Virus record (IMG/VR): IMGVR_UViG_3300042987_004038
Span: 1 to 64,000 of that record
DNA length: 64,000 nucleotides
Strand: one strand, 5' to 3'
Source of the DNA: a virus
Shown here: in pieces, positions 1 through 64,000 of the stretch
Numbering within the stretch: position 1 is the first letter of the stretch
Layout of the letters: each line of letters opens with the position of its first letter
Notes under the pieces: generated by a model
What the model was told of the DNA's origin: nothing
The model's input: the letters and a program-made list of their open reading frames with translations, nothing else
Database searches by the model: none
Made by a program: the position numbers and the translations under genes

Positions 1-1
1 C

Positions 2-424
2 GGTGAGACTCACGTTCCGACGCTGCTGAAGAACTGCGACAAGCTCCGGGCCGCCAATCCGGGCAAGTCCTTCTTCCTCTTCGTCGACAGCCTCCAGTGC
101 ATGGACGACGGCCACTACCCGGACGGCCAGACCAACAGCAAGTCGGCCGAGCGGTCCCTGGCCCTGATGACCGACTGGGCGAAGGCGAACTTCACCAATC
201 CGGTCGTCATCGGACAGGTCACGAAGGGCGGACAGTTCCAGGGGTCCAACACCCTGAAGCACATGGTGGACACGATGATCCATCTGTCGATCGAGCGGAA
301 GGACCCGGACTTCTCGGGCTGCCGAATCCTCGAGACCGTCAAGAACCGGTTCGGAAGCTCCGGGTCCAAGGCCTACCTTGGTCTGACGGAGTCCGGCTTC
401 AAGATGGTCGGCCTCGTGAGCTGA
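2..424 (+). CDS. RadA/Sms-like RecA-superfamily ATPase, C-terminal part (5' truncated by window)
   Basis: Open from position 2; Walker B-like FLFVDSLQ, IGQVTKGGQFQGSNTLKHMVD and the RadA-type KNRFG motif. Confidence 0.75.
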   Translation, partial: GETHVPTLLKNCDKLRAANPGKSFFLFVDSLQCMDDGHYPDGQTNSKSAERSLALMTDWAKANFTNPVVIGQVTKGGQFQGSNTLKHMVDTMIHLSIERKDPDFSGCRILETVKNRFGSSGSKAYLGLTESGFKMVGLVS

Positions 425-492
425 CATCCTGGGCCCCGCCCGCCTCGTGTGTGGCGGGGCCACCGTGTTATGATGGGGGCATGGAGGCGGTC

Positions 493-672
493 ATGAAGCC
501 TGGTGATCTCGTCCGCATCAACTACGGTGCGCCCCAGTTCCGCGATGAGCTCCACGGCCAGATCGGCATCATCATCAGGCACATCGTTGGATACTCCTAC
601 GCTGTCTTTGTCGGAGGACAGTGTGTCCACTTCCACAAGCATGTCCTGGAGCCTGTCAATGAAAGCGGGTGA
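493..672 (+). CDS. Small SH3/KOW-like 'GDLV' family protein
   Basis: MKPGDLVRINYG...GQIGIII; RBS GGAGG at 483; promoter motif upstream. Confidence 0.7.
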   Translation: MKPGDLVRINYGAPQFRDELHGQIGIIIRHIVGYSYAVFVGGQCVHFHKHVLEPVNESG

Positions 673-838
673 TCTCGTGCGTTGCAAGATCTGGGGCAAG
701 ACGGGCCTCATCCTCGTCGCCCCGAAGAGCCACGGTTACGACAATCGCCCAGGCAAGCTCCTCAAGGTGCTTTGGTCGGATGGCACTCAAGCCATGGAGC
801 ATATCAACAACGTGGAGGTCATCAGTGAAGCCGGGTGA
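659..838 (+). CDS. Small SH3/KOW-like 'GDLV' family protein
   Basis: MKAGDLVRCKIWGKTGLIL...KVLWSDG; overlaps the previous gene by 14 nt. Confidence 0.7.
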   Translation: MKAGDLVRCKIWGKTGLILVAPKSHGYDNRPGKLLKVLWSDGTQAMEHINNVEVISEAG

Positions 839-1034
839 TCTGGTCGCAACCTACAAGTCTGAATGGTTCATCATCGACAAGGGCGAGCGGTGGGTGACGC
901 TGCCCGAGGATGATACACTGATCGTGCTTGATGCGAGGTATCATCTCCGTGCGGTCCATCCCATCCACGGGCCGGGTCACTTCCCAGGGATCAATCCCGA
1001 ATACAAGGCGCGGGTGATCAATGCAGCCGGGTGA
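825..1034 (+). CDS. Small 'GDLV' family protein (GTG start)
   Basis: (M)KPGDLVATYK; RBS GGAGG at 814; 14-nt overlap with the previous gene. Confidence 0.65.
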   Translation: MKPGDLVATYKSEWFIIDKGERWVTLPEDDTLIVLDARYHLRAVHPIHGPGHFPGINPEYKARVINAAG

Positions 1035-1215
1035 CCTCGTCCGGTTCTGGACGTCCATCAACGGCTGGGAGCACGCGCTCATCCTCGAGTTCGTGCCGCA
1101 CATGCAGGACGGACTGGAGGCGCTGGTCCTCAGAGCTGATGGGCGACAGGTGTTCAAACGACCCGACGACCTGGAGGTGGTGCGTGAAGAAAGAAGTGCC
1201 CACGCTGGTGGGTGA
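1021..1215 (+). CDS. Small 'GDLV' family protein
   Basis: MQPGDLVRFW...DLEVV; 14-nt overlap with the previous gene. Confidence 0.7.
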   Translation: MQPGDLVRFWTSINGWEHALILEFVPHMQDGLEALVLRADGRQVFKRPDDLEVVREERSAHAGG

Positions 1216-1444
1216 GCTCTACACCGTCCATGCCCCGATCTCGGGCTACTGCTACGCGTGGCCCCCAGGCGGTGTGTCGGTCGACCTCAAGCACGGCGAC
1301 AAGGTGCTCTACCTGGGCAAGGATCTGACGCAGAGCGCACAGCGGAACCAGCCCATCTGCGCGGTCCTCACCCACAAGGGGCGCCTCTTCATGGACCAGC
1401 GGTGGCTGGCACACGTGCCCGCTGCGGGCGATGGTGTAGAATAG
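1184..1444 (+). CDS. Small SH3-like hypothetical protein (GTG start)
   Basis: RBS GGAGG at 1173; LVGELYTV...LKHGDKVLYLG. Confidence 0.6.
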   Translation: MKKEVPTLVGELYTVHAPISGYCYAWPPGGVSVDLKHGDKVLYLGKDLTQSAQRNQPICAVLTHKGRLFMDQRWLAHVPAAGDGVE

Positions 1445-1457
1445 GGAAGCGGAGGCA

Positions 1458-1670
1458 ATGATGCACAGCTGGCAGTCTGGTGATCTCGTCCAGATCAAGC
1501 GGGGCGTCACGGGCACAGGTGACGTTGGGATGGTCGTCGGCCCCTCGGTGGCGTTCTACATGAACTCAAGCGTGACGCTGCTTGCTGTCCTCTTCAGCGA
1601 CGGCATGCGTTCAGTCCACCCAGGTAACCTGCAGAAGCCGGACGGTAGGACCCGCAGGGCAAGCCGGTGA
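1458..1670 (+). CDS. Small 'GDLV' family protein
   Basis: WQSGDLVQIKRG...GMVV...VLFSDG; promoter and RBS upstream. Confidence 0.7.
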   Translation: MMHSWQSGDLVQIKRGVTGTGDVGMVVGPSVAFYMNSSVTLLAVLFSDGMRSVHPGNLQKPDGRTRRASR

Positions 1671-1879
1671 AGAAGGGCGACCTCGTACAGATCCGTGTCG
1701 GGTGCGGTGACGAGGGCCGTGTCGGTGTCCTAATGCATGATGCCGGGACGCCCTTCACCCACTGCATGGTGCTCTTCCCAGAGGGTATGATGGGGATTAA
1801 CAGGTACTGGCTAGATGTGCTCGACACCCGTGCAAGGGACGACTCGCGTGATATGATAAGCATACCCAAGGAGGCATGA
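1667..1879 (+). CDS. Small 'GDLV' family protein
   Basis: (M)KKGDLVQIRVG...VGVL...VLFPEG; GTGA overlap. Confidence 0.7.
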   Translation: MKKGDLVQIRVGCGDEGRVGVLMHDAGTPFTHCMVLFPEGMMGINRYWLDVLDTRARDDSRDMISIPKEA

Positions 1880-2595
1880 TGGAAGGTTGGGATCTCGAGA
1901 AGGTGAAGGAGCTGAAGGCGCAGTACGAGGCTGCGGGTGTCACCTCGACCTCGTCCTACCACTTCCTCAGCTCGATCGTGCAGGCGGGCACACCGCCCCG
2001 CGGCCGTGGGATCGGGTGGCTCCAGCAGCTCCTTGCCCAGGGATCTCCGGGCGACATCAGGTCTGTGATTGCCAGGGCGGAGCACCTTCACAAGGAGGTC
2101 TTCACCGCCGACCTCGAGCGGATCATCCAGATGATCAAGAGCAGCGGGCGGGTCGAGAAGTGGCAGCACGAGAAGATCGACGCGGTTGAGGCTGCGCTCG
2201 AGAAGGGATGGATCGAGGTGACGCCTGAACAGCTCACTGTCCTGCGGCAGATTCAGGAGGTCGCCAAAGGCCGCCACACCTGGTGGATGAATCGCGCTGC
2301 TCAGCACCGCAGGTTCATGCTCATCTACGGCGGCCTGTCCCAGAGCAACCGCATGCTGCAGGCCGACTTTGACTTTGTCACCGAGCTCTTCGGTCCCGCC
2401 TACCGTGAGCTCACCAAGCCAAGCTTCGCTGAGGGTGACCTCGTGAGGGTGAAGAGCCGGATGCCCCAGGTGATCCTGGGCGTGGTCACCTCCCCGCCCA
2501 GGGTGGTTGGTGATGATATCTGCTACGACATTCTCGCGGGTGACGTGGGCATCATCCCAGTGGCTCGGGACAAGCTCCTGAAGAGGCTCAAGTGA
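1876..2595 (+). CDS. Hypothetical protein with C-terminal SH3/KOW-like domain
   Basis: Helical N-terminus; C-terminal FAEGDLVRVKSR...LGVV; RBS AAGGAGG. Confidence 0.7.
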   Translation: MMEGWDLEKVKELKAQYEAAGVTSTSSYHFLSSIVQAGTPPRGRGIGWLQQLLAQGSPGDIRSVIARAEHLHKEVFTADLERIIQMIKSSGRVEKWQHEKIDAVEAALEKGWIEVTPEQLTVLRQIQEVAKGRHTWWMNRAAQHRRFMLIYGGLSQSNRMLQADFDFVTELFGPAYRELTKPSFAEGDLVRVKSRMPQVILGVVTSPPRVVGDDICYDILAGDVGIIPVARDKLLKRLK

Positions 2596-2861
2596 AAGAG
2601 GGTGCGCTGGTCTGGTTCGAGCTCCACCGCAATGAGTGGCACCCGGGGGTCGTGATCGGTTACCGCCCGCAGGTGCATGGCGGAAGCAGGTCGCAGTCAT
2701 ACTGGGAGGGATCCTACCGTGTGAATGAGTTCGTGACTGAGCCCATCCGCGGCTCGTGCCTCGTCCAGCTCCTCGACGGCGAGGGTGTAGGCTGGGTGGA
2801 CGAGCGGAGCCTCAGAACGCCAGAGGAGCACGAGATGGCGAGCGCCCAGGGTGCGAGCTAG
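2592..2861 (+). CDS. Small SH3/Tudor-like protein
   Basis: (M)KEGALVWFE...WHPGVVIG...WVDERSLR; GTGA overlap. Confidence 0.65.
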   Translation: MKEGALVWFELHRNEWHPGVVIGYRPQVHGGSRSQSYWEGSYRVNEFVTEPIRGSCLVQLLDGEGVGWVDERSLRTPEEHEMASAQGAS

Positions 2862-2946
2862 CGAGCGCTCAGCTTCTGCGCGATATCAAGCGCCCAGGGC
2901 ACTCGCTGTCTAGCGCCCGCCATCTTGCGCCCAGCATCTTGCGCCC
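2842..2946 (+). repeat. Iterated GCGCCC/GCGCTC boxes upstream of a cassette promoter
   Basis: Copies at 2842, 2865, 2890, 2913, 2927, 2941; the last three are 14 nt apart. Confidence 0.6.
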
Positions 2947-3000
2947 GTGCGCAGCGGGTTAATGCCTGTTACAATCTAAGGGCAAGGAGGCATAAACCAT

Positions 3001-3252
3001 ATGGGGCAGTGGTCAACCGGTTCCCAGGCGCGCACTGGCTCATTCTCTGAGCCCGCGGGCGGCGGCATCGCCGATGCCTCCAATGACGGCTACTACCACG
3101 TCTGGTTCTGGCCGGGCGGGAAGTCTGAATGTGAGTGCGCCGCCTTCCGGGTCTTCGGCAAGGGGTGCAAGCACATCACCGCGGTGAAGGAGTCGATCCG
3201 CAAGGGAGCCCCAGCTGAGGGGGTGATCTCCTTCTTCGGCGGCAGCAAGTGA
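3001..3252 (+). CDS. SWIM zinc-finger protein
   Basis: CECAAF...CKHI (CxCx(n)CxH); promoter and RBS upstream. Confidence 0.75.
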   Translation: MGQWSTGSQARTGSFSEPAGGGIADASNDGYYHVWFWPGGKSECECAAFRVFGKGCKHITAVKESIRKGAPAEGVISFFGGSK

Positions 3253-3591
3253 CGGGAAGGGCCGCGATTCAGACGCGGCCGATCGGATCACTCAGCTTTC
3301 AGCGCAGGGCGTCAGCTGCAGTCCCTCTGACGTCATCGTCAGCCTCGAGCTCACCCTTCCGCTGCCGCCACCGCAGCTCGCTCTTGACGGTCCCCTTGAA
3401 GGGTGACCTCTCTTCAGCACCTCTTCAGAAGGGCAGCTTGAAGTTGGCTAGTTTCGATGGCCCCTCCATCCTAGCCCCTGCGACCGAAGCCCGCACGACG
3501 GGCAGCTCGCCCACCGCCGCAGCTCGACACCCGTGCAAACCGCCCACCCCCATGGTATGATGGGCGGGCAACCAACCACACTGGAGAGACA

Positions 3592-3810
3592 ATGACCCCG
3601 ACCCCGTTCGAACAGGCAGCCCGCAACGGTGCCACCCTCTACGGCAACATGATCGCAGCCTACAGCGTGAACGCCCAGATCCACCAGCTCATGCAGGAGG
3701 AGGCTGAGCTCAACCGCCAGGGCGGCGGCGCTCCCGGATACTACGAGGTCGCCTCGATCGGCCTTCGCTGGTCTGAACTTACCACCGCTTTCACCTACGG
3801 GGAGGCTTAA
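3592..3810 (+). CDS. Hypothetical protein
   Basis: Promoter at 3532, RBS GGAG, high-GC3 codons. Confidence 0.65.
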   Translation: MTPTPFEQAARNGATLYGNMIAAYSVNAQIHQLMQEEAELNRQGGGAPGYYEVASIGLRWSELTTAFTYGEA

Positions 3811-3812
3811 TC

Positions 3813-3992
3813 ATGGGACCCATCTCTGCGCTCGCCGCCGTTGCGGGCATCTACACCTCCATGCTCTGGCTCACCGCTCGCCGTCTGAAGCAGGTGACCG
3901 AAGCCTTCGTCCGTCGCGAGGCTGAGATCGATGCGAAGGAGCAGGAGCTCCTCAAGAAGATGCACCAGAGCGCCCGCCCAAACGAGTTCTAA
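3813..3992 (+). CDS. 59-aa membrane-anchored coiled-coil peptide (not in ORF track)
   Basis: MGPISALAAVAGIYTSMLWLTARRLKQ...; RBS GGAGG at 3801. Confidence 0.6.
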   Translation: MGPISALAAVAGIYTSMLWLTARRLKQVTEAFVRREAEIDAKEQELLKKMHQSARPNEF

Positions 3993-4049
3993 TCGTGCGC
4001 GGCCCGGGTGCGGTGATACAATGGGCAGGCAACTAACCAAGGAGACAAC

Positions 4050-4214
4050 ATGAACACGATCATCCTCTTCCTCGTCGGCCTCTTCAACGTCGCGAAGGCC
4101 CCCACCCTCGAGGGCCACGTCTACACCGGCGGCCTCGAGGCGGAAGCGATCTACGTCCCGGCCGGCTGGGAAGGACCGGTCGTCGCCCTGCCCCTGGACG
4201 AGACGGTGTTCTAA
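4050..4214 (+). CDS. 54-aa protein with hydrophobic N-terminus (not in ORF track)
   Basis: MNTIILFLVGLFNVAKA...; promoter at 3994, RBS AAGGAG. Confidence 0.65.
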   Translation: MNTIILFLVGLFNVAKAPTLEGHVYTGGLEAEAIYVPAGWEGPVVALPLDETVF

Positions 4215-4264
4215 CCCGTGCGGGTCCTCCGCAACCTGATACAATATAGGAGCAAGGAGGAATC

Positions 4265-4468
4265 ATGGCACACACGAATCGCCACACGCTGAAGGCCACA
4301 GCGCTGAAGAAGCTTGACACCCTCAGGCTTCTCCGCGGCTTCGATCGAGCTGCCCACTTCGCCGCCGGTGGCACACCGGCCGACTGGCGGGGTGAGCACA
4401 GCGTCCGACCGGACAAGCGGCGGGAATCAAATCGGAAGGCATGCCGGGGTCCGGTCAAGGACCTCTAG
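4265..4468 (+). CDS. Small basic hypothetical protein
   Basis: Promoter at 4217, RBS AAGGAGG; K/R-rich. Confidence 0.7.
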   Translation: MAHTNRHTLKATALKKLDTLRLLRGFDRAAHFAAGGTPADWRGEHSVRPDKRRESNRKACRGPVKDL

Positions 4469-4569
4469 CACGCCACTCGGAGATGGCACGATCTGGAGAC
4501 CATATCGGCAATGCCGACGGTCGTGCGATCCCCTAGTTGCGTGGTAGAATAACGGGGCAAGGAGGCACA

Positions 4570-4920
4570 ATGGACTGCAAGCACTGCGGCATCGAGTTCA
4601 ATCCGGACACCCCTCAGAAGCGCTCGGTCGGCGGCCGGATCAACGAGTGCCCGGACTGTGTGGAAGAGCTGGGCACCGAGACAGCGGTCCCCTATGCGGG
4701 GGTCGCGGCGGGCGACGGAAAGGGCGTCGGCGTCACCGTCCTCGCCTTCGGGTCGAACAAGGACCGCGAGGCCTATGTGAAGGCGTGGCGATCCAACAGC
4801 GGACAGAACGTGGGCAAGGCCTGTCAGATGTCCAACAGTAATAGTTACATGGGCAATCTGAAGTTCAAGAAGGTGGGTGAGTCCGGCTCGATCGGAACGA
4901 ACCACAAGGGCCGCCTCTGA
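4570..4920 (+). CDS. Zinc-ribbon protein
   Basis: CKHC...CPDC; promoter at 4522, RBS AAGGAGG. Confidence 0.7.
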   Translation: MDCKHCGIEFNPDTPQKRSVGGRINECPDCVEELGTETAVPYAGVAAGDGKGVGVTVLAFGSNKDREAYVKAWRSNSGQNVGKACQMSNSNSYMGNLKFKKVGESGSIGTNHKGRL

Positions 4921-4970
4921 CCCGTGCGACGGACCGGTGCGGTGGTAGAATAACGAAGCAAGGAGGAATC

Positions 4971-5309
4971 ATGGAATACGTCACTCTCACTCGGGTCAAG
5001 GACCCCTCCAAGAACCGCTGGTTGGCGGCTGTCAGCCGAGACTACATGGTCCCGCGGAATGCCACTGTCTTCGCTGGATGGGGCCCCTACGACGACCGAA
5101 TCGCGGTCTGGGTGGGTGAGGACGGCAGGGGATTCGGGGCGATCGACAAGGACCCGGCGGGTTATGTCGAGCTCTCCGCTGCGATTGATCGCGGTGACCT
5201 CGACTTCGAGTCGAACCATCCGGGCGTCGATGAGTACGAGTTCGAGCCAGGCACCTTCGACCCTTCCGATGAGACCATCGAGTTCGAAGTGGGGTCCTCC
5301 CTCTTCTAG
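4971..5309 (+). CDS. Hypothetical protein with acidic C-terminus
   Basis: Promoter at 4923, RBS AAGGAGG. Confidence 0.7.
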   Translation: MEYVTLTRVKDPSKNRWLAAVSRDYMVPRNATVFAGWGPYDDRIAVWVGEDGRGFGAIDKDPAGYVELSAAIDRGDLDFESNHPGVDEYEFEPGTFDPSDETIEFEVGSSLF

Positions 5310-5366
5310 TCTCGTGCATCGAGACCGGTCAGTGATAGAATAACCAAGCCAACCAAGGAGATAACA

Positions 5367-5594
5367 ATGACCGTCGCTGAACTGATCAAGGAACTTCAGG
5401 CTCTCCCCGGCGACATGAAGGTCCAGGTCCTCGACTCGGAAAGGGGGGATCCCGAGGACATCGTCCAGGTCTCCCGGGGTTCCTGGGGCGGGCCGCTCGA
5501 CGACGACGAGGACCTCGACCTCGACAGCATGATGAACGGCGAGTTCATCCAGGACGACGAGAACGGTCAGATCGCGGTGCTCGTCATCTGGTGA
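5367..5594 (+). CDS. Small acidic 'MTVxELIxxL' type phage protein
   Basis: MTVAELIKELQALPGDMKV; N-terminus resembles 13805..14014. Confidence 0.7.
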   Translation: MTVAELIKELQALPGDMKVQVLDSERGDPEDIVQVSRGSWGGPLDDDEDLDLDSMMNGEFIQDDENGQIAVLVIW

Positions 5595-5673
5595 TCCCGT
5601 GCGACGGACCCAGACAGTGATACAATAATCAAGCAAGGCGGCGGTGATGGACACCGCCCTGGAGGACGGAATC

Positions 5674-5901
5674 ATGGATCAAGACATGGCTCAGCTCGCT
5701 GACATCCTCGTGGATTGGTGCGACATGGATCTCGAAGGTGACAGCTTCGCCGGGGCGAGCTCGACGGTCGTCGCCCAGACGATGGTCAAGTGCCTCGCCT
5801 TCACCCTGTCGCACGATCCGAATGCCCGCGAGGTCCTTGATCGGATCGTCCGCAAAGAGATGGCTGAGATCCGGGCTCGGTTCGAGGAATACGATCGCTG
5901 A
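5674..5901 (+). CDS. Hypothetical protein
   Basis: RBS GGAGG before ATG 5674; leader hairpin GGCGGTG/CACCGCC. Confidence 0.65.
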   Translation: MDQDMAQLADILVDWCDMDLEGDSFAGASSTVVAQTMVKCLAFTLSHDPNAREVLDRIVRKEMAEIRARFEEYDR

Positions 5902-5973
5902 TCCCGTGCGAATGAACGGGAACCTGGTACAATAATCAAGCCAATCACGGCAACAAACGAAAGGAAGGAAACA

Positions 5974-6297
5974 ATGGCCAAGGACATCAAGATCTCTGAC
6001 GTGACGGTGGTGGACGGAAAGGCGGTGGTCTTCGGCACGGTCGGTGACCAGTCGTTCCAGGCCTCCCAGCTCCAGTGGGGCGGCAAGGTCCTCATGCACG
6101 TCACCGGTGGGGACTTCGATCGTGGGACCCGGATCGCCATCGGACATGCGGCCAAGAAGGCCGTCCGTTCCCAGGGCATCGACCTCACCCCGGCCCCCCT
6201 CAAGCGCCCCCGGAAGGCGAAGGAGGCTGAGGTGGTCGCTTCGGAAGAGCCGGTGGTCCTCGCTGAGGTGACCTTTGAGGCGCAGATCGAGGGCTGA
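5974..6297 (+). CDS. MAKDI-family paralog 1
   Basis: Shares WGxKVLMHVxxxDxDRGTRIAIGHAAKKAV...LKRPRKA with 7566 and 12947. Confidence 0.8.
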   Translation: MAKDIKISDVTVVDGKAVVFGTVGDQSFQASQLQWGGKVLMHVTGGDFDRGTRIAIGHAAKKAVRSQGIDLTPAPLKRPRKAKEAEVVASEEPVVLAEVTFEAQIEG

Positions 6298-6330
6298 GCC
6301 CTTCAGGGCTAGGTGGGCGCTGGACATCCA

Positions 6331-6378
6331 GCGCTCATCTCGCGCCCAACTTATCGAGCGCCCGCCATCTAGCGCCCA
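6331..6378 (+). repeat. Second GCGCCC box array upstream of a cassette promoter
   Basis: Copies at 6331, 6342, 6358, 6372; AGCGCCCGCCATCTwGCGCCCAGC also at 2912. Confidence 0.6.
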
Positions 6379-6429
6379 GCTTCGTGCGCAGCGAATGGCC
6401 CGTGATACGATGAACAAGCAACGGAGGCA

Positions 6430-6729
6430 ATGATGCAGAAGGCTGTCGATATCGTGAAGGTGGTCCTCGCGCAGGAGATGGTCAAGATGGAGCTCGACGC
6501 CAACGTCGAGAAGATGGTGTACCGCGGCGGCCGGGACCCGGGCGGCTGGAGCAACGGGCTCGCGCTCGCCTGCGTCATTCACGAGGGCACCGGGCTCCCT
6601 AACGACTACAACCACCCTGACCCGTTCGGCTGGTGGGACCGCATCGGAAATGATGTGAGCAAGCTTCTCGGTGAGCGGGTCTATTTCGAGTGGATCAACG
6701 GCTGCGTCGCAGCGCTCTACAAGGTCTGA
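6430..6729 (+). CDS. Hypothetical protein
   Basis: Promoter at 6383, RBS GGAGG. Confidence 0.7.
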   Translation: MMQKAVDIVKVVLAQEMVKMELDANVEKMVYRGGRDPGGWSNGLALACVIHEGTGLPNDYNHPDPFGWWDRIGNDVSKLLGERVYFEWINGCVAALYKV

Positions 6730-6730
6730 T

Positions 6731-6880
6731 ATGTCAATAATCAATACGCTCTGTGCCATCATCGCTGCCGGTGTCGCAACCGGTCTCGCATTCTACGCCA
6801 CTGCCGCGCTGCTCGACGTCAGCTACCGCGTCATCGCGGCAGCCCTCGACCGTCGCCGCAGCGGGCCGCCGCCGCCCTAA
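6731..6880 (+). CDS. 49-aa single-pass membrane peptide
   Basis: MSIINTLCAIIAAGVATGLAFYATAALL; starts 1 nt after the previous stop. Confidence 0.5.
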   Translation: MSIINTLCAIIAAGVATGLAFYATAALLDVSYRVIAAALDRRRSGPPPP

Positions 6881-6968
6881 CCCTACACTGGGCGACCCGG
6901 CGGCGCACGCTGCAGCATCCCGTGCGGGCGGACCTGCAGATGGTATGATGGTGGGGCAAGGAGGCAAG

Positions 6969-7250
6969 ATGAAGACGAAGTCGATCGAGCAGTACCGGGC
7001 GGACTACAAGGACCTGCAGGACTTCTCGGCCCGCTTCGGGGTGAGCCCGGCGGACTTCAACGCCCGGGTGCGCAAGGCCCTCGGCCGCGGGACCCCGACC
7101 CCCCTCGCATGGACCCACCACGCCCGCACGGTGGCCGAGACCATCAGCGGCGGACGCTGCTGCCCGAAGGCGGTGGAGGTCCCGTGCTGCTGCATCGTCA
7201 GTTACAGCTGCCCCGACCACGGGGTCCGGTGCCGGGGCTCTCACGACTGA
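6969..7250 (+). CDS. Protein with Cys-rich metal-binding C-terminus
   Basis: CCPKAVEVPCCCIVSYSCPDHGVRCRGSHD; promoter at 6921. Confidence 0.7.
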   Translation: MKTKSIEQYRADYKDLQDFSARFGVSPADFNARVRKALGRGTPTPLAWTHHARTVAETISGGRCCPKAVEVPCCCIVSYSCPDHGVRCRGSHD

Positions 7251-7302
7251 GGCTCGTGCGGGCGGATGGCGTGGTGGTAGAATGACAGGGCAAGGAGGCA
7301 AC

Positions 7303-7497
7303 ATGGTCAACGTCACTCGGATCCGCTTCTTCCAGACCTCGGCCGACATCCGCGAGACGGTCCTCGCTGCGAAGGCCAAGTTCGAGGCCGAGCACCCCGG
7401 TCGCTGGGTGCTCCGCATGCCCACCATCGTCGCGGCCTCCCCGGGCGATGCTGATGGCAACCGCTGGGTCGACATCGAGCTCCGGTGGATCCGCTGA
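7303..7497 (+). CDS. Hypothetical protein
   Basis: Promoter at 7255, RBS AAGGAGG. Confidence 0.7.
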   Translation: MVNVTRIRFFQTSADIRETVLAAKAKFEAEHPGRWVLRMPTIVAASPGDADGNRWVDIELRWIR

Positions 7498-7565
7498 GCC
7501 CGTGCGGGCTGGGCGCCACCTGGTAGAATAACCAAGCCAACAACAACCAAACAAGGAAAGAACAA

Positions 7566-8003
7566 ATGGCCAAGGACATCACCATCTCCTCCGTCTCCTC
7601 CATCGATGGGGTCCCGACCGTGGTCGGCACCGCCGGCGGGGTCCCCTTCACCGCCACCCGCCTCCAGTGGGGCTCGAAGGTCCTCATGCACGTCGCGGCC
7701 CGCGACCTCGACCGCGGCACGCGAATCGCGGTGGGCCACGCCGCCAAGAAGGCGGTCCGTGAGGCCGGTCTGGACCTCGCCCCGGCCCCGCTCAAGCGGC
7801 CCCGCAAGGCGGCGGACCTCACGGTCACCGTGAAGGTCGAGCCGACCGAGCCCCAGATCGTGGACCTGGTCGTGGACCCGACCCCGGCGCACGAGGACCT
7901 CACCGCCCTGACGGTCCCCCAGCTGAAGGCCCGTGCGAAGGCCCGCGGCCTCAAGGGCTACTCCGACCTCAACAAGCCCCAGCTCCTCGCCCTCCTTGCC
8001 TAA
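7566..8003 (+). CDS. MAKDI-family paralog 2 with C-terminal Rho-N/HeH-like domain
   Basis: Family motif plus LTALTVPQLKARAKARGLKGYSDLNKPQLLALL. Confidence 0.8.
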   Translation: MAKDITISSVSSIDGVPTVVGTAGGVPFTATRLQWGSKVLMHVAARDLDRGTRIAVGHAAKKAVREAGLDLAPAPLKRPRKAADLTVTVKVEPTEPQIVDLVVDPTPAHEDLTALTVPQLKARAKARGLKGYSDLNKPQLLALLA

Positions 8004-8014
8004 GGGGAGCTGGG

Positions 8015-8042
8015 CCGGCCGCCCCGCAAGGGGCGGCCGTTT
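8015..8042 (+). terminator. GC-rich hairpin with GCAA tetraloop and short U tract
   Basis: CGGCCGCCCC-GCAA-GGGGCGGCCG-TTT. Confidence 0.6.
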
Positions 8043-8092
8043 CGTGCGGGCGGCGATGCGGATGGTACAATAATCAGGCCAAGGAGGACAGA

Positions 8093-8287
8093 ATGGACAA
8101 GCTCTTCTTCAATCCGCGCGCCGCCACCGCCAAGCGCCGTCAGCCGGCCCACAGCCCCTCCCGCATCATTCAGGCGAACATGATCGGGTCGGCGAAGGAC
8201 TGGGGCCGTGAGTGCAAGTGGTGTGGCACCTGGGAGGCGAACTGGCCTTCCAATCAGATGTACATCTGTGACAAGTGCAAGGACTGA
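8093..8287 (+). CDS. Small zinc-finger protein
   Basis: CKWC...CDKC; promoter at 8043. Confidence 0.7.
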   Translation: MDKLFFNPRAATAKRRQPAHSPSRIIQANMIGSAKDWGRECKWCGTWEANWPSNQMYICDKCKD

Positions 8288-8361
8288 TCGAGAGGCTCGT
8301 GCGGGCTGACAGCGACCTGGTACAATGAGAAGGTAAGGAACCACGGACCAAGGAGAACGAA

Positions 8362-8694
8362 ATGAGCACCGCCAACCTTCGCTGGAGCTTCTCGATCACG
8401 GACATCCGCCGCTCGGCCACAGGCCAGATCGCGGTGAGCGGGGTGGCCCGGTCCCCGGAAGGCACGGAGCACAAGTTCGTCGCGACGGATCGGATGGACC
8501 CCCGGTACCCCACCCGGTTCAAGGTCAACTGGAATGGCCTCCTGCCCCGGATGCCCAAGCCGGTCGGGCACGGGGTCAAGGACGAGGTCCTCGCCTGCAC
8601 CGCCGGGGTCGATGAGGACCTGTTCATGGGGCGTGGGGCCCGAGTGGCCATCGCCCGGATGTGCAAGGACCTGGTCTCCAACGGGGCCTTCTGA
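8362..8694 (+). CDS. ANLRW-family paralog 1
   Basis: FVATDRMDPRYPTRFKVNWNGLLPRMPKPVGHGV identical in 19974..20297. Confidence 0.8.
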   Translation: MSTANLRWSFSITDIRRSATGQIAVSGVARSPEGTEHKFVATDRMDPRYPTRFKVNWNGLLPRMPKPVGHGVKDEVLACTAGVDEDLFMGRGARVAIARMCKDLVSNGAF

Positions 8695-8915
8695 TGGGGC
8701 CGGGCGACCTCGTCCGCCTCAGCCCTGAGCTGTGGACCCACGAATACGCTGGGCGGCTCGCCATGGTCGTGGGCAATGCCGACTACGAGATGGACGAGCA
8801 TTATAGTGACAGGCTCATCATCGTGGCGGACCCAACCTGCCCAGGCGCCCTCATCTCCTGCTGGCCAGAGGAGCTTCTGCCCTGGGATGCTGACCTGGAG
8901 CAGCGGGCCATATAA
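8694..8915 (+). CDS. Small 'GDLV' family protein
   Basis: MGPGDLVRLSPE...LAMVVG; TGATG coupling. Confidence 0.65.
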   Translation: MGPGDLVRLSPELWTHEYAGRLAMVVGNADYEMDEHYSDRLIIVADPTCPGALISCWPEELLPWDADLEQRAI

Positions 8916-9012
8916 CCACCCATCTTCGATCAAAACGACGCGCGAGGTTTGAACGCTGCGACCCGTGCGACCCAATGCAGCAGTGGTAGAATAGAGGAGC
9001 AAGGAGGCAGTG

Positions 9013-9168
9013 ATGGACAGCGACGATGACTACTGGGACCGTGACTTCGATGAGGACTCCGACGATGAGTACGATGCGATCCGCGACTGGGCCCTGATGA
9101 CGGGCCAGACCTACGACGAGGTGAATGAGCAGCGAAAGGATGGGATCCTGGGTCGGCCCAGGGGCTGA
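9013..9168 (+). CDS. 51-aa highly acidic peptide (not in ORF track)
   Basis: MDSDDDYWDRDFDEDSDDEYDAIRDW...; promoter at 8964, RBS AAGGAGG. Confidence 0.65.
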   Translation: MDSDDDYWDRDFDEDSDDEYDAIRDWALMTGQTYDEVNEQRKDGILGRPRG

Positions 9169-9232
9169 TGGTTCGTGCGGGATCCTCCCGCGATGATACA
9201 ATGATCAAGTGGACAACGATTCTGGAGGCAAG

Positions 9233-9460
9233 ATGAGCAACAGCAACATCGAGTTCGTGACCCGCCCCTCGCAGCCCAGCTGCGACTCCTGCGGCCGACC
9301 CACCCGGGTGGGCTTCGAGGCCCTGGTCAACGGGACTCCGGTCCTCTTCGACTGCGACCCCTGTGCCCGCCGCACCTACGGCAACGGCGCGGTCGAGGCA
9401 GCGATCGAAGTGGACCGCCAGCGGGCCTTCACGAAGGCAGCTGTGGGTGGCCTGTGGTAG
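9233..9460 (+). CDS. Small zinc-ribbon protein
   Basis: CDSC...CDPC; promoter at 9174. Confidence 0.65.
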   Translation: MSNSNIEFVTRPSQPSCDSCGRPTRVGFEALVNGTPVLFDCDPCARRTYGNGAVEAAIEVDRQRAFTKAAVGGLW

Positions 9461-9729
9461 GCGGCCTGAAGGTGGGCGACACCGTGCGGTTCGATGCGAC
9501 CGCGGGTGGCATGACCCTGGGTGACTGGGAGATGGAGCCCGACGACGGCTTCGGCCGCTTCATCAAGCACTGCAACGGCCTCCTGGGCGAGGTGATGGAG
9601 ATCGACCCCGATGACCCCGACTACGTCTCAGTCCACTTCCAGGACGGTGAGCTCCTCGACGATGTGCACATCGATCACCTGATCCCGGTCACCGGCGTCA
9701 GGATCCTGTCGCCCAGGCTCGCCGCATGA
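9454..9729 (+). CDS. SH3-like protein
   Basis: LKVGDTVRF...LLGEVMEI...VHFQDG. Confidence 0.65.
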   Translation: MVGGLKVGDTVRFDATAGGMTLGDWEMEPDDGFGRFIKHCNGLLGEVMEIDPDDPDYVSVHFQDGELLDDVHIDHLIPVTGVRILSPRLAA

Positions 9730-9950
9730 CGGTGCACCTCGGGCAGCTCAGGAAGTGGCATCACCCGGTCGAGGGGCAGTCTGACTTCTTTGTCGTGGTC
9801 AGGCGGATCGGGAAGTTCGTTCCGAACGGATCACGGGCAGGTGCCTCGAGGATCGATCACTGGGAGCTCCTCCACGACGGGCAGATCAGCACCGGCTGGC
9901 CCGAGGATCTGATCATGGAGGAGAGCGTCCCGTGCAGCGAGATCCAGTGA
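9726..9950 (+). CDS. Hypothetical protein
   Basis: ATGA coupling; typical codon usage. Confidence 0.55.
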   Translation: MTVHLGQLRKWHHPVEGQSDFFVVVRRIGKFVPNGSRAGASRIDHWELLHDGQISTGWPEDLIMEESVPCSEIQ

Positions 9951-9990
9951 ACAACCCGCCCAGGGGCGGTATGATCTTCAAGGAGACTAG

Positions 9991-10263
9991 ATGAGCGAAC
10001 GAACTGGATTCACCTACCCGCATCCCGATGACATGCCCCGGGCAGTCGCCGAGGCCTGCTGGGATGTCTACTGGGGCCGAGAACCTGAACGGGCGGGCCG
10101 TCTGCTGCGGGACAAGTACGGGACGATCGAGTGGGTCTACCGGATGGCGGAGGAGGTCCACTCCGTCAACGGGATCCCGTTCAACGCGGAGGCGAAGCGG
10201 AAGCTTCGCTCAGCCTTCACCGGTGTGCCCATCGAAGAGCTGCGCAAGAGGAAGCCCAAGTGA
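9991..10263 (+). CDS. Hypothetical protein
   Basis: RBS AAGGAG; TATGAT -10 at 9970. Confidence 0.65.
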   Translation: MSERTGFTYPHPDDMPRAVAEACWDVYWGREPERAGRLLRDKYGTIEWVYRMAEEVHSVNGIPFNAEAKRKLRSAFTGVPIEELRKRKPK

Positions 10264-10445
10264 CCCGCAGCTCGATGCCCTGGAACCAATTGAACGAGAC
10301 GATCGAGTGTCTCCGGCGCGAGGCTGCTGCGATGGAGAGGTCGCCGTCGGCTGCCGTCAAGGAGGCAGCGAAGGACATGAGACGGCACATCGAGATGCTC
10401 GAGGCAGAGCGCCGGCTCTACGACCCGAGGCCCCACATCCTGTGA
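10260..10445 (+). CDS. Small coiled-coil protein
   Basis: GTGA coupling; helical heptad-like sequence. Confidence 0.55.
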   Translation: MTRSSMPWNQLNETIECLRREAAAMERSPSAAVKEAAKDMRRHIEMLEAERRLYDPRPHIL

Positions 10446-10450
10446 GACAC

Positions 10451-10558
10451 ATGGATCACATTGCCCTTCGTCACCCCGTGCCGATCTTCGTCGCCGCAGG
10501 ACTTGTCTCTCCCTTCATCACCTTCAGCCTCATCAGGCTGATCGAGCGGCTCATGTAG
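10451..10558 (+). CDS. 35-aa membrane peptide
   Basis: MDHIALRHPVPIFVAAGLVSPFITFSLIRLIERLM; stop abuts the next promoter. Confidence 0.5.
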   Translation: MDHIALRHPVPIFVAAGLVSPFITFSLIRLIERLM

Positions 10559-10607
10559 CTCTCGTGCGTTGCAATGATACATTGATACAATGATCACAGG
10601 AGGCAAT

Positions 10608-10700
10608 ATGGTCATCGACATTCTGGCTCTTCTGACCCTCGCTCTCGTCTCTGGCTGGATGCTCGGCAGCCTGCAGCTCTGGCTCGGGGATCACCAGTGA
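10608..10700 (+). CDS. 30-aa membrane peptide (not in ORF track)
   Basis: MVIDILALLTLALVSGWMLGSLQLWLGDHQ; promoter at 10563, RBS AGGAGG. Confidence 0.6.
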   Translation: MVIDILALLTLALVSGWMLGSLQLWLGDHQ

Positions 10701-11260
10701 GCGGTGACCAGATCTGGCGGTTCGAGGACTGGGGTGGGCTCCCGCTCGGTCGCATCCAGGGCGCAGCGCTCCACCGCAGCGGGACAGCCCCGGTGCTTGG
10801 GGATCTCTCCGTCCGAGACCTGATGGTGCAGGCGCTGGCGGGTGAGCCCCATCCTGTGGGCATCTACATCCTGTTCGAGGGCGAGCAGATCATGTACGCG
10901 GGCAAGACCCATGGGCGCTCGCTGGCTGAGAGACTGATCACCCATCTCGACAGCCGGACCCCGACGGGCGGTGGCTGGTCGATGTCCTGTGCGGCTGCAG
11001 CCATGGTGCACCAGGGCCTGTCCCCGAACCGGGTGGAGGCAGTGGACCGGCTGATGGGGATGCGGGTGCTCTGGGCCCATGTCCCGCCACCCACGAACGG
11101 CAGGGACCACCAGCACCAGATCGCGGTGATCGAGAACCGGCTCAAGTGGGCAGGAGCGTTGGATCCAACTCTCGTCTCTCTCAAGGACCGGCAGCGTTCC
11201 TACTTCACGGTGGGCGGATACCGAGAGATCCGCCAGGTGACCACGATCGCCGGCAGCTGA
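10697..11260 (+). CDS. GIY-YIG nuclease superfamily protein
   Basis: GIYILF...MYAGKT...LAERLITH...IENRL. Confidence 0.75.
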   Translation: MSGDQIWRFEDWGGLPLGRIQGAALHRSGTAPVLGDLSVRDLMVQALAGEPHPVGIYILFEGEQIMYAGKTHGRSLAERLITHLDSRTPTGGGWSMSCAAAAMVHQGLSPNRVEAVDRLMGMRVLWAHVPPPTNGRDHQHQIAVIENRLKWAGALDPTLVSLKDRQRSYFTVGGYREIRQVTTIAGS

Positions 11261-11311
11261 CCCGTGCACTGGCAGGCGCTGATGGTATGATTGAGGAGCA
11301 AGGAGGACGGA

Positions 11312-11515
11312 ATGCACATCAGCAGCTTCCACTCAGTCTCGATCCACGAGACGCTCAATGACGACGGCATCAACTGGACCCAGTTCTACGTCGTCTACCA
11401 GGGCTTGTCCGGTGCCCGTCGAGTCGGGGTCCACCCCATCGGAACCCCTCACGAGATTCTCAGGCGTCTCTACCCTGGGATCGGTCACATCCCACAACCT
11501 CCCGTGCAGCGCTGA
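11312..11515 (+). CDS. Hypothetical protein
   Basis: Promoter at 11263, RBS AAGGAGG. Confidence 0.65.
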   Translation: MHISSFHSVSIHETLNDDGINWTQFYVVYQGLSGARRVGVHPIGTPHEILRRLYPGIGHIPQPPVQR

Positions 11516-11552
11516 GCTGGGGTGGTATGATCTACACACAATGGAGGACAAC

Positions 11553-11777
11553 ATGGACGCGCTCCAGATCGCCACCCTCATCAATCTCACCGCCGACGCA
11601 GCCCACGCTGGGAATCTCCCACTGAAGACCGCATCTGGCATCATCCGTGAGCTCTGGCGCCTCGCCGCCGCGGCGGGTCACAGTGCCGCTGTTGATGCTC
11701 AGCTTCAGGAGTGGTCCGAGGCTGAGATGGAGGTCGCGACCGCTGCCCTCCCCCGGGACGGCTCCGCCGCGATCTGA
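11553..11777 (+). CDS. Hypothetical protein
   Basis: Promoter at 11503, RBS GGAGG. Confidence 0.65.
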   Translation: MDALQIATLINLTADAAHAGNLPLKTASGIIRELWRLAAAAGHSAAVDAQLQEWSEAEMEVATAALPRDGSAAI

Positions 11778-11829
11778 CCCGTGCGAATCCGCCGCGACCT
11801 GATACAATAAAGCGGCAACCGAGGACAAC

Positions 11830-11940
11830 ATGAACAACACCATCCGCACCACCATCAGCCGCACCCTTGACTTCATCGCCGACACCTGGCTGCCCCTCGG
11901 CGTCGTGCTCATGTGCTTCGCGGCGTATCTCATCGGCTGA
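11830..11940 (+). CDS. 36-aa membrane peptide (not in ORF track)
   Basis: MNNTIRTTISRTLDFIADTWLPLGVVLMCFAAYLIG; promoter at 11780. Confidence 0.6.
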   Translation: MNNTIRTTISRTLDFIADTWLPLGVVLMCFAAYLIG

Positions 11941-12003
11941 GGTCCCGTGCGACCGACCCGATTGATGGTATAATATCAAGGTCCGGAACCAAGGAGGACA
12001 TCA

Positions 12004-12291
12004 ATGAACGGTCTCAACTTCATCGTCGAAACGAAGGTCGCCCCCGCTGGTGTCATCGCGAACCTCTACGTCCAGGGTCTGACCGAGGACGTCTGGAAGA
12101 CCTACATCAGCGCGATCCCCATGGGTCACTACGTCGTCACCGGTGACTGGGGAACCTCCGAGGATGACGCGGTCATCCTTCTGAAGCGGGTCATCGAGAA
12201 GGAGGTCAAGAAGTTGTCCAATCACCGTGATCCCCGTCCTTCCCAGGTCCGACGGGTCGAACTCCTGAAGATGGGTCTCGCGTCGATCTGA
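12004..12291 (+). CDS. Hypothetical protein
   Basis: Promoter at 11946 with perfect TATAAT, RBS AAGGAGG. Confidence 0.7.
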   Translation: MNGLNFIVETKVAPAGVIANLYVQGLTEDVWKTYISAIPMGHYVVTGDWGTSEDDAVILLKRVIEKEVKKLSNHRDPRPSQVRRVELLKMGLASI

Positions 12292-12347
12292 CCCGTGCGG
12301 GTGACGACGGAAGTGATACAATGAACACACCAACCAAGGAGATCAAC

Positions 12348-12635
12348 ATGAACGGTTTCGTCGTCACCCTCCCCTCGTCGGCCGGCACCCCCTGCTTCCT
12401 GGTCACCCCCGGTCGGGTGGGTCAGCCCGTCCACACCTGGTATCCCTGGGCCCGGGCGACCTTCGTCGCCGCCGTCTTCCCCACCCAGCACGAGGCCCAG
12501 GCGGCCCTCAAGTGGATGAAGGAAATCCACAGCTACATCGCCCCTGAGCTCAACGGCGGCCTCACCGCGCGCCTCTGGCAGGCCCAGGTGGTCCCCGTCG
12601 CCGAGGTGGCCGGGATCGAGTTCGAGGCTCCCTGA
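12348..12635 (+). CDS. Hypothetical protein
   Basis: Promoter at 12294, RBS AAGGAG. Confidence 0.7.
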   Translation: MNGFVVTLPSSAGTPCFLVTPGRVGQPVHTWYPWARATFVAAVFPTQHEAQAALKWMKEIHSYIAPELNGGLTARLWQAQVVPVAEVAGIEFEAP

Positions 12636-12686
12636 GCCCGTGCGGGTCGGAATGCTGGTGGTAGAATATCTTCACAAGGAGGCAAC

Positions 12687-12878
12687 ATGGTCAAGTTCAA
12701 GTACAAGGTCGGCAGCACCATCAAGTACCGCGCCTTCGACGGCGAGGTCCGGACCGTGGTGGTCGAGGAGAAGTCCTCCGACATCAAGAACGGCCGGCCC
12801 GGCTTCGACGGCACCACCACGTCCGGCATGGACTGCTGGGGCTACGACGACCAAATCATCTCGGTGGTCAAGTTCTAG
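12687..12878 (+). CDS. Small beta-barrel (SH3-like) protein
   Basis: YKVGSTIKYR...WGYDDQI; promoter at 12639. Confidence 0.7.
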   Translation: MVKFKYKVGSTIKYRAFDGEVRTVVVEEKSSDIKNGRPGFDGTTTSGMDCWGYDDQIISVVKF

Positions 12879-12946
12879 TCCCGTGCGGGCTGCAAGGAAC
12901 CTGGTAGAATAATCTGGCCAACAACAACAAACAAAGGAAGGACAAC

Positions 12947-13333
12947 ATGGCGAAGGACATCAAGGTTTCGGAAGTGGTCGCGGTCGAGGACGGCAACATC
13001 GTGGTCCGTGGCACGGTGGGCGAGACGGCCTTCGAGGCGAAGACCCTCCGCTGGGGCTCCAAGATGCTGATGCACGTGACCGGCGGTGACTTCGACCGCG
13101 GGACCCGGGTCTCGATCGGTCATCGTGCGAAGGCCGCGGTGAAGGCAGCGGGGATGACCCTGCCCGAGGCGGTCCTCAAGCGGCCCCGGAAGGCGAAGGA
13201 GGCCGAGATGGCCGCGGTGGTCCCGGTCCTGACGGCCGATGAGGTGGTCAGCAGCGAGGCCGCGGCGATGATGGCGAAGCTGGACCTCGTCCTCGGTGAC
13301 GACGGCTTCTTCGGGCTCGAGGCGGCGGTCTAA
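12947..13333 (+). CDS. MAKDI-family paralog 3
   Basis: WGSKMLMHVTGGDFDRGTRVSIGHRAK...LKRPRKAKEAE. Confidence 0.8.
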   Translation: MAKDIKVSEVVAVEDGNIVVRGTVGETAFEAKTLRWGSKMLMHVTGGDFDRGTRVSIGHRAKAAVKAAGMTLPEAVLKRPRKAKEAEMAAVVPVLTADEVVSSEAAAMMAKLDLVLGDDGFFGLEAAV

Positions 13334-13406
13334 GCCGCCGGCCCTCCGGGTCATTCGTGCGAATCCGAAATTGATTGGTATAATAAGGGGGCCAAGGAGG
13401 AAATCA

Positions 13407-13721
13407 ATGGCTCTCACTCTCACCGAAATTCGAAAGCTCAAGCCCAGCACCCTCACCATTATTAAGAAGTGCCAACTTCTTGGGACTCCTGTCCATTACT
13501 GGCTCACCAATCGCACCAACTCTGCTTGGGCCACCTACCCTGTTCAACCTGATCCCAGCCTCCACCTGAACCCCAGTGATCAAATCGAAATCCTCGATAT
13601 TCTCGAGGCCTCCAAAGATCGAAACTTCGGATACCAATATACTCGGCTCCTTGCCCGCAACTCCAATGGCATCGAGTTCACCATCCATGCCAAGGAAATC
13701 TCTCGATTCCTCAGCCTCTAA
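13407..13721 (+). CDS. G-poor MALxLT-family paralog 1
   Basis: PSTLTI...YPVQPDPSLHLNPSDQ...GIEF...ISRFLSL shared with 14070..14375. Confidence 0.75.
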   Translation: MALTLTEIRKLKPSTLTIIKKCQLLGTPVHYWLTNRTNSAWATYPVQPDPSLHLNPSDQIEILDILEASKDRNFGYQYTRLLARNSNGIEFTIHAKEISRFLSL

Positions 13722-13727
13722 ATCCTT

Positions 13728-13755
13728 GGCCCCGGCCTCAATGGCCGGGGCCCTT
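13728..13755 (+). terminator. GC hairpin after MALxLT paralog 1
   Basis: GGCCCCGGCC-TCAAT-GGCCGGGGCC; same stem at 14383-14407. Confidence 0.55.
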
Positions 13756-13804
13756 CGTGCGGGCGGCGGAAATGATGGTATGATGCCGAAGCAAGGAGGA
13801 CAGA

Positions 13805-14014
13805 ATGAAGATCTCTGAACTGATCGCGATTCTCACGACCACCCTCGAGACCGACGGCGACCTCCCGGTGATGATCCCCACCCTCTACAACTCCTCGGTC
13901 CTGGACGAACCCCAGGATGTGGCGGTCCTCTTCGGGGACAGCACTGATCCGGACTACTCTCAGCCCGAAGATCACCCCTCCGGCCGGTACCTCTTCATTG
14001 GGGGACAGGCCTGA
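13805..14014 (+). CDS. Small 'MKISELI' type phage protein
   Basis: MKISELIAILTTTLETDGDLPV; promoter at 13756. Confidence 0.7.
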   Translation: MKISELIAILTTTLETDGDLPVMIPTLYNSSVLDEPQDVAVLFGDSTDPDYSQPEDHPSGRYLFIGGQA

Positions 14015-14069
14015 GGGTCCCGTGCGAATCCGAAATCAATTGGTATAATGAATAGGCCAAGGAGGACAA

Positions 14070-14375
14070 ATGGCTCTCAACCTCACCATCATCCGGAACA
14101 CCAACCCCTCCACCCTCACCATCACCAAGAAAACCTGCATCAACTTCAACCCCCGCATTCCCAACCTTGTTTCCCGGCATCCCGGCCCCTACAATTCCTA
14201 CCCCATCAATCCTGATCCCTCCTCCCACCTGAACCCCGGTGATCAAGTCCAGCTCCTGGCCATCCTCACTGCCAAGCAAGCCGGCTATGCCCACCCCCAG
14301 CTCCACCTCAAAACCCAATCCGGCATTGAGTTCTACTGTGATTCCTCTGATATCTCTCGATTCCTTTCCCTCTAA
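14070..14375 (+). CDS. G-poor MALxLT-family paralog 2
   Basis: Paralog of 13407..13721; promoter at 14021 nearly identical to that at 13356. Confidence 0.75.
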   Translation: MALNLTIIRNTNPSTLTITKKTCINFNPRIPNLVSRHPGPYNSYPINPDPSSHLNPGDQVQLLAILTAKQAGYAHPQLHLKTQSGIEFYCDSSDISRFLSL

Positions 14376-14382
14376 CCACTCC

Positions 14383-14408
14383 GGCCCCGGCCTCACCGGC
14401 CGGGGCCT
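14383..14408 (+). terminator. GC hairpin after MALxLT paralog 2
   Basis: GGCCCCGGCC-TCACC-GGCCGGGGCC. Confidence 0.55.
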
Positions 14409-14457
14409 CGTGCGATCCTGACAGCTGATGGTAGAATAATCTGGCAAGGAGGCAAAC

Positions 14458-14604
14458 ATGGCGGCTCACCACTTCATCGATCAGATCCTCGCGACCAAGG
14501 CCCAGGGGCTCGACACCGGGGTGGTCATCTCTCGTGCCCTCTGGTCCGGTCTCGACCTCGACACGATCGAGGGGCTCCTCCAGATGATCGAGGTCGAGGG
14601 CTAG
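14458..14604 (+). CDS. 48-aa hypothetical protein (not in ORF track)
   Basis: MAAHHFIDQILATKAQGLDTG...; promoter at 14409, RBS AAGGAGG. Confidence 0.65.
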   Translation: MAAHHFIDQILATKAQGLDTGVVISRALWSGLDLDTIEGLLQMIEVEG

Positions 14605-14711
14605 GCCCGTGCGACCCCACGGTCGGGTGGTAGAATAGGAGCACAAGGAGACAAAATTCTGGTCATCATCAAGATCGTAGCCGCAAACCTCTTCTTCGTG
14701 GGAAAGTAATC

Positions 14712-14792
14712 ATGGCTGGCATCGGTATCTTGGCCGGACTTCTGTTTATGCACTTCTTCTGCAAGGACAAGGAGACTCATGGAGACAAGTAA
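14712..14792 (+). CDS. 26-aa membrane peptide
   Basis: MAGIGILAGLLFMHFFCKDKETHGDK. Confidence 0.4.
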   Translation: MAGIGILAGLLFMHFFCKDKETHGDK

Positions 14793-14955
14793 CGCCCCCA
14801 CCCCTCGCCAGATCGCAGAGAACCTCTGGCTCCTGAACGAGATGGAGCCGGACGACCTCTTCTCGCTGCAGGCCGCCCTACAGGATGATCCTGATCCGGC
14901 TTTGGACGACCTCTGGACCCTGGTCCAAGTGCGGACCGGATCACTCGAACATTAA
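14779..14955 (+). CDS. 58-aa acidic protein (not in ORF track)
   Basis: METSNAPTPRQIAENLWLLNEMEPDDL...; RBS AAGGAG. Confidence 0.6.
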   Translation: METSNAPTPRQIAENLWLLNEMEPDDLFSLQAALQDDPDPALDDLWTLVQVRTGSLEH

Positions 14956-14986
14956 CAATCTCAGCGCTGGAATGTAAAGTGAAGCC

Positions 14987-15262
14987 ATGATCACAGCAGA
15001 TCTCGCAATCGCAGCAGCCGTGGCACTTGTCTCGGCCTCCATCGTTCTCACTGTCTCAGCCCTGATGTCGCTGAGGCGGTTTGAGAAGCTCTATGTGATG
15101 CAGATGCAGACGATGACAGAGATCATCTACGCGATTGCGGCGTCCCGCGATGATTATGATGACGATGACCCAACGGACGAGGAGGAGCACCCACGCCCCG
15201 AGCTCGCCCCGGTGATCCCGTTCAGGGGTGGTCCCGACGGGAAGCCAGATGACCCAGCATAG
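14987..15262 (+). CDS. Membrane-anchored protein with acidic tail
   Basis: N-terminal hydrophobic helix; DDYDDDDPTDEEE; ends near VIPFR. Confidence 0.6.
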   Translation: MITADLAIAAAVALVSASIVLTVSALMSLRRFEKLYVMQMQTMTEIIYAIAASRDDYDDDDPTDEEEHPRPELAPVIPFRGGPDGKPDDPA

Positions 15263-15273
15263 AGAGGAATAGC

Positions 15274-15504
15274 ATGAACCAATTTGAGATCCGTTTGACC
15301 CCGCGCACCGATAAGAACGGGGATGAGTACCTGATCGGAGGAGCCGATCTGCCCGCCCTGGTCGATCTCCGCGATGCCACCTTCGTCGTCTTCTACCCGA
15401 AGGACGAAGAGGCTCTAAAGCCAGGCGAGCGCCCCCGGGCCACCCTGGTGATCCGCAAGCGGCAGCCGCAGACGGGCAACACCAAGCGTGGCGAGGATGA
15501 GTGA
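15274..15504 (+). CDS. Hypothetical protein
   Basis: RBS GAGG; beta-rich pattern. Confidence 0.6.
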   Translation: MNQFEIRLTPRTDKNGDEYLIGGADLPALVDLRDATFVVFYPKDEEALKPGERPRATLVIRKRQPQTGNTKRGEDE

Positions 15505-15671
15505 TGGACCGCGCAGGGAAGCGCCAGATTGTGATCGAGCGGCGGCCTGACCAGCCACCAAGCGATGAGACCCCGATCACCCCGGATGATCCCCGCGCTG
15601 AGCCTGACCTCTTTGAGGCGATGCTCACTGATGCTGAGGAATTTGATTGGGAACAGGTGATCACCTTCTAG
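15504..15671 (+). CDS. 55-aa acidic protein (not in ORF track)
   Basis: TGATG coupling; MDRAGKRQIVIERR...EEFDWEQVITF. Confidence 0.5.
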   Translation: MDRAGKRQIVIERRPDQPPSDETPITPDDPRAEPDLFEAMLTDAEEFDWEQVITF

Positions 15672-15680
15672 GGAGGCGCG

Positions 15681-15893
15681 ATGGAGCCGGAGACCGAGAT
15701 ACCAGGGCTGATTGCGATCAGCGAGACACACAACCCGGGCGGCGGGTCGACGTTCACCTTCGAGATCGAGGATGACAAGGTGGACCAGTTCTTTCAGGCC
15801 TTCGGTCTCCAGCCCGGCGATCAGGAGGGATTCCAGCGGGTGGTGATCGAAGCGATTGAAGCGATGATCGCCCGCGGAGCGAGGAACCAATGA
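15681..15893 (+). CDS. Hypothetical protein
   Basis: RBS GGGAGG. Confidence 0.6.
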   Translation: MEPETEIPGLIAISETHNPGGGSTFTFEIEDDKVDQFFQAFGLQPGDQEGFQRVVIEAIEAMIARGARNQ

Positions 15894-16309
15894 CTGAAGA
15901 GAAGGACAAGGCGCTGTGTGCCAAATACCCAAAGATCTTCCGTAACAGGCGGGGTGATCCGAAGCAGACGCTCATGTGCTTCGGCTTCGAGCATGACGAC
16001 GGCTGGTATGACATCATCGACACCCTGTGCCACACAATCCAGCATCACCTTGACTGGAAGCGCGGGATGGACGAGTTCAAGTCTCTGCCCGACGAGGCGT
16101 GGGATGAGAGTCACCAGACGGTCGCTGTGCAGGTGAAGGAGAAGTGGGGCGGGCTCCGCTTCTATGTGAATAGCAGCGACCACTACATCGACGGCGCAAT
16201 CGCTCTCGCTGAATCGCTCAGCCTCAGAACCTGTGAGATCTGTGGTTCACCTGGGAAGCCCCGCGGCGGGGGCTGGGTTCGCACTCTGTGCGACGGTCAC
16301 TTCAAGTGA
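15890..16309 (+). CDS. Conserved phage protein with C-terminal zinc finger
   Basis: GWYDII...QVKEKWGGLRFY...CEICGSPG...TLCDGH. Confidence 0.7.
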   Translation: MTEEKDKALCAKYPKIFRNRRGDPKQTLMCFGFEHDDGWYDIIDTLCHTIQHHLDWKRGMDEFKSLPDEAWDESHQTVAVQVKEKWGGLRFYVNSSDHYIDGAIALAESLSLRTCEICGSPGKPRGGGWVRTLCDGHFK

Positions 16310-16336
16310 TAGGATAGATGTAGGAAGGGAGGTTCC

Positions 16337-16675
16337 ATGAACTTCAGGATGTCGAAGATGGCTGAGGGGATCCTGGTGGTCGAGGTGGAGGACAGGGACA
16401 CCGGGCCCATCGTCGACCGGCTCTCTGACCAGAACCACGGCTATGCGATCCGCGGCATCGAGTCCCCCGTGGCAGTGATCGACGGGCGGATCAGCAAGAA
16501 GAAGTGGTGCACTCCCGACCACCTGCTGGCGATCGAGGCCCACGAGCTGGGTCACATCCTCGCTGACACGGATGACGAGCCCACCGCCGAGCGGAAGGCG
16601 ATTGAGATCCTCGAGGAGCACGGCTTCATCGGCGCCGCACAGATCCTGCGAGAGCGCGGTGTCCTGGTAGAATAG
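16337..16675 (+). CDS. HExxH zincin-like metallopeptidase domain protein
   Basis: AHELGHIL followed by a downstream Glu (EPTAE). Confidence 0.6.
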   Translation: MNFRMSKMAEGILVVEVEDRDTGPIVDRLSDQNHGYAIRGIESPVAVIDGRISKKKWCTPDHLLAIEAHELGHILADTDDEPTAERKAIEILEEHGFIGAAQILRERGVLVE

Positions 16676-16692
16676 GGTCACGGAGAGGAACA

Positions 16693-17136
16693 ATGCTCAA
16701 GATCTTGCTGACCGCCGGTGAGATGAACCAGGTGAAGGCGCTCCTCGACGGAGGCTACCGCAACAAGATCGAGGCGATCAAGGTGGTCCGCGGCGCCTCC
16801 CGTCACCAGACCGCTGACCTCTTCGATCCGTCCAGGATGCGGCCGGGCGTCGGACTGAAGGAGGCGAAGGAGGCGGTCGAGACGCTGATGGCTGACATGG
16901 GCATGAAGCACCCCGACGGGTCCCCTGCCCTCCACCCCGCGAACCCCTCGGGCTGCATCGTCCCCTTCCAGCCGATCAAGAGCATCACCGTCAACATGGG
17001 CGGCGGTGATGTGGTCGTCGACATGGAGGAGATGGCGCTCAAGTTCAGCGAAGGCCTCACCTCCCTGCCCCTCGCCGATGTGAAGCGCCTCTTCGACCTC
17101 TGGCAGAGGATCAAGGACTGGGAGGACGGGAAGTAG
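16693..17136 (+). CDS. Protein with ribosomal L7/L12 C-terminal-domain-like region
   Basis: NKIEAIKVVRGA...VGLKEAKEAVE matches bL12 CTD signature KIxxIKxVR...GLKEAKxxVE. Confidence 0.7.
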   Translation: MLKILLTAGEMNQVKALLDGGYRNKIEAIKVVRGASRHQTADLFDPSRMRPGVGLKEAKEAVETLMADMGMKHPDGSPALHPANPSGCIVPFQPIKSITVNMGGGDVVVDMEEMALKFSEGLTSLPLADVKRLFDLWQRIKDWEDGK

Positions 17137-17187
17137 AGCCCGTGCCTCTCCTGTCACACATGGTAGAATAGGATCATGGAGGACAGA

Positions 17188-17319
17188 ATGGACAACGTCA
17201 TCTCGGGTTTCCACCAGCTCATGAACGTCGATCACATCGCCTGGTCCGATGGTCCCGGCTGGCTCCTCGCCCTTGTGATTGGATGGGTCGTGATGCTCGC
17301 GGTCGCGGCGCGAGCCTGA
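17188..17319 (+). CDS. 43-aa membrane peptide (not in ORF track)
   Basis: ...GPGWLLALVIGWVVMLAVAARA; promoter at 17141. Confidence 0.6.
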   Translation: MDNVISGFHQLMNVDHIAWSDGPGWLLALVIGWVVMLAVAARA

Positions 17320-17350
17320 TACATTAGCCCGCGGGGCGGTAGGATGTGGT

Positions 17351-17662
17351 ATGCTATCGATCGGTGCAATTCTCTGGGGAGTCATTGTCGTCTGGGACAT
17401 GTGGCGGGCGCTGCGGGCAAATGATCCCACCTGGGCCCTCATCCTCCGCGGGTGTTGGTCCCTGTTCACAGTGCTCCTGATCTCTGGGGGCTGGAGCCTC
17501 ACCTTCCTGCTTGCCAATGTTCTGCTGTACTCAGCCACCCTCGTGATGGTGGGTTTGTCGCTCTTGGTGATGCCACCTCCGACAGCCCGCGACATGGCCC
17601 GGGTGGTGATGGAGATCGGACTTGCAATCGCTTTCGCAGCGCTCTGCTGGGCGCTCAGCTAA
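17351..17662 (+). CDS. Multi-pass membrane protein
   Basis: 3-4 hydrophobic segments. Confidence 0.55.
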   Translation: MLSIGAILWGVIVVWDMWRALRANDPTWALILRGCWSLFTVLLISGGWSLTFLLANVLLYSATLVMVGLSLLVMPPPTARDMARVVMEIGLAIAFAALCWALS

Positions 17663-17672
17663 GGAGGAGAAG

Positions 17673-17888
17673 ATGGTCGGTGAAGTTGTAACTCTCAAGC
17701 AGAAGTATGTCACCCGCTTCGGCACCGAGTGGCCCAAGGGGACAGAGCTGGAGGTTGAACAGAAAGTGAGGCAGGGATGGCAGATCGGCTACAAGACCCG
17801 GGACGGCCGGGTGGGAACACAGAGCATCCTGAAGGAGGAGCTCCCGCCCGAGGTAGCGAAGATGCTCGAATCACATGGCAAGCTGTAG
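17673..17888 (+). CDS. Small SH3-like protein
   Basis: RBS AAGGAGG; MVGEVVTLK...KGTELEV. Confidence 0.6.
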   Translation: MVGEVVTLKQKYVTRFGTEWPKGTELEVEQKVRQGWQIGYKTRDGRVGTQSILKEELPPEVAKMLESHGKL

Positions 17889-18005
17889 CGGTCTGGCTGC
17901 TTGACACGGCAGTGAAGGCGGGAGCGATCCTGTTCTGGAACACAGTGATCACGGTGCTTCTACGATACTTCGATATGTGATATGTACAGACATCGAGGAG
18001 ATCGA

Positions 18006-18389
18006 ATGAGAATCACAGCATCGCAGTTGAGAAAGATCATCAAGGAAGAGCTGAGTAGAGCGGTGAATGAAGGCTACCGTGCTTTTACACCAGTTGAGAG
18101 TCTGGTTGATTATTTTTTCAGGTATCCCATGTTTGTGGAGCGTCTTGGTCTTCGCCCTCACGATTACAGAGATCCCGACCTTGGCAGTCGCATCGCCGCG
18201 TGGATGAAGAGTAGCGATGAGTTCTTAGGTTATGAGCCCGAGGAATACGATGAGGCTGCGATGGAGATCGCCCTCCGGCTCGGTGATCAGTTCCGCGGTA
18301 GCGAAGAGGGAAGGGCGGCATTCAAGCGCATGAAGAGCCACTACGAGCGTGACATCGAGGATCCATACGGTCCTGAGTCAGACTACTAA
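18006..18389 (+). CDS. MRIT-leader family protein
   Basis: MRITASQLRKIIKEELSRAVNE; acidic body. Confidence 0.75.
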   Translation: MRITASQLRKIIKEELSRAVNEGYRAFTPVESLVDYFFRYPMFVERLGLRPHDYRDPDLGSRIAAWMKSSDEFLGYEPEEYDEAAMEIALRLGDQFRGSEEGRAAFKRMKSHYERDIEDPYGPESDY

Positions 18390-18524
18390 TCCTATCACTA
18401 GGGCGCCACGGACCGCAGGAGATGCGATCTGGCGGCGCCCGATGTGCATCACGGGGTTGGGATCCCGATGCAAGGGGCGCGATCTGGCGCTGACCTGGGC
18501 CATAGATAGAAGGGGAGGCACAAG

Positions 18525-18773
18525 ATGGCGATTGAGACAGGGACGGCGGTGAGAACAGCATCACCCGACAAATGGAAGACATGGGGCTGGATAAACATGA
18601 ACGGAGAGATCCGTCGCGCGTTGCTAGAGCCAGACAGGATCTACACTGTGACAATCGCTTCTTCTCGATTCAAGAAGGCTGATGGAACTTACCAGTCTGT
18701 GACCAAGATGACCTGTCCGGTGACAGGTGTCGAGCTAATGGCTGAGAGATCTACGATCGTCGAGGATATGTAG
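18525..18773 (+). CDS. Hypothetical protein
   Basis: RBS GGGGAGG. Confidence 0.6.
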   Translation: MAIETGTAVRTASPDKWKTWGWINMNGEIRRALLEPDRIYTVTIASSRFKKADGTYQSVTKMTCPVTGVELMAERSTIVEDM

Positions 18774-18791
18774 CCAGAAAGGAGATAGACC

Positions 18792-19376
18792 ATGAGAATC
18801 ACCGAGAGCCAGCTTCGCCGCATTGTCCGCGAGGAGCTAAATGAGATGCGGAAGTCTGGCATCACGCTTCGCGTCAACCCAGAGACAGGCGAGTACGAGG
18901 AATCAGGGCTGGAGGATTTCCCAGGCGCCGGAGCGGAGCGAGCCCGCTACCAGAAAGCATCCCAGCATATGTTCAGGCGACCCAAGATCACTGACCCTGA
19001 CCTGGGCGACAAGTTCGAAAGGATGATGGCGAGCCTCGACCTAGATGAGCCAGGGGAATACCTGCCATCGATGTTCACAGGCACTGCGGCTGACAATGTC
19101 GCTCGGTTCAATGACGAGATCTCCAGCAAGCTTCCCATGAAGGGAAGCATGTTTAAGCCTGCCAGGGGCTCAGTCAAAACTGATGACTTTGTTGGAACAT
19201 ATGAGATCAAACGAGTTCCGGGCGAGCCTGAATTGTTCGAGGCTAGCGTGATGAGAGGCGAAGATCCTGACACTGAAGCTGGTGTCGCCTCCGCTGATAC
19301 ACCCTACGAAGCCGTTATGAATGCCGTCGAGAATGCGAGCTACGGTCGCGGATCACCCTTCTACGGTAGCTTCTAA
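18792..19376 (+). CDS. MRIT-leader family protein
   Basis: MRITESQLRRIVREELNE. Confidence 0.75.
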   Translation: MRITESQLRRIVREELNEMRKSGITLRVNPETGEYEESGLEDFPGAGAERARYQKASQHMFRRPKITDPDLGDKFERMMASLDLDEPGEYLPSMFTGTAADNVARFNDEISSKLPMKGSMFKPARGSVKTDDFVGTYEIKRVPGEPELFEASVMRGEDPDTEAGVASADTPYEAVMNAVENASYGRGSPFYGSF

Positions 19377-19384
19377 CTCCACCT

Positions 19385-19408
19385 CGGGCCCCGTCACTGG
19401 GGCCCGAT
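19385..19408 (+). terminator. GC hairpin after 18792..19376
   Basis: TCGGGCCCC-GTCACT-GGGGCCCGA. Confidence 0.5.
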
Positions 19409-19464
19409 CTGTGTTCGTGCGCTGACACCTCCAGATGGTATGATGGTGAGGTAAGGAGGAAAGA

Positions 19465-19584
19465 ATGACCACCGACACCGCCATCTGGGGCACCGTCTCG
19501 ATCGCCGGCTCTCTCTTCATCGCCAATGTCGCAGCCCTCGTCTACCTCTCCGGGATCTGCCCGCTGATCAGCTGCCTCAACTGA
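19465..19584 (+). CDS. 39-aa membrane peptide (not in ORF track)
   Basis: MTTDTAIWGTVSIAGSLFIANVAALVYLSGICPLISCLN; promoter at 19416. Confidence 0.6.
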   Translation: MTTDTAIWGTVSIAGSLFIANVAALVYLSGICPLISCLN

Positions 19585-19641
19585 GGCCCGTGCGATCGTC
19601 GGCTGACATGGTAGAATAACCTCACAACCAAGGAAGACAAC

Positions 19642-19905
19642 ATGGCCGCCACCGAAGAGCAGATCGATCTCCACTCCTTCCACTCCGACGTCTACAAGGA
19701 GGTCTACAACATCCGGCCCCGCTGGCTCCGCCCGGAGGACCGGACGGTCGAGGAGTGGCGGTGGATGATCAGCCTCATGATCGAAGAGGGGCAGGAGATG
19801 GCCCGCCGCGAGGCTGAGCACGAGGCTGCTCACCGGGCCTGGGTGGCTGAGGTCACCGATCCCAGCCCGCTGCGGGTCCCGCTGGCCGCCTTCATGGTGG
19901 GCTGA
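19642..19905 (+). CDS. Small phage protein (SDxYKxxxxxRPR type)
   Basis: HSDVYKEVYNIRPRW; promoter at 19589. Confidence 0.7.
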   Translation: MAATEEQIDLHSFHSDVYKEVYNIRPRWLRPEDRTVEEWRWMISLMIEEGQEMARREAEHEAAHRAWVAEVTDPSPLRVPLAAFMVG

Positions 19906-19973
19906 GACCCGTGCGCCTCGGGCGCTGAATGGTATGATGGTGAGGCAAGGAACCACAGACCAAGGAGCTCAAC

Positions 19974-20297
19974 ATGGCCGCTGCAAACCTCCGCTGGACC
20001 TTCAAGATCACCTCCGTCACGACCTCGCCCCTGGGCACCACCGCGGTCTCCGGCATCGCCCGCGGCCCCGAAGGCCAGGAGCACCGCTTCGTGGCCACCG
20101 ACCGCATGGACCCCCGCTACCCGACCCGGTTCAAGGTGAACTGGAACGGGCTCCTCCCCCGGATGCCGAAGCCCGTCGGCCACGGTGTCCCCGAGGCCAC
20201 CCTGTCCGTGACCGAGGGGCACGACCCGGAGCTGCTGATCGGCCGCGGCGGTCGGGTGGCGATCGCCCGGATGTGCAAGGAGCTGGTCCACGGCTAG
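19974..20297 (+). CDS. ANLRW-family paralog 2
   Basis: Paralog of 8362..8694 with a similar 5' leader. Confidence 0.8.
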   Translation: MAAANLRWTFKITSVTTSPLGTTAVSGIARGPEGQEHRFVATDRMDPRYPTRFKVNWNGLLPRMPKPVGHGVPEATLSVTEGHDPELLIGRGGRVAIARMCKELVHG

Positions 20298-20760
20298 GGG
20301 CTGGGCAGGGGGCACTGCCGCCCTGCTTCTGCAGTACAGCTGCCCACCCTGCTGCCCCGGGCTGGGCAGGGCTGTATTGGAAGCATCGGTGCCCCCAGAG
20401 GGCAGGGGGCGCCCTAGCCCCACCCCAGGAGGGGGGCTGGAGGGGGCGCCCGGGGTGCCCGCCCTGGGGTCCCAAGCCCACCGGGGCCCCCTGCAGGGCG
20501 GCAGGGCCGCCCAAGGCTCCGCCGACCGCCCGGAAATTTTCCGACCTAACCAAGTCCCTGCCAGTTCCCGGATCGCTGAATTTTCCCCCTTCCCGCGATC
20601 TCCCGAAAATTTCCCGGGAAAATTTGACCCGAAGGGCCCCTCGCCCACGTCGCCTGCCGAGGGCTCTCGCGCGAGCTCAAAAATCTGGACCGAGAGAATT
20701 TTGGGAATCGAAAGTGGGCCCAAAAATTTCCCGGGAAAAATAGGTCACTTTTTGAGCTTT
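20298..20760. other. Non-coding compositional junction (candidate genome terminus, packaging site or origin)
   Basis: G/C runs (GGGCTGGGCAGGG twice), then A/T tracts and near-palindrome AAAATTTCCCGGGAAAA at 20606 and 20723. Confidence 0.5.
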
Positions 20761-20787
20761 GATATGTAGTAGTACTGGAACTAGATC

Positions 20788-21780
20788 ATGAGACTAACAG
20801 AGTCAGAGATTCGTCAGTTAATTCGTGAGGGACTTTTCGGGAGCGATACACCTGATCAGGAAGATGTCAAGCGCAAGATTCGAAAGTCATTGCCCGCGAG
20901 TGTGGTTGACAAGATGGAATCAAACATCCAGCGGATCAAGCTAGGAAATCACCTCCGGTTCTATAGATGGTTCAAAGACGAGTTTGGCGCGCTTGCTGAT
21001 ACTCGATTTCAGATTGATCCCAGTCTTCTAGGCACCCTAGCGGGTGGCGTCGCCAAGGACTATGTTCTCATTGGAAAAAAGCCCGATCCCGAGGATGCAG
21101 GAGTTGTGAAGGAGCTAATTGATGCCGCAGCAGCGGCACCCGATGTGACAGGAATCAGCTGGTTCATGGGCACTTGCTATCGCGGCATGGTGATGCCCGC
21201 TCTGAGATTCATCAAAGGAGTGGATGCGTCAGCATTCGAGGAAAGCAAGGAGGAGCCTGGTTGGTTCTCCGACCCAATTGGTAGATTTCGGGGCGAGACA
21301 ACCTTATATCCCATGGTATCAAACTACTACGATTTTGCGAAGAGAAAGCAGCAGGACTTCTTCGTCTCATTTAGCACGAAGCGGAGCACTGCACGTAGCT
21401 TCACCGAGGAAGATCACGCTTATGGCTTTTGGGCTCGGGCCGCAGCAGAGTCGGGCCGAGAAAACGTTGAGGTCGTGAACCCGTTGTTTGAGTGCCGGCC
21501 CCTTAGCGCAGGCGCTGTATTGGATCCTCGTGTTCGGGCTAAGACGATCGACCGAGAGATGAATGAGGGCCTCAATGAGGTTCTTGGCTGTCCTTACATC
21601 GACAAGAACATTCAGATTGATCGGATATTCATTCCCTATGAGAGCCTTGAGAAATCGATCGAGAAATTTGGGCGCGGGAAGCTAAAGTCTTACAGGGAAA
21701 AGCTCGACGAGAGACGCATTCGAACATACATAGTGGGTGAAGATCTCGTAATTGATCGAAGAGATTTTATAAATAAGTAG
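20788..21780 (+). CDS. MRIT-leader protein with putative ADP-ribosyltransferase domain
   Basis: MRLTESEIRQLIRE leader; CYRGM, FVSFSTKRSTARSF and NEVL in R-S-E order. Confidence 0.6.
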   Translation: MRLTESEIRQLIREGLFGSDTPDQEDVKRKIRKSLPASVVDKMESNIQRIKLGNHLRFYRWFKDEFGALADTRFQIDPSLLGTLAGGVAKDYVLIGKKPDPEDAGVVKELIDAAAAAPDVTGISWFMGTCYRGMVMPALRFIKGVDASAFEESKEEPGWFSDPIGRFRGETTLYPMVSNYYDFAKRKQQDFFVSFSTKRSTARSFTEEDHAYGFWARAAAESGRENVEVVNPLFECRPLSAGAVLDPRVRAKTIDREMNEGLNEVLGCPYIDKNIQIDRIFIPYESLEKSIEKFGRGKLKSYREKLDERRIRTYIVGEDLVIDRRDFINK

Positions 21781-21798
21781 GAATATCGAGGAATTCAC

Positions 21799-22383
21799 AT
21801 GAGAATCACACACAGCCAGCTGAGAAGGATCATCAAGGAGGAGGTCTTTCGAGGGCTTCGTGAGATGTCAATGCATGGTGAAGAAAAATCTTCTGGTGGC
21901 GACATTGTTACCATGATCGCTGATGAGCTTAGGTCTGATCTTGAGATGGACCCGGATCTAATGATGTCAGCCCAGATAGCCCTCGAGATGTTCACAGATC
22001 CCGATGCTTATGAGGAGCGCTCAAGACAAGAGAGGCGTCAAGCCTCCTTCTTTGTCGATGATTACATTGGATCAAGACTTTCTAACTACGAAATATTCGA
22101 AGAATCTGAGATTGCCAAGTATGTTCCCAAGATACTAGGTCATGTTCTAGGTGCTCCTGTCGGGAGTGGGCACAGCCAGGATGAGATCGAGGATCGTGCA
22201 AGAGAGTTTGTGAACGATCTAGATGCCTGGGAGCTAGAGAGCGACATCATGAGTGATATGGCGGGAGGCGCTCCTGTCCCGCGGCACCTGGCATCGCGCT
22301 GGGGTGACTGGTCTCCTGAAGAGATTCAGGCAGTCATTGATCTTGTTATGGACATGAGTACAGGTCGTAGAAGGCGCATGTAG
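21799..22383 (+). CDS. MRIT-leader family acidic protein
   Basis: MRITHSQLRRIIKEEVFRGLRE. Confidence 0.75.
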   Translation: MRITHSQLRRIIKEEVFRGLREMSMHGEEKSSGGDIVTMIADELRSDLEMDPDLMMSAQIALEMFTDPDAYEERSRQERRQASFFVDDYIGSRLSNYEIFEESEIAKYVPKILGHVLGAPVGSGHSQDEIEDRAREFVNDLDAWELESDIMSDMAGGAPVPRHLASRWGDWSPEEIQAVIDLVMDMSTGRRRRM

Positions 22384-22407
22384 CTGTTGTTCTCCATGCA
22401 TAGATCC

Positions 22408-23001
22408 ATGCAGATCCTTCGCCAGCTGATCCGTGAGCAAATCGAGTCGTGGAGCGCGGCGTCCGGCGCGGCGATCGCGTTCTTCTCGCCCTTTCCTGAT
22501 TACATCGTCTTTGTCGCGTATGATGTCCAGTCTCTGAACGGCGCCCTCTTCGGTGATATTGAGAAGCCCACTGTCTATTCGACCCTGTATCTCTATTCCG
22601 ATCCTTTTGAGCATTGCAACGGTGCTTTCCAGGTTTCTCGCGCCGACTCAAGTGTGCCTCGTGCTGGCTGGGGCTCTGATGTGCATCTCGCCGCAATTGG
22701 TACTTTGGGGACCGTCATGCCTGATCGGCACTCAAACACAGTCGCGAGCACACGAACCTGGTTGTCTCTCATCCGGCGCAATCTGATTGTGGGTGAGCCA
22801 CTGCCAGATGTGTGCCTGGGCGATGAGATCGACGGGGTTCGTGGATATGAGGAGCCGGCGCTGAACATGTCATATAGCCTCGCTGGTTCTCTTCCTGCAC
22901 ACGTGATGGAGATGCTGGAGCTCGGCCAGGCACATCGAAAAAAGATTGAGGAATCTGAGCTTCTTGAGCTCGCGCAGGATCTTCTGGTTGGTCGCGTGTG
23001 A
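22408..23001 (+). CDS. Leader-family protein, possible GNAT-like fold
   Basis: MQILRQLIREQIE; RAGWGSDVH...VMPDR...STRTW. Confidence 0.55.
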   Translation: MQILRQLIREQIESWSAASGAAIAFFSPFPDYIVFVAYDVQSLNGALFGDIEKPTVYSTLYLYSDPFEHCNGAFQVSRADSSVPRAGWGSDVHLAAIGTLGTVMPDRHSNTVASTRTWLSLIRRNLIVGEPLPDVCLGDEIDGVRGYEEPALNMSYSLAGSLPAHVMEMLELGQAHRKKIEESELLELAQDLLVGRV

Positions 23002-23061
23002 CCTGCTTAATGAATCAGAGAATCAAGATATGTAGACCTATCCACATTGGAGAGATTTAAG

Positions 23062-23490
23062 ATGAACAGGCTTACACAAGGAAGGCTTCGTCAGATTATC
23101 AAAGAAGAAGTAAATTTTGCATTACGAGAAGTCGAAGATGAGGATCCTCCTCTTGGCGATCTTGTGATCAAACGAGCGGATCTAAATGTCGAATACAATG
23201 ACGCCGAAACAAGCTCACAAGAGGCAAACATTGAAGTCAATTTTACTTGGATGGACTCACCGGGAGAGGCAGTAGTCTTGATTACTTCTTTTACAGTAAA
23301 TTCAAGATATGTTGTTGAGAGAATAGCAGAAGAGATCAATTACTCCATTAATTACATGGAAGATACTGAAAATAAAGATTTTGTTAGTGCTCAAGACGTA
23401 AAGATGGCAATGGGGAGGAAGCTTGCTCAATTAATGAATGAGATTGAGCAGCTACAGGAAGAATACGAACAGCAAGCTCGTTATTTATAG
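23062..23490 (+). CDS. MRIT-leader family acidic protein
   Basis: MNRLTQGRLRQIIKEEVNFALRE. Confidence 0.7.
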   Translation: MNRLTQGRLRQIIKEEVNFALREVEDEDPPLGDLVIKRADLNVEYNDAETSSQEANIEVNFTWMDSPGEAVVLITSFTVNSRYVVERIAEEINYSINYMEDTENKDFVSAQDVKMAMGRKLAQLMNEIEQLQEEYEQQARYL

Positions 23491-23501
23491 TCCAGGATGT
23501 T

Positions 23502-24284
23502 ATGAAAATGATAGTTTCAAGAACAAATCTCAGAAGAATAATAAAGTCAATCTTGCTCGAAGGAGAAAGCGAAGATTTTTCTTTTAAGTACGGACCTGGA
23601 GAATGGCTTGAAAATCTTGACAAGCCATCTGGATTTGATTATTACGGCGATGTTTTTTATAACTGCTCAAATTTTTATGATGATATGTCAAAATATTTTT
23701 CAGAAAATTCTTTTTATTCAAAAAAGAGCCAATTTGAAAGTGATTTGAAAAGGCATACTGGAAAAATATTAATGCTTACTGACAATATCAAGCAATATGA
23801 TTTTACCAGTGATCCAATTACTCTCACATGGAAAGAAGACGATTCAAGGAGATTTAAAAAGCACCCAAGCCATGGAAATGATCGAGGCATCTGGGTTTCA
23901 ACATATTCTACAATTTTTGATAAACGTATTGAAATTTATCAAATAAAGGGATTCAACAAGATAAAAGAATTTCCTGATGATGCTTATGATTATGAAATAG
24001 AAATGAATAGAATTGATAAACCTGGATCAATTATAAAGATGAGATTAGACATTATTCTAGATAGAATCTTAAATGTTAGAAGCCTTCAGGTAAAGTTGGA
24101 AGGTGTTGGTCACCAAACGATAAACAAGACAGGACCTTTTTATGAAAAAATTATCTCTATGAATCCGGAGATAGCAAAAGATCCACGTGGTCCGCTTGCA
24201 TACCCGTCAAATATTGCTCTTCACGCCCTAGTTATGACTTCCATTCCAGGTTCGAGTCTCTTTGAAATTATCAGGGGTTTATGA
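23502..24284 (+). CDS. Leader-family hypothetical protein
   Basis: IVSRTNLRRIIKSILLE. Confidence 0.7.
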   Translation: MKMIVSRTNLRRIIKSILLEGESEDFSFKYGPGEWLENLDKPSGFDYYGDVFYNCSNFYDDMSKYFSENSFYSKKSQFESDLKRHTGKILMLTDNIKQYDFTSDPITLTWKEDDSRRFKKHPSHGNDRGIWVSTYSTIFDKRIEIYQIKGFNKIKEFPDDAYDYEIEMNRIDKPGSIIKMRLDIILDRILNVRSLQVKLEGVGHQTINKTGPFYEKIISMNPEIAKDPRGPLAYPSNIALHALVMTSIPGSSLFEIIRGL

Positions 24285-24289
24285 ATATT

Positions 24290-24667
24290 TCAATAGGCAA
24301 TAAATAGCTTGACAATTTGTCCTGCTACAGAGTTTGCCTCGTCCTCAAAAAATCCTCCTACATCTTTGATGCTTGTACGACCGTAAAATTCATGCTTTCC
24401 TTGTCGCATATGGACCATCTCGTGTGCAATTGATCTGCATATATCGTGAGGATGTCGACCGCACGTGAATATTACAAGTTCGTTTGTGCTTGGGTTGAAA
24501 TATGCGGTTGTTTTTATTCCGTGTTTTTCCTTGTCTCCAGTTAGCAAGACTGAGTAGTCTAGGTCTCCTATTCCAAGGTGGTCGACCGCGAAGAGACAAA
24601 ATTGACAAATAAGCGCAATTGAGTCTGAGTCTTGCCCACAGCTTTTTTCTACAATTACTTTTCTCAT
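24290..24667 (-). CDS. HExxH metallopeptidase-like protein
   Basis: SIAHEMVHMRQ...EDEAN. Confidence 0.7.
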   Translation of the reverse strand: MRKVIVEKSCGQDSDSIALICQFCLFAVDHLGIGDLDYSVLLTGDKEKHGIKTTAYFNPSTNELVIFTCGRHPHDICRSIAHEMVHMRQGKHEFYGRTSIKDVGGFFEDEANSVAGQIVKLFIAY

Positions 24668-24796
24668 TTTTTATCCATCCTGACGCCAGGGCCCAAAATA
24701 GAATCTGGGTGGCAAATATTACTATTATTTCTAAATATGTAGCTATGGAACTAATCATCATCACGTTGTATTATTCTACTGAGCCAGGGAGCAAGT

Positions 24797-25990
24797 TTGT
24801 CAATCTTTCGCGAACATAAAACTTCTGCCGATCGATCTGCTTCAGATCGTTCTCGACATAAGAAAAAGATTGAAAAGGCTATCCGAGATGGAATATCCGA
24901 CATTATCTCTGAGGAATCCATCATTGGCCAAGACGGAAAGAAGAGAATTAAAATTCCAGTTCGAGGCATTAAGGAATGGCAATTTGTCTATGGCGAAAAT
25001 GTCGGACAAAAAAAGATAGGCTCTGCACCGGGTCAGGATATTGAGCAAGGTCAGGTTGTTAGAAAAGGACAGCAGCAAGGTCAAGGCGGCGGAAACAAAG
25101 CAGGAAAGGACAAGGGAGAAGAAGCCTATGAGGTTGAAATCTCTCTTGAAGAGCTTGCTGAATATCTTTTTGATTCTCTAAATCTTCCTGATCTTGACAA
25201 GAAGAAGCTCAAGACAATTATGCAGGAAAAGCCAAAGCGACACGGAACTCGGACAAATGGTATTCCTCCTCGTCTCGACAAAAAGCTTTCTGCAATTGAA
25301 AGAATTAAAAGAAAGGTTGCTGCAAAGAAAGCAGGTGAAATAGAAATTGACCCACAGACCGGAGAAGAGCTTTTTCCATTTCACGAAAATGATCTAAGGT
25401 ATCATCACATTAAGACAAAGCCAAAAGAGGCATCAAGCGCGGTTGTCTTCTTTATGATGGATGTCTCCGGTTCAATGACAAAGGAAGTAAAGTATATTGC
25501 ACGTTCATTCTTCTTTGTTCTTTATCATTTTTTAAGATACAAATATGATAATCTAGAAATAGTCTTTATTTCACACACTACAGAAGCCCAAGAAGTTGAT
25601 GAGGATTCATTTTTTAAGCGGATTGAGTCCGGAGGAACTTACATAAGTTCAGCACCTGTAATGGCAAGAGAAATTGCAATGAAGAGGTTTCACCCTTCTT
25701 CCTGGAACATTTATGCATTTCATTGTACTGATGGTGACAACTGGCCTGAAGACAACTTGAAGGCCAAGAAAGCTTTTATTGAGCTATCTGATATCTCTCA
25801 GATGGTTGGATATTGTGAGATTCTTACTGGTGCAAGATCTGCAGATAACTGGAACGAAGATATAGAAAGAACAATGTGGGGAACACTTGTCCCTATACAA
25901 AGCAATAAGTTTAAGATGAATGTGATAAAGAACTCTCAAGATATCTGGCCTGTCTTTAAGAAGCTATTTGGAGGAGTCGAAAATGTCTAA
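24797..25990 (+). CDS. YeaH/YhbH (DUF444) vWA-domain protein
   Basis: DRSRHKKK, IKIPVRGIKE, MMDVSGSM MIDAS motif, ESGGTYISS, DGDNW. Confidence 0.9.
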   Translation: MSIFREHKTSADRSASDRSRHKKKIEKAIRDGISDIISEESIIGQDGKKRIKIPVRGIKEWQFVYGENVGQKKIGSAPGQDIEQGQVVRKGQQQGQGGGNKAGKDKGEEAYEVEISLEELAEYLFDSLNLPDLDKKKLKTIMQEKPKRHGTRTNGIPPRLDKKLSAIERIKRKVAAKKAGEIEIDPQTGEELFPFHENDLRYHHIKTKPKEASSAVVFFMMDVSGSMTKEVKYIARSFFFVLYHFLRYKYDNLEIVFISHTTEAQEVDEDSFFKRIESGGTYISSAPVMAREIAMKRFHPSSWNIYAFHCTDGDNWPEDNLKAKKAFIELSDISQMVGYCEILTGARSADNWNEDIERTMWGTLVPIQSNKFKMNVIKNSQDIWPVFKKLFGGVENV

Positions 25991-27287
25991 TTGGACTCTG
26001 GAAGAGCTTGCTGATTGGGATAAGAGAATTTGTGATATCTCTCGTGCAAATGGTCTGAATTGGTACGAGATTGCATATGAGACATGTGATTACTTTGAGA
26101 TGATAGGAAACATGTCATATCATGGCATGCCTTCTCATTTTTCTCATTGGTCTTATGGCAAGTCTTTTGAAAGAACTCACCACATGTACAATGCTGGCGC
26201 AGAAGGATTGCCATATGAACTGATAATCAACTCAAATCCATCAATTGCCTATCTAATGCTTGAGAATCCTTTATATCTTCAGATATTGATCATGGCACAT
26301 TGTGTAGGTCATTCTGATTTCTTTAAAATGAATAGAACTTTTAAAGATACAGATGCTGATAATGTAACTGTAAGATTTAGAAGTGCTCGTTCTAGAATTC
26401 AATCATACATTGAGGATCCTTCTATTGGAATAGAGAGAGTTGAGAAGCTTATTGACGCTTGTCATAGCATTCAGTACCAGGTTGACAGAAGAGGGAGATT
26501 CAGAAAAGAAGAGAGAGATCTAGTTGAATCTTTCTGGAAGAACGATAAGAATACAAAAAAACTTAAGGATAATGAGTCACCTAAGCATCCTATAGCACCT
26601 GAGTATGATCTTCTTCTATTTCTTCAGGAAAATTGTAAAGACCTTAAGCCTTGGCAGAAAGATATAATAGAGATCATTAGGGGAGAGTCGCTCTACTTCA
26701 TGCCACAAATTAGAACAAAGGTAATGAATGAAGGATGGGCGAGTTTTTGGCACTATAGAACACTAAATCAGCTCGACTTACCTGATAGTATGCATATTCC
26801 ATTTTTAAGAATTCATAACTTAGTCCTCAGGCCCTGGGGCGGATCTATCAATCCTTATCATCTTGGATTTGAGCTCTTCAAGAAAATTGAGGAAGAAAGA
26901 GGAATTGAGGAATGTTTCATAGCAAGAGAGGTCCACAATGATGAGTCTTTTATTATGCAATATCTGGATCGAGACATTTGTGAGAAACTTAATCTCTTTA
27001 CTTACTCAGCAAAGCAGAGAAATGGAGATTGGACAATTGATGATCTGTCTGATGAAGACGGATGGAAGGTCTGTCGCCAGACCCTTATAAACAGCGTCGG
27101 TGGAAATAGTATTCCCATCATCTATGTTGATGAAGTAAAAAAGGACACACTAGTCCTTGTCCATGAACATGACGGAAGGGATCTTGAGCTTGATTATGCA
27201 GATAACTGTGTAAAAAATATCAGTGAGATCTGGGGTGGTCCAGTTAAGCTGGTAACTGAAATCGAGGACGAATACTTTGAAATCTGA
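25983..27287 (+). CDS. spoVR: SpoVR/YcgB family protein
   Basis: HWSYGKSF, YELIINSNP, AHCVGHSDFFK, TKVMNEGWASFWH, NPYHLG. Confidence 0.9.
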   Translation: MSNWTLEELADWDKRICDISRANGLNWYEIAYETCDYFEMIGNMSYHGMPSHFSHWSYGKSFERTHHMYNAGAEGLPYELIINSNPSIAYLMLENPLYLQILIMAHCVGHSDFFKMNRTFKDTDADNVTVRFRSARSRIQSYIEDPSIGIERVEKLIDACHSIQYQVDRRGRFRKEERDLVESFWKNDKNTKKLKDNESPKHPIAPEYDLLLFLQENCKDLKPWQKDIIEIIRGESLYFMPQIRTKVMNEGWASFWHYRTLNQLDLPDSMHIPFLRIHNLVLRPWGGSINPYHLGFELFKKIEEERGIEECFIAREVHNDESFIMQYLDRDICEKLNLFTYSAKQRNGDWTIDDLSDEDGWKVCRQTLINSVGGNSIPIIYVDEVKKDTLVLVHEHDGRDLELDYADNCVKNISEIWGGPVKLVTEIEDEYFEI

Positions 27288-27297
27288 GAGGTCTAAG

Positions 27298-29223
27298 ATG
27301 GATTTTCTAAAGATCATTAAGCAGCAGAGAAACGAGAGTCAAAAAGAGGCGTGGTCTGGCACACTTGTTGAATATCTTGAGATTCTTCAGAAGAATCCAG
27401 ACGTTGCAAAACTTGCAGCAAGTAGACTATTTGATTCAATTGCATCATATGGCGTTGAATCTATGGAAGAGTCAGATCCTCGTTGTAAGAAGCTTTTTGA
27501 CGGAGATAAGCTGAAGACTTACAAGTACTTCAAGGACGACTTCTACGGTCACGAGAGAGTGATCGCAAAGCTCATGAGATTCCTGAAGTCTGCTTCTCTC
27601 AAGGGCGAGGAGAGCCGCCAGGTCCTCCTCCTCATGGGCCCCGTAGGCTCAGGTAAGTCGGCACTTGCCGATGCCGTGAAGAAGGCTCTTGAGAAGGCTG
27701 CTGATCCTGTCTATCATCTTGAAGGATGTCCTATCCGTGAAGAGCCCCTTCACCTCCTCCCGCGTTCGCTCCGCGACCAGTTTGAAAAGCTCCTCGGCGT
27801 CCACATCGAAGGAGACCTCTGTCCGGTCTGTCGTTACCGACTAATGAACGAGTTTGGTGGAGAGTATGAGAAATTCCCTGTTGTCCGCAGTGGTTTCTCG
27901 CAGCGTGGACGGCGTGGTATCGCAGTGGTCCCTCCGATGGATGCCAACTCCCAGGACGTCTCAGCTCTCATCGGTTCCGAGGACATCTCGAAGCTAGACA
28001 AGTACTCCGAGGACGATCCTCGTGTTCTGAACCTCAACGGTGCTTTCAACGTCGGCAATCGTGGTGTCGTGGAGTTCGTTGAGATCTTCAAGAATGAGAT
28101 TGAGTTCCTCCACACGATCCTCACTGCCACCCAGGAGAAGCAGGTTCCGACTCCCGGTAAGAACTCGATGCTCTACTTCGACGGTGTCATCATCTCGCAC
28201 TGTAATGAATCTGAGTGGAACCGCTTCAAGTCCGAGCACACCAACGAGGCCATCCTTGACCGTGTCGTGAAGATCGAGGTCCCATACGTCCTCGAGCTCA
28301 CGCAGGAAATGAAGATCTACGAGAAGATGCTTCGCAAGTCGGACTTCAAGGCACACCTTGCACCGCACACCATCAAGGTCGCTGCAATGTTCTCGGTCAT
28401 GAGCCGGCTTAAGCCCTCACAGAAGTGTGATCTCCTCACTAAGATGAAGATCTACGATGGTCAGGAGGTTGTTGAGAAGGGTCGCACCAAGAAAGTTGAC
28501 ATAAAGGATCTTAGAGACGAGTCTAAGCATGAAGGAATGGACGGAATCTCTACGCGTTTCATTACCAAGGCAATTGATTCTACCCTTTCAGATTCTGAAA
28601 AGAACTTTATTACTCCAATGCGAGTAGTGGATTCTCTTATCAAGCAGGTGAAGGAGCAAGTAGTCGACGAGGAGAAGAAGAAGCACTATCTTGAGATTCT
28701 CCAGAAGACCATCCGAGAGGAGTACTTAAAGATCCTCGAAGGTGAGATTGCCAAGGCTTTTGTTACCGCCTATGAAGAGCAGGCCCAGAGTCTATTCGAC
28801 AACTACCTTGATAATGCAGAATCTTTCACTACAAAGCAGAAGCTGAAAGATCGAATGACCTCCGAGGAGAGGGAGCCTGATGAGAAGTTCATGAAGGCAA
28901 TTGAAGAACAGATTGGAATTGTTGGATCTTCCCGAGACGGATTCCGAGCAGATGTTACAGCGTATATGTTTGCCAAAGTTCGACGTGGTCAAAAAGTTGA
29001 TTACAAGTCCTATGAGCCGCTCAAGGAAGCAATTGAGAGCTACCTCATTGCAACAGTCAAGGATCTTGCGAGGATTGTTACAAAGTCCAAGAGTCGAGAT
29101 AACGAGCAACAGAAGAAATACTCAGAGATGGTTGAGACAATGGTAAAAGATTATGGGTATACTCCTGATTCTGCAGAGGAGATTATTACATTTGCTGCCA
29201 ACAATCTCTGGAGAGATTCATAA
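27298..29223 (+). CDS. prkA: PrkA/YeaG family AAA+ ATPase (annotated serine kinase)
   Basis: LLLMGPVGSGKS Walker A, CPIREEPL, GNRGVVEFVEIFK, EGMDGISTRF. Confidence 0.92.
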   Translation: MDFLKIIKQQRNESQKEAWSGTLVEYLEILQKNPDVAKLAASRLFDSIASYGVESMEESDPRCKKLFDGDKLKTYKYFKDDFYGHERVIAKLMRFLKSASLKGEESRQVLLLMGPVGSGKSALADAVKKALEKAADPVYHLEGCPIREEPLHLLPRSLRDQFEKLLGVHIEGDLCPVCRYRLMNEFGGEYEKFPVVRSGFSQRGRRGIAVVPPMDANSQDVSALIGSEDISKLDKYSEDDPRVLNLNGAFNVGNRGVVEFVEIFKNEIEFLHTILTATQEKQVPTPGKNSMLYFDGVIISHCNESEWNRFKSEHTNEAILDRVVKIEVPYVLELTQEMKIYEKMLRKSDFKAHLAPHTIKVAAMFSVMSRLKPSQKCDLLTKMKIYDGQEVVEKGRTKKVDIKDLRDESKHEGMDGISTRFITKAIDSTLSDSEKNFITPMRVVDSLIKQVKEQVVDEEKKKHYLEILQKTIREEYLKILEGEIAKAFVTAYEEQAQSLFDNYLDNAESFTTKQKLKDRMTSEEREPDEKFMKAIEEQIGIVGSSRDGFRADVTAYMFAKVRRGQKVDYKSYEPLKEAIESYLIATVKDLARIVTKSKSRDNEQQKKYSEMVETMVKDYGYTPDSAEEIITFAANNLWRDS

Positions 29224-29297
29224 TCTTGAATATTCCAAAATTTTGATAATTTCAATTTTTCTTAAGTATTGTTTTGTTGGCTCCTTTATGAGAGAAA

Positions 29298-30599
29298 ATG
29301 TATTCCTCGCTTGTAGATGAAAAAGATCTCATATCCTTGACCAGGATTGCGTGTGATGATATTGAAAAAATATCAAAGTGTGAAAACACAATATCTCCTT
29401 CTGGATATCATAGCGATCCTGTTCAAACACTTGTCATGAGAAGAGGAGCCAACAAAGACTACATTATCACGCCGATTATTGAAGCATCAGCAATTCAAGC
29501 TGAGATAAAGGCAGCAGGAGCAGGAGAGACATTTTTAAGAATATTTCCTGCTGGAATAAAAGATGATATTTCAAAGAGATCAATCGGGCTTAGATCTGAT
29601 GATGAGTGGAATCAGATTTTAAAGAATATTGAAATTTCATCCATACCATGCAGAAAATCAGACATTGAAGTAATCTTCAAGTCAGGGGGAGACGTATACA
29701 GAAGAATTACTAGAGAATCTTTTGATCTACTAAGATGTGAAGATTCAATTTCTGTGAAGAAGAGCCCTTCTCAAAAGACAGAAATAAAGAGAGAGTCAGG
29801 CTACATTTTTGAAGGATTATCTGTAGATCATAGATTTCTATCTAGAGGGACTTGGGACAGAAAAAATGTGAAAGTTGCGCTTCTTGATGGAGTTATTGAG
29901 AATGTCTCAGAGATTCACAGATTTATAGAAGAAGCTGCAAATAAAAAAACCCCTTGCGTTATTTTTTCTATTGATGCTCTTCCAGATGTAAGTGAGACAC
30001 TTATCAAGAATTTTGAACTAAGAAATCTTGATGTAATCTTAGTAAAGATACCTGTTACTCATGATCACATTAACACACTTGTTGATCTTGGAATAGTTTT
30101 CGAAGAGCAACCTGTTGCTGCGTCTACAGGAGATTCAATTTCAATTGGAATTTCTAGACAAAAATGTTTTGCTGATAGAATTACAATAACTAGAGGGAAA
30201 GTTCTGATTGAAAAAGAAGACAGCAAGCGATCAGTTGAGTCTCACGTAAGAGATCTGAGAAAGAGGATAGAGGAGAACATTGAAACATCAATAATTCTTG
30301 AGCCAAGAGTTTCAAGACTAAGCAATTCTACAGTAAGAATATTTGTAGGGATAGATGACCAAAAGAGAGATCCAAACATAGTTGAAAAGCTAGATAGAAC
30401 TTTTCGTTCGCTTCCAAAAATACTGAGATCAGGATTTATTGAAAAAAATGATTTCCAAGAGTTTTCAAGTGAAAAGATAGATCTATTATTTGGTGTGAAC
30501 CATGAGATATCTGCAGAAATGGCTGCACAATCTATTAAGATATTTCTTTCCGCCAGGGAAGCGATTAAGTCAGCAGCAGCTGGAATCAGAAAAATTTAA
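29298..30599 (+). CDS. Divergent chaperonin (GroEL/TCP-1-like) protein
   Basis: Apical-domain-like ALLDGVIENVSEIHRFIEE...PCVIF...TLIKN...VILVKIP; no GDGTTT motif. Confidence 0.55.
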   Translation: MYSSLVDEKDLISLTRIACDDIEKISKCENTISPSGYHSDPVQTLVMRRGANKDYIITPIIEASAIQAEIKAAGAGETFLRIFPAGIKDDISKRSIGLRSDDEWNQILKNIEISSIPCRKSDIEVIFKSGGDVYRRITRESFDLLRCEDSISVKKSPSQKTEIKRESGYIFEGLSVDHRFLSRGTWDRKNVKVALLDGVIENVSEIHRFIEEAANKKTPCVIFSIDALPDVSETLIKNFELRNLDVILVKIPVTHDHINTLVDLGIVFEEQPVAASTGDSISIGISRQKCFADRITITRGKVLIEKEDSKRSVESHVRDLRKRIEENIETSIILEPRVSRLSNSTVRIFVGIDDQKRDPNIVEKLDRTFRSLPKILRSGFIEKNDFQEFSSEKIDLLFGVNHEISAEMAAQSIKIFLSAREAIKSAAAGIRKI

Positions 30600-30621
30600 T
30601 ATAAAAGAGGCAAAAAAGAGA

Positions 30622-30843
30622 ATGTCAAAATCAACAAGACTTAGAACAGATTTTAGACTCGCTGTTGATCACATTCGAGATCGAGTAATCTCGAATGTTG
30701 TCGAAGCAAAGCGTCAAGGAATGTACAGCTTTAGCGACAGAGATGCAGAAGCACTTGTCCGAGTCATCGAGTCAGCCTTTGAGCAAGGATTTATTTCTGC
30801 ATCATCACAGATTGAGAAGTCAATTAACGAGTCAACGAGGTAA
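30622..30843 (+). CDS. Hypothetical protein
   Basis: ORF in operon context. Confidence 0.6.
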   Translation: MSKSTRLRTDFRLAVDHIRDRVISNVVEAKRQGMYSFSDRDAEALVRVIESAFEQGFISASSQIEKSINESTR

Positions 30844-30845
30844 AA

Positions 30846-31313
30846 ATGTCAACGGAGGGCTTTAAGCACCTCATACAGTGTCACTGTGTTCTACCGCAAT
30901 TTAGAAATACTAATCCCACTATTTTTCATAAATTTGTAGTTTTTAGTATTTCAGAGGACGATCAAGTTAAAGAGAAGATAGTTCAGTGCAACAATTGCGG
31001 AGTATTACACAAGGTAGAAGACTATTGCAAGTCTGAGATACTATTTGGAAAAGAAAATATCGGAAGCATTAGAACAATTGAAGATATTGAGCTGGGCTTG
31101 CCTGAAAGGCTTGCAGCCTACCTTAAGACACAAAACATAGATGTTGCCACGTGGGAACAAGTTGAATGGCTTATTGAGAATGAAGAAGAATCAGAAATTA
31201 CAATAAGAAGAGATGAACAGTCTGGTCGAACAAATCTTAAAATATTAATCATCAAAAAAGATGGAACTTTTAGGACTCGAAACGAAATCATTAATGACGT
31301 AACGGAGCCATAA
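30846..31313 (+). CDS. Cys-containing hypothetical protein
   Basis: QCHC and QCNNCG motifs. Confidence 0.7.
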   Translation: MSTEGFKHLIQCHCVLPQFRNTNPTIFHKFVVFSISEDDQVKEKIVQCNNCGVLHKVEDYCKSEILFGKENIGSIRTIEDIELGLPERLAAYLKTQNIDVATWEQVEWLIENEEESEITIRRDEQSGRTNLKILIIKKDGTFRTRNEIINDVTEP

Positions 31314-31546
31314 TGGATTTTGGAAGATCAAAAGTTCATAAAGTTACAGAAAAGCTTCACCAGTGCAGAGACATAGTCAGAGAGATTGAAAATTTTGGAG
31401 TCGATGAACTCCAGAGAAAGCAAATAATTTATCTTCTTAGTCTGGGTCTGGAAGATAGAATTGCGCTAGAGGATATTTCTTCTGTTGCCAAGAAGTACAT
31501 TGGAAATCCACTAGAAGAAGCAGAAAAGACACAATTGGAGGTATGA
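31313..31546 (+). CDS. Hypothetical protein
   Basis: TAATG coupling. Confidence 0.65.
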   Translation: MDFGRSKVHKVTEKLHQCRDIVREIENFGVDELQRKQIIYLLSLGLEDRIALEDISSVAKKYIGNPLEEAEKTQLEV

Positions 31547-31728
31547 TGAGTCTAGTCAACAAGTGGGAAGAGCTTAAGGTTCTAGTTGAGAGCGTAGAGC
31601 TTGATGTCAAGAAAAATGCAAATGGAAATAAGTCTGCAGGAGTTAGGGCTCGTCGAGGGCTACGGCTAATCAAGCAGACTGCAGGAGAGCTTGTTAAGCT
31701 TTCTAAGGGAACTGACCCCGAAGAGTAG
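31543..31728 (+). CDS. Histone H1-like (Hc1-type) small basic protein
   Basis: KNANGNKSAGVRARRGLRLIK matches GNKxAGxRARK motif. Confidence 0.7.
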   Translation: MMSLVNKWEELKVLVESVELDVKKNANGNKSAGVRARRGLRLIKQTAGELVKLSKGTDPEE

Positions 31729-31743
31729 AAAAAACAAAAAATT

Positions 31744-31772
31744 GAAAAGGCCGCTTGCGCGGCCTTTCTTTT
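31744..31772. terminator. Bidirectional intrinsic terminator between convergent genes
   Basis: AAAGGCCGC-TTGC-GCGGCCTTT with flanking A and T tracts. Confidence 0.8.
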
Positions 31773-31993
31773 TATCTAATGAAGTCTGAAATTTTTTGAA
31801 TTATTCTTTTTTCCATTTGACATATTCTCATTCTTGTTACACCCATTATGTCTCCAATCTCCTGTAAGGACATTGGTCCCTTCTTTGATGCAACAATTGT
31901 ACAATTTTGATTATCCCTGCATTTAATCCACTGTCTGCAGCTTTTGTTTTGACATTCAATTTTGTGAAAGTCATGCATTTCGAAACACTTCAT
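31772..31993 (-). CDS. Small protein: Cys-rich N-terminus plus sigma-70 region-4 HTH
   Basis: MSLQEIGDIMGVTRMRICQMEKRIIQKI aligns with sigma70 [27 protein letters not shown]. Confidence 0.75.
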   Translation of the reverse strand: MKCFEMHDFHKIECQNKSCRQWIKCRDNQNCTIVASKKGPMSLQEIGDIMGVTRMRICQMEKRIIQKISDFIR

Positions 31994-32048
31994 AATTACC
32001 TCTAGATAGAATGTAATCATCGGATCTTACTTTTACCATCGGAGACAA

Positions 32049-33356
32049 ATGGGAAATAGATTAAATCAAGAAGAGAGAAGGAAGAGCTTCATTGTTGATA
32101 CATCAGTTCTTTTGTATGATAAGTGCTCCATTCACTCTTTGCCGGGAAATGATGTAATAATTCCTTTGGTTGTTCTTGACGAACTTGATAGATTTAAAGA
32201 AAAGCAAGGATTGCTAGGAGAATCAGCAAGATACATCAACAGATACCTCGACCAGCTTAGGACAAAAGGATCTTTGCATGACGGAGTCGAGATCGAAAAT
32301 GACCAGACAATAAGGGTCGATATTGACACTCACAATGTTCCTGAGAGCCTAGACGGTGCAACTGGAGATAACAAGATAATAGCCTGTGCTCTTCATCACA
32401 AAAACTCAGGATCAAACAAAGTTATTGTCATCACAAAAGACATAAATTTTAGAGTTAAATGTGACTCTCTAGGAATTAAAGCAGAAGATTACTACAAAGA
32501 TAGGATTGTCAAAGACAAGAGCCAGATGTATTCTGGCCTGGAAGAGATTGAGCTTGAAGACTCTTCTTTGATTGATAGCTTTTATAGAGACAACTTTGTA
32601 GATGTCTCAAAGATGAACTTTGATTTAAATGAAAATCAGTTTGTCATACTTAAGTGTGGAAATCAATCTGCAATAGGTGCCTACTATGATGGATCAATTA
32701 GACAACCAGTAAACAATATTACCAAAGTAATTGGAATAAGCCCGAGAAACAAAGAGCAGAAATTTGCGCTTGATCTCTTGACCAGAGATGATGTCCAGCT
32801 TGTAACAATGACAGGAATTGCAGGATCAGGAAAGACTTTCTTAACCCTGATGGCTGGATTATCAGGATTGCAAGAAAAGAAATACGATAGAATTGTCATC
32901 ACAAGATCTCTCCAGACAGTTGGTAAAGAGATAGGATTTCTACCGGGAGACATTGATGACAAGATGAGCCCGTGGCTTTCTCCTATATTGGATAATTTTA
33001 GACAGGCATTCAAAGATGTCACATACTTTGAAGCCATGAGACAGAAAGGACAAATTGAAATATCACCTCTTGCATTTATTAGAGGCAGAACTTTTAATAA
33101 TACCTTCTTAATAGTTGATGAAGCACAAAATTCTACTATTCATGAGCTGAAAACTATCATCACGCGAGTAGGAGAAAACTCCAAGATTGTTCTTCTTGGC
33201 GATACAGATCAGATCGATACACCGTATCTTGATAGCTTGTCGAATGGATTGACAATTACTATTGAGAAGTTTAAGAAGGAAAGGCTGACAGGTCATATAA
33301 CTCTTACAAAAGGAGAGAGATCTGCGCTAGCTACCTTGGCATCTCACCTGCTCTAG
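32049..33356 (+). CDS. phoH: PIN-domain PhoH-family ATPase
   Basis: IVDTSVLL PIN start; GIAGSGKT; GFLPGD; RGRTF; IVDEAQN; GDTDQID. Confidence 0.9.
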   Translation: MGNRLNQEERRKSFIVDTSVLLYDKCSIHSLPGNDVIIPLVVLDELDRFKEKQGLLGESARYINRYLDQLRTKGSLHDGVEIENDQTIRVDIDTHNVPESLDGATGDNKIIACALHHKNSGSNKVIVITKDINFRVKCDSLGIKAEDYYKDRIVKDKSQMYSGLEEIELEDSSLIDSFYRDNFVDVSKMNFDLNENQFVILKCGNQSAIGAYYDGSIRQPVNNITKVIGISPRNKEQKFALDLLTRDDVQLVTMTGIAGSGKTFLTLMAGLSGLQEKKYDRIVITRSLQTVGKEIGFLPGDIDDKMSPWLSPILDNFRQAFKDVTYFEAMRQKGQIEISPLAFIRGRTFNNTFLIVDEAQNSTIHELKTIITRVGENSKIVLLGDTDQIDTPYLDSLSNGLTITIEKFKKERLTGHITLTKGERSALATLASHLL

Positions 33357-33380
33357 ATATTTAAGAGTAAGGGTGCAAAA

Positions 33381-33710
33381 TTGGCCACAACAATACTCCA
33401 AAAGCGTGATCTTAACAGGTTTACCAAGATTTATCCTTATGCCAGATTTCAAAAGAGAGAGATAACAATAGTAGGAGAAGATTTCAAAGTTGAAACAGGC
33501 ATAATCAATTTTTCTAATGAATCTGGTCCAAAGATCTATAGCTTTTCACAGACTTTTTCTACAGCACCAGCCATTTCAGCTATTTCCGTTCAAACAACGG
33601 AAAATTCTAACGTAAATGTATTCGCTAGCACAGTTTCTACGACGTCAGTTACTTTTGAATCCAGCGCACCATTCACTGGACAAGTAACATTTACAGCAAT
33701 TCAGGCATAA
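33381..33710 (+). CDS. Small beta-rich structural protein (fibre-associated)
   Basis: FSQTFSTAPAI...VSTTSVTF; similar to the next ORF. Confidence 0.55.
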   Translation: MATTILQKRDLNRFTKIYPYARFQKREITIVGEDFKVETGIINFSNESGPKIYSFSQTFSTAPAISAISVQTTENSNVNVFASTVSTTSVTFESSAPFTGQVTFTAIQA

Positions 33711-33711
33711 A

Positions 33712-33942
33712 ATGATACAGATAGACACAACTGAGGTTAATTTTTCCAATCAGGAATTTTTAAACCTGAATTTTTCTCAACCATTTATGTCAATTCCTGC
33801 TATCTCTGCCATTCCAGTAACAGGAGCAGGATCTCCTTGCAACGTTGAGATATTTGTAAGTAACCTAACAACAACCGGATGCACACTTAATTCTTCATCT
33901 CGTTTTACGGGAAAAGTAAGAGTTGTTGCGGTGAGAGGATAA
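33712..33942 (+). CDS. Small beta-rich structural protein (fibre-associated)
   Basis: FSQPFMSIPAI...LTTTGCTL...FTGKV. Confidence 0.55.
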   Translation: MIQIDTTEVNFSNQEFLNLNFSQPFMSIPAISAIPVTGAGSPCNVEIFVSNLTTTGCTLNSSSRFTGKVRVVAVRG

Positions 33943-33946
33943 AAAG

Positions 33947-35890
33947 ATGGCAAGAGATTTTCTCGCTTCCCAGATTAGAACAAATCAGATAATAGCATCA
34001 AGAAGCTTTTCTTCTCAGCCATCTCTTTTTGTTATATCTGCTTCAAACGCAAACGGTCTAGGTGCAATAACTCCCACTATGGGAGCAGGATCAGACACAT
34101 TTTTATTTGTATCGGGAAGTAGATCATCTGATGCTTTAGTTGTGCTAGGTGGAAGTGTAAAGATCAGCGGATCTTTAACTGTATTTGACAATGTGACCCT
34201 TGGACAGAGTGCAGTTGATGTTATTGATTTTGAAGGAAGAATAGGATCAAATGTTGTTCCTTCTTCGAATAAATCCTACATCCTTGGAAATCCGTCATTT
34301 CAGTGGCTTGAAACACATTCAAGCACGGGATCATTTGAGCATCTATCTGTTTCACAAAGAGGCATCTTTCCGTCTCAGCTATCTGGATCAATACAGCGAA
34401 CATCCGCAGGAATATCATACCTTGTTGCAGGAACTGGTGTTACAATAGCATCAGCTTCTAACGGGCAGATAACAATCAGTTCAGCTGGTGGCGCTGGAAC
34501 TCCTGGAGGATCTAATACACAAGTTCAATTCAACGACAGTGGAGCCTTTGGAGGAGATGACGGATTAGTCTATGACAAGTCAACAAAAACTCTCATAGTT
34601 GGAAACTTACTTGTCACAGGATCAGTTACTGCAATTACTACATCAAATCTAACAGTTTCTGATCCTATCATCTACCTTGCATCTGGGTCTTCTGGGCCAA
34701 ACGTAAAGTCTGTGATTGCCTTTGCATCAGGATCTCAGGACATAAATAAGTCTTTGATATTTGGATCAATTGGCGCAAATGATATATTTGCATTTGCAAG
34801 ACAAGATGTTCAAGGAGGTACAATATCGCAGTCTTCCTTGTCGTTTACTGATCTTGCGCCAATAAGAGCTAGCAAACTGGAAATAGGAGGACCTGGTGCT
34901 GCATTAACTTCATCTGATGCATCCAGCGTCCTTTTGTTCTCAGATGCAGCTGGATCTATCAAGATTGTTCCAGGATCAATTGGATTAAGTTTAGGAAATA
35001 GCCTATCTTCAGTTGCAATCTCAGGATCAAATGTTAGATTTGGAAGTGATTCAAGTGAGTTTGGAGGTGAAATACCTCCAATTCCTGGAAATGACGTCTA
35101 TCTTTTTGTGTCAGGATCGGGATCATCAAAAAGAGCTCTATTTGGAGGTGACGCAGTCACTTCAGGATCTTTCATAGTAAAAGCATCTGGCGGATCAACA
35201 GCAGTAATTGCTAATCCTCTAGGAGTTTTGAGCGCATCATCGAACATTCAAGGCGGGGGAAATCTTCTGATTGCAGGAAATGCAACTGCTAGAGGGGGTC
35301 TTCTAACGCTTTCAAACACAGCAGGCGATGCTGCAATAAATCAGGATGGCTCTGGAAATTTCACAATAAGGAACCTCGTTAGCGGTGGTCAATTTTTGGC
35401 CAGCGTAAGAACGTCAGGTGGTGTAACATCGAATTTTCTTGATGTAAGACCCAACGGATCGCTAACGGGCTCTGTTATATCAATTTTTCCGTCATCTATC
35501 TACGCAGGAGCATCAAATCCATTCTTTTCGACAGACACTACCTTCTTCGTTGCAGGCAAGAGAGGAGCAAAAGATGGAATTAATAGAGGCACCGCGGTAT
35601 TTGGCGGAGATGCTGTCATATCAGGTTCAGCCTATATTGGGTCTGATGGGACAGATAAACTTGTCATTCTTGCCAACATAGGATCAGATATAATACCTGA
35701 TTCTAATGTCACCAGAAATCTAGGTTCACCTGTGAGAAGATTCGCGAATGTCTATACAGGAGACCTTCATCTGAAGAATGATAGGGGTGATTACACGCTC
35801 ATTGAAGAAGAAGAATGTCTAACAATCAGATTCAACAAGACAGGAAAAAGATACAAGTTTGTTCTCGAACCTGCCCCAGAATTTGACTAA
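33947..35890 (+). CDS. Putative tail-fibre/structural protein (Gly/Ser-rich)
   Basis: SGS repeats, GGSNTQVQFNDSGAFGG, C-terminal YTGDLHLKNDRGDYTLIEE. Confidence 0.7.
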   Translation: MARDFLASQIRTNQIIASRSFSSQPSLFVISASNANGLGAITPTMGAGSDTFLFVSGSRSSDALVVLGGSVKISGSLTVFDNVTLGQSAVDVIDFEGRIGSNVVPSSNKSYILGNPSFQWLETHSSTGSFEHLSVSQRGIFPSQLSGSIQRTSAGISYLVAGTGVTIASASNGQITISSAGGAGTPGGSNTQVQFNDSGAFGGDDGLVYDKSTKTLIVGNLLVTGSVTAITTSNLTVSDPIIYLASGSSGPNVKSVIAFASGSQDINKSLIFGSIGANDIFAFARQDVQGGTISQSSLSFTDLAPIRASKLEIGGPGAALTSSDASSVLLFSDAAGSIKIVPGSIGLSLGNSLSSVAISGSNVRFGSDSSEFGGEIPPIPGNDVYLFVSGSGSSKRALFGGDAVTSGSFIVKASGGSTAVIANPLGVLSASSNIQGGGNLLIAGNATARGGLLTLSNTAGDAAINQDGSGNFTIRNLVSGGQFLASVRTSGGVTSNFLDVRPNGSLTGSVISIFPSSIYAGASNPFFSTDTTFFVAGKRGAKDGINRGTAVFGGDAVISGSAYIGSDGTDKLVILANIGSDIIPDSNVTRNLGSPVRRFANVYTGDLHLKNDRGDYTLIEEEECLTIRFNKTGKRYKFVLEPAPEFD

Positions 35891-35947
35891 AAAACAACGG
35901 GCACAGCATATTAACAAGAGCACGATAGATATTCGAAAGAGGTAAAA

Positions 35948-38176
35948 ATGGCTTTAGTTGGAAATATTTCAGGATCAGGTGGAGTTAGTAACACAATCGG
36001 CATAACGGGATCTTTGATTATTGCCAATCCCGGAACTGCAGTATTTCCTACATTTCCAGGGTCAGACGTAGCCCTATTTGTTTCGGGAAACATTGCATCA
36101 AAGCCTGCAACATCGCCCGATCTTTCTGTTAGAGGAACGACAGTCTTCGGAGGCGATGTTGTAATTAGTGGTACGCTCTTTGGTGGCTCACCACTTTACA
36201 TTGGTTCATTCCTATCAGCATCTCAGGGTGCAGAGATTGGTGGAACTGTTACATTTACAGGCACTACAGCTCCAAAATTCAATAATGGTCTATCTGGATC
36301 ACTAACGAATCTTACTGATGGTACGAGCTACCTCATAGCCGGATCAAACATTACCATTGCTACCGGCACAAACGGTGCAGTTACTATTAGCTCCACTGCA
36401 GCAGGAGGAGGATCAAACTTCTTCCTTGATACTGCAGGCGCTGGAAAGATCTACACGACAGCTAGCTCTGTTACTTTTCCTTTCGGAGAATTATTAGTTG
36501 ATGAAGCAGCAGATAAAGGAACAGATGTTGTCTTCTATGTTTCCGGATCTGCATCTGGCACTGCTACCGCTCTATTTTCTGGAAATATTGTCACATCTGG
36601 ATCAGTTAAGATTGCAGGAAATATAACAGGTGACAATACAGGACCAAGAACAATATTTGGAGATGTTGTTGGAATAACAATTGGAGGGGCTTCCAGCACA
36701 ATTACTTCTCCAGGAAACTTAACAGTCAATGGAAATTTGACCGTTAATGGAACAACAACCACAATAGACACAACTAACCTTCTTGTTAAAGATCCAGTTA
36801 TCCTCATGGCCTCGGGCGCAGCGGGTCCCAATAGAAACGGAGGAATAGCAATCTTTTCTGGATCTTCGGATGCAACTGCTCCGGGCGCTAGGACAGAGCT
36901 TGTATTTGGTCGAGTTGCGAACGATACATGGGGCGCCGGAAAGTTCAATACAGATAATGGAACATCGACAGATCTTACAGGTATGACGTTGCTTCCTGTA
37001 AGGGCTTCAAAGTTTGAAGTTGGAAGCACAAATGCTTATATTACATCTTCAAACGGCAGCGCAGTTTTAATAAATGCTGCGTCATCAAATACCATAGGCT
37101 TCAGCTTCGGTGGAATCGGATTTGCAGAGATTCTTGAATCCGGTGTTGATGCAAAATTTGGATCAACGGGGACAAAAAATCTTGTTCTAAGTGGTACCAG
37201 CATCTCAATGGTCGCAGGTGCAAACGGAACAACGTTCCAGAGAGACACAAGTGTTATTGGAGCTATAACGGGAGTTACCGCTACAAGCATGACTCTTGCT
37301 GCACGTTCAGGTGCAACAGCAACCTCTCTTGTTCTATCTGGATCTGGATTGACGCTGGGCGCAAACTCTACAGTTGTAGACTTCCAGTTTGGAACAGGCG
37401 CAGGATCTCTAAGGGGTGTGGCATCTAGTGCCAACGGATTTACTCTTGGATCACAGGCTGGAGTAAATCTAAATCTCAGCGGATCCAATAACCTCTTGAT
37501 GCGTCACGGTGCAACAGGGGTTGGATTTCAGCAGCATTCTCTGCCATACCTAACGATAAATTCAGGATCAATTACTCTTTCTACAAATACTGCACTTATA
37601 ACGGCAGATGCTGGAAAGGCTCTCTTGGTTGGCGGATCTCTGACTACGGTTGTTAGCGGTTCTGACATATTCCTAGATTCTTCAGCAAATGGTGTAACAC
37701 TCAGGAAAGATTCAGCATCTTTTGCACAAATCTCTTCTCCAGCTGCAAACACATTCACAATTGCACCTGCCGCTACATTCACAACAGCAAATATTGTTAA
37801 CACTGTTGCAACTACAGTGAATTTTGCAGGATTTGCATCAACATTGCTGAACATGGGAAATACAGCCGGAAGTACAGTAATTTCAGGATCTGTAACAATG
37901 CCGGGATCTCTATCAGTTCAGGGCGCCGTGACGCTGGGAGATGGTGTTGGTGATAATATCACGTTTACAGGTCGTGCAGCATCAAGCCTGGTTCCAAATG
38001 CAAATAACTCATTCGATCTTGGTCAGCCAGATCTTAGGTGGCGAAACATGTACACCGGTGACTTGCATCTCAAAAACGAGCGAGGAGACTGGACAATTAT
38101 AGAGGAAAGAGATTTCCTTACAATTACAAACAATCACACAGGAAGAAGATACAAGTTTGTAATGCAAGAGATCTAA
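35948..38176 (+). CDS. Putative tail-fibre/structural protein, paralog of previous
   Basis: GNLTVNGNLTVNGTTTTIDTTNL; C-terminal YTGDLHLKNERGDWTIIEE. Confidence 0.7.
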   Translation: MALVGNISGSGGVSNTIGITGSLIIANPGTAVFPTFPGSDVALFVSGNIASKPATSPDLSVRGTTVFGGDVVISGTLFGGSPLYIGSFLSASQGAEIGGTVTFTGTTAPKFNNGLSGSLTNLTDGTSYLIAGSNITIATGTNGAVTISSTAAGGGSNFFLDTAGAGKIYTTASSVTFPFGELLVDEAADKGTDVVFYVSGSASGTATALFSGNIVTSGSVKIAGNITGDNTGPRTIFGDVVGITIGGASSTITSPGNLTVNGNLTVNGTTTTIDTTNLLVKDPVILMASGAAGPNRNGGIAIFSGSSDATAPGARTELVFGRVANDTWGAGKFNTDNGTSTDLTGMTLLPVRASKFEVGSTNAYITSSNGSAVLINAASSNTIGFSFGGIGFAEILESGVDAKFGSTGTKNLVLSGTSISMVAGANGTTFQRDTSVIGAITGVTATSMTLAARSGATATSLVLSGSGLTLGANSTVVDFQFGTGAGSLRGVASSANGFTLGSQAGVNLNLSGSNNLLMRHGATGVGFQQHSLPYLTINSGSITLSTNTALITADAGKALLVGGSLTTVVSGSDIFLDSSANGVTLRKDSASFAQISSPAANTFTIAPAATFTTANIVNTVATTVNFAGFASTLLNMGNTAGSTVISGSVTMPGSLSVQGAVTLGDGVGDNITFTGRAASSLVPNANNSFDLGQPDLRWRNMYTGDLHLKNERGDWTIIEERDFLTITNNHTGRRYKFVMQEI

Positions 38177-38193
38177 GACAAGATAGATTATAG

Positions 38194-38225
38194 AAAATCC
38201 CAGGCCTTTTGGGCCTGGGATTTTT
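38194..38225 (+). terminator. Intrinsic terminator
   Basis: AAAATCCCAGGCC-TTTTG-GGCCTGGGATTTTT. Confidence 0.85.
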
Positions 38226-38263
38226 GTTTAAACATTATGAATTGTTTGACTACTATTTGATTT

Positions 38264-40102
38264 ATGAATGATAAGATAATTTTTGTAGCTGATCTTTTTT
38301 CTGAAGACTACGCAGGTGGCGCTGAGTTAACGACAGAAGCGCTAATAAGCAAGAACCCAATTAACACAGTTAAGATTCTTTCTAGAAACTTGAACATGCA
38401 AATCATGCAGCAATACGCAGATTGCGTGTGGGTCTTTGGAAATTTTGCATCCCTTGACTTCAATTTAATACCTGCAATTGCAACAAATCTTAGATACGTC
38501 ATTCTCGAGTATGACTACAAGTTTTGTAAATACAGATCAGTTGAAAAGCACTTAATAGAGACAGGGAGTCAGTGTGATTGTCACGATAGGGAAATAGGAA
38601 AACTAGTATCCGCTTTTTATTATGCGTCAGATCACATCTTTTGGATGTCTTTAGAACAGAGAAGCCGATATCTTGAAAGATTTCCATTTTTATCCGATAA
38701 AAAGACTACTGTCCTAAGCTCAGTCTTCAGCGATAACTTCTTTGAAAAAATTTCATCAATAAATTCTGACAAAAGGAAGAGAGATGGATGGATTGTTCTT
38801 GGTTCAAAATCTTGGATCAAGGGAGCAGATGATGCAGAATCCTGGTGCAAGGAGAATGGAAAAAAATATGAGATAGTATGGGATATTCCCTATGAAAAAA
38901 TGCTTGATAAGTTTTCCATTGCAGAAGGATTTGTCTATCTCCCGAAAGGAGGAGATACTTGCCCAAGGATGGTAATAGAGGCAAAGCTTCTTGGCTGCAG
39001 TATTGTCACAAACAGCAATGTCCAGCATGCAACTGAGGAATGGTTCCAGTCAGCGCCAGATGACATCTGTTCCTATCTAAAGGGAAGACCTGATGTGTTC
39101 TGGGGCGAGGTAATTCGAATCAATCAGAACCAACCCAGCATATCAGGATACACTACGACGCTTGACTGCATTAAGCACAGGTATCCCTTTGAAGAATCAA
39201 TCAGATCCATGATAGGATTTTGTGACGAAGTCGTTATTGTCGACGGAGGGTCAACTGATGGAACCTGGGAAGTTCTTCAGAATTGGGCACAAAATGAGAA
39301 GAAGCTTAAAATAGTGCAAAACAAGAGAGACTGGTCTCACAAGAGATTCGCTGTCTTCGATGGAGACCAGAAGGCTGTTGCAAGAAGCTATTGCACCGGT
39401 GATTTTTGCTGGCAAATGGATGCTGATGAAGTCCTGCCAGCAGCTGATTGGGAAAAGGTAAGAAATATTTGTAAAAATTTCCCAAAGAATACAAATCTGA
39501 TATGTCTGCCAGTTGTTGAATACTGGGGATCAAAAGAAAAAGTTAGAATGGATATTACACCCTGGAAGTGGCGGCTTAGTAGAAATCTTCCTCACATCAC
39601 GCACGGCATTCCTGCAAGTCTTCGCAGGGTTGATGAAAATGGAGATACATTCGCGCAACAAGGAACTGATGGATGTGATTACATCAATTCGAAGACCGGA
39701 GAACATATCTCAGCTGCAAACTTCTATACAGAGGAGGCGCATCGTGCCAGAATTGCAGCGCTAAACGGTCATGTCGAGGCACGACATGCATTCCAGGAAT
39801 GGTTTAAGAACGCAATCAGTGTTCTCCCATCTCCCAGGCATTTCTCATGGTTTGATATTGAGAGAAAAATTAGGACTTATAGGGATTACTGGCAAAAACA
39901 CTGGGAAAGCTTGTACGATATTAAGCAAGAAGATACACCTGAAAACAACATGTTCTTTGATAAGTCTTGGAAAGACGTGTCTGATGATGAAATCACTAAT
40001 TTATCAAGTAGGCTTTCTAGAGAAATGGGAGGGTGGATATTTCACAGAAAGATTGACTGGAATCAAAAGACACCCTATATGACAATATCTGAAAATGAAT
40101 AA
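38264..40102 (+). CDS. Two-domain glycosyltransferase (GT-B-like plus GT2)
   Basis: GGAE, DTCPRMVIEAKLLGC; then DEVVIVDGGSTDGT and MDADE. Confidence 0.8.
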   Translation: MNDKIIFVADLFSEDYAGGAELTTEALISKNPINTVKILSRNLNMQIMQQYADCVWVFGNFASLDFNLIPAIATNLRYVILEYDYKFCKYRSVEKHLIETGSQCDCHDREIGKLVSAFYYASDHIFWMSLEQRSRYLERFPFLSDKKTTVLSSVFSDNFFEKISSINSDKRKRDGWIVLGSKSWIKGADDAESWCKENGKKYEIVWDIPYEKMLDKFSIAEGFVYLPKGGDTCPRMVIEAKLLGCSIVTNSNVQHATEEWFQSAPDDICSYLKGRPDVFWGEVIRINQNQPSISGYTTTLDCIKHRYPFEESIRSMIGFCDEVVIVDGGSTDGTWEVLQNWAQNEKKLKIVQNKRDWSHKRFAVFDGDQKAVARSYCTGDFCWQMDADEVLPAADWEKVRNICKNFPKNTNLICLPVVEYWGSKEKVRMDITPWKWRLSRNLPHITHGIPASLRRVDENGDTFAQQGTDGCDYINSKTGEHISAANFYTEEAHRARIAALNGHVEARHAFQEWFKNAISVLPSPRHFSWFDIERKIRTYRDYWQKHWESLYDIKQEDTPENNMFFDKSWKDVSDDEITNLSSRLSREMGGWIFHRKIDWNQKTPYMTISENE

Positions 40103-40835
40103 GTTTCATTTTATTGTTCCTGCTTTTAATTGCAGAAAAGAAATTGAGAGTACCCTCTGGTCAATTGTTGGTCAGACTTATAAAAATTGGACTGCAACAA
40201 TAATTGATGATTTGTCAACAGACGGAACTGGAGAGTTTTGCGAAGACTTCTTTAGAAAAATTGGGATGTCTAATAAAGCTAGAGTCATCTATCGGACTGA
40301 AAAATTTGGAGAGACTAAAAACACTGTCGACGTCTGTTCGACATTAGATGAAGATGAGATAGTCGTTAGACTAGATGCAGGAGACTGGATTACAGATCTT
40401 GGTTGCCTCCAGATATTGGATTCAGTTTACGCATCTCATGATCCCGCTGTTTTGTGGACAGCGCACAGATGGGCATGGACAAACCAAAATATTTCTGGAC
40501 CAATTGACCCAAACATTTCAGTGTATGACCAGCCCTGGAGAAGTAGTCACCTAAAAACATTTAGGGTTAGAGATTTCAAGGGTCTTGGCATAAAAAACTT
40601 CCTAGACGAAGAAGGAAACTATATTGTTATAGCTTGTGATCAAGCTGTATTCTTGCCAATGATGGAAAGGGCCAGAAGGAAGGGTCGCCCTCTTGTATTT
40701 CTTCCTATGGTCATGTATCATTACTCAATAGATCTCCATAAGCCTGATCTTTTTACTTGCGACAGATCATTAAGGCAAAAGCAGAGCGCTGAATGGATAA
40801 GATCTCGAGGCTTTATAGATGAGAATACTATTTGA
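40095..40835 (+). CDS. GT2 family glycosyltransferase
   Basis: IVPAFN...QTYKNW...IIDDLSTDGT. Confidence 0.85.
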   Translation: MNKFHFIVPAFNCRKEIESTLWSIVGQTYKNWTATIIDDLSTDGTGEFCEDFFRKIGMSNKARVIYRTEKFGETKNTVDVCSTLDEDEIVVRLDAGDWITDLGCLQILDSVYASHDPAVLWTAHRWAWTNQNISGPIDPNISVYDQPWRSSHLKTFRVRDFKGLGIKNFLDEEGNYIVIACDQAVFLPMMERARRKGRPLVFLPMVMYHYSIDLHKPDLFTCDRSLRQKQSAEWIRSRGFIDENTI

Positions 40836-41736
40836 AAATGTTGACTTCAATTCAAGGACCGGACCAAATGGATTCGGGCTAAAGCTAGCAAAGAATTTGA
40901 TCAAAGCTGGAAACGAGATTGTATCGAACAATCCTGATGTTTGTTTGTCGTTTATTCAAAGCACTAATTCATTTTTTCCTACTGTTCTTAGGCTTGATGG
41001 AATTTACTTCAATTCAGATCAAGATTGGCAGAAAATGAATGAATTAATCAAGTGTAGCTATCAAAAATCTGAGTCAGTTATTATCCAGAGCCATTTTGAC
41101 AAAGATTTAGTGTTTAAATTTTTTGGACAAAGAGAAAATGTTTTTGTAATACCTAACGGGACAGATATCGGAGAAATATCAAAAATTAATCCCGCGATTG
41201 ATCCAAATAGATTTCCGCGTGAGAAAGTCTGGATGTGTGCATCTTCGTGGAGACCTCACAAAAGGCTTGATGAAAATATAAGACTTTTCCAGGAGAGAGC
41301 AGATAGTGATAGTGTTCTTCTCATTGCAGGTTCTAACATTGAGAGAAACATCTTTCGAAAAGAAAGAATAGACCAGAGAATCAGGATCTTGGGAGATCTA
41401 AGCTGGGAACAAATGATTTCATGCATGAAATCGTCAGGAAATTTTTTACACCTTGCATGGCTTGATCATTGTCCGAATGTTGTAATTGACGCAAAAGCAG
41501 CAGGATGCAAAGTTCACGTCTCAAATTCTGGAGGAACTCCAGAGATTATTGATGAAGAAGATTTTCTATATGAAGATTCATATTTTGATTTTTCCCCGGT
41601 CAGTCTTTATTCTCCCCCTGAATTGAATTTTGTTGAAATGAAAATAAACAAAATCAAAAAATTTGATTTTGACATTTCTTCTTCTGCATCAAAGTACTAT
41701 AGTGTAATGAAGGATTGTTATGAAAAAAACCTCTGA
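40819..41736 (+). CDS. GT4-like glycosyltransferase
   Basis: VIPNG, WRPHKRL, DHCPNVVIDAKAAGC...GGTPEI. Confidence 0.8.
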   Translation: MRILFENVDFNSRTGPNGFGLKLAKNLIKAGNEIVSNNPDVCLSFIQSTNSFFPTVLRLDGIYFNSDQDWQKMNELIKCSYQKSESVIIQSHFDKDLVFKFFGQRENVFVIPNGTDIGEISKINPAIDPNRFPREKVWMCASSWRPHKRLDENIRLFQERADSDSVLLIAGSNIERNIFRKERIDQRIRILGDLSWEQMISCMKSSGNFLHLAWLDHCPNVVIDAKAAGCKVHVSNSGGTPEIIDEEDFLYEDSYFDFSPVSLYSPPELNFVEMKINKIKKFDFDISSSASKYYSVMKDCYEKNL

Positions 41737-42970
41737 ATATGAATCATATGAGGACTACTGCACACGGCAGATGTCAAAAACACTCAATCCAGAAAAAAGA
41801 GAAAAGTGGCTGAGAGAAGAGTGGAATCCAAAGATTGAAGGTTTTATTCAGATATTTTCAAGATTTTCTGGATTTTTGAAACCTGACTCCAGAGTTCTGT
41901 GCATAGGAGCAAGAACTGGTCAAGAGGTTGTTGCCCTAAATAGGCTAGGAATAAAAGATGTCACGGGAATTGATCTTGTTGAGTGCCCTCCCCATGTAAT
42001 CAAGGGAGACATGCATAATTTGTCATTTGATGATGAATCATTTGATTTTGTTTTTTCAAATATTTTTGATCACTCTTTGTATCCAAAGAAGTTTATAAGT
42101 GAGATTGAGAGAGTCTTGAAAGTTGATGGAATTTGTTCTTTACAATTCCAGATAAGCATAAATCAAGATGAATTCACAGAGCACATTATAGAAAATCCTT
42201 TTTATGACATTTTGCCTCTTTTTGATATTTCATATTGTCACCATGTCGAGAGCTTTCCTCCCAACTTTGCTGGCATGAATTTTGAAGTTATAATGAGAAA
42301 AGACAGAGATCTAACTTCTATATTCAAGAATTATGGTACAATCGAGACGATTGAGGTTCCTGATGATTTCAATAGTCTTTGGTTTGATATCAATCTTCCA
42401 ATCCAATCAAAGAAGCTTGATGATGCAAGAATTTTTGATCCAGATGAGAGAGAAAATATTTTAAACAAGCTTTCAAAGCGAGCGTATTTCTTGGCTGTTC
42501 ATGCTAAGCAATATAATTCAAAAAATATAGCTGAAGTTGGAACAGCTGAGGGTTGGCAATTCTATACGTTTTGCAAAGCTTTAACAGATGAAGATTCTAT
42601 CTGGTCTTGTGATATTAGAGACGCAAGAAGCAAAAAATACAAGGACACTTTTAAATCAGAAAGATTTGTCAATGGAAACAGTCTAGAGCTTGCAAAGAAA
42701 ATCAAAGAAAGCAATCAAAAGATAGATTTTTTCTACATCGATGGTGCACATGATAAGGGATCTGTTATAAATGATGTCATTTCCCTGTTAGATGTACAGG
42801 GAGAGAATCCTGTTTGGGTTTTTGATGATTTCGATCAGAGATTTGGATGCTTTGAAGACATTATCAATATTTCTGTATCTTCAAAGCATTTCAAGGTCTA
42901 TACACTTGGAAAGACTGCTAGCGGTAATCCTACACATCAAGTAATGTGTAAATCAAAGTTTATCAACTAG
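41720..42970 (+). CDS. Tandem class I SAM-dependent methyltransferase
   Basis: LCIGARTG...GDMHNLSFDDESFD; second domain AEVGTAEG...YIDGAH. Confidence 0.8.
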   Translation: MKKTSEYESYEDYCTRQMSKTLNPEKREKWLREEWNPKIEGFIQIFSRFSGFLKPDSRVLCIGARTGQEVVALNRLGIKDVTGIDLVECPPHVIKGDMHNLSFDDESFDFVFSNIFDHSLYPKKFISEIERVLKVDGICSLQFQISINQDEFTEHIIENPFYDILPLFDISYCHHVESFPPNFAGMNFEVIMRKDRDLTSIFKNYGTIETIEVPDDFNSLWFDINLPIQSKKLDDARIFDPDERENILNKLSKRAYFLAVHAKQYNSKNIAEVGTAEGWQFYTFCKALTDEDSIWSCDIRDARSKKYKDTFKSERFVNGNSLELAKKIKESNQKIDFFYIDGAHDKGSVINDVISLLDVQGENPVWVFDDFDQRFGCFEDIINISVSSKHFKVYTLGKTASGNPTHQVMCKSKFIN

Positions 42971-43060
42971 CTAATGAGTCTAGCCTACCATGTATCTGCT
43001 AGACAATGTCTTAAAAATTTTCTCAAAATTAAAGTATAATTCAATGGAAGAGGTCTATCT

Positions 43061-44065
43061 ATGAAAGCAATGCTGATAACGGGAATTGCAGGACTTTTGG
43101 GGTCGAGATTCGCAAAATGGGTCCTCGACAATACTGATTACCAGGTCGTCGGCATTGATGACTTGTCTGGTGGATATATTGAAAATGTTGACAATAGAGC
43201 TGTTTTCTATAACGTAGACATATCTACGGAACTAAAGTCTATTCAAGATATTTTTGAAAAGCATAATATTGAAATTGTTTATCACTTTGCTGCTTATGCA
43301 GCAGAGGGACTAAGCCCATTTATTAGAAGGTTTAATTATCAGAACAATCTAATAAGCTCAACTAATCTCATTAACTCCTCTATTAAGCATGATGTTAAAA
43401 GATTTGTCTTCACTAGTTCGATGGCAGTCTATGGAGATAAAAACGAAGCACCGTTTAGTGAAGATCTAGCTCCTTGCCCAATAGATCCCTACGGGATTGC
43501 CAAATATGCAGTTGAAATGGATTTGAAATGTGCGTTTGAGCAGCATGGACTCAAATATACAATTATTAGACCGCACAATGTCTATGGTGAGGGACAAAAT
43601 ATCTGGGACAAGTATAGGAACGTTTTAGGGATTTGGACCTATCAGCTCATGAATGATATTCGTCCAACAATATTCGGGGATGGATTGCAGAAGAGGTCAT
43701 TTAGCTGCATTAGTGACTGTCTTGTTCCTCTGTGGAATGCATCGCAAAACGAAGATTGTGTCGGAGAAATAATCAACTTAGGTGGAATAAAAGAGACAAC
43801 TATTATTGATGCTTATCGAACTCTTTCACGTGTTAGCAAAACAAACGTTGAGCCTAATTTTTTGCAGCCTAGACATGAAGCCAAATATGCATGGTCGACC
43901 TGGGAGAAATCACAAAATCTTCTAGATTTCAATCATAAAATTGATCTTGAAGAAGGATTGACAGAAATGTGGAATTGGGCACAAAGGCAGCCAAACAGAG
44001 AAAGAAAGTCCTGGAGCAGTTACGAACTCGAAAAAGGTCTATACGATTTCTGGAAAAACAAATGA
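43061..44065 (+). CDS. NAD-dependent epimerase/dehydratase
   Basis: ITGIAGLLG, TSSMAVYG, YGIAK. Confidence 0.9.
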   Translation: MKAMLITGIAGLLGSRFAKWVLDNTDYQVVGIDDLSGGYIENVDNRAVFYNVDISTELKSIQDIFEKHNIEIVYHFAAYAAEGLSPFIRRFNYQNNLISSTNLINSSIKHDVKRFVFTSSMAVYGDKNEAPFSEDLAPCPIDPYGIAKYAVEMDLKCAFEQHGLKYTIIRPHNVYGEGQNIWDKYRNVLGIWTYQLMNDIRPTIFGDGLQKRSFSCISDCLVPLWNASQNEDCVGEIINLGGIKETTIIDAYRTLSRVSKTNVEPNFLQPRHEAKYAWSTWEKSQNLLDFNHKIDLEEGLTEMWNWAQRQPNRERKSWSSYELEKGLYDFWKNK

Positions 44066-45060
44066 ATATTGACTTTATCTGTAGATCCAGGGATATAAAA
44101 GTTGGAACTTATAGAATCTTAGTGCATGATTTGGCACGTGTCCTAGCTGATCAAGGACACAGCGTCCAAATTCACGGTCACGTTGAATCTACTAGAGAAG
44201 ATTCAGTTCTGATCTATAGCAAAGGTGACGTTAATTTACATAGAACAAATGATAAAAGAATATGCGGTGCAATAAGTCTTAGTGGAGATTCAAATCAAAA
44301 ATTTGATTTTTCAATAGTTAATTCAATTGAAGAGAAGAAATCAGTTGAGCACTTGTGCAAAGAAACTGTTATCATTAATCTTGTAGAAAAGATGTATCAG
44401 GGAATTCCTCTTAAGGATCACAAACCAGGTGATATTTTTACGGTAGGCTACCATGGAAGCTATACACATCTTCCCAAGCTAAAAGATGGATTTGTTGAGG
44501 CCTTTAATCATCTAATAGAAAATGGAAAAAGTATTAGGTTTAACTGTTTGACAAATAGCTCGACTATCTCAGGGGAGATTCTTAAAGATATCGGTCTTAA
44601 TATGAAAAACGTCACATTTAGAGACTGGGATTTTGGAATTGCAAGGGAGTTTATACAGCAGTCAGATGTTGGAATTATCCCAAACCTAACTTCTCTTAGG
44701 GATCACTCAGACATTGTAAATGATCACAATAATCGAATAGGAACATACAATACTGATTATATTTTTAGATTTAAAAACAAGTCAAACCCAGGAAGATCTT
44801 TTGTATTCAATCAGCTAGGAATTCCTGTTATTACTGATCTTACACCTTCAATGATGCCCATGTATTTTGACGAGATGTGCGGATCTGTCGCAACAAATTC
44901 ACACACATGGCTAAGGGCAATCAATAGGTTTATGAGTCACACTGAAAGAAACAGTGCTGCATTAATTGCCTATAATAGATTTTGTGAATTGTACAGCATG
45001 GAAAAAGATGCCCAAAACTTAGTAAGAATCATAGAAAATCTTCGAAAAGAGAGAATCTAG
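44062..45060 (+). CDS. Putative GT-B glycosyltransferase-like protein
   Basis: VGYHGS, DVGIIP, KSNPGR...LGIPVI. Confidence 0.55.
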   Translation: MNIDFICRSRDIKVGTYRILVHDLARVLADQGHSVQIHGHVESTREDSVLIYSKGDVNLHRTNDKRICGAISLSGDSNQKFDFSIVNSIEEKKSVEHLCKETVIINLVEKMYQGIPLKDHKPGDIFTVGYHGSYTHLPKLKDGFVEAFNHLIENGKSIRFNCLTNSSTISGEILKDIGLNMKNVTFRDWDFGIAREFIQQSDVGIIPNLTSLRDHSDIVNDHNNRIGTYNTDYIFRFKNKSNPGRSFVFNQLGIPVITDLTPSMMPMYFDEMCGSVATNSHTWLRAINRFMSHTERNSAALIAYNRFCELYSMEKDAQNLVRIIENLRKERI

Positions 45061-45675
45061 ATGGAATACCAAGATTACGTAAAAATGCAGACAGTATCTT
45101 CTCTTTCTCATGAAGAAGAGAAGCATGTTTGGGCAGAAGGACAACGACGCTTTGTAAGAGACATAATTAAAAATCTCAAAAAAGAAGATTTGATCCTTGA
45201 TTGTGCATGCGGAGATGGAATAGGAATTGAAGAGCTTGGAAGACTGGGATTTGATGCAATCGGCGTAGATCTTGCAGAACCAAAGCTAGAAAGAGCAAGA
45301 AAAAAGAATCTAAAAGTTCTTAATTCTGATATGCATGATCTCTCTATTTTTGCAGATCATCAATTTAGTGTGATTATTTGTTCTCATACTTTAGAGCACG
45401 CCTATAATCCTGACAAAGTTATTGAAAATTTTAGAAGAATTTTAAAGCCAGGCGGTCTATTGTTCATAGTTCTGCCATTCCCTGATCTAAGCAATAATAT
45501 TGATGTTCACATTGCAAAAGATGTGCTAGGAACATCAGATGAGAAAGATGGTGAAAATAAATTGAAATCATTTTTTGAAAATAGAGGATTTTCAATTTTT
45601 GAAAAGAAGTTTGACAGTTACAGAGAGCCAGAAATATGGCTATTTTTAAAAAATGTATCAAATGGTGAAATATGA
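45061..45675 (+). CDS. Class I SAM-dependent methyltransferase
   Basis: ILDCACGDG, SHTLEH, RILKPGG. Confidence 0.85.
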   Translation: MEYQDYVKMQTVSSLSHEEEKHVWAEGQRRFVRDIIKNLKKEDLILDCACGDGIGIEELGRLGFDAIGVDLAEPKLERARKKNLKVLNSDMHDLSIFADHQFSVIICSHTLEHAYNPDKVIENFRRILKPGGLLFIVLPFPDLSNNIDVHIAKDVLGTSDEKDGENKLKSFFENRGFSIFEKKFDSYREPEIWLFLKNVSNGEI

Positions 45676-46433
45676 GCAAATCAAAAGGAATACTATACAT
45701 TGCATTCGGCGACTCTTTCACCAGAGAGGGAGTAATGTCTTATTTGTCGCTTAGGCGACATATGCCAAATATAAATGTCTGCTTTATGACTGATCGAACT
45801 GATCTTCTTGAATTGCATAAAAATGAAGATTCAAATTTAATTGTTGAAAAAATACAGCCTAGACACATAAGATCAAAAGTTGACTTTGTATCAAAGACGC
45901 CCTTTGATAAGACGCTGTATCTTGATTCTGATACTTTTGTTGTTAGAGATCTCTCTGATGTTTTTGAATCTCTTGATAGATTTGATGTTGCTCTGACTCA
46001 CGACTTCGCAAGAAAGAGAAAGAAATATGCAGATATTATTCCTGAGTACGACCAAATTCCTTACTCTTTTTCTGAGGTAAATGGAGGAGTTTTTGCCTAT
46101 GCAAAGAATGAAAGGACTGAGAAGTTTTTAAATCTCTGGAATCATTATTTTTACAAATACTTCAATCAGACAAATGGCTGGGATCAGGTAAGTTTAAGAA
46201 TCTCTCTTTGGCAGAGTGATGTAAAGCTTTTTCATCTTCCCGTCGAATTCAACATAAGAAGCAAAGCTGTCAGAGAGAAGCAAGATAGATTCAAACACGA
46301 ATACGGTGAACAGCATATGGCGCCTAGAATCTATCATATGCACTATAATCCTGAAGTCCACCAGGGAATTTTCAGGATTCAAACGCTGGAAGATTTAGAG
46401 AAAAAAATAAAAGAAAATGCTCTGGAGTACTAG
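45672..46433 (+). CDS. GT-A glycosyltransferase (GT8-like)
   Basis: TLYLDSDT, NGGVF, WDQVSLR. Confidence 0.75.
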   Translation: MSKSKGILYIAFGDSFTREGVMSYLSLRRHMPNINVCFMTDRTDLLELHKNEDSNLIVEKIQPRHIRSKVDFVSKTPFDKTLYLDSDTFVVRDLSDVFESLDRFDVALTHDFARKRKKYADIIPEYDQIPYSFSEVNGGVFAYAKNERTEKFLNLWNHYFYKYFNQTNGWDQVSLRISLWQSDVKLFHLPVEFNIRSKAVREKQDRFKHEYGEQHMAPRIYHMHYNPEVHQGIFRIQTLEDLEKKIKENALEY

Positions 46434-46442
46434 GAGAAAATT

Positions 46443-47201
46443 ATGAAACTAGCTATATTGATCACTGCTCATGCTCAAACAATAGAGTGGGAATTAAATG
46501 CAGAGTTCTTTAAAAGAATGCCAAGCGACAGTATCATTAGAAATGCTGATATAATTGCATATGCTAATTGCAAAGATATTAAAGCTTCAAAAATTGAGCA
46601 ATACTTGGAACTTTTTCCTAATCCGAGAAAGTATCTCTTATACACGCCCTTGAATGGACATTCAGTTGCTAATTTACCAATTGACGTAAGTACAAACCAG
46701 TATAAGACAAACTTCAATAACAGAGCAGGATATTTATTTGGAGCCCTCGAGGCCTACACAGGAACATTTGATCTACTAAAAACATATGACTATGTAGTTC
46801 AAATAAACCCTGATGTTTATATCACTGATTGTTCTAAGCTTGAAACCTATTTGATGGAGAAAGTCAACTCACCTGAAGTTTTTCATGTCAATACAATGAG
46901 AGCTGATATTGACAAGGGATTCACGTGTGACTTTATTGTTTATCGTCCTAACATGATGCCTGGAAATATTTTTTCCTCTTACAGATCTCCTGAAGTAATG
47001 AACTATGTCCTAGAGAAGTCAAATTCTGATCCAAATTTTAAATTCATACCTGAGCAGATACTCAAGAGAATTTGTGATGTGTTCAATTTGAAATACGGAG
47101 TAATATGCCCGGGAACTAGAAATGGTAGACAAATAGACGCTTATGGATTGTGGCATTGTCATGACATAGATGCTGCAAGAAGAGAGCTTGGGCTAGCATG
47201 A
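46443..47201 (+). CDS. Hypothetical protein, possible GT-A fold
   Basis: YDYVVQINPDVY; cluster context. Confidence 0.5.
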   Translation: MKLAILITAHAQTIEWELNAEFFKRMPSDSIIRNADIIAYANCKDIKASKIEQYLELFPNPRKYLLYTPLNGHSVANLPIDVSTNQYKTNFNNRAGYLFGALEAYTGTFDLLKTYDYVVQINPDVYITDCSKLETYLMEKVNSPEVFHVNTMRADIDKGFTCDFIVYRPNMMPGNIFSSYRSPEVMNYVLEKSNSDPNFKFIPEQILKRICDVFNLKYGVICPGTRNGRQIDAYGLWHCHDIDAARRELGLA

Positions 47202-48139
47202 GAGCACTATTTCTACATTTTTCACATCTAAATGATGAAATTGAAGGAAGAGAGCTTCCTAGATATTTTGCAAAAATGGGTCATAGCGTCCACAGCCTTT
47301 TTGTGAAAGATGTAAGAAAATTTGTTGCAAGATTCCATTCCAATGGTTCGATTGAAACAATTAATGAGAATGAACTTTTTGAAAATTACGAATTGATTGT
47401 TTGCAAGAGTAGCTCATTCCAGAGATACGGAAAGAAATATACGGGACCAACAACACGAGTCGTTAATGTGACCCCAATGGGAATTGATTACAATCTCTCA
47501 GGTGTAACACAGGGTTTTGATGTTAGTCAGCTTATTAAACCCCCAGTTGAAGATATGAAAAATGTCTTAACCGGATACATTCCCTGGGAAAAAAGAAAAA
47601 ACCAAATTGTCATAGCAGCAAGCATAGGATCTGATAAAAATCAACTAGAATTCGTTGACTACTTTGATCCGCAGCTATTTCCTAATTTTAGAATCCTGTT
47701 TTTAGGAACAATTGTTTCTGATTCATACGTCCAGCAATTGAAAAATATTCTAAAAAGAAAAAATGTCGAATTTGAATTTGACAATGTTGATAGAAAAACT
47801 CTGGCTCAAATCTTCTTGGAGTCCAAGTTTTCTGCTTTAACAACAGATCCCAGGCCCGCTCAACCCTACGACCCCAGCCCGAGGGTTGTATTTGAATCAG
47901 TGAGTGCCGGAACACCGTGTCTATTATCAGATCTGGTTAGAGTTCATGATGGAGCAAAGCGTTTTTCCTTCTTTTATGAACATCAAAACAGGAATTCATT
48001 TTTAGATATGATGAATCGTGTTTCTCATTTTGATATTTCTTCTCTATCAAAAGAAAGTCATGATTATGCTTCTCGAGAATATACAATGGAAAATGCGTGT
48101 AAAACTGCCTATAATGATATTATGGAAACAATAAAGTGA
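47198..48139 (+). CDS. GT4-like glycosyltransferase
   Basis: KNQLEF, DPSPRVVFESVSAGTPCL. Confidence 0.7.
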   Translation: MRALFLHFSHLNDEIEGRELPRYFAKMGHSVHSLFVKDVRKFVARFHSNGSIETINENELFENYELIVCKSSSFQRYGKKYTGPTTRVVNVTPMGIDYNLSGVTQGFDVSQLIKPPVEDMKNVLTGYIPWEKRKNQIVIAASIGSDKNQLEFVDYFDPQLFPNFRILFLGTIVSDSYVQQLKNILKRKNVEFEFDNVDRKTLAQIFLESKFSALTTDPRPAQPYDPSPRVVFESVSAGTPCLLSDLVRVHDGAKRFSFFYEHQNRNSFLDMMNRVSHFDISSLSKESHDYASREYTMENACKTAYNDIMETIK

Positions 48140-48777
48140 CAACCAAAGATTTAATCTGTTTTATGTCTCATATAGACGATTTTGAGATATCTTGCCTCTC
48201 CTATCTCTTTAAGCACAAGGACGAGTATAGGGACATTAAGTGCATAGTGGCAACAACCTGGGATGCCAAAAAAGAGATCTGGAAAGAAAATCTTTCTGCC
48301 ATTGAAGAAAAAATTCAAAGAAAGATTTCTTATGAAAATCTTGGTTTCGAACAGAGAAAAATGCAAACAAATCTTGATGACATAAAAAATAGTCTCTATG
48401 GAAAAATAAGCTTTGATAAGTCATCAAGATTCGATATTATCTCTCACGATTTCAATGATTGTCACACAGATCACCTTGCTGCACATTTAATATCAAAAGG
48501 TCTCTACAAATATTCTGATAGATTTATTACTGTGTATTCTCCAAGCTCTTCAAAATTTGATGCTAATTATTGGATAAATTTGACCGATGAAGATTTTGAA
48601 TTTAAGAAACTTATGCTTGACAAGTATGACATTAATGTTGAGCAGTCCTATACAAAGCTAGGATATTATCTACAGAGTGAAAAGCACTATGATATTGGGA
48701 GTGCCTATTATCTTGAAAACTTTGTTCATAAGCACTACAATCACTATGAATGCTATAGGATACTGAAATGGTCATGA
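48136..48777 (+). CDS. PIG-L/LmbE-like deacetylase
   Basis: SHIDDFE and DCHTDH motifs. Confidence 0.7.
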   Translation: MTTKDLICFMSHIDDFEISCLSYLFKHKDEYRDIKCIVATTWDAKKEIWKENLSAIEEKIQRKISYENLGFEQRKMQTNLDDIKNSLYGKISFDKSSRFDIISHDFNDCHTDHLAAHLISKGLYKYSDRFITVYSPSSSKFDANYWINLTDEDFEFKKLMLDKYDINVEQSYTKLGYYLQSEKHYDIGSAYYLENFVHKHYNHYECYRILKWS

Positions 48778-49418
48778 AGAATCCCAGGTACGTTGCAGAT
48801 GCCTTTTATTTTGATACTGATATAGTGAGTAAAAATCCTACATTTGTTCATGTTGGAACTTTTACTGGCAAACTAGAGACAAAATTGACAGAAATGTTTC
48901 CGGATTGCAAAATTTATTCAATTGAGCCGCATCCCGATAATTTTGCCAGGCTTGTCAAGAGCACAAGTCATCTGGAAAATGTAATTAGAATTAACAAAGC
49001 CGTTATTACAACTGATGACGAGAAGACAAAACTAGAAGGCTCGGGATCTTGTGCAACCACGTATCTAACCACTCGTGGCATAGAAGTTCAGGCCACGACA
49101 ATTGAAAAGATAATCAAAGAATATGAAATTTCTGATGTTGATTGCATGTTTTACAATGCTGAAGGATCAGAAATGGAATTTATTCCTTACATTGTATCGA
49201 ATAGTATCAACAAGAAGATCAAGCAACTTTGTCTAAATTTTCACGTTCACGTCCCGCAGTTCAATATAACCTATGAAAAAGTTGATAATCTTCTGAGAAA
49301 TTCAGGTATTTCTGATCTATACGACATCAATGATGACAGGATCACAAAAATTGCTTCAAAAGCGACAGGCAGTCCAACGAGTGAAAAGTATCCATGCTTT
49401 CTTTTTATTAGAAAGTAA
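48768..49418 (+). CDS. FkbM-family methyltransferase
   Basis: VHVGTFTG, IEPHP, NAEGSE. Confidence 0.7.
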   Translation: MVMKNPRYVADAFYFDTDIVSKNPTFVHVGTFTGKLETKLTEMFPDCKIYSIEPHPDNFARLVKSTSHLENVIRINKAVITTDDEKTKLEGSGSCATTYLTTRGIEVQATTIEKIIKEYEISDVDCMFYNAEGSEMEFIPYIVSNSINKKIKQLCLNFHVHVPQFNITYEKVDNLLRNSGISDLYDINDDRITKIASKATGSPTSEKYPCFLFIRK

Positions 49419-50012
49419 ATGATTATCTCTATTCATCAGCCTGAGCATTTTCCATACATGGGATTCTTCCAAAAAATGGAAGCCTGTGACCTTTTTGTTG
49501 TACTTGATACAGTAAAGTTTAGAAAAAACTACTTTCAAAATAGAAATAGATTTATCAACAGGTCTGGAGAAGAAGAGTGGTTTACTGTTCCTGTTGAAAA
49601 AGATGCAAATTCAAAGGCAATCAACCAAGTTTCTGTCTCCCAGATTGGAAATTGGCGAACAAAAGTTCCAAAGCAGATCAAGCTTAACCTGGGGCATAAC
49701 GTAGAAGACATCTATCAGTCAAGTAACAAGCTTGTAGACATAAACATGGCATCAATAAACTGGGTAAGAGAAAAGCTTGGCATTAAGACGCCAATGATAA
49801 TGTCATCTGATATCTCTCCAGTAGGCGCCAAGACTGATTTAATCATAGATGTTTGCCAAAAACTAAAAGCAGACGAATACATCTCAGGAGAAAGTGGAAG
49901 AGACTATCTTGAGAGACAAAAATTCTATGATAATGGAATAAAGTTGACTTTTTTTGAACCAAAAGTTGACAATTTAATGTCTTCGATCTACAATATTCCA
50001 ACGAGAAAATAA
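49419..50012 (+). CDS. WbqC-like protein
   Basis: SIHQPEHFPYMGFF, FQNRN, YISGESGRDYL. Confidence 0.85.
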   Translation: MIISIHQPEHFPYMGFFQKMEACDLFVVLDTVKFRKNYFQNRNRFINRSGEEEWFTVPVEKDANSKAINQVSVSQIGNWRTKVPKQIKLNLGHNVEDIYQSSNKLVDINMASINWVREKLGIKTPMIMSSDISPVGAKTDLIIDVCQKLKADEYISGESGRDYLERQKFYDNGIKLTFFEPKVDNLMSSIYNIPTRK

Positions 50013-50014
50013 AA

Positions 50015-50779
50015 ATGAAAACTTACGATTGCTTCCTCTTTTTTGATGAATTTGATCTACTTGAATTAAGACTTGAAACTCTTTATGATCATGTTGACGT
50101 GTTTGTTTTGGTCGAAAGTAAGTTTACTTTTACAGGAAATCCAAAGCCTCTTTACTTTTTAGAAAATAGAGATAGATTTAAAAAGTGGTCTGATAAAATT
50201 AGACACGTAATAATTCAAGATAGGTTTGAATCTGAAAATACATGGCAAACTGAGTACAGAGATAGGAATCAAATAGGTGTAGGCCTATTTGACGCTGAGC
50301 CGGAAGATCTAATATTTGTATCAGATTGTGACGAAATCTGGGATCCAGAGAAAAAGCTCTTTTTAGTAGATCAAAATTTTCCCATTAGATACATGGCTAC
50401 GCTGAGTTATTATTTTCTCAATCTAAGAAGAGTGAATTTCTCATCAGGAAGATGCACAGCAAGGACACACTTTAGAAATTTCAAAGATGCCCAATCTTTG
50501 AGATCTAATCAGAACTGTATTAAACTTGAAAATAGTAGCTGGCATTTTAGTTACATTGCTGATGCAGATAGAATTATCAAAAAGATTCAGGCTTTTTCAC
50601 ATACTGAATATAATACTCCGTATTTTACCGACAAAGATAGAATCATAGAGAAGATTAAAGAAGGAAAAGATCTACTCGATAGAGATGCAGTGTATAAAGC
50701 AGTCCCAGTTGATCATACCTTTCCAAAGCCTATCCAGGAAAATCCAGACAGGTGGAAAAATTTCTTGAAAGATTTATGA
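50015..50779 (+). CDS. GT17-like (beta-1,4-GlcNAc transferase-like) protein
   Basis: YDCFLFFDEFDLLELRL, SDCDEI, WHFSY, KIQAFSHTE. Confidence 0.8.
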   Translation: MKTYDCFLFFDEFDLLELRLETLYDHVDVFVLVESKFTFTGNPKPLYFLENRDRFKKWSDKIRHVIIQDRFESENTWQTEYRDRNQIGVGLFDAEPEDLIFVSDCDEIWDPEKKLFLVDQNFPIRYMATLSYYFLNLRRVNFSSGRCTARTHFRNFKDAQSLRSNQNCIKLENSSWHFSYIADADRIIKKIQAFSHTEYNTPYFTDKDRIIEKIKEGKDLLDRDAVYKAVPVDHTFPKPIQENPDRWKNFLKDL

Positions 50780-50807
50780 TTGTTAAAAACAAGCAAAGAG
50801 AGAAAAA

Positions 50808-51752
50808 ATGAGCATTGCAGTAATTGGGCAGGGTTTTGTTGGGGGATCTCTGACGACAGTTTTTTCTGAAAGGGGATTTACTGTCTATACGTATGATAAA
50901 TCAGGAAAGAGATCACCTGGTTCATTTGATCTATCTTCCACATGGTCACTAAAGGGAATGATAGACTACGCAGAGAGAGTAGGACCCACAAAGGGTCAAA
51001 AGTTTTCTGGTGTCTACTTTGTTTGCGTGCCTACTCCAATGTACGAAGATGGATCTGCTGATCTTTCAATTGTTGAAAGTGTACTCGAAGAGCTGGCAGA
51101 ATCTCCTGGTGAGAGAATAGCAGTTGTCAAGTCTACAGTTCCTCCCGGATCGACGGATAAGTGGAACAAGCGTTTTAATTCAAGCGGCCTCTATATTGTT
51201 TTTAATCCAGAGTTTTTAACTGAAGCAAACGCAATTAATGATATGAGAGAGCAAAATCGGATTATTCTCGGAGGACCAAGGCCTCAAATAAATACAGTTA
51301 AAAATGTATTCCAGCGAGCATTTCCAAGCGTACCAATTGTCAAGACAGGCTCGACAACAGCTGAAATGGTAAAGTATGTTACCAATTGCTTCCTTGCAGT
51401 CAAGGTATCATTTGCAAATGAAATATCTCAGATATGTGAATCTCTTGATAAGAATGGATACAACATTGACTATGACAAGGTAATTGAGTATGCCAAATTT
51501 GATCAAAGGATTGGTGAGTCTCACTGGTCAGTACCAGGTCCGGTCCCTACACACGATGGAAGATATGTGAGAGGATTTGGCGGACATTGCTTTCCAAAAG
51601 ATATTAATGCTCTAATTTCAGTTGCAAAAGAAAGCGGAGTAAATCCAACTGTGATGAACGCTGCCTGGGAAAAGAATCTGGAAGTTAGAGGTACAAATGA
51701 TAGAGATTGGGAGCACCAGATTGGTAGGGCTGTGAGTAAAAAGATAAACTAG
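50808..51752 (+). CDS. UDP-glucose/GDP-mannose dehydrogenase family protein (short form)
   Basis: IGQGFVG, CVPTP, KSTVPPG, NPEFL, GFGGHCFPKD. Confidence 0.85.
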   Translation: MSIAVIGQGFVGGSLTTVFSERGFTVYTYDKSGKRSPGSFDLSSTWSLKGMIDYAERVGPTKGQKFSGVYFVCVPTPMYEDGSADLSIVESVLEELAESPGERIAVVKSTVPPGSTDKWNKRFNSSGLYIVFNPEFLTEANAINDMREQNRIILGGPRPQINTVKNVFQRAFPSVPIVKTGSTTAEMVKYVTNCFLAVKVSFANEISQICESLDKNGYNIDYDKVIEYAKFDQRIGESHWSVPGPVPTHDGRYVRGFGGHCFPKDINALISVAKESGVNPTVMNAAWEKNLEVRGTNDRDWEHQIGRAVSKKIN

Positions 51753-51775
51753 AGAAATATTGGATATGATTTTTT

Positions 51776-52591
51776 GTGACAAATTTTCCAACAGGCAAAC
51801 CTCACGTTTCTTATTCTGAGATTAGGGCATGGAAAGAATGCTCTTGGAGACATAAGCTTGTATATGTTGACAAGATAGACAAGTTTAAGCCTAGTCCAAA
51901 TATTGACTTTGGCACCCATGTTCACGCTGAATGTGAAGACTATCTGGTCAAGAGAACTTTTAATTTAGATCGACTTGAAAATAGCATAGCATCTGGGTGG
52001 AAAGAGAAGAACTTTGGAGATCCCACGCCTTGGATTTCTGAAGCAAAGCAAATCCTAGAAGAAATTCCAGAATTTCTGGAAAATAATTTTCCAGATTGGG
52101 CTTGTATTGCATCAGAACACCAACTTTATGAATCTATTGAAGGTAGCGACGTCAAATTTAAGGGATTCATAGACGGCATGATTAGATCGAAAAATAAGAG
52201 AGGCCAGGAAAAGCTCTGGTTAATAGACTGGAAAACAACCTCTGCTAGGGGCTGGAATAGTGATAAGCGTCGAGATTTTCTTGTTCAGGCACAACTTGCA
52301 CTGTATAAATTTTATACGAGTCAAAAATTTGAAATAGATCCAAAAGACATAAAGTGTGCCTTTGTTCTTCTTAAGAGAGGATCAAAAAAAGGAAAAGCAT
52401 GCGAACTAATAGACATCTCAGTTGGACCAAAAACACTTGAGAATGCTAATAAGCTTGTAACTTCAATGATCAAGAGTGTAAATTCTGGAATTTACCTAAA
52501 AAACAGATCATCGTGCACTTACTGCGAATTCAAGGGCACTGATCATTGCCCTGGATCTACAGAGTTTTCGGCATTTACGACGCAAAGATAG
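51776..52591 (+). CDS. PD-(D/E)XK nuclease (Cas4/AddB-like)
   Basis: SYS...C, GFID, LIDWKT, QLALY, CTYCEF...C. Confidence 0.85.
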   Translation: MTNFPTGKPHVSYSEIRAWKECSWRHKLVYVDKIDKFKPSPNIDFGTHVHAECEDYLVKRTFNLDRLENSIASGWKEKNFGDPTPWISEAKQILEEIPEFLENNFPDWACIASEHQLYESIEGSDVKFKGFIDGMIRSKNKRGQEKLWLIDWKTTSARGWNSDKRRDFLVQAQLALYKFYTSQKFEIDPKDIKCAFVLLKRGSKKGKACELIDISVGPKTLENANKLVTSMIKSVNSGIYLKNRSSCTYCEFKGTDHCPGSTEFSAFTTQR

Positions 52592-52613
52592 AGCTTATTG
52601 TTTGGATAATAAC

Positions 52614-53855
52614 ATGAAGAAGAAAGTACTAATTCTATCGGATCACGCCCTTTCAACGTCTGGTGTAGGAACTCAAACGCGACATCTAGTAAATGGTCTT
52701 CTTGAGAAGGGCAGGTGGACATTTAGACAGTTTGGTGCTGCAATGAAGCACACAGACTATAGGACTGTTGTTGTTAATGAGGATTTTATTATTAAGCCAA
52801 TTGATGGTTTTGGGAATAGAGATCTTCTGAGAGTAACTCTTGCAACAGAGAAGCCCGATCTTCTTTTGATATTTACCGATCCAAGGTTTTTTATTTGGCT
52901 TTTTGAGATGGAAGATGAAATCCATCAAGTCTGTCCAATTGCCTGGTGGCATGTATGGGATAACCTCCCGTATCCTAGCTTCAATTCTCCTCTTTACGAA
53001 GCTACAGATTTAATTAACTGTCACTCATATGCAACATTTGAGATGCTGAAAGACAGATTCCCTAATAAGACAAATTTTATCCCGCACTCACTTCCTCCTG
53101 ATCTTTTTTATCCGCTTTCTGCCCAAGAAAGAAGGATGTACAAGTCAAGTCTTCTAGGAAGCGACAAGATAGAAAATTTTGTAGGAATCTGGGTAAATAG
53201 AAATGCGAGAAGAAAAAGGCCAAGCGATGTCCTTGAGGCTTGGAAGATATTTCTTGATGATTTGAAGAGAACCAAGGGACACCAGAAGGCTTCACTTATA
53301 ATGCATACCGATCCGCTCGATCAAGAAGGGCCAAACTTGTACGCGGTATGTGATCACCTCGGAATATCAAACAATGTTGTATTTTCCAAGGAGAGGCTAG
53401 GCTTTGACAAGATGAATATTCTCTATAATATTTCAGATTTTTGTCTAAATATTAGTTTTGCAGAGGGTTTTGGACTTGCAACGCTTGAATCAATGAATGC
53501 AGGTACACCAATCATAGCGGCAAAAACGGGAGGATTGACAAGGCAGGCTGTTGACCATAGAGACGGATCACACAATGGTATTGCTCTTGATATAGATCTC
53601 AAGGTAATGGTTGGGTCGCAGGGGGTCCCATACATCTATGAGGACTATGTTTCAACAGAAAATACATCTCGAGCAATAATGAAACTCTATGAAATGTCAG
53701 ATCTAGAAAAAGAGAAACTTAGAAGGAAAGTTTTTAGCTATTCAAGATCAGAATTCTCATTCAGCAAGACTATTGACGATTGGCATTCAACAGCTTCAAA
53801 TCTAGTTGAAAACTGGAAAAAAGATAGAAAGAACTACGTTGTGAGGGAAATGTGA
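52614..53855 (+). CDS. GT4 family glycosyltransferase
   Basis: NRNARRK, EGFGLATLESMNAGTPII. Confidence 0.85.
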   Translation: MKKKVLILSDHALSTSGVGTQTRHLVNGLLEKGRWTFRQFGAAMKHTDYRTVVVNEDFIIKPIDGFGNRDLLRVTLATEKPDLLLIFTDPRFFIWLFEMEDEIHQVCPIAWWHVWDNLPYPSFNSPLYEATDLINCHSYATFEMLKDRFPNKTNFIPHSLPPDLFYPLSAQERRMYKSSLLGSDKIENFVGIWVNRNARRKRPSDVLEAWKIFLDDLKRTKGHQKASLIMHTDPLDQEGPNLYAVCDHLGISNNVVFSKERLGFDKMNILYNISDFCLNISFAEGFGLATLESMNAGTPIIAAKTGGLTRQAVDHRDGSHNGIALDIDLKVMVGSQGVPYIYEDYVSTENTSRAIMKLYEMSDLEKEKLRRKVFSYSRSEFSFSKTIDDWHSTASNLVENWKKDRKNYVVREM

Positions 53856-55015
53856 TGGAAGTAGTTATCAGAGCTCCTCTGCTGAGTATTTCTGGATACG
53901 GACATCATAGCAGGCAAGTATTCGAATTTTTGATGTCAATTCCAAATACAAATGTTTCAACCCAGGTTGTTCAATGGGGAAATACTTCATGGATAATTGA
54001 TGCTGATCAGGAGCTAGGAATTGCTGGCGATATCATGAAGAGATCGACAGATAGACAATCAGGATTTGATATTTCTTTTCAAGTTCAACTCCCGGATGAA
54101 TGGTCTAACACGCTCGCAAAAGTAAATGTTGGAATTACAGCAGCTGTTGAAACAAATCTTTGTAATCCAGTCTGGGCAGAAAAATGCAACTTAATGGATG
54201 CAATTATTGTTCCATCTAATTTCACAAAGGAAGTCCTTCAGAAATCAGGAAAGATTGAAAAACCTATTTTTGTTGTACCTGAATGGTTCATGCCAGAGAT
54301 TGAATCATCAGAATTTATTACAGATATTTCAACTCGAACTAGATTCAATTTCTTGATAGTAAGCCAGCTTACGGCACAAGATCCCGATTATGATAGAAAG
54401 AACATTGCCAACACTCTGAAGTGGATTTTTGAGACATTCAAAGATGACAATGATGTAGGAATAATATTAAAGACAAATAGCGGAAGAGGAACGACGATTG
54501 ACAGGGCGACAACAGAGCACTTCTTAAATCAGATAATCTCTACATCCAGAAAAAATAGTAAAGTACCTGTCTATTTTGTCCACGGATGCATGACAAACGA
54601 AGAAGTTTCTGGAATTTATAGAAATAAGTCTGTTAGAGCACTTGTTAGTCTCACAAGAGGAGAAGGGTTTGGATTGCCCATTCTTGAGGCAGCCGCATCT
54701 GGATTGCCAGTCATTGCGACGGACTGGTCTGCGCACACTGAGTTTTTGAATCTTGGAAAATGGATAAAAATAGACAGTAATTTGGTTGAAATACCTGAGT
54801 CAAGATCTGATGGCAGAATTTTTATAAAAGGGACAAAGTGGGCTAATCCATCGGAAGAATCATTCAAGAAGAAGATAAAGAAATTTAGAGAGTCTCATGA
54901 AACACCAAGTCAGTGGGCAAGAGAGCTCAAAGACAAGTGCCAAAGCGGATTTTCAAAGAGCACAATTCTCAAAAGGTATCAAGAAGTATTTCAAGAGATA
55001 CTAAAGAATGTTTGA
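53852..55015 (+). CDS. GT4 family glycosyltransferase
   Basis: SGYG, RKNI, RGEGFGLPILEAAASGLPVI. Confidence 0.85.
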   Translation: MMEVVIRAPLLSISGYGHHSRQVFEFLMSIPNTNVSTQVVQWGNTSWIIDADQELGIAGDIMKRSTDRQSGFDISFQVQLPDEWSNTLAKVNVGITAAVETNLCNPVWAEKCNLMDAIIVPSNFTKEVLQKSGKIEKPIFVVPEWFMPEIESSEFITDISTRTRFNFLIVSQLTAQDPDYDRKNIANTLKWIFETFKDDNDVGIILKTNSGRGTTIDRATTEHFLNQIISTSRKNSKVPVYFVHGCMTNEEVSGIYRNKSVRALVSLTRGEGFGLPILEAAASGLPVIATDWSAHTEFLNLGKWIKIDSNLVEIPESRSDGRIFIKGTKWANPSEESFKKKIKKFRESHETPSQWARELKDKCQSGFSKSTILKRYQEVFQEILKNV

Positions 55016-55301
55016 AATTATTTCTTTAATTTTGTTTGTCCTTCTTTGCATTTCTATCTACTTTAACATAAAATTTGGAATAATTATTCTGAATTTAGTG
55101 GATGTTATTGAGGAAGTCCTCGATTCTCTTGACGAAAAATTCAAAATATTTTCGAAGATCCTTGAGAAGCCTGTTTTCTTCGATTCAGTTGAAGTAAGAC
55201 AGGTAATACAAGAGATAAAAAATTGTCAAGATTTAATACTTGAAATTGCAAACAAGCTATCGACATTCGGGAGATCGAAAAATGAAGAAGACAAAGACTA
55301 A
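55008..55301 (+). CDS. Membrane-anchored coiled-coil protein
   Basis: N-terminal hydrophobic helix. Confidence 0.65.
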   Translation: MFEIISLILFVLLCISIYFNIKFGIIILNLVDVIEEVLDSLDEKFKIFSKILEKPVFFDSVEVRQVIQEIKNCQDLILEIANKLSTFGRSKNEEDKD

Positions 55302-56001
55302 GAGATCTCCAAAAAAGAACGATCTTAAGATGTACTTCCACTCCGGAACGCATGATGCGATAGTACTTTTTCAAGAAGAGTCTGATCCAGATACAAGAAA
55401 TAAAATTTATACCAATGAGATTCTTCCTGCTTTTACTAAACTTGTTGAAAATCTAATTTTTATTCACGGAGCAAATGTCCACGTTCAGGTAGAAGAATTT
55501 AAAAGCGACTGCATTAGCTTTCTTTATGAAAAATTAAAAAAATTCGATGCTTCAAGAGGTAGCAAAGCTTTCTCTTACTTTAACGTCGTTGCAAAAAACT
55601 GGATCATTATGAGGATGAGACAGAAGATAAAGCACACTAAAAAGCATGTTAACATCGACGACAAGACTATTGTTCCTGAGCTTGATGTGCTCAACACAGT
55701 TGATCCTTCTTTTGAGATATACGGATCTGCTGGAAAAAAGGCCGCACAAACAGAGCAACTTGACCAAATGTTTTTTGAAGTTTCTGATAGATTGAATCAG
55801 GAAAATGAAAAAATTTGCATGGAAGCAATTATTAAGCTTTTTCAAAATATTGATGATATTGATTTCTTCAATAAGAGGGCTATTTTTGTCTACATAAGAG
55901 AAATGACAAATCTTAATACTAAGCAAATTTCTACTGCTATGTCGTCAATAAAGAAACACTATAGAGAGGCAATGCAAGAATGTGAGTTTGATATTTTCTA
56001 G
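55282..56001 (+). CDS. Sigma-factor-like protein (candidate late sigma)
   Basis: Region-2-like KLKKFDASRGSKAFSYFNVVAKN; located before baseplate genes. Confidence 0.65.
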   Translation: MKKTKTKRSPKKNDLKMYFHSGTHDAIVLFQEESDPDTRNKIYTNEILPAFTKLVENLIFIHGANVHVQVEEFKSDCISFLYEKLKKFDASRGSKAFSYFNVVAKNWIIMRMRQKIKHTKKHVNIDDKTIVPELDVLNTVDPSFEIYGSAGKKAAQTEQLDQMFFEVSDRLNQENEKICMEAIIKLFQNIDDIDFFNKRAIFVYIREMTNLNTKQISTAMSSIKKHYREAMQECEFDIF

Positions 56002-56013
56002 AGGAAGAAATTC

Positions 56014-56394
56014 ATGTCAAAGAAAAGCTTAGACGTAGAAAGCCTTGATTCTCACCTCACAGATCTGAAGAGCAAGGAGCGGAAAGTTGCACAATTTGAT
56101 GATCTTCTTGAGTCAATTGAAGGACTAGATAGTAAGAAAAAAGTTTTGTGGTCAGAAATTTATAGAAATGCTCTAACTGATAGAGAGAGTGCGTCTATTT
56201 TATTTACTGATACAATCCTTCAAATTAAGGGGAATGCAGCAAATCATTCAATTCTTGGCCCTGTTGTTGTGAAATATATCGAGAGAATGTCAAGGGCAAA
56301 TGATCAAATCATAAAGCTGGCTGAGATTATTACAAACGAAGAAAATCGACCCGTAGACTCTGATTCAATTTTCAATCAGATATCAGAGGATTGA
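56014..56394 (+). CDS. Hypothetical helical protein
   Basis: RBS GAGG; operon context. Confidence 0.7.
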   Translation: MSKKSLDVESLDSHLTDLKSKERKVAQFDDLLESIEGLDSKKKVLWSEIYRNALTDRESASILFTDTILQIKGNAANHSILGPVVVKYIERMSRANDQIIKLAEIITNEENRPVDSDSIFNQISED

Positions 56395-56395
56395 A

Positions 56396-57505
56396 ATGTT
56401 TCAAGAAATACTTGTTACCGATTATATTTCATGCTACAGCAAACTCACCAGCGACCAGATTACAAAGCTTTCAAGCGGCTTGGTTGATATAAACTTTCTA
56501 GAAAATTGTCCAAATGGGACAATTATTGGTGTTTTTATTGATCAAAAGTCTGACATGCAAAAGAGGATTTTTTATCCGTTTTTTTCACACATCAATATGC
56601 CAATCAAGCCAGGAGAAAGGGCATGGGCTTTTAGTCAAGGTCGTGGAAGAGTTCCTTACTGGATTACTAGGAAAGTTCAAAATACATCTGCAAATGACCC
56701 CAATTTCACAAATGATGATAGCGCAAAACTATATTCTGCGCTCGGGAGTCAAGAGAACAAGAGAAATGTTGTATCAGGGATCTTTTATGATTCAAAGTCT
56801 GCTGCAAACTCTCTGGTCAAGATAAGATCAGATTCTTTGGCTTACCAGGATGATTTTATTGGAGAGCCTGCAGCCTATGTTGATGGAAATTGTAATGATG
56901 TTGTCATCCAAGGTTCAAATAACACAGCAATAAAAATTGGAAATTTAGGATCATCAGGTACAGGAACAATAGACATAGTTGCCGGTCTTGGAAATCTTTC
57001 TCTACAAACGACAGTTGTAAACACTGAAGGATACAGCGAAGTCCTAAAACCGCCTCTCGCGACAGACACATTGGTTTCTTCATTTGGGACGCTAAGCTCG
57101 GCGGATGAATCAAGAATTACAATTTCAAGATCTTTCAACGCTGATGAATACTATTCTTTGACAGGAGATGATTCTGGATCTCAAAAATCAATCACTTTAA
57201 AGACAGACAGCGTTAGAATTATTGCACAAAATGATTTAAAAATAATTGTTGGAACCAGTTCTGATCCATCAAGCATAATCCTAAAAAATGATGGGAATAT
57301 CATTATTACTCCTTCTTCTGCTGGCGTTATTAAGCTTGGAGGAGAAGACGCAACAGGTGCAATTCTCGCGTCAGTTGATTCAGTTGTTACATCAGGGCGT
57401 GTTGAGGCACCCTCTCTTGTTTCTACAGCAGGCGGATTGCTTGGTGCGCCTAGCCTTCCGGCAACTGGAATTTTTTCTACTAAGGTCCTGGTCAAGGTAA
57501 CCTAA
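56396..57505 (+). CDS. Putative baseplate hub/central spike (gp5-like)
   Basis: YPFFSHINMPIKPGERAW OB-like N-terminus; DVVIQGSNNTAI; beta-repeat C-terminus; next to gp25. Confidence 0.55.
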   Translation: MFQEILVTDYISCYSKLTSDQITKLSSGLVDINFLENCPNGTIIGVFIDQKSDMQKRIFYPFFSHINMPIKPGERAWAFSQGRGRVPYWITRKVQNTSANDPNFTNDDSAKLYSALGSQENKRNVVSGIFYDSKSAANSLVKIRSDSLAYQDDFIGEPAAYVDGNCNDVVIQGSNNTAIKIGNLGSSGTGTIDIVAGLGNLSLQTTVVNTEGYSEVLKPPLATDTLVSSFGTLSSADESRITISRSFNADEYYSLTGDDSGSQKSITLKTDSVRIIAQNDLKIIVGTSSDPSSIILKNDGNIIITPSSAGVIKLGGEDATGAILASVDSVVTSGRVEAPSLVSTAGGLLGAPSLPATGIFSTKVLVKVT

Positions 57506-58596
57506 TGGGAACGCTGGAGACTGTAGGAATTATTTCATCGGGAGAGATTACAACTTCCGCACGGACAAAATATAGAGATAATGTTGTCAGCACTCTTCTG
57601 AGCGGAATTACGTTGGGTGCGACGTCTCTCGCTGCAGGAACAATTTCTATGGGAAATTTTGAAACTGATCCAATTGATACAGTTAAACAAAATTATCCTG
57701 CGTGGCATGGTTTCTATATTGATGGACTCCAGAAGAATATTGCATTGCTATTAGACCTGATTCCGCCTGCAGCAATTCTAAAATTTTTGCCTGTCCCAAT
57801 TTTTGATCCAACAGAGCCAATTGCTAGAGTGATAACTGAGCTCCAGGATTTATTTTTACAGATAGAATCATTGATAGGCGCCCCAATTGTTGATATTTTG
57901 ATATCAAAGATTGATGTTACAATTGAAAAAGCTGCCGAAATATCAGCTGCAGTAACTGATGCAAATCCTGAAGCATTTTTTGAATCAATAAAATCAACAA
58001 TAGAAGCTGTGCTTGATGCAGCGGATATCAATCCAGACCTTGCCATTCAGAAAATCGAAGAACAAAGGGAAACAGTTATTGCCAAAGGCGTAGAAATAAT
58101 TGAGAGTGCTAAAAACGCTGTCGAAGGCGTTTTGCCCGAGTTACCTATTCCATCTCTTGATATTTCTTTCATTGATCCTACACTTGACACTTCTCCTCTT
58201 TTTGCAACAGTTGAAGCAGACGGATACGATGGAATAGCTACAAAATTTATCAAAATGATGACTGTATTCTTGTCAATCCCTGCTCAAATTGTTGAAGCTG
58301 CCAAGAGCGCAGCAGAGGCAGCAGCTGACGCGATTAAGGCAATTGTTGATGCTCTTAATTTGCTTATAACAAACTTTAAAGAAGGAATACTGGAACTTCT
58401 TAATGCCGTAGTGGGTTTTGTCTGGGATCTGATATCTCAAGTTTTGAGCATTATTTCGACAGCATTTCTGGAAATTTCTTCTATAATTAATATTATCTTC
58501 TTTTTTGCAAAAAGCTTTATTATTTCAATTATTGGTTTTCTACTCGGATCGGGGATGATTGCACTTGCAGCTGCAAAATCTTTTGAGCTTGTTTAG
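57505..58596 (+). CDS. Hypothetical structural protein with hydrophobic C-terminus
   Basis: Between spike-like and gp25-like genes. Confidence 0.6.
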   Translation: MGTLETVGIISSGEITTSARTKYRDNVVSTLLSGITLGATSLAAGTISMGNFETDPIDTVKQNYPAWHGFYIDGLQKNIALLLDLIPPAAILKFLPVPIFDPTEPIARVITELQDLFLQIESLIGAPIVDILISKIDVTIEKAAEISAAVTDANPEAFFESIKSTIEAVLDAADINPDLAIQKIEEQRETVIAKGVEIIESAKNAVEGVLPELPIPSLDISFIDPTLDTSPLFATVEADGYDGIATKFIKMMTVFLSIPAQIVEAAKSAAEAAADAIKAIVDALNLLITNFKEGILELLNAVVGFVWDLISQVLSIISTAFLEISSIINIIFFFAKSFIISIIGFLLGSGMIALAAAKSFELV

Positions 58597-58629
58597 CTTT
58601 GATTTCTTTTCTTCAAAATAATTAAAGAC

Positions 58630-59100
58630 ATGGCGTCAATCAGTTTTAAGAGTGTAGGAGACTTAAAAAATAATCCTCGTGCAGCACAAACTGCACAACC
58701 AAAGCCCGTTGGAATTTTAACCCCAGTTAAAATTACCTCCAGGGTTGGAGGACCTCTTGAAATGTCAAATACAGTCGTAGATCAAATGATTGATAATTTT
58801 AGAAATATGCTGATTGTTAATCACGGAGAAAGACTTCCGCTCTATGACTTTGGAGCAAATTTACGAGCACTTCTTACAGAAAGACTGTCACAACCAGATT
58901 ATGATGAACAGGCAATGATGTATATTAAAGCAACAACTGAAAAATACATGCCTTACATAAGCTTGAATTCTTTTGAAACACAAATTCTCGAGAGCAATGA
59001 CAGAACAACTTCAAGAATCAAAGTTCTTGTAGAGTTTTCAATTCCAAAGATCTCAACGGCTGTTCGTACTGTAGAAATCATTCTAAAAAACATCGGTTGA
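58630..59100 (+). CDS. Baseplate wedge gp25-like protein
   Basis: NFRNMLIVNHGERLPLYDFGANLRALL. Confidence 0.85.
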   Translation: MASISFKSVGDLKNNPRAAQTAQPKPVGILTPVKITSRVGGPLEMSNTVVDQMIDNFRNMLIVNHGERLPLYDFGANLRALLTERLSQPDYDEQAMMYIKATTEKYMPYISLNSFETQILESNDRTTSRIKVLVEFSIPKISTAVRTVEIILKNIG

Positions 59101-59102
59101 AA

Positions 59103-60953
59103 ATGTCACTCACAAACGTAAAGAAAAATCTAAAGCAAAAAAGACAAAGAAACTACTTGGCCAGAGACTTCGACAGTTTCAGGACAGAGCTTATCAAATA
59201 TGCGAAGATCTATTTCCCAGATCAGATTCAGGACTTTTCTGAAGCATCTGTGGGTGGTCTCCTTGTCGATCTAGTTTCCTACATTGGAGATTCAACAGCT
59301 TTTTATCTAGACCACCAGTTCAATGAGCTTGGACTTGATACAGCTGTTGAGAGAAAAAATGTTGAAAGACTAATAAGACTTGCAGGCGTGAAAATCAGAG
59401 GCGCATCTCCCGCGTATTGCAATATTGATTTTTCATTTGTTGTTGACGCAACCACGCAAGGAAATGGGTATATTCCGGTAAATTCTCAATTACCAATTTT
59501 AAGAACTGGTACGCGAGTAACCTCAAATACTGGAATTACATTCACACTTAGAACAAATGTTGATTTTTCTGAAGTTGACCAGTTTGGAAAATACATTTGT
59601 ACATTTGTCACAAAAGATACAGATTCAAATGGAAATCCTACAACATTTACTGTGACAAGATCTGGGATATGTGAATCCGGAGGAACAGCAGAAGAGTCTT
59701 TCCCGTTTGGATCAGATACAACTCCTTTCAAGACAATAACTTTATCAAATCCAAATGTGAATGAAATTCTTTTGGTTGTTGATTCTGAAGGGAACGAATA
59801 CTATGAAGTTGACGCACTTTCACAAGATACAGTTTTTAGATCCATTGAAAACTATAACTCCGATGTAGATTACGTTGAAAATGCTCTAGCAGTCGTTCCT
59901 GCACCATACAGATTTGCAACCCGTGCTGAATCAGATTCGGGAGTTGTGACTATAGTTTTTGGATCTGGTCAAGCTGGGACGCTGGACAACGACATCTTAC
60001 CTGATCCGAGCGAGGTATCGCTTCCTCTTTTTGGAGACAAGAAGACTTTTCCAAGGGCATCAATTGATCCAAATTCAATGATTGGATCGAAGAGTCTAGG
60101 AATAACTCCAATCAATACAACAATAAGAGTCAGATATAGGCACGGAGGAGGAATTTCCCACAATGTCTCCGCAAATACGGTGAAAACAATAAGCAATCTT
60201 GTCACAAAGTTCAGCCCAGGGCTGTCTCCGACTAAGGTTGCAACAATAAGATCAACAATTTCAGTTAATAACCCTAGCGCAGCGAGCGGAGGAGAAAATG
60301 CTCCCACTCTTGAAGATCTAAGATCTGTGGCTCTGAGTATTAGAAATTCTCAAAACAGAGTCGTCTCTAAAGAAGACCTGATCGCAAGAATATTTTTGAT
60401 GCCTACAAATTTTGGAAGAGCATTTAGAGTTGGTATACAGCCAAATCCAGTTAATCCTCTTTCTTCCCTTCTTTATGTGATCAGTAGAGACTCAGATGGA
60501 TATCTTGCACAATCTCCAGACACACTCAAGAGAAACATTTCAACATACATAAATGAGTTCAGAGTTGTTTCGGATGCCTTTGACATACTTGATGCCAAGA
60601 TAATTAATATTGGATTCACTTACAGTGTTGCCATAGACGACAGAGAAGACAAAGAAGGTGTCCTAACAAAGATAAACAATTCTATCGCAACATACTTGGA
60701 CACAAATAATATGCAAATTGATGGCGGAATACAAGTTTCTGATCTAATAAATCTGATATTAAATCAGGATGGTGTGATAAGCCTAGAGAGCTATAGTTTT
60801 TCAAGCCTGACTGGAACTGTTGATGAGAGGGTCTATTCTTCTTTCTCCATAAATCCAAATACTTCAATTAGGCGAGGGGTGCTTTCTCCTCCTGTTGGAT
60901 CAATATTTGAAGTAAAATACCCAGATGTTGATATATCAGGAAATGCAATTTAG
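59103..60953 (+). CDS. Baseplate wedge protein (gp6/baseplate J-like)
   Basis: RDFDSFRTELIKY, DFSEASVG, ASGGENA, QNRVVSKED. Confidence 0.85.
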   Translation: MSLTNVKKNLKQKRQRNYLARDFDSFRTELIKYAKIYFPDQIQDFSEASVGGLLVDLVSYIGDSTAFYLDHQFNELGLDTAVERKNVERLIRLAGVKIRGASPAYCNIDFSFVVDATTQGNGYIPVNSQLPILRTGTRVTSNTGITFTLRTNVDFSEVDQFGKYICTFVTKDTDSNGNPTTFTVTRSGICESGGTAEESFPFGSDTTPFKTITLSNPNVNEILLVVDSEGNEYYEVDALSQDTVFRSIENYNSDVDYVENALAVVPAPYRFATRAESDSGVVTIVFGSGQAGTLDNDILPDPSEVSLPLFGDKKTFPRASIDPNSMIGSKSLGITPINTTIRVRYRHGGGISHNVSANTVKTISNLVTKFSPGLSPTKVATIRSTISVNNPSAASGGENAPTLEDLRSVALSIRNSQNRVVSKEDLIARIFLMPTNFGRAFRVGIQPNPVNPLSSLLYVISRDSDGYLAQSPDTLKRNISTYINEFRVVSDAFDILDAKIINIGFTYSVAIDDREDKEGVLTKINNSIATYLDTNNMQIDGGIQVSDLINLILNQDGVISLESYSFSSLTGTVDERVYSSFSINPNTSIRRGVLSPPVGSIFEVKYPDVDISGNAI

Positions 60954-60963
60954 GAGATTATAA

Positions 60964-62484
60964 ATGTACAGAATTTTTCAAGCAGACAAGGACTCGTACA
61001 TCACTAACAAGATAATCTCCAATACTCTCCGAGCTACTGATTCAAATCTTGGTCAGGCAGGAACAATTGACTTGTTCAAAATGTATGATGAAAATACATT
61101 TACCGGAGAAGACAGCCCGATAGAGATAAGCAGAGCACTTATCCATTTTGACATTGATGACCTGCGAGATTCAATGAATAGTGGAGAGTTTGACCCCAAT
61201 AGCTCAGATTTTTCTTGCAGCCTCTATTTACACGATGTTTATGGAGGACAGACAACACCCACAAATTTTTCTCTAGTTGTCTACCCACTTTCAAAGAGCT
61301 TTGATGAAGGATCAGGAAGAGATGTTGTTCGCTTTGAAGATATTGATGTTGTAAATTTTATAACAGCCTCCGTCTCGAGCACAGTTGTCACATGGTCGGT
61401 CTCGGGCGCTAATTCGGGTGCTGATATTTCTGGATCCAATCAAGATTATTTTACACAAGGAAATTTAAACGACGGATTAGGAGTTGTTTCTTTTGCTTCA
61501 ACTCAGGTGTTTTCGACTGGGCAGGAAGATCTAAACGTAGATGTCACAAAAATAGTGTCGGGAGTTCTTGCAAATCAGCTACCAGATTCTGGATTTAGAA
61601 TATCCTTTATCTCAAGTCAAGAATTAGACCAAAAAACAAGATTTGTTAAGCGTTTTGCTTCAAGAAACACTACGAATACATCAAAAAAACCCAAATTAAT
61701 AGTCACCTACAACGATGTAATATCAGATAAGACAAAAAATTTTGAATTCAATACTTCTGGTACTCTGTTTTTGAATACATTTGCAGCAGGATCTCCTGCA
61801 AATTTACTTTCAGGCTCAAATTTATCACAACTGACAGGAAGCAGCTGTATCAAGATTAAAATACAGTCAGGAAGTGTACAGAGGACATTTTTTGGATCCC
61901 AGCACAAGGTAGGAGATGTCTCAGTAACGGGAATCTATTCTTCAAGTTTCTTAGTAAATTCTTTTGATAGTGATATCTTTCAAAAGCTAACAGGGTCAGC
62001 TCAGTCTATTGATTCTTTTGATTTTAGCGTGAAATGGCTTTCAAATGATGAATCAGTACAATTTGCTACGGGATCACTCGAAATAAAAAGAAGAGATACA
62101 ACGTATTTTTCACAGACACCACAGCGGTATTTTATAAACATTACAAATATGCAATCATCCTACAAGCAAGATGAAAAGATTAGGTTCAGGCTATTCATCG
62201 AAGACTTCAATAGAAATGTAATATTCGTTAAAACTCCTCTTGAAAATACCGGAGTTGTTGTAGAAAAGTGTCTGTACAGCATTAGAGATTTTGAGAGCGG
62301 AGATATTATAGTTCCTTTCCACGATCCTGGAACGCAGACGTCCAACGATTCAACATCTCATTATTTTGATTTTTATATGTCGACACTGCCAAGAGGAAGA
62401 ACATATACATTTGATTTTAAGATAATAAACAAAGGCTTAGAAGCGCTAATAGGCGATGTAGCTGCAAAATTTAGGATTGAATAA
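60964..62484 (+). CDS. Putative virion structural protein
   Basis: SRALIHFD, PLSKSFDEG, KPKLIVTY; baseplate context. Confidence 0.6.
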   Translation: MYRIFQADKDSYITNKIISNTLRATDSNLGQAGTIDLFKMYDENTFTGEDSPIEISRALIHFDIDDLRDSMNSGEFDPNSSDFSCSLYLHDVYGGQTTPTNFSLVVYPLSKSFDEGSGRDVVRFEDIDVVNFITASVSSTVVTWSVSGANSGADISGSNQDYFTQGNLNDGLGVVSFASTQVFSTGQEDLNVDVTKIVSGVLANQLPDSGFRISFISSQELDQKTRFVKRFASRNTTNTSKKPKLIVTYNDVISDKTKNFEFNTSGTLFLNTFAAGSPANLLSGSNLSQLTGSSCIKIKIQSGSVQRTFFGSQHKVGDVSVTGIYSSSFLVNSFDSDIFQKLTGSAQSIDSFDFSVKWLSNDESVQFATGSLEIKRRDTTYFSQTPQRYFINITNMQSSYKQDEKIRFRLFIEDFNRNVIFVKTPLENTGVVVEKCLYSIRDFESGDIIVPFHDPGTQTSNDSTSHYFDFYMSTLPRGRTYTFDFKIINKGLEALIGDVAAKFRIE

Positions 62485-64000
62485 TGCCAAGACTTCGAAC
62501 AAAGCCACCCGTCTTTAGGTCAAAAAAAACGCAAACAGTTACAAATTCTGTCAAAAGAGACATCTCAAACGTATCTCTGCAGGGAAGAGATACGTCTAAT
62601 GAGAATTTTTTTCTTGATTCATATAAGACTGGTTTTAAATCAACTCAGCAGCTAGCACTCGACTTTTCACAATTCAAAAATCACACGTTTTTTTCTCCAG
62701 CAAGAGCAAAAGTCGACGTTGCTCTATTTAAATCAATAAATGAATTTCCTTTTACAGGATCAATAACAGAAATTGACAAGTTTTTAGTTGGATTGACAGG
62801 TTTTGAAAGATACGTCTTTGATTCTATCCCAAGAAACACAGGGTATCTATTTTTTTCAGGGACACAAGTCGGAGAAACATCCGGAGGAACATACATAGAT
62901 GTTTCTCCTATTTCGGGACATGAATTTCCAAATTCGCCTGGTGCAACAGCAGAACAAGCTCTTGTCATAAATGGAAGTCCTTTTGAAATTGAATTGCACT
63001 TATATGTGCCTGAGGTTTTTAACGACAATCAAATTGTTGTACAGCGGCTGCAAGATGAAGCCGGATATACTCTGGCTCTCTCTTCTTCTTTGTCAAGTAA
63101 CGAATGCAAGATAGTCTTCCTTGTTTCTTCAGCTTCTGATTCTTACCTCGTTGCGTCTGGAACGTTAGAAAAAGGAAATTTTTCTCACGTTAGAGCGTGT
63201 CTGTTTAATACTGATAACGGGAAGCAGTCTTTTGTGTATCTAGATGATAAACTAATAAGCTCTTCATCGGATACACAAGATTTTGGATCTCTTGTATTTG
63301 ATACATCTAGTCTCATAATTGGAAGTGGATCTCGTCACACAATACTTGATTATGATTTTTTACCAAGACAAACGCTTAGTGGTGCAATCGACGAATTTAG
63401 ATTTTTTTCAAAGCAGCGCGACGAGGAGACTATAAGCAAGTTTTCAAAAAGTCAGATGTTTGCAACCGGAGGCCTTGAAGCTTATTTCAGATTTGATGAG
63501 CCTGCAGGAAACTATAGCATGAAAGACATCGTGCTAGACCACTCAGGAAGGTGTTTGCACTCTAGAATCTTAAACTACATTCCCGTTCTAAGAGTGACAT
63601 CTTCTATCAGCGTTCCGCTTTATAGTCAAAATCCATATTTTAGTCCTGTTCTTTACCCAGATTTTGTTCCATTTTCTTCAAGAATTACTGACCTTATTTC
63701 AAGTGCGTCAAGCTATGATAATGAAAATCCAAATATTGTAACAAATCTTGTGCCAATTCATTATCTTGTTGAGAGTGCAAACGCAGCAGGACTTCAGTCA
63801 GTGAGTAGCGGAATAGGTGTTTTCCCTTCGATTGTTGATTTACCCGGAACTGGAGAGATTCCAGAAACATCTGCTCTCTTGCGTACGCTCATAATGATGT
63901 CAATACCGCTAGATGAAATCAAGCAATTTATTGATAGCATGTCTACACTTCTCGCAGTCGAATTAGGGAATGAAGAAAAATTAAATAGTCAAATGATTAA
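62484..64000 (+). CDS. Large structural protein with LamG/concanavalin-like domain (3' truncated; not in ORF track)
   Basis: Frame from ATG 62484 appears open to the window end; GAIDEFRFF, YFRFDEP, VLDHSG. Confidence 0.7.
   Translation, partial: MPRLRTKPPVFRSKKTQTVTNSVKRDISNVSLQGRDTSNENFFLDSYKTGFKSTQQLALDFSQFKNHTFFSPARAKVDVALFKSINEFPFTGSITEIDKFLVGLTGFERYVFDSIPRNTGYLFFSGTQVGETSGGTYIDVSPISGHEFPNSPGATAEQALVINGSPFEIELHLYVPEVFNDNQIVVQRLQDEAGYTLALSSSLSSNECKIVFLVSSASDSYLVASGTLEKGNFSHVRACLFNTDNGKQSFVYLDDKLISSSSDTQDFGSLVFDTSSLIIGSGSRHTILDYDFLPRQTLSGAIDEFRFFSKQRDEETISKFSKSQMFATGGLEAYFRFDEPAGNYSMKDIVLDHSGRCLHSRILNYIPVLRVTSSISVPLYSQNPYFSPVLYPDFVPFSSRITDLISSASSYDNENPNIVTNLVPIHYLVESANAAGLQSVSSGIGVFPSIVDLPGTGEIPETSALLRTLIMMSIPLDEIKQFIDSMSTLLAVELGNEEKLNSQMI

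Follow-up and report, generated by a model that had tools for sequence, protein, structure and literature searches.

Why would a phage keep many small genes behind copies of one promoter-like element, and do those copies influence which genes it carries? The question is raised by the first 20 kb of the window, the whole 64,000-nucleotide stretch of a 96.8-kb contig that was analyzed here. The source phage is an uncultured jumbo T4-like myovirus of a deep lineage, with 40% portal identity to the nearest isolate. An earlier note read the region as an integron-like library of early effectors, built of self-contained cassettes joined at the promoter box. We give a probability of about 0.7 to another reading, in which the block is a hyperplastic set of host-polymerase-driven, probably early genes, shuffled via its promoter copies as in the PeSL cassettes of T4-type phages and kept GC-rich.

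The repeated element and its genes

Each element reads box-N14-TGnTAnnAT and is followed by a short leader, a strong AAGGAGG ribosome-binding site (RBS), the start codon (a median of 21 nt from the −10) and one to six small ORFs. The CCCGTGCG box keeps a fixed distance from the −10, 14 nt before the TG, and the lineage-specific (C)CCGTGCG occupies exactly the position of a −35 hexamer ahead of an extended −10, TGnTAnnAT. Between 445 and 19938, (C)CCGTGCG-N14-TGnTAnnAT occurs in 36 to 38 + strand copies, against 0.05 to 0.8 expected. The total of 38 comprises 36 + strand sites with at most two mismatches to CCGTGCG-N14-TGnTAnnAT in that same interval (0.76 expected) and two sites with an 18-nt spacer (2946 and 3532). 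Exact matches to CGTGCG-N17-TAnnAT number 28, all on the + strand at 3994–19938 (0.05 expected); CGTGCG-N15-19-TAnnAT has 30, the single − strand match (3497) being at chance level. No further copy was found in the whole contig, whose other 76 kb holds one weak, lone match to CCGTGCG-N14-TGnTAnnAT at 56187; the AT-rich part is also nearly devoid of extended −10 sites with a gene start after them. CGTGCG itself lies in promoter context in 29 of its 34 + strand copies, with free copies at or below chance. The scan of the contig bears out the earlier view of a + strand motif limited to the array. Its details of layout also stood: 20 boxes (about 21 by its count) begin within 7 nt of an upstream stop codon, and spacer subtypes do recur, CGTGCGACGGA at 4923/5598, CGTGCGAATCC at 11780/13356/14021 and CGTGCGGGCGG at 6921/7255/8043/13756.

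We infer promoter activity and early timing from the sequence of these elements. Since the −35-position box is unlike TTGACA and none of the elements reaches a canonical sigma-70 promoter score, the elements may depend on a factor from phage or host, and their class could be middle rather than early. Contrary to the earlier claim, the cassettes are mostly not self-contained: terminator-like sites are not enriched in the array (9 found, 9.9 expected), and a strong upstream hairpin precedes only about five of the window's elements. One gene follows 29 of the putative promoters, two follow 5, and five or six follow 4.

The features are given below, with reference to five independently assembled relatives (R1, L124, L090/L096, L101, and L102). 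Promoter elements are putative throughout.

1–20297, +, GC-rich hyperplastic block, part within contig; ~62% GC, GC3 82%, ~60–63 small ORFs
445–474, +, promoter element, 2 mismatches; box in GC hairpin loop; would drive six-gene GDLV-motif chain, 493–1879
1829–1857, +, promoter element, CGTGCA variant
2946–2975, +, promoter element, 18-nt spacer
3532–3561, +, promoter element, CGTGCA variant, 18-nt spacer
3994–4022, +, promoter element; extra cassette at its leader in R1
4217–4245, +, promoter element
4522–4550, +, promoter element; another promoter in its place in R1 and L124
4923–4951, +, promoter element; left repeat, indel of cassette 4971–5309 (missing in R1, L124)
5313–5341, +, promoter element; right repeat, indel of cassette 4971–5309
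5598–5626, +, promoter element; right repeat, 675-nt two-cassette indel relative to L124
5905–5933, +, promoter element; MAKDI copy 1, gene 5974–6297
6383–6411, +, promoter element
6921–6949, +, promoter element; junction of 194-nt insert (R1) and indel of cassette 6969–7250 relative to L102
7255–7283, +, promoter element
7501–7529, +, promoter element; MAKDI copy 2, gene 7566–8003; junction of 715-nt two-cassette insert (R1)
8043–8071, +, promoter element; strong GC hairpin upstream (8016–8039); junction of 646-nt insert (R1)
8298–8326, +, promoter element; ANLRW copy 1, gene 8362–8694
8964–8992, +, promoter element; left repeat, indel of cassette 9010–9168 (missing in R1)
9174–9202, +, promoter element; would drive five genes, 9233–10445
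10563–10591, +, promoter element
11263–11291, +, promoter element; left repeat, indel of cassette 11312–11515 (missing in R1, L096)
11503–11531, +, promoter element; right repeat, indel of cassette 11312–11515
11780–11808, +, promoter element; left repeat, indel of cassette 11830–11940; shared junction is the 9-nt box CCCGTGCGA
11946–11974, +, promoter element; right repeat, indel of cassette 11830–11940
12294–12322, +, promoter element; left repeat, indels of cassette 12348–12635 (R1) and of two cassettes (L096)
12639–12667, +, promoter element
12882–12910, +, promoter element; MAKDI copy 3, gene 12947–13333
13356–13384, +, promoter element; upstream hairpin; MALxLT copy 1, gene 13407–13721
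13756–13784, +, promoter element; strong upstream hairpin
14021–14049, +, promoter element; MALxLT copy 2, gene 14070–14375
14409–14437, +, promoter element; strong upstream hairpin
14608–14636, +, promoter element; ends the dense run, longer multigene stretch next
16287–16315, +, promoter element, CTGTGCG variant; within 3' end of gene 15890–16309
16645–16673, +, weak promoter element, 2 mismatches
17141–17169, +, promoter element, CCGTGCC variant; would drive six genes
19416–19444, +, promoter element; terminator-like hairpin ahead (19384–19407)
19589–19617, +, promoter element; order of cassettes 19465–19584 and 19642–19905 reversed in R1
19910–19938, +, promoter element; ANLRW copy 2, gene 19974–20297; junction of inserts of 464 nt (R1) and 557 nt (L096)
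20298–23001, +, transition from GC-rich to AT-rich; non-coding 20298–20787 (64% GC), then genes with GC3 0.51–0.62

The cassette ORFs are under purifying selection (concatenated dN/dS 0.33 at dS 0.38 over 3303 codons). No function was found for any of their proteins, and roles such as that of effector are assigned by inference. The paralogous cassettes described earlier, three MAKDI, two ANLRW and two MALxLT, are real. Behind this promoter type, the repertoire comprises 231 genes, with 83 families and 32 singletons, and 17 of 22 families are followed on the right by two or more different neighbours.

A GC-rich island

The most unusual property of the array, missing from the earlier note, is that it forms a GC island. 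The block is 62% GC and the genome 37%, with GC1/2/3 of.63/.44/.82 inside and.47/.39/.34 outside. The start of the contig cuts the block: in relatives, GC-rich DNA with boxes extends to both sides of the homolog of gene 2–424. The GC-rich state recurs in relatives and is kept near equilibrium, with a synonymous equilibrium GC3* of 0.76 in the block and 0.45–0.53 in neighbouring genes.

The block makes little use of the A-ending and rare codons for which the lineage has its own tRNAs. Codons served by the 12 tRNAs of a relative occur at 40 per 1000 in the block and 199 per 1000 elsewhere, the tRNA set being that of a relative with a 78% identical DUF444 protein and not of the present contig, which is 28% complete. 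Most likely, in our view, the block is GC-rich because its genes are expressed before the phage tRNAs or because it must resemble host DNA. Temporal partition of codon usage was reportedly described for T4 by Cowe and Sharp in 1991. The block resembles such a partition in that one gene class has its own synonymous codon set, tied to the tRNA pool that would be available at the time. It differs in the extremity of the contrast (GC3 82% versus 34%) and in being spatially contiguous, in including non-coding DNA and in coinciding with the cassette array, with a timing that is presumed. Such partitions are known in phages (Mioduser et al. 2017, PMC5683454).

Alternatively, GC richness may stem from GC-biased gene conversion, or from escape at the DNA level from AT-targeting silencers or nucleases, and not from codon-tRNA adaptation. 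We consider this possible, if clearly the less likely account. Non-coding DNA and promoter spacers match the block average in GC (62–68%), a composition for which selection on codons cannot account by itself, and nowhere else is the genome as recombinogenic as in the block. However, GC3 at 82% exceeds non-coding GC, and A-ending codons are avoided (6%, versus 31% outside), with an avoided set that fits the relative's tRNAs. The two explanations can act jointly.

Gain and loss of cassettes among relatives

In the five relatives, cassette-sized indels start and stop inside the promoter elements. Relative to R1, 23 of 25 breakpoints fall within the 18% of the region that is taken up by elements (p=2.5e-15), although this clustering is inflated because BLAST segment ends are drawn to conserved islands, and gene-cutting indels would also be purged by selection. 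With intergenic DNA alone as the null, 18 of 18 breakpoints lie in elements where 64% would be expected (p=3e-4). L124, L090/L096, L101 and L102 repeat the R1 pattern. Two promoter copies flank each indel as direct repeats in the insert-bearing genome, and in the genome without the insert the flank alignments overlap by 6–54 nt. These comparisons support the reiterated, putative promoter element as a site of gene gain, loss and occasional movement. The claim that genes are gained, duplicated and shuffled at the promoter therefore stands for gain, loss and the occasional move (one cassette pair is in reversed order in R1) but not for free reshuffling, as the differences are mostly simple indels on a collinear backbone.

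We propose that some 38 promoter copies would each drive one to six small genes, and that the element, repeated about every 350 bp in one orientation, would offer three short sequences: the box (8–15 nt exact), the −10 (9 nt) and the RBS/leader (10–17 nt). Recurring in one orientation, these would serve as portable homology. Two copies, in one genome or in co-infecting relatives, might then recombine or serve for template switching, which would delete, insert, duplicate or swap whole promoter-plus-gene units with reading frames intact. The pathway remains a proposal; a RecA/UvsX-type gene is present in two genomes of the lineage (G001 and G005), and an SbcCD fusion in the present contig. That the tracts of exact homology are short for a RecA-type process counts against this explanation.

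A rather improbable alternative is that selection is merely a filter, with illegitimate recombination occurring anywhere and the survivors respecting gene boundaries. Breakpoints would then seem promoter-bound because nearly all intergenic DNA is promoter: elements contain 64% of intergenic nucleotides in 3.9–14.7 kb, the ORFs are under purifying selection, and the pull of conserved islands on BLAST ends acts in the same direction. Against this, the intergenic-only comparison still places every intergenic breakpoint in an element, direct element repeats flank each insert with overlapping flanks in the genome that lacks it, and the box-poor 14.8–19.3 kb shows divergence and irregular gaps but no clean unit indels.

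It is very unlikely that a dedicated site-specific recombinase acts on the CCCGTGCG box, cutting out and inserting cassettes as in integrons. The box, as the longest invariant stretch, is the only junction shared (6–15 nt) in about five events, and of 23 breakpoints inside elements 11 fall at −8 to +10 of it (27% expected; p=0.025). Nevertheless, the crossover point varies within the ~55-nt element, at the box alone in about half of cases and elsewhere, at the −10 or RBS/leader, in events whose overlaps span 33–54 nt, so that the earlier view of the box as the junction is not supported even as breakpoints do fall at the elements. The box is never seen apart from a promoter element, and its spacing from the TG is that of a transcription element. 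A search of 517 kb from four related fragments, which cover 28–52% of each genome, turned up neither a tyrosine nor a serine recombinase (Phage_integrase or Resolvase), and no attC-like structure was seen, the elements folding no better than shuffles. Like an integron, the array strings together single-gene units that all point the same way, and its content varies among relatives. Unlike integrons (intI, attI, attC), it has no integrase in the sampled part of the lineage and no attC-like folded site, its junction position varies, and each unit has its own putative promoter where integron cassettes share one.

That the block is foreign, whether a product of misassembly, a piece of host DNA or a recent arrival from a GC-rich phage that still keeps its old composition, is largely refuted: its 62% GC is genome-like in all compartments, non-coding included, and several contigs break within it, yet at least five independent assemblies (R1, L011, L012, L022, and L090) join it to the AT-rich DUF444-SpoVR-PrkA region, its orthologs at dS 0.38 still hold the distinct GC3 equilibrium, no homolog of it turned up in 185,579 species genomes, and a leader-tagged paralog family lies on both sides of the boundary.

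Relation to known phage modules

The host-takeover module of SPO1 lies in a terminal redundancy and is rich in small early genes, each class of which comes with promoters and terminators. The block resembles it in its dense small genes and host-type promoters in one region of a large myovirus genome, with early timing here presumed. It differs in having no sequence relationship to that module and in being read from a contig fragment. We know of no cassette-level turnover reported for SPO1. The module is mentioned in work on PeSLs (PMC2839356).

PeSLs are the promoter-early stem-loop cassettes of the T4-type phages RB49/phi1, T4/PST, and KVP40/nt-1 (Arbiol et al. 2010, PMC2839356; Comeau et al. 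2014, PMC4122927). Mini-circles and promoter activity were shown for those of RB49/phi1, whereas the elements of the present array are putative promoters. The array differs further in having CCCGTGCG at the −35 position and not the sigma-70 consensus (TTGACA), in upstream DNA that is GC-rich and not AT-rich, in a convincing stem-loop at only about 10% of elements, in its far larger size and density (38 promoters in 20 kb), in forming a compositional island (62% versus 37% GC) and in its deep, uncultured jumbo lineage. Like PeSLs, it is built from a reiterated composite element that runs from an upstream stop codon through a promoter to a Shine-Dalgarno sequence and start codon, and that is concentrated in an ORFan-filled hyperplastic region of a T4-like genome. 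In both, the elements mark the ends of the insertions, deletions and replacements that set relatives apart, with homologous recombination between elements as the proposed mechanism. Of the precedents first named for this locus, PeSLs are the right one. Collectively, the data match PeSL-type modular shuffling in a new sequence guise and not an analogue of the integron.

The promoter class of the array

A box promoter is reiterated through the GC-rich block at the start of the window (about 1-20297) and, as the earlier note had claimed, is confined to it. The pattern CGTGCG-N17-TAnnAT occurs 28 times at 3994-19938, always on the + strand, against 0.05 expected. When up to two mismatches to CCGTGCG-N14-TGnTAnnAT were allowed, 36 + strand sites were found at 445-19938 and one weak site at 56187 (0.76 expected), and the remaining 33 kb of the contig contained no copy of the motif. 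Adding two sites with an 18-nt spacer gives the 38 copies that had been counted from the sequence alone. The aligned consensus reads ccCGTGCG-N14-TGgTAnaAT, about 6 nt, GCAAGGAGG, and then the start codon, with a median of 21 nt from the -10 to the start codon. Twenty boxes begin within 7 nt of an upstream stop codon, close to the previous estimate of about 21, and most promoters serve a single gene (one gene at 29 promoters, two at 5, and five or six at 4). The sets of small paralogs described earlier (MAKDI, ANLRW, and MALxLT, named by their N-terminal residues) and the recurring spacer subtypes were all found. Mostly, the description of the cassettes as self-contained did not hold, as terminator-like sites are not enriched (9 versus 9.9 expected). 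The element does not generally include a stem-loop: folding inside the promoter is no better than that of shuffles (-8.2 versus -8.9 kcal/mol), and a strong upstream GC hairpin accompanies just 7 of the 69 elements in the window and its closest relative, R1.

Every element has an extended -10 (TGnTAnnAT), and the -35 position, set by a 17-nt spacer, is occupied by CGTGCG instead of TTGACA. The box has no likeness to TTGACA, and a canonical sigma-70 scan recovered 0 of 38 elements. Within the block, 29 of the 34 + strand copies of CGTGCG lie in promoters; the promoter-free copies (five on the + strand and five on the - strand) are at or below the approximately 8 expected by chance. The fixed distance to the -10 and the lack of free copies beyond chance point to a transcription element, either a contact for sigma region 4 or an activator site. 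The same features speak against a recombination or Chi-like site that stands on its own. The GTGCG(A/G) core resembles the degenerate sigma-A -35 TTGCGA of mycobacterial promoters, which also lean on an extended -10 (PMC12288462); this is a resemblance only, offered as a lead, and whiB was absent from four related fragments. Conservation at orthologous promoters is 0.93 for the box and 0.91 for the -10 versus 0.65 for the spacer, values that are inflated by the choice of pairs by motif and are not used here as evidence.

Because the AT-rich part of the contig has next to no extended -10 sites followed by a gene start, the array carries its own separate promoter class. Judging from the host-type -10, the precedent of T4-type phages, and codon usage, this class would be early. 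For the AT-rich part, evidence of late promoters of the T4 type (TATAAATA) is suggestive at most: there are three + strand copies, which is no enrichment, and two of these precede a gene by 31-32 nt. Sites at this distance include one in the head-gene cluster at 95038.

Gain and loss of cassettes at promoter elements

Related loci were gathered by searching with the DUF444 protein that adjoins the block, which yielded 26 IMG/VR loci. The closest contig (89% DUF444 identity; R1 is two of its loci joined) has 33-34 boxes on one strand over approximately 18 kb. The arrays of the window and R1 are collinear, with 75-93% nucleotide identity, and are more than ten unit-sized indels apart. In the promoter-dense stretch at 3.9-14.7 kb, homology blocks end at -10 to +60 of a box start in 23 of 25 cases, an interval covering 18% of the region (p=2.5e-15), and under a stricter null that places breakpoints in intergenic DNA alone, 18 of 18 lie in elements versus 64% expected (p=3e-4); both figures carry the caveats that BLAST segments are prone to stop at conserved islands and that indels cutting genes are purged by selection. 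Four more independent relatives (L124, 92% identical; L090/L096; L101; and L102) have gained or lack whole units whose ends lie in elements. The claim that promoter elements are the junctions where genes come and go was thus borne out by element-bounded indels in five relatives.

In the genome holding an insert, two promoter copies flank it as direct repeats, and in the genome without the insert the alignments of its two flanks share 6-54 nt. The shared stretch varies: in approximately five events it is the box alone (CCCGTGCGA at 11780/11946; 10-15 nt at 12294/12882, 4923/5598, and 19910), and at 7501, 8043, and 6921/7255 it is the whole promoter and leader. Within elements, the box is somewhat overrepresented as an end point (11 of 23 versus 27% expected, p=0.025). 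Cassettes 19465 and 19642 stand in reversed order in R1. All three MAKDI copies occupy collinear positions in R1 and the window, so they are old duplications. The array has a collinear backbone on which unit indels are frequent and moves rare, and its duplications are old.

Scanning metagenome contigs with one promoter pattern gave at least 119 loci. At least 39 sources have three or more boxes; among the matches listed, almost all have a GC content of 58-66% and carry their boxes on a single strand. The first genes behind the box number at least 231 across all sources and fall into at least 83 families, 32 of them singletons among the matches listed. Overall order is conserved, and 17 of 22 well-sampled families (among the matches listed) have at least two different right-hand neighbors.

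A variable crossover point, direct repeats on either side of the inserts, and a box bound to its promoter all favor homology-driven exchange between reiterated elements, and not a site-specific reaction, as the process that would move the cassettes. The lineage encodes a RecA/UvsX-type protein and an SbcCD-type nuclease. Tracts of exact homology measure 8-17 nt, which is short for exchange of the RecA type, so microhomology annealing or template switching may be the actual route. One part of the interpretation in the earlier note is supported: promoter elements do bound the gain and loss of units. The integron analogy is not supported. Neither tyrosine recombinases (PF00589), the class of IntI, nor serine recombinases (PF00239) were found in the 517 kb of all four genome fragments (G000, G001, G002, and G005), cassette ends showed no consistent attC-type folded structure, and every cassette of the array has its own promoter, whereas integron cassettes are promoterless.

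A maintained GC-rich island in a jumbo phage lineage

The window covers the first 64 kb of one 96,830-bp virus contig encoding a T4-type portal, large terminase (TerL), baseplate wedge protein, fused SbcCD (gp46/47-like) nuclease, PhoH, a DUF444-SpoVR-PrkA triad, and many glycosyltransferases. CheckV completeness of 28% for this contig, and of 52% and 32% for relatives of 176 kb and 104 kb, indicates that the full genome is probably about 330 kb, that of a jumbo phage. Among cultured phages the nearest is Microcystis phage Mel-JY01, whose portal is the best match at 40% identity; jumbo phages of the RsoM2USA/XacN1 type are only distantly related, with a different gene order, and blastn with 6 kb of array sequence matched none of 50,697 phage records. 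R1 was the sole match to the MAKDI alignment in IMG/VR. The phage-borne triad (YeaH/YcgB/YeaG type) lies at 24797-29223; its PrkA gene has a GC3 of 0.57, above its neighbor genes, and Thermus phages, RsoM2USA, and huge uncultured phages have PrkA homologs at approximately 33% identity. Between the tail and baseplate genes, 38264-55015 is taken up by an extended series of genes for glycosyltransferases and methyltransferases.

With regard to the host, species genomes contained no MAKDI homolog, and promoter-pattern matches in them were at chance level. Recurrent matches in Novosphingobium were rejected as a host clue: the full 30-nt pattern falls coincidentally within conserved coding sequence of Novosphingobium and Tsuneonella (L181, L186, L187, L196, L206, and L218 in Novosphingobium; also L199), with no promoter array. 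An array fragment with three boxes and 60% GC was observed in a MAG labeled just "bacterium" (RGVZ01000596.1, 1411 bp), and GC-rich pieces of these AT-rich phages may be misbinned with GC-rich bacteria.

All gene calls within the block are on the + strand. Over 3303 codons aligned with the closest relative, dN is 0.125 and dS 0.379, and the resulting dN/dS of 0.33 identifies the small ORFs as real genes. Their products yielded no Pfam, PHROG, or PADLOC function except for a weak Rho_N/SAP-like C terminus in one MAKDI copy. The block is truncated by the contig start, since the homolog of gene 2-424 lies amid box-bearing GC-rich DNA in four related loci (L135, L067, L042, and L116). At 493-1879, six small paralogous genes with an N-terminal xxGDLV motif form a translationally coupled chain of overlapping start and stop codons (GTGA/ATGA), with a single promoter at 445 and no boxes between genes. 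The MALxLT paralogs (13407-13721 and 14070-14375) share only approximately 44% identity, although their promoters are nearly identical; a close R1 ortholog (94%) exists for copy 2 alone, and copy 1 has a GC3 of 0.61, below its neighbors.

GC content is 62% in the block and 37-40% over the remainder of the contig, and at codon positions 1/2/3 it is.63/.44/.82 and.47/.39/.34, respectively. This split, between 1-23000 and 23000-64000 (continuing to 96830), includes non-coding DNA (62% in the block, 65-68% in promoter spacers, and 36% in the rest) and recurs in relatives. A misassembled or chimeric boundary is excluded because GC-rich DNA abuts the AT-rich DUF444 region at the same junction in at least five independent assemblies from different samples (R1, L011, L012, L022, and L090). 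The array ends in a 490-nt non-coding stretch of 64% GC (20298-20787), after which the composition falls; 300-nt windows reach 76% GC at 20.05-20.65 kb, and R1 and L096 have inserts of 500-1000 nt at the position of this stretch. The MRITxSQLRxIIKEE paralog family crosses the boundary: this type of N terminus is common to several otherwise unrelated proteins (18006, 18792, 20788, 21799, and 22387-23502), which lack a CGTGCG promoter, and member 21799 has TATAAATA 31 nt upstream. This N terminus recalls the leaders that target T4 internal proteins to the capsid.

The block also avoids codons read by tRNAs of the lineage. The 176-kb relative G001 encodes at least 12 tRNA genes (Lys-UUU, Lys-CUU, Gln-UUG, Glu-UUC, Leu-UAA, Leu-CAA, Arg-UCU, Arg-CCU, Gly-UCC, Ile-UAU, Ile-GAU, and Tyr). 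In AT-rich genes, nine A-ending or rare codons decoded by these tRNAs occur 199 times per 1000, compared with 40 times per 1000 in the block. AGA accounts for 58% of Arg codons in AT-rich genes versus 3% in the block, ATA for 30% versus 1% of Ile codons, and A-ending codons overall for 31% versus 6%. Two tRNA clusters lie near one contig end of G001 (C1:164895-172820; L155-L158), and the GC-rich block starts at the opposite end, so in the full genome the tRNA genes may directly precede the block.

With L096 as the outgroup, synonymous changes polarized along the branches to the window and R1 give the block an equilibrium GC3 of 0.76 (current 0.88), and adjoining AT-rich genes tend to 0.45-0.53. 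The GC-rich state is therefore maintained, close to a substitution equilibrium of its own, and is not a fading import. Codon selection alone fails to explain the island, as the non-coding DNA of the block is also GC rich; selection at the DNA level or GC-biased conversion in a recombination-prone block may contribute. Codon usage is known to differ between early and late phage genes (PMC5683454), and our literature search did not find a contiguous maintained split of such size coinciding with a cassette array.

Relation to promoter-early stem-loop cassettes

The array is a hyperplastic promoter-cassette array of the type formed by the promoter-early stem-loop (PeSL) cassettes of T4-type phages, and is not an integron analogue; the reading in the earlier note is partly supported. 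For the PeSLs of RB49/phi1, T4/PST, and KVP40/nt-1, homology-driven exchange between elements has been proposed (PMC2839356, PMC4122927), and the shuffling mechanism itself is thus already in print; for RB49/phi1, promoter activity and excised unit circles have been demonstrated. As with PeSLs, the array occupies a hyperplastic ORFan region of a T4-like genome, its motif is confined to that block, and indels and replacements between relatives are bounded by motifs. In contrast to PeSLs, the array as a rule has no stable stem-loop in or beside the promoter, and lacks the AT-rich tract upstream of the -35 (its flanks and spacers are 62-68% GC). Of the two parts of the sigma-70-type promoter in PeSLs, the array has a -10, in extended form, and at the correctly spaced -35 position it has CGTGCG in place of the consensus. 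What is new relative to PeSLs is a noncanonical, lineage-specific -35-position box, the absence of a regular stem-loop, and a maintained GC-rich island that avoids the codons of the lineage's tRNAs, in a jumbo phage.

A more far-reaching model seems to us very improbable. In it, the CCCGTGCG box would be a private address common to a phage pool and no ordinary -35 contact, recognized by host RNA polymerase only after remodeling by a phage-delivered factor. The box would also be a preferred crossover point, and the GC-rich, host-codon block a dedicated exchange compartment, from which promoter-tagged genes would pass among phages that are otherwise unrelated, with their expression confined to this context. 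A candidate for such a factor is a leader-tagged, putative Alt-like ADP-ribosyltransferase encoded directly after the array.

In sum, viewed as a PeSL-type array, these findings extend a form of shuffling, published so far for a small number of cultured T4-type phages, to a deep jumbo lineage that is uncultured and often met in public metagenomes (at least 119 loci). The shuffling principle requires just a reiterated regulatory element, with the sigma-70 consensus and the stem-loop being dispensable. The ORFan families behind one promoter type, at least 83, are candidates for host-takeover or anti-defense functions. Together, the array and the extreme, maintained compositional split in one genome provide a clean natural system in which to ask whether first-expressed genes are written in host codons because phage tRNAs are not yet available or whether DNA composition itself matters.
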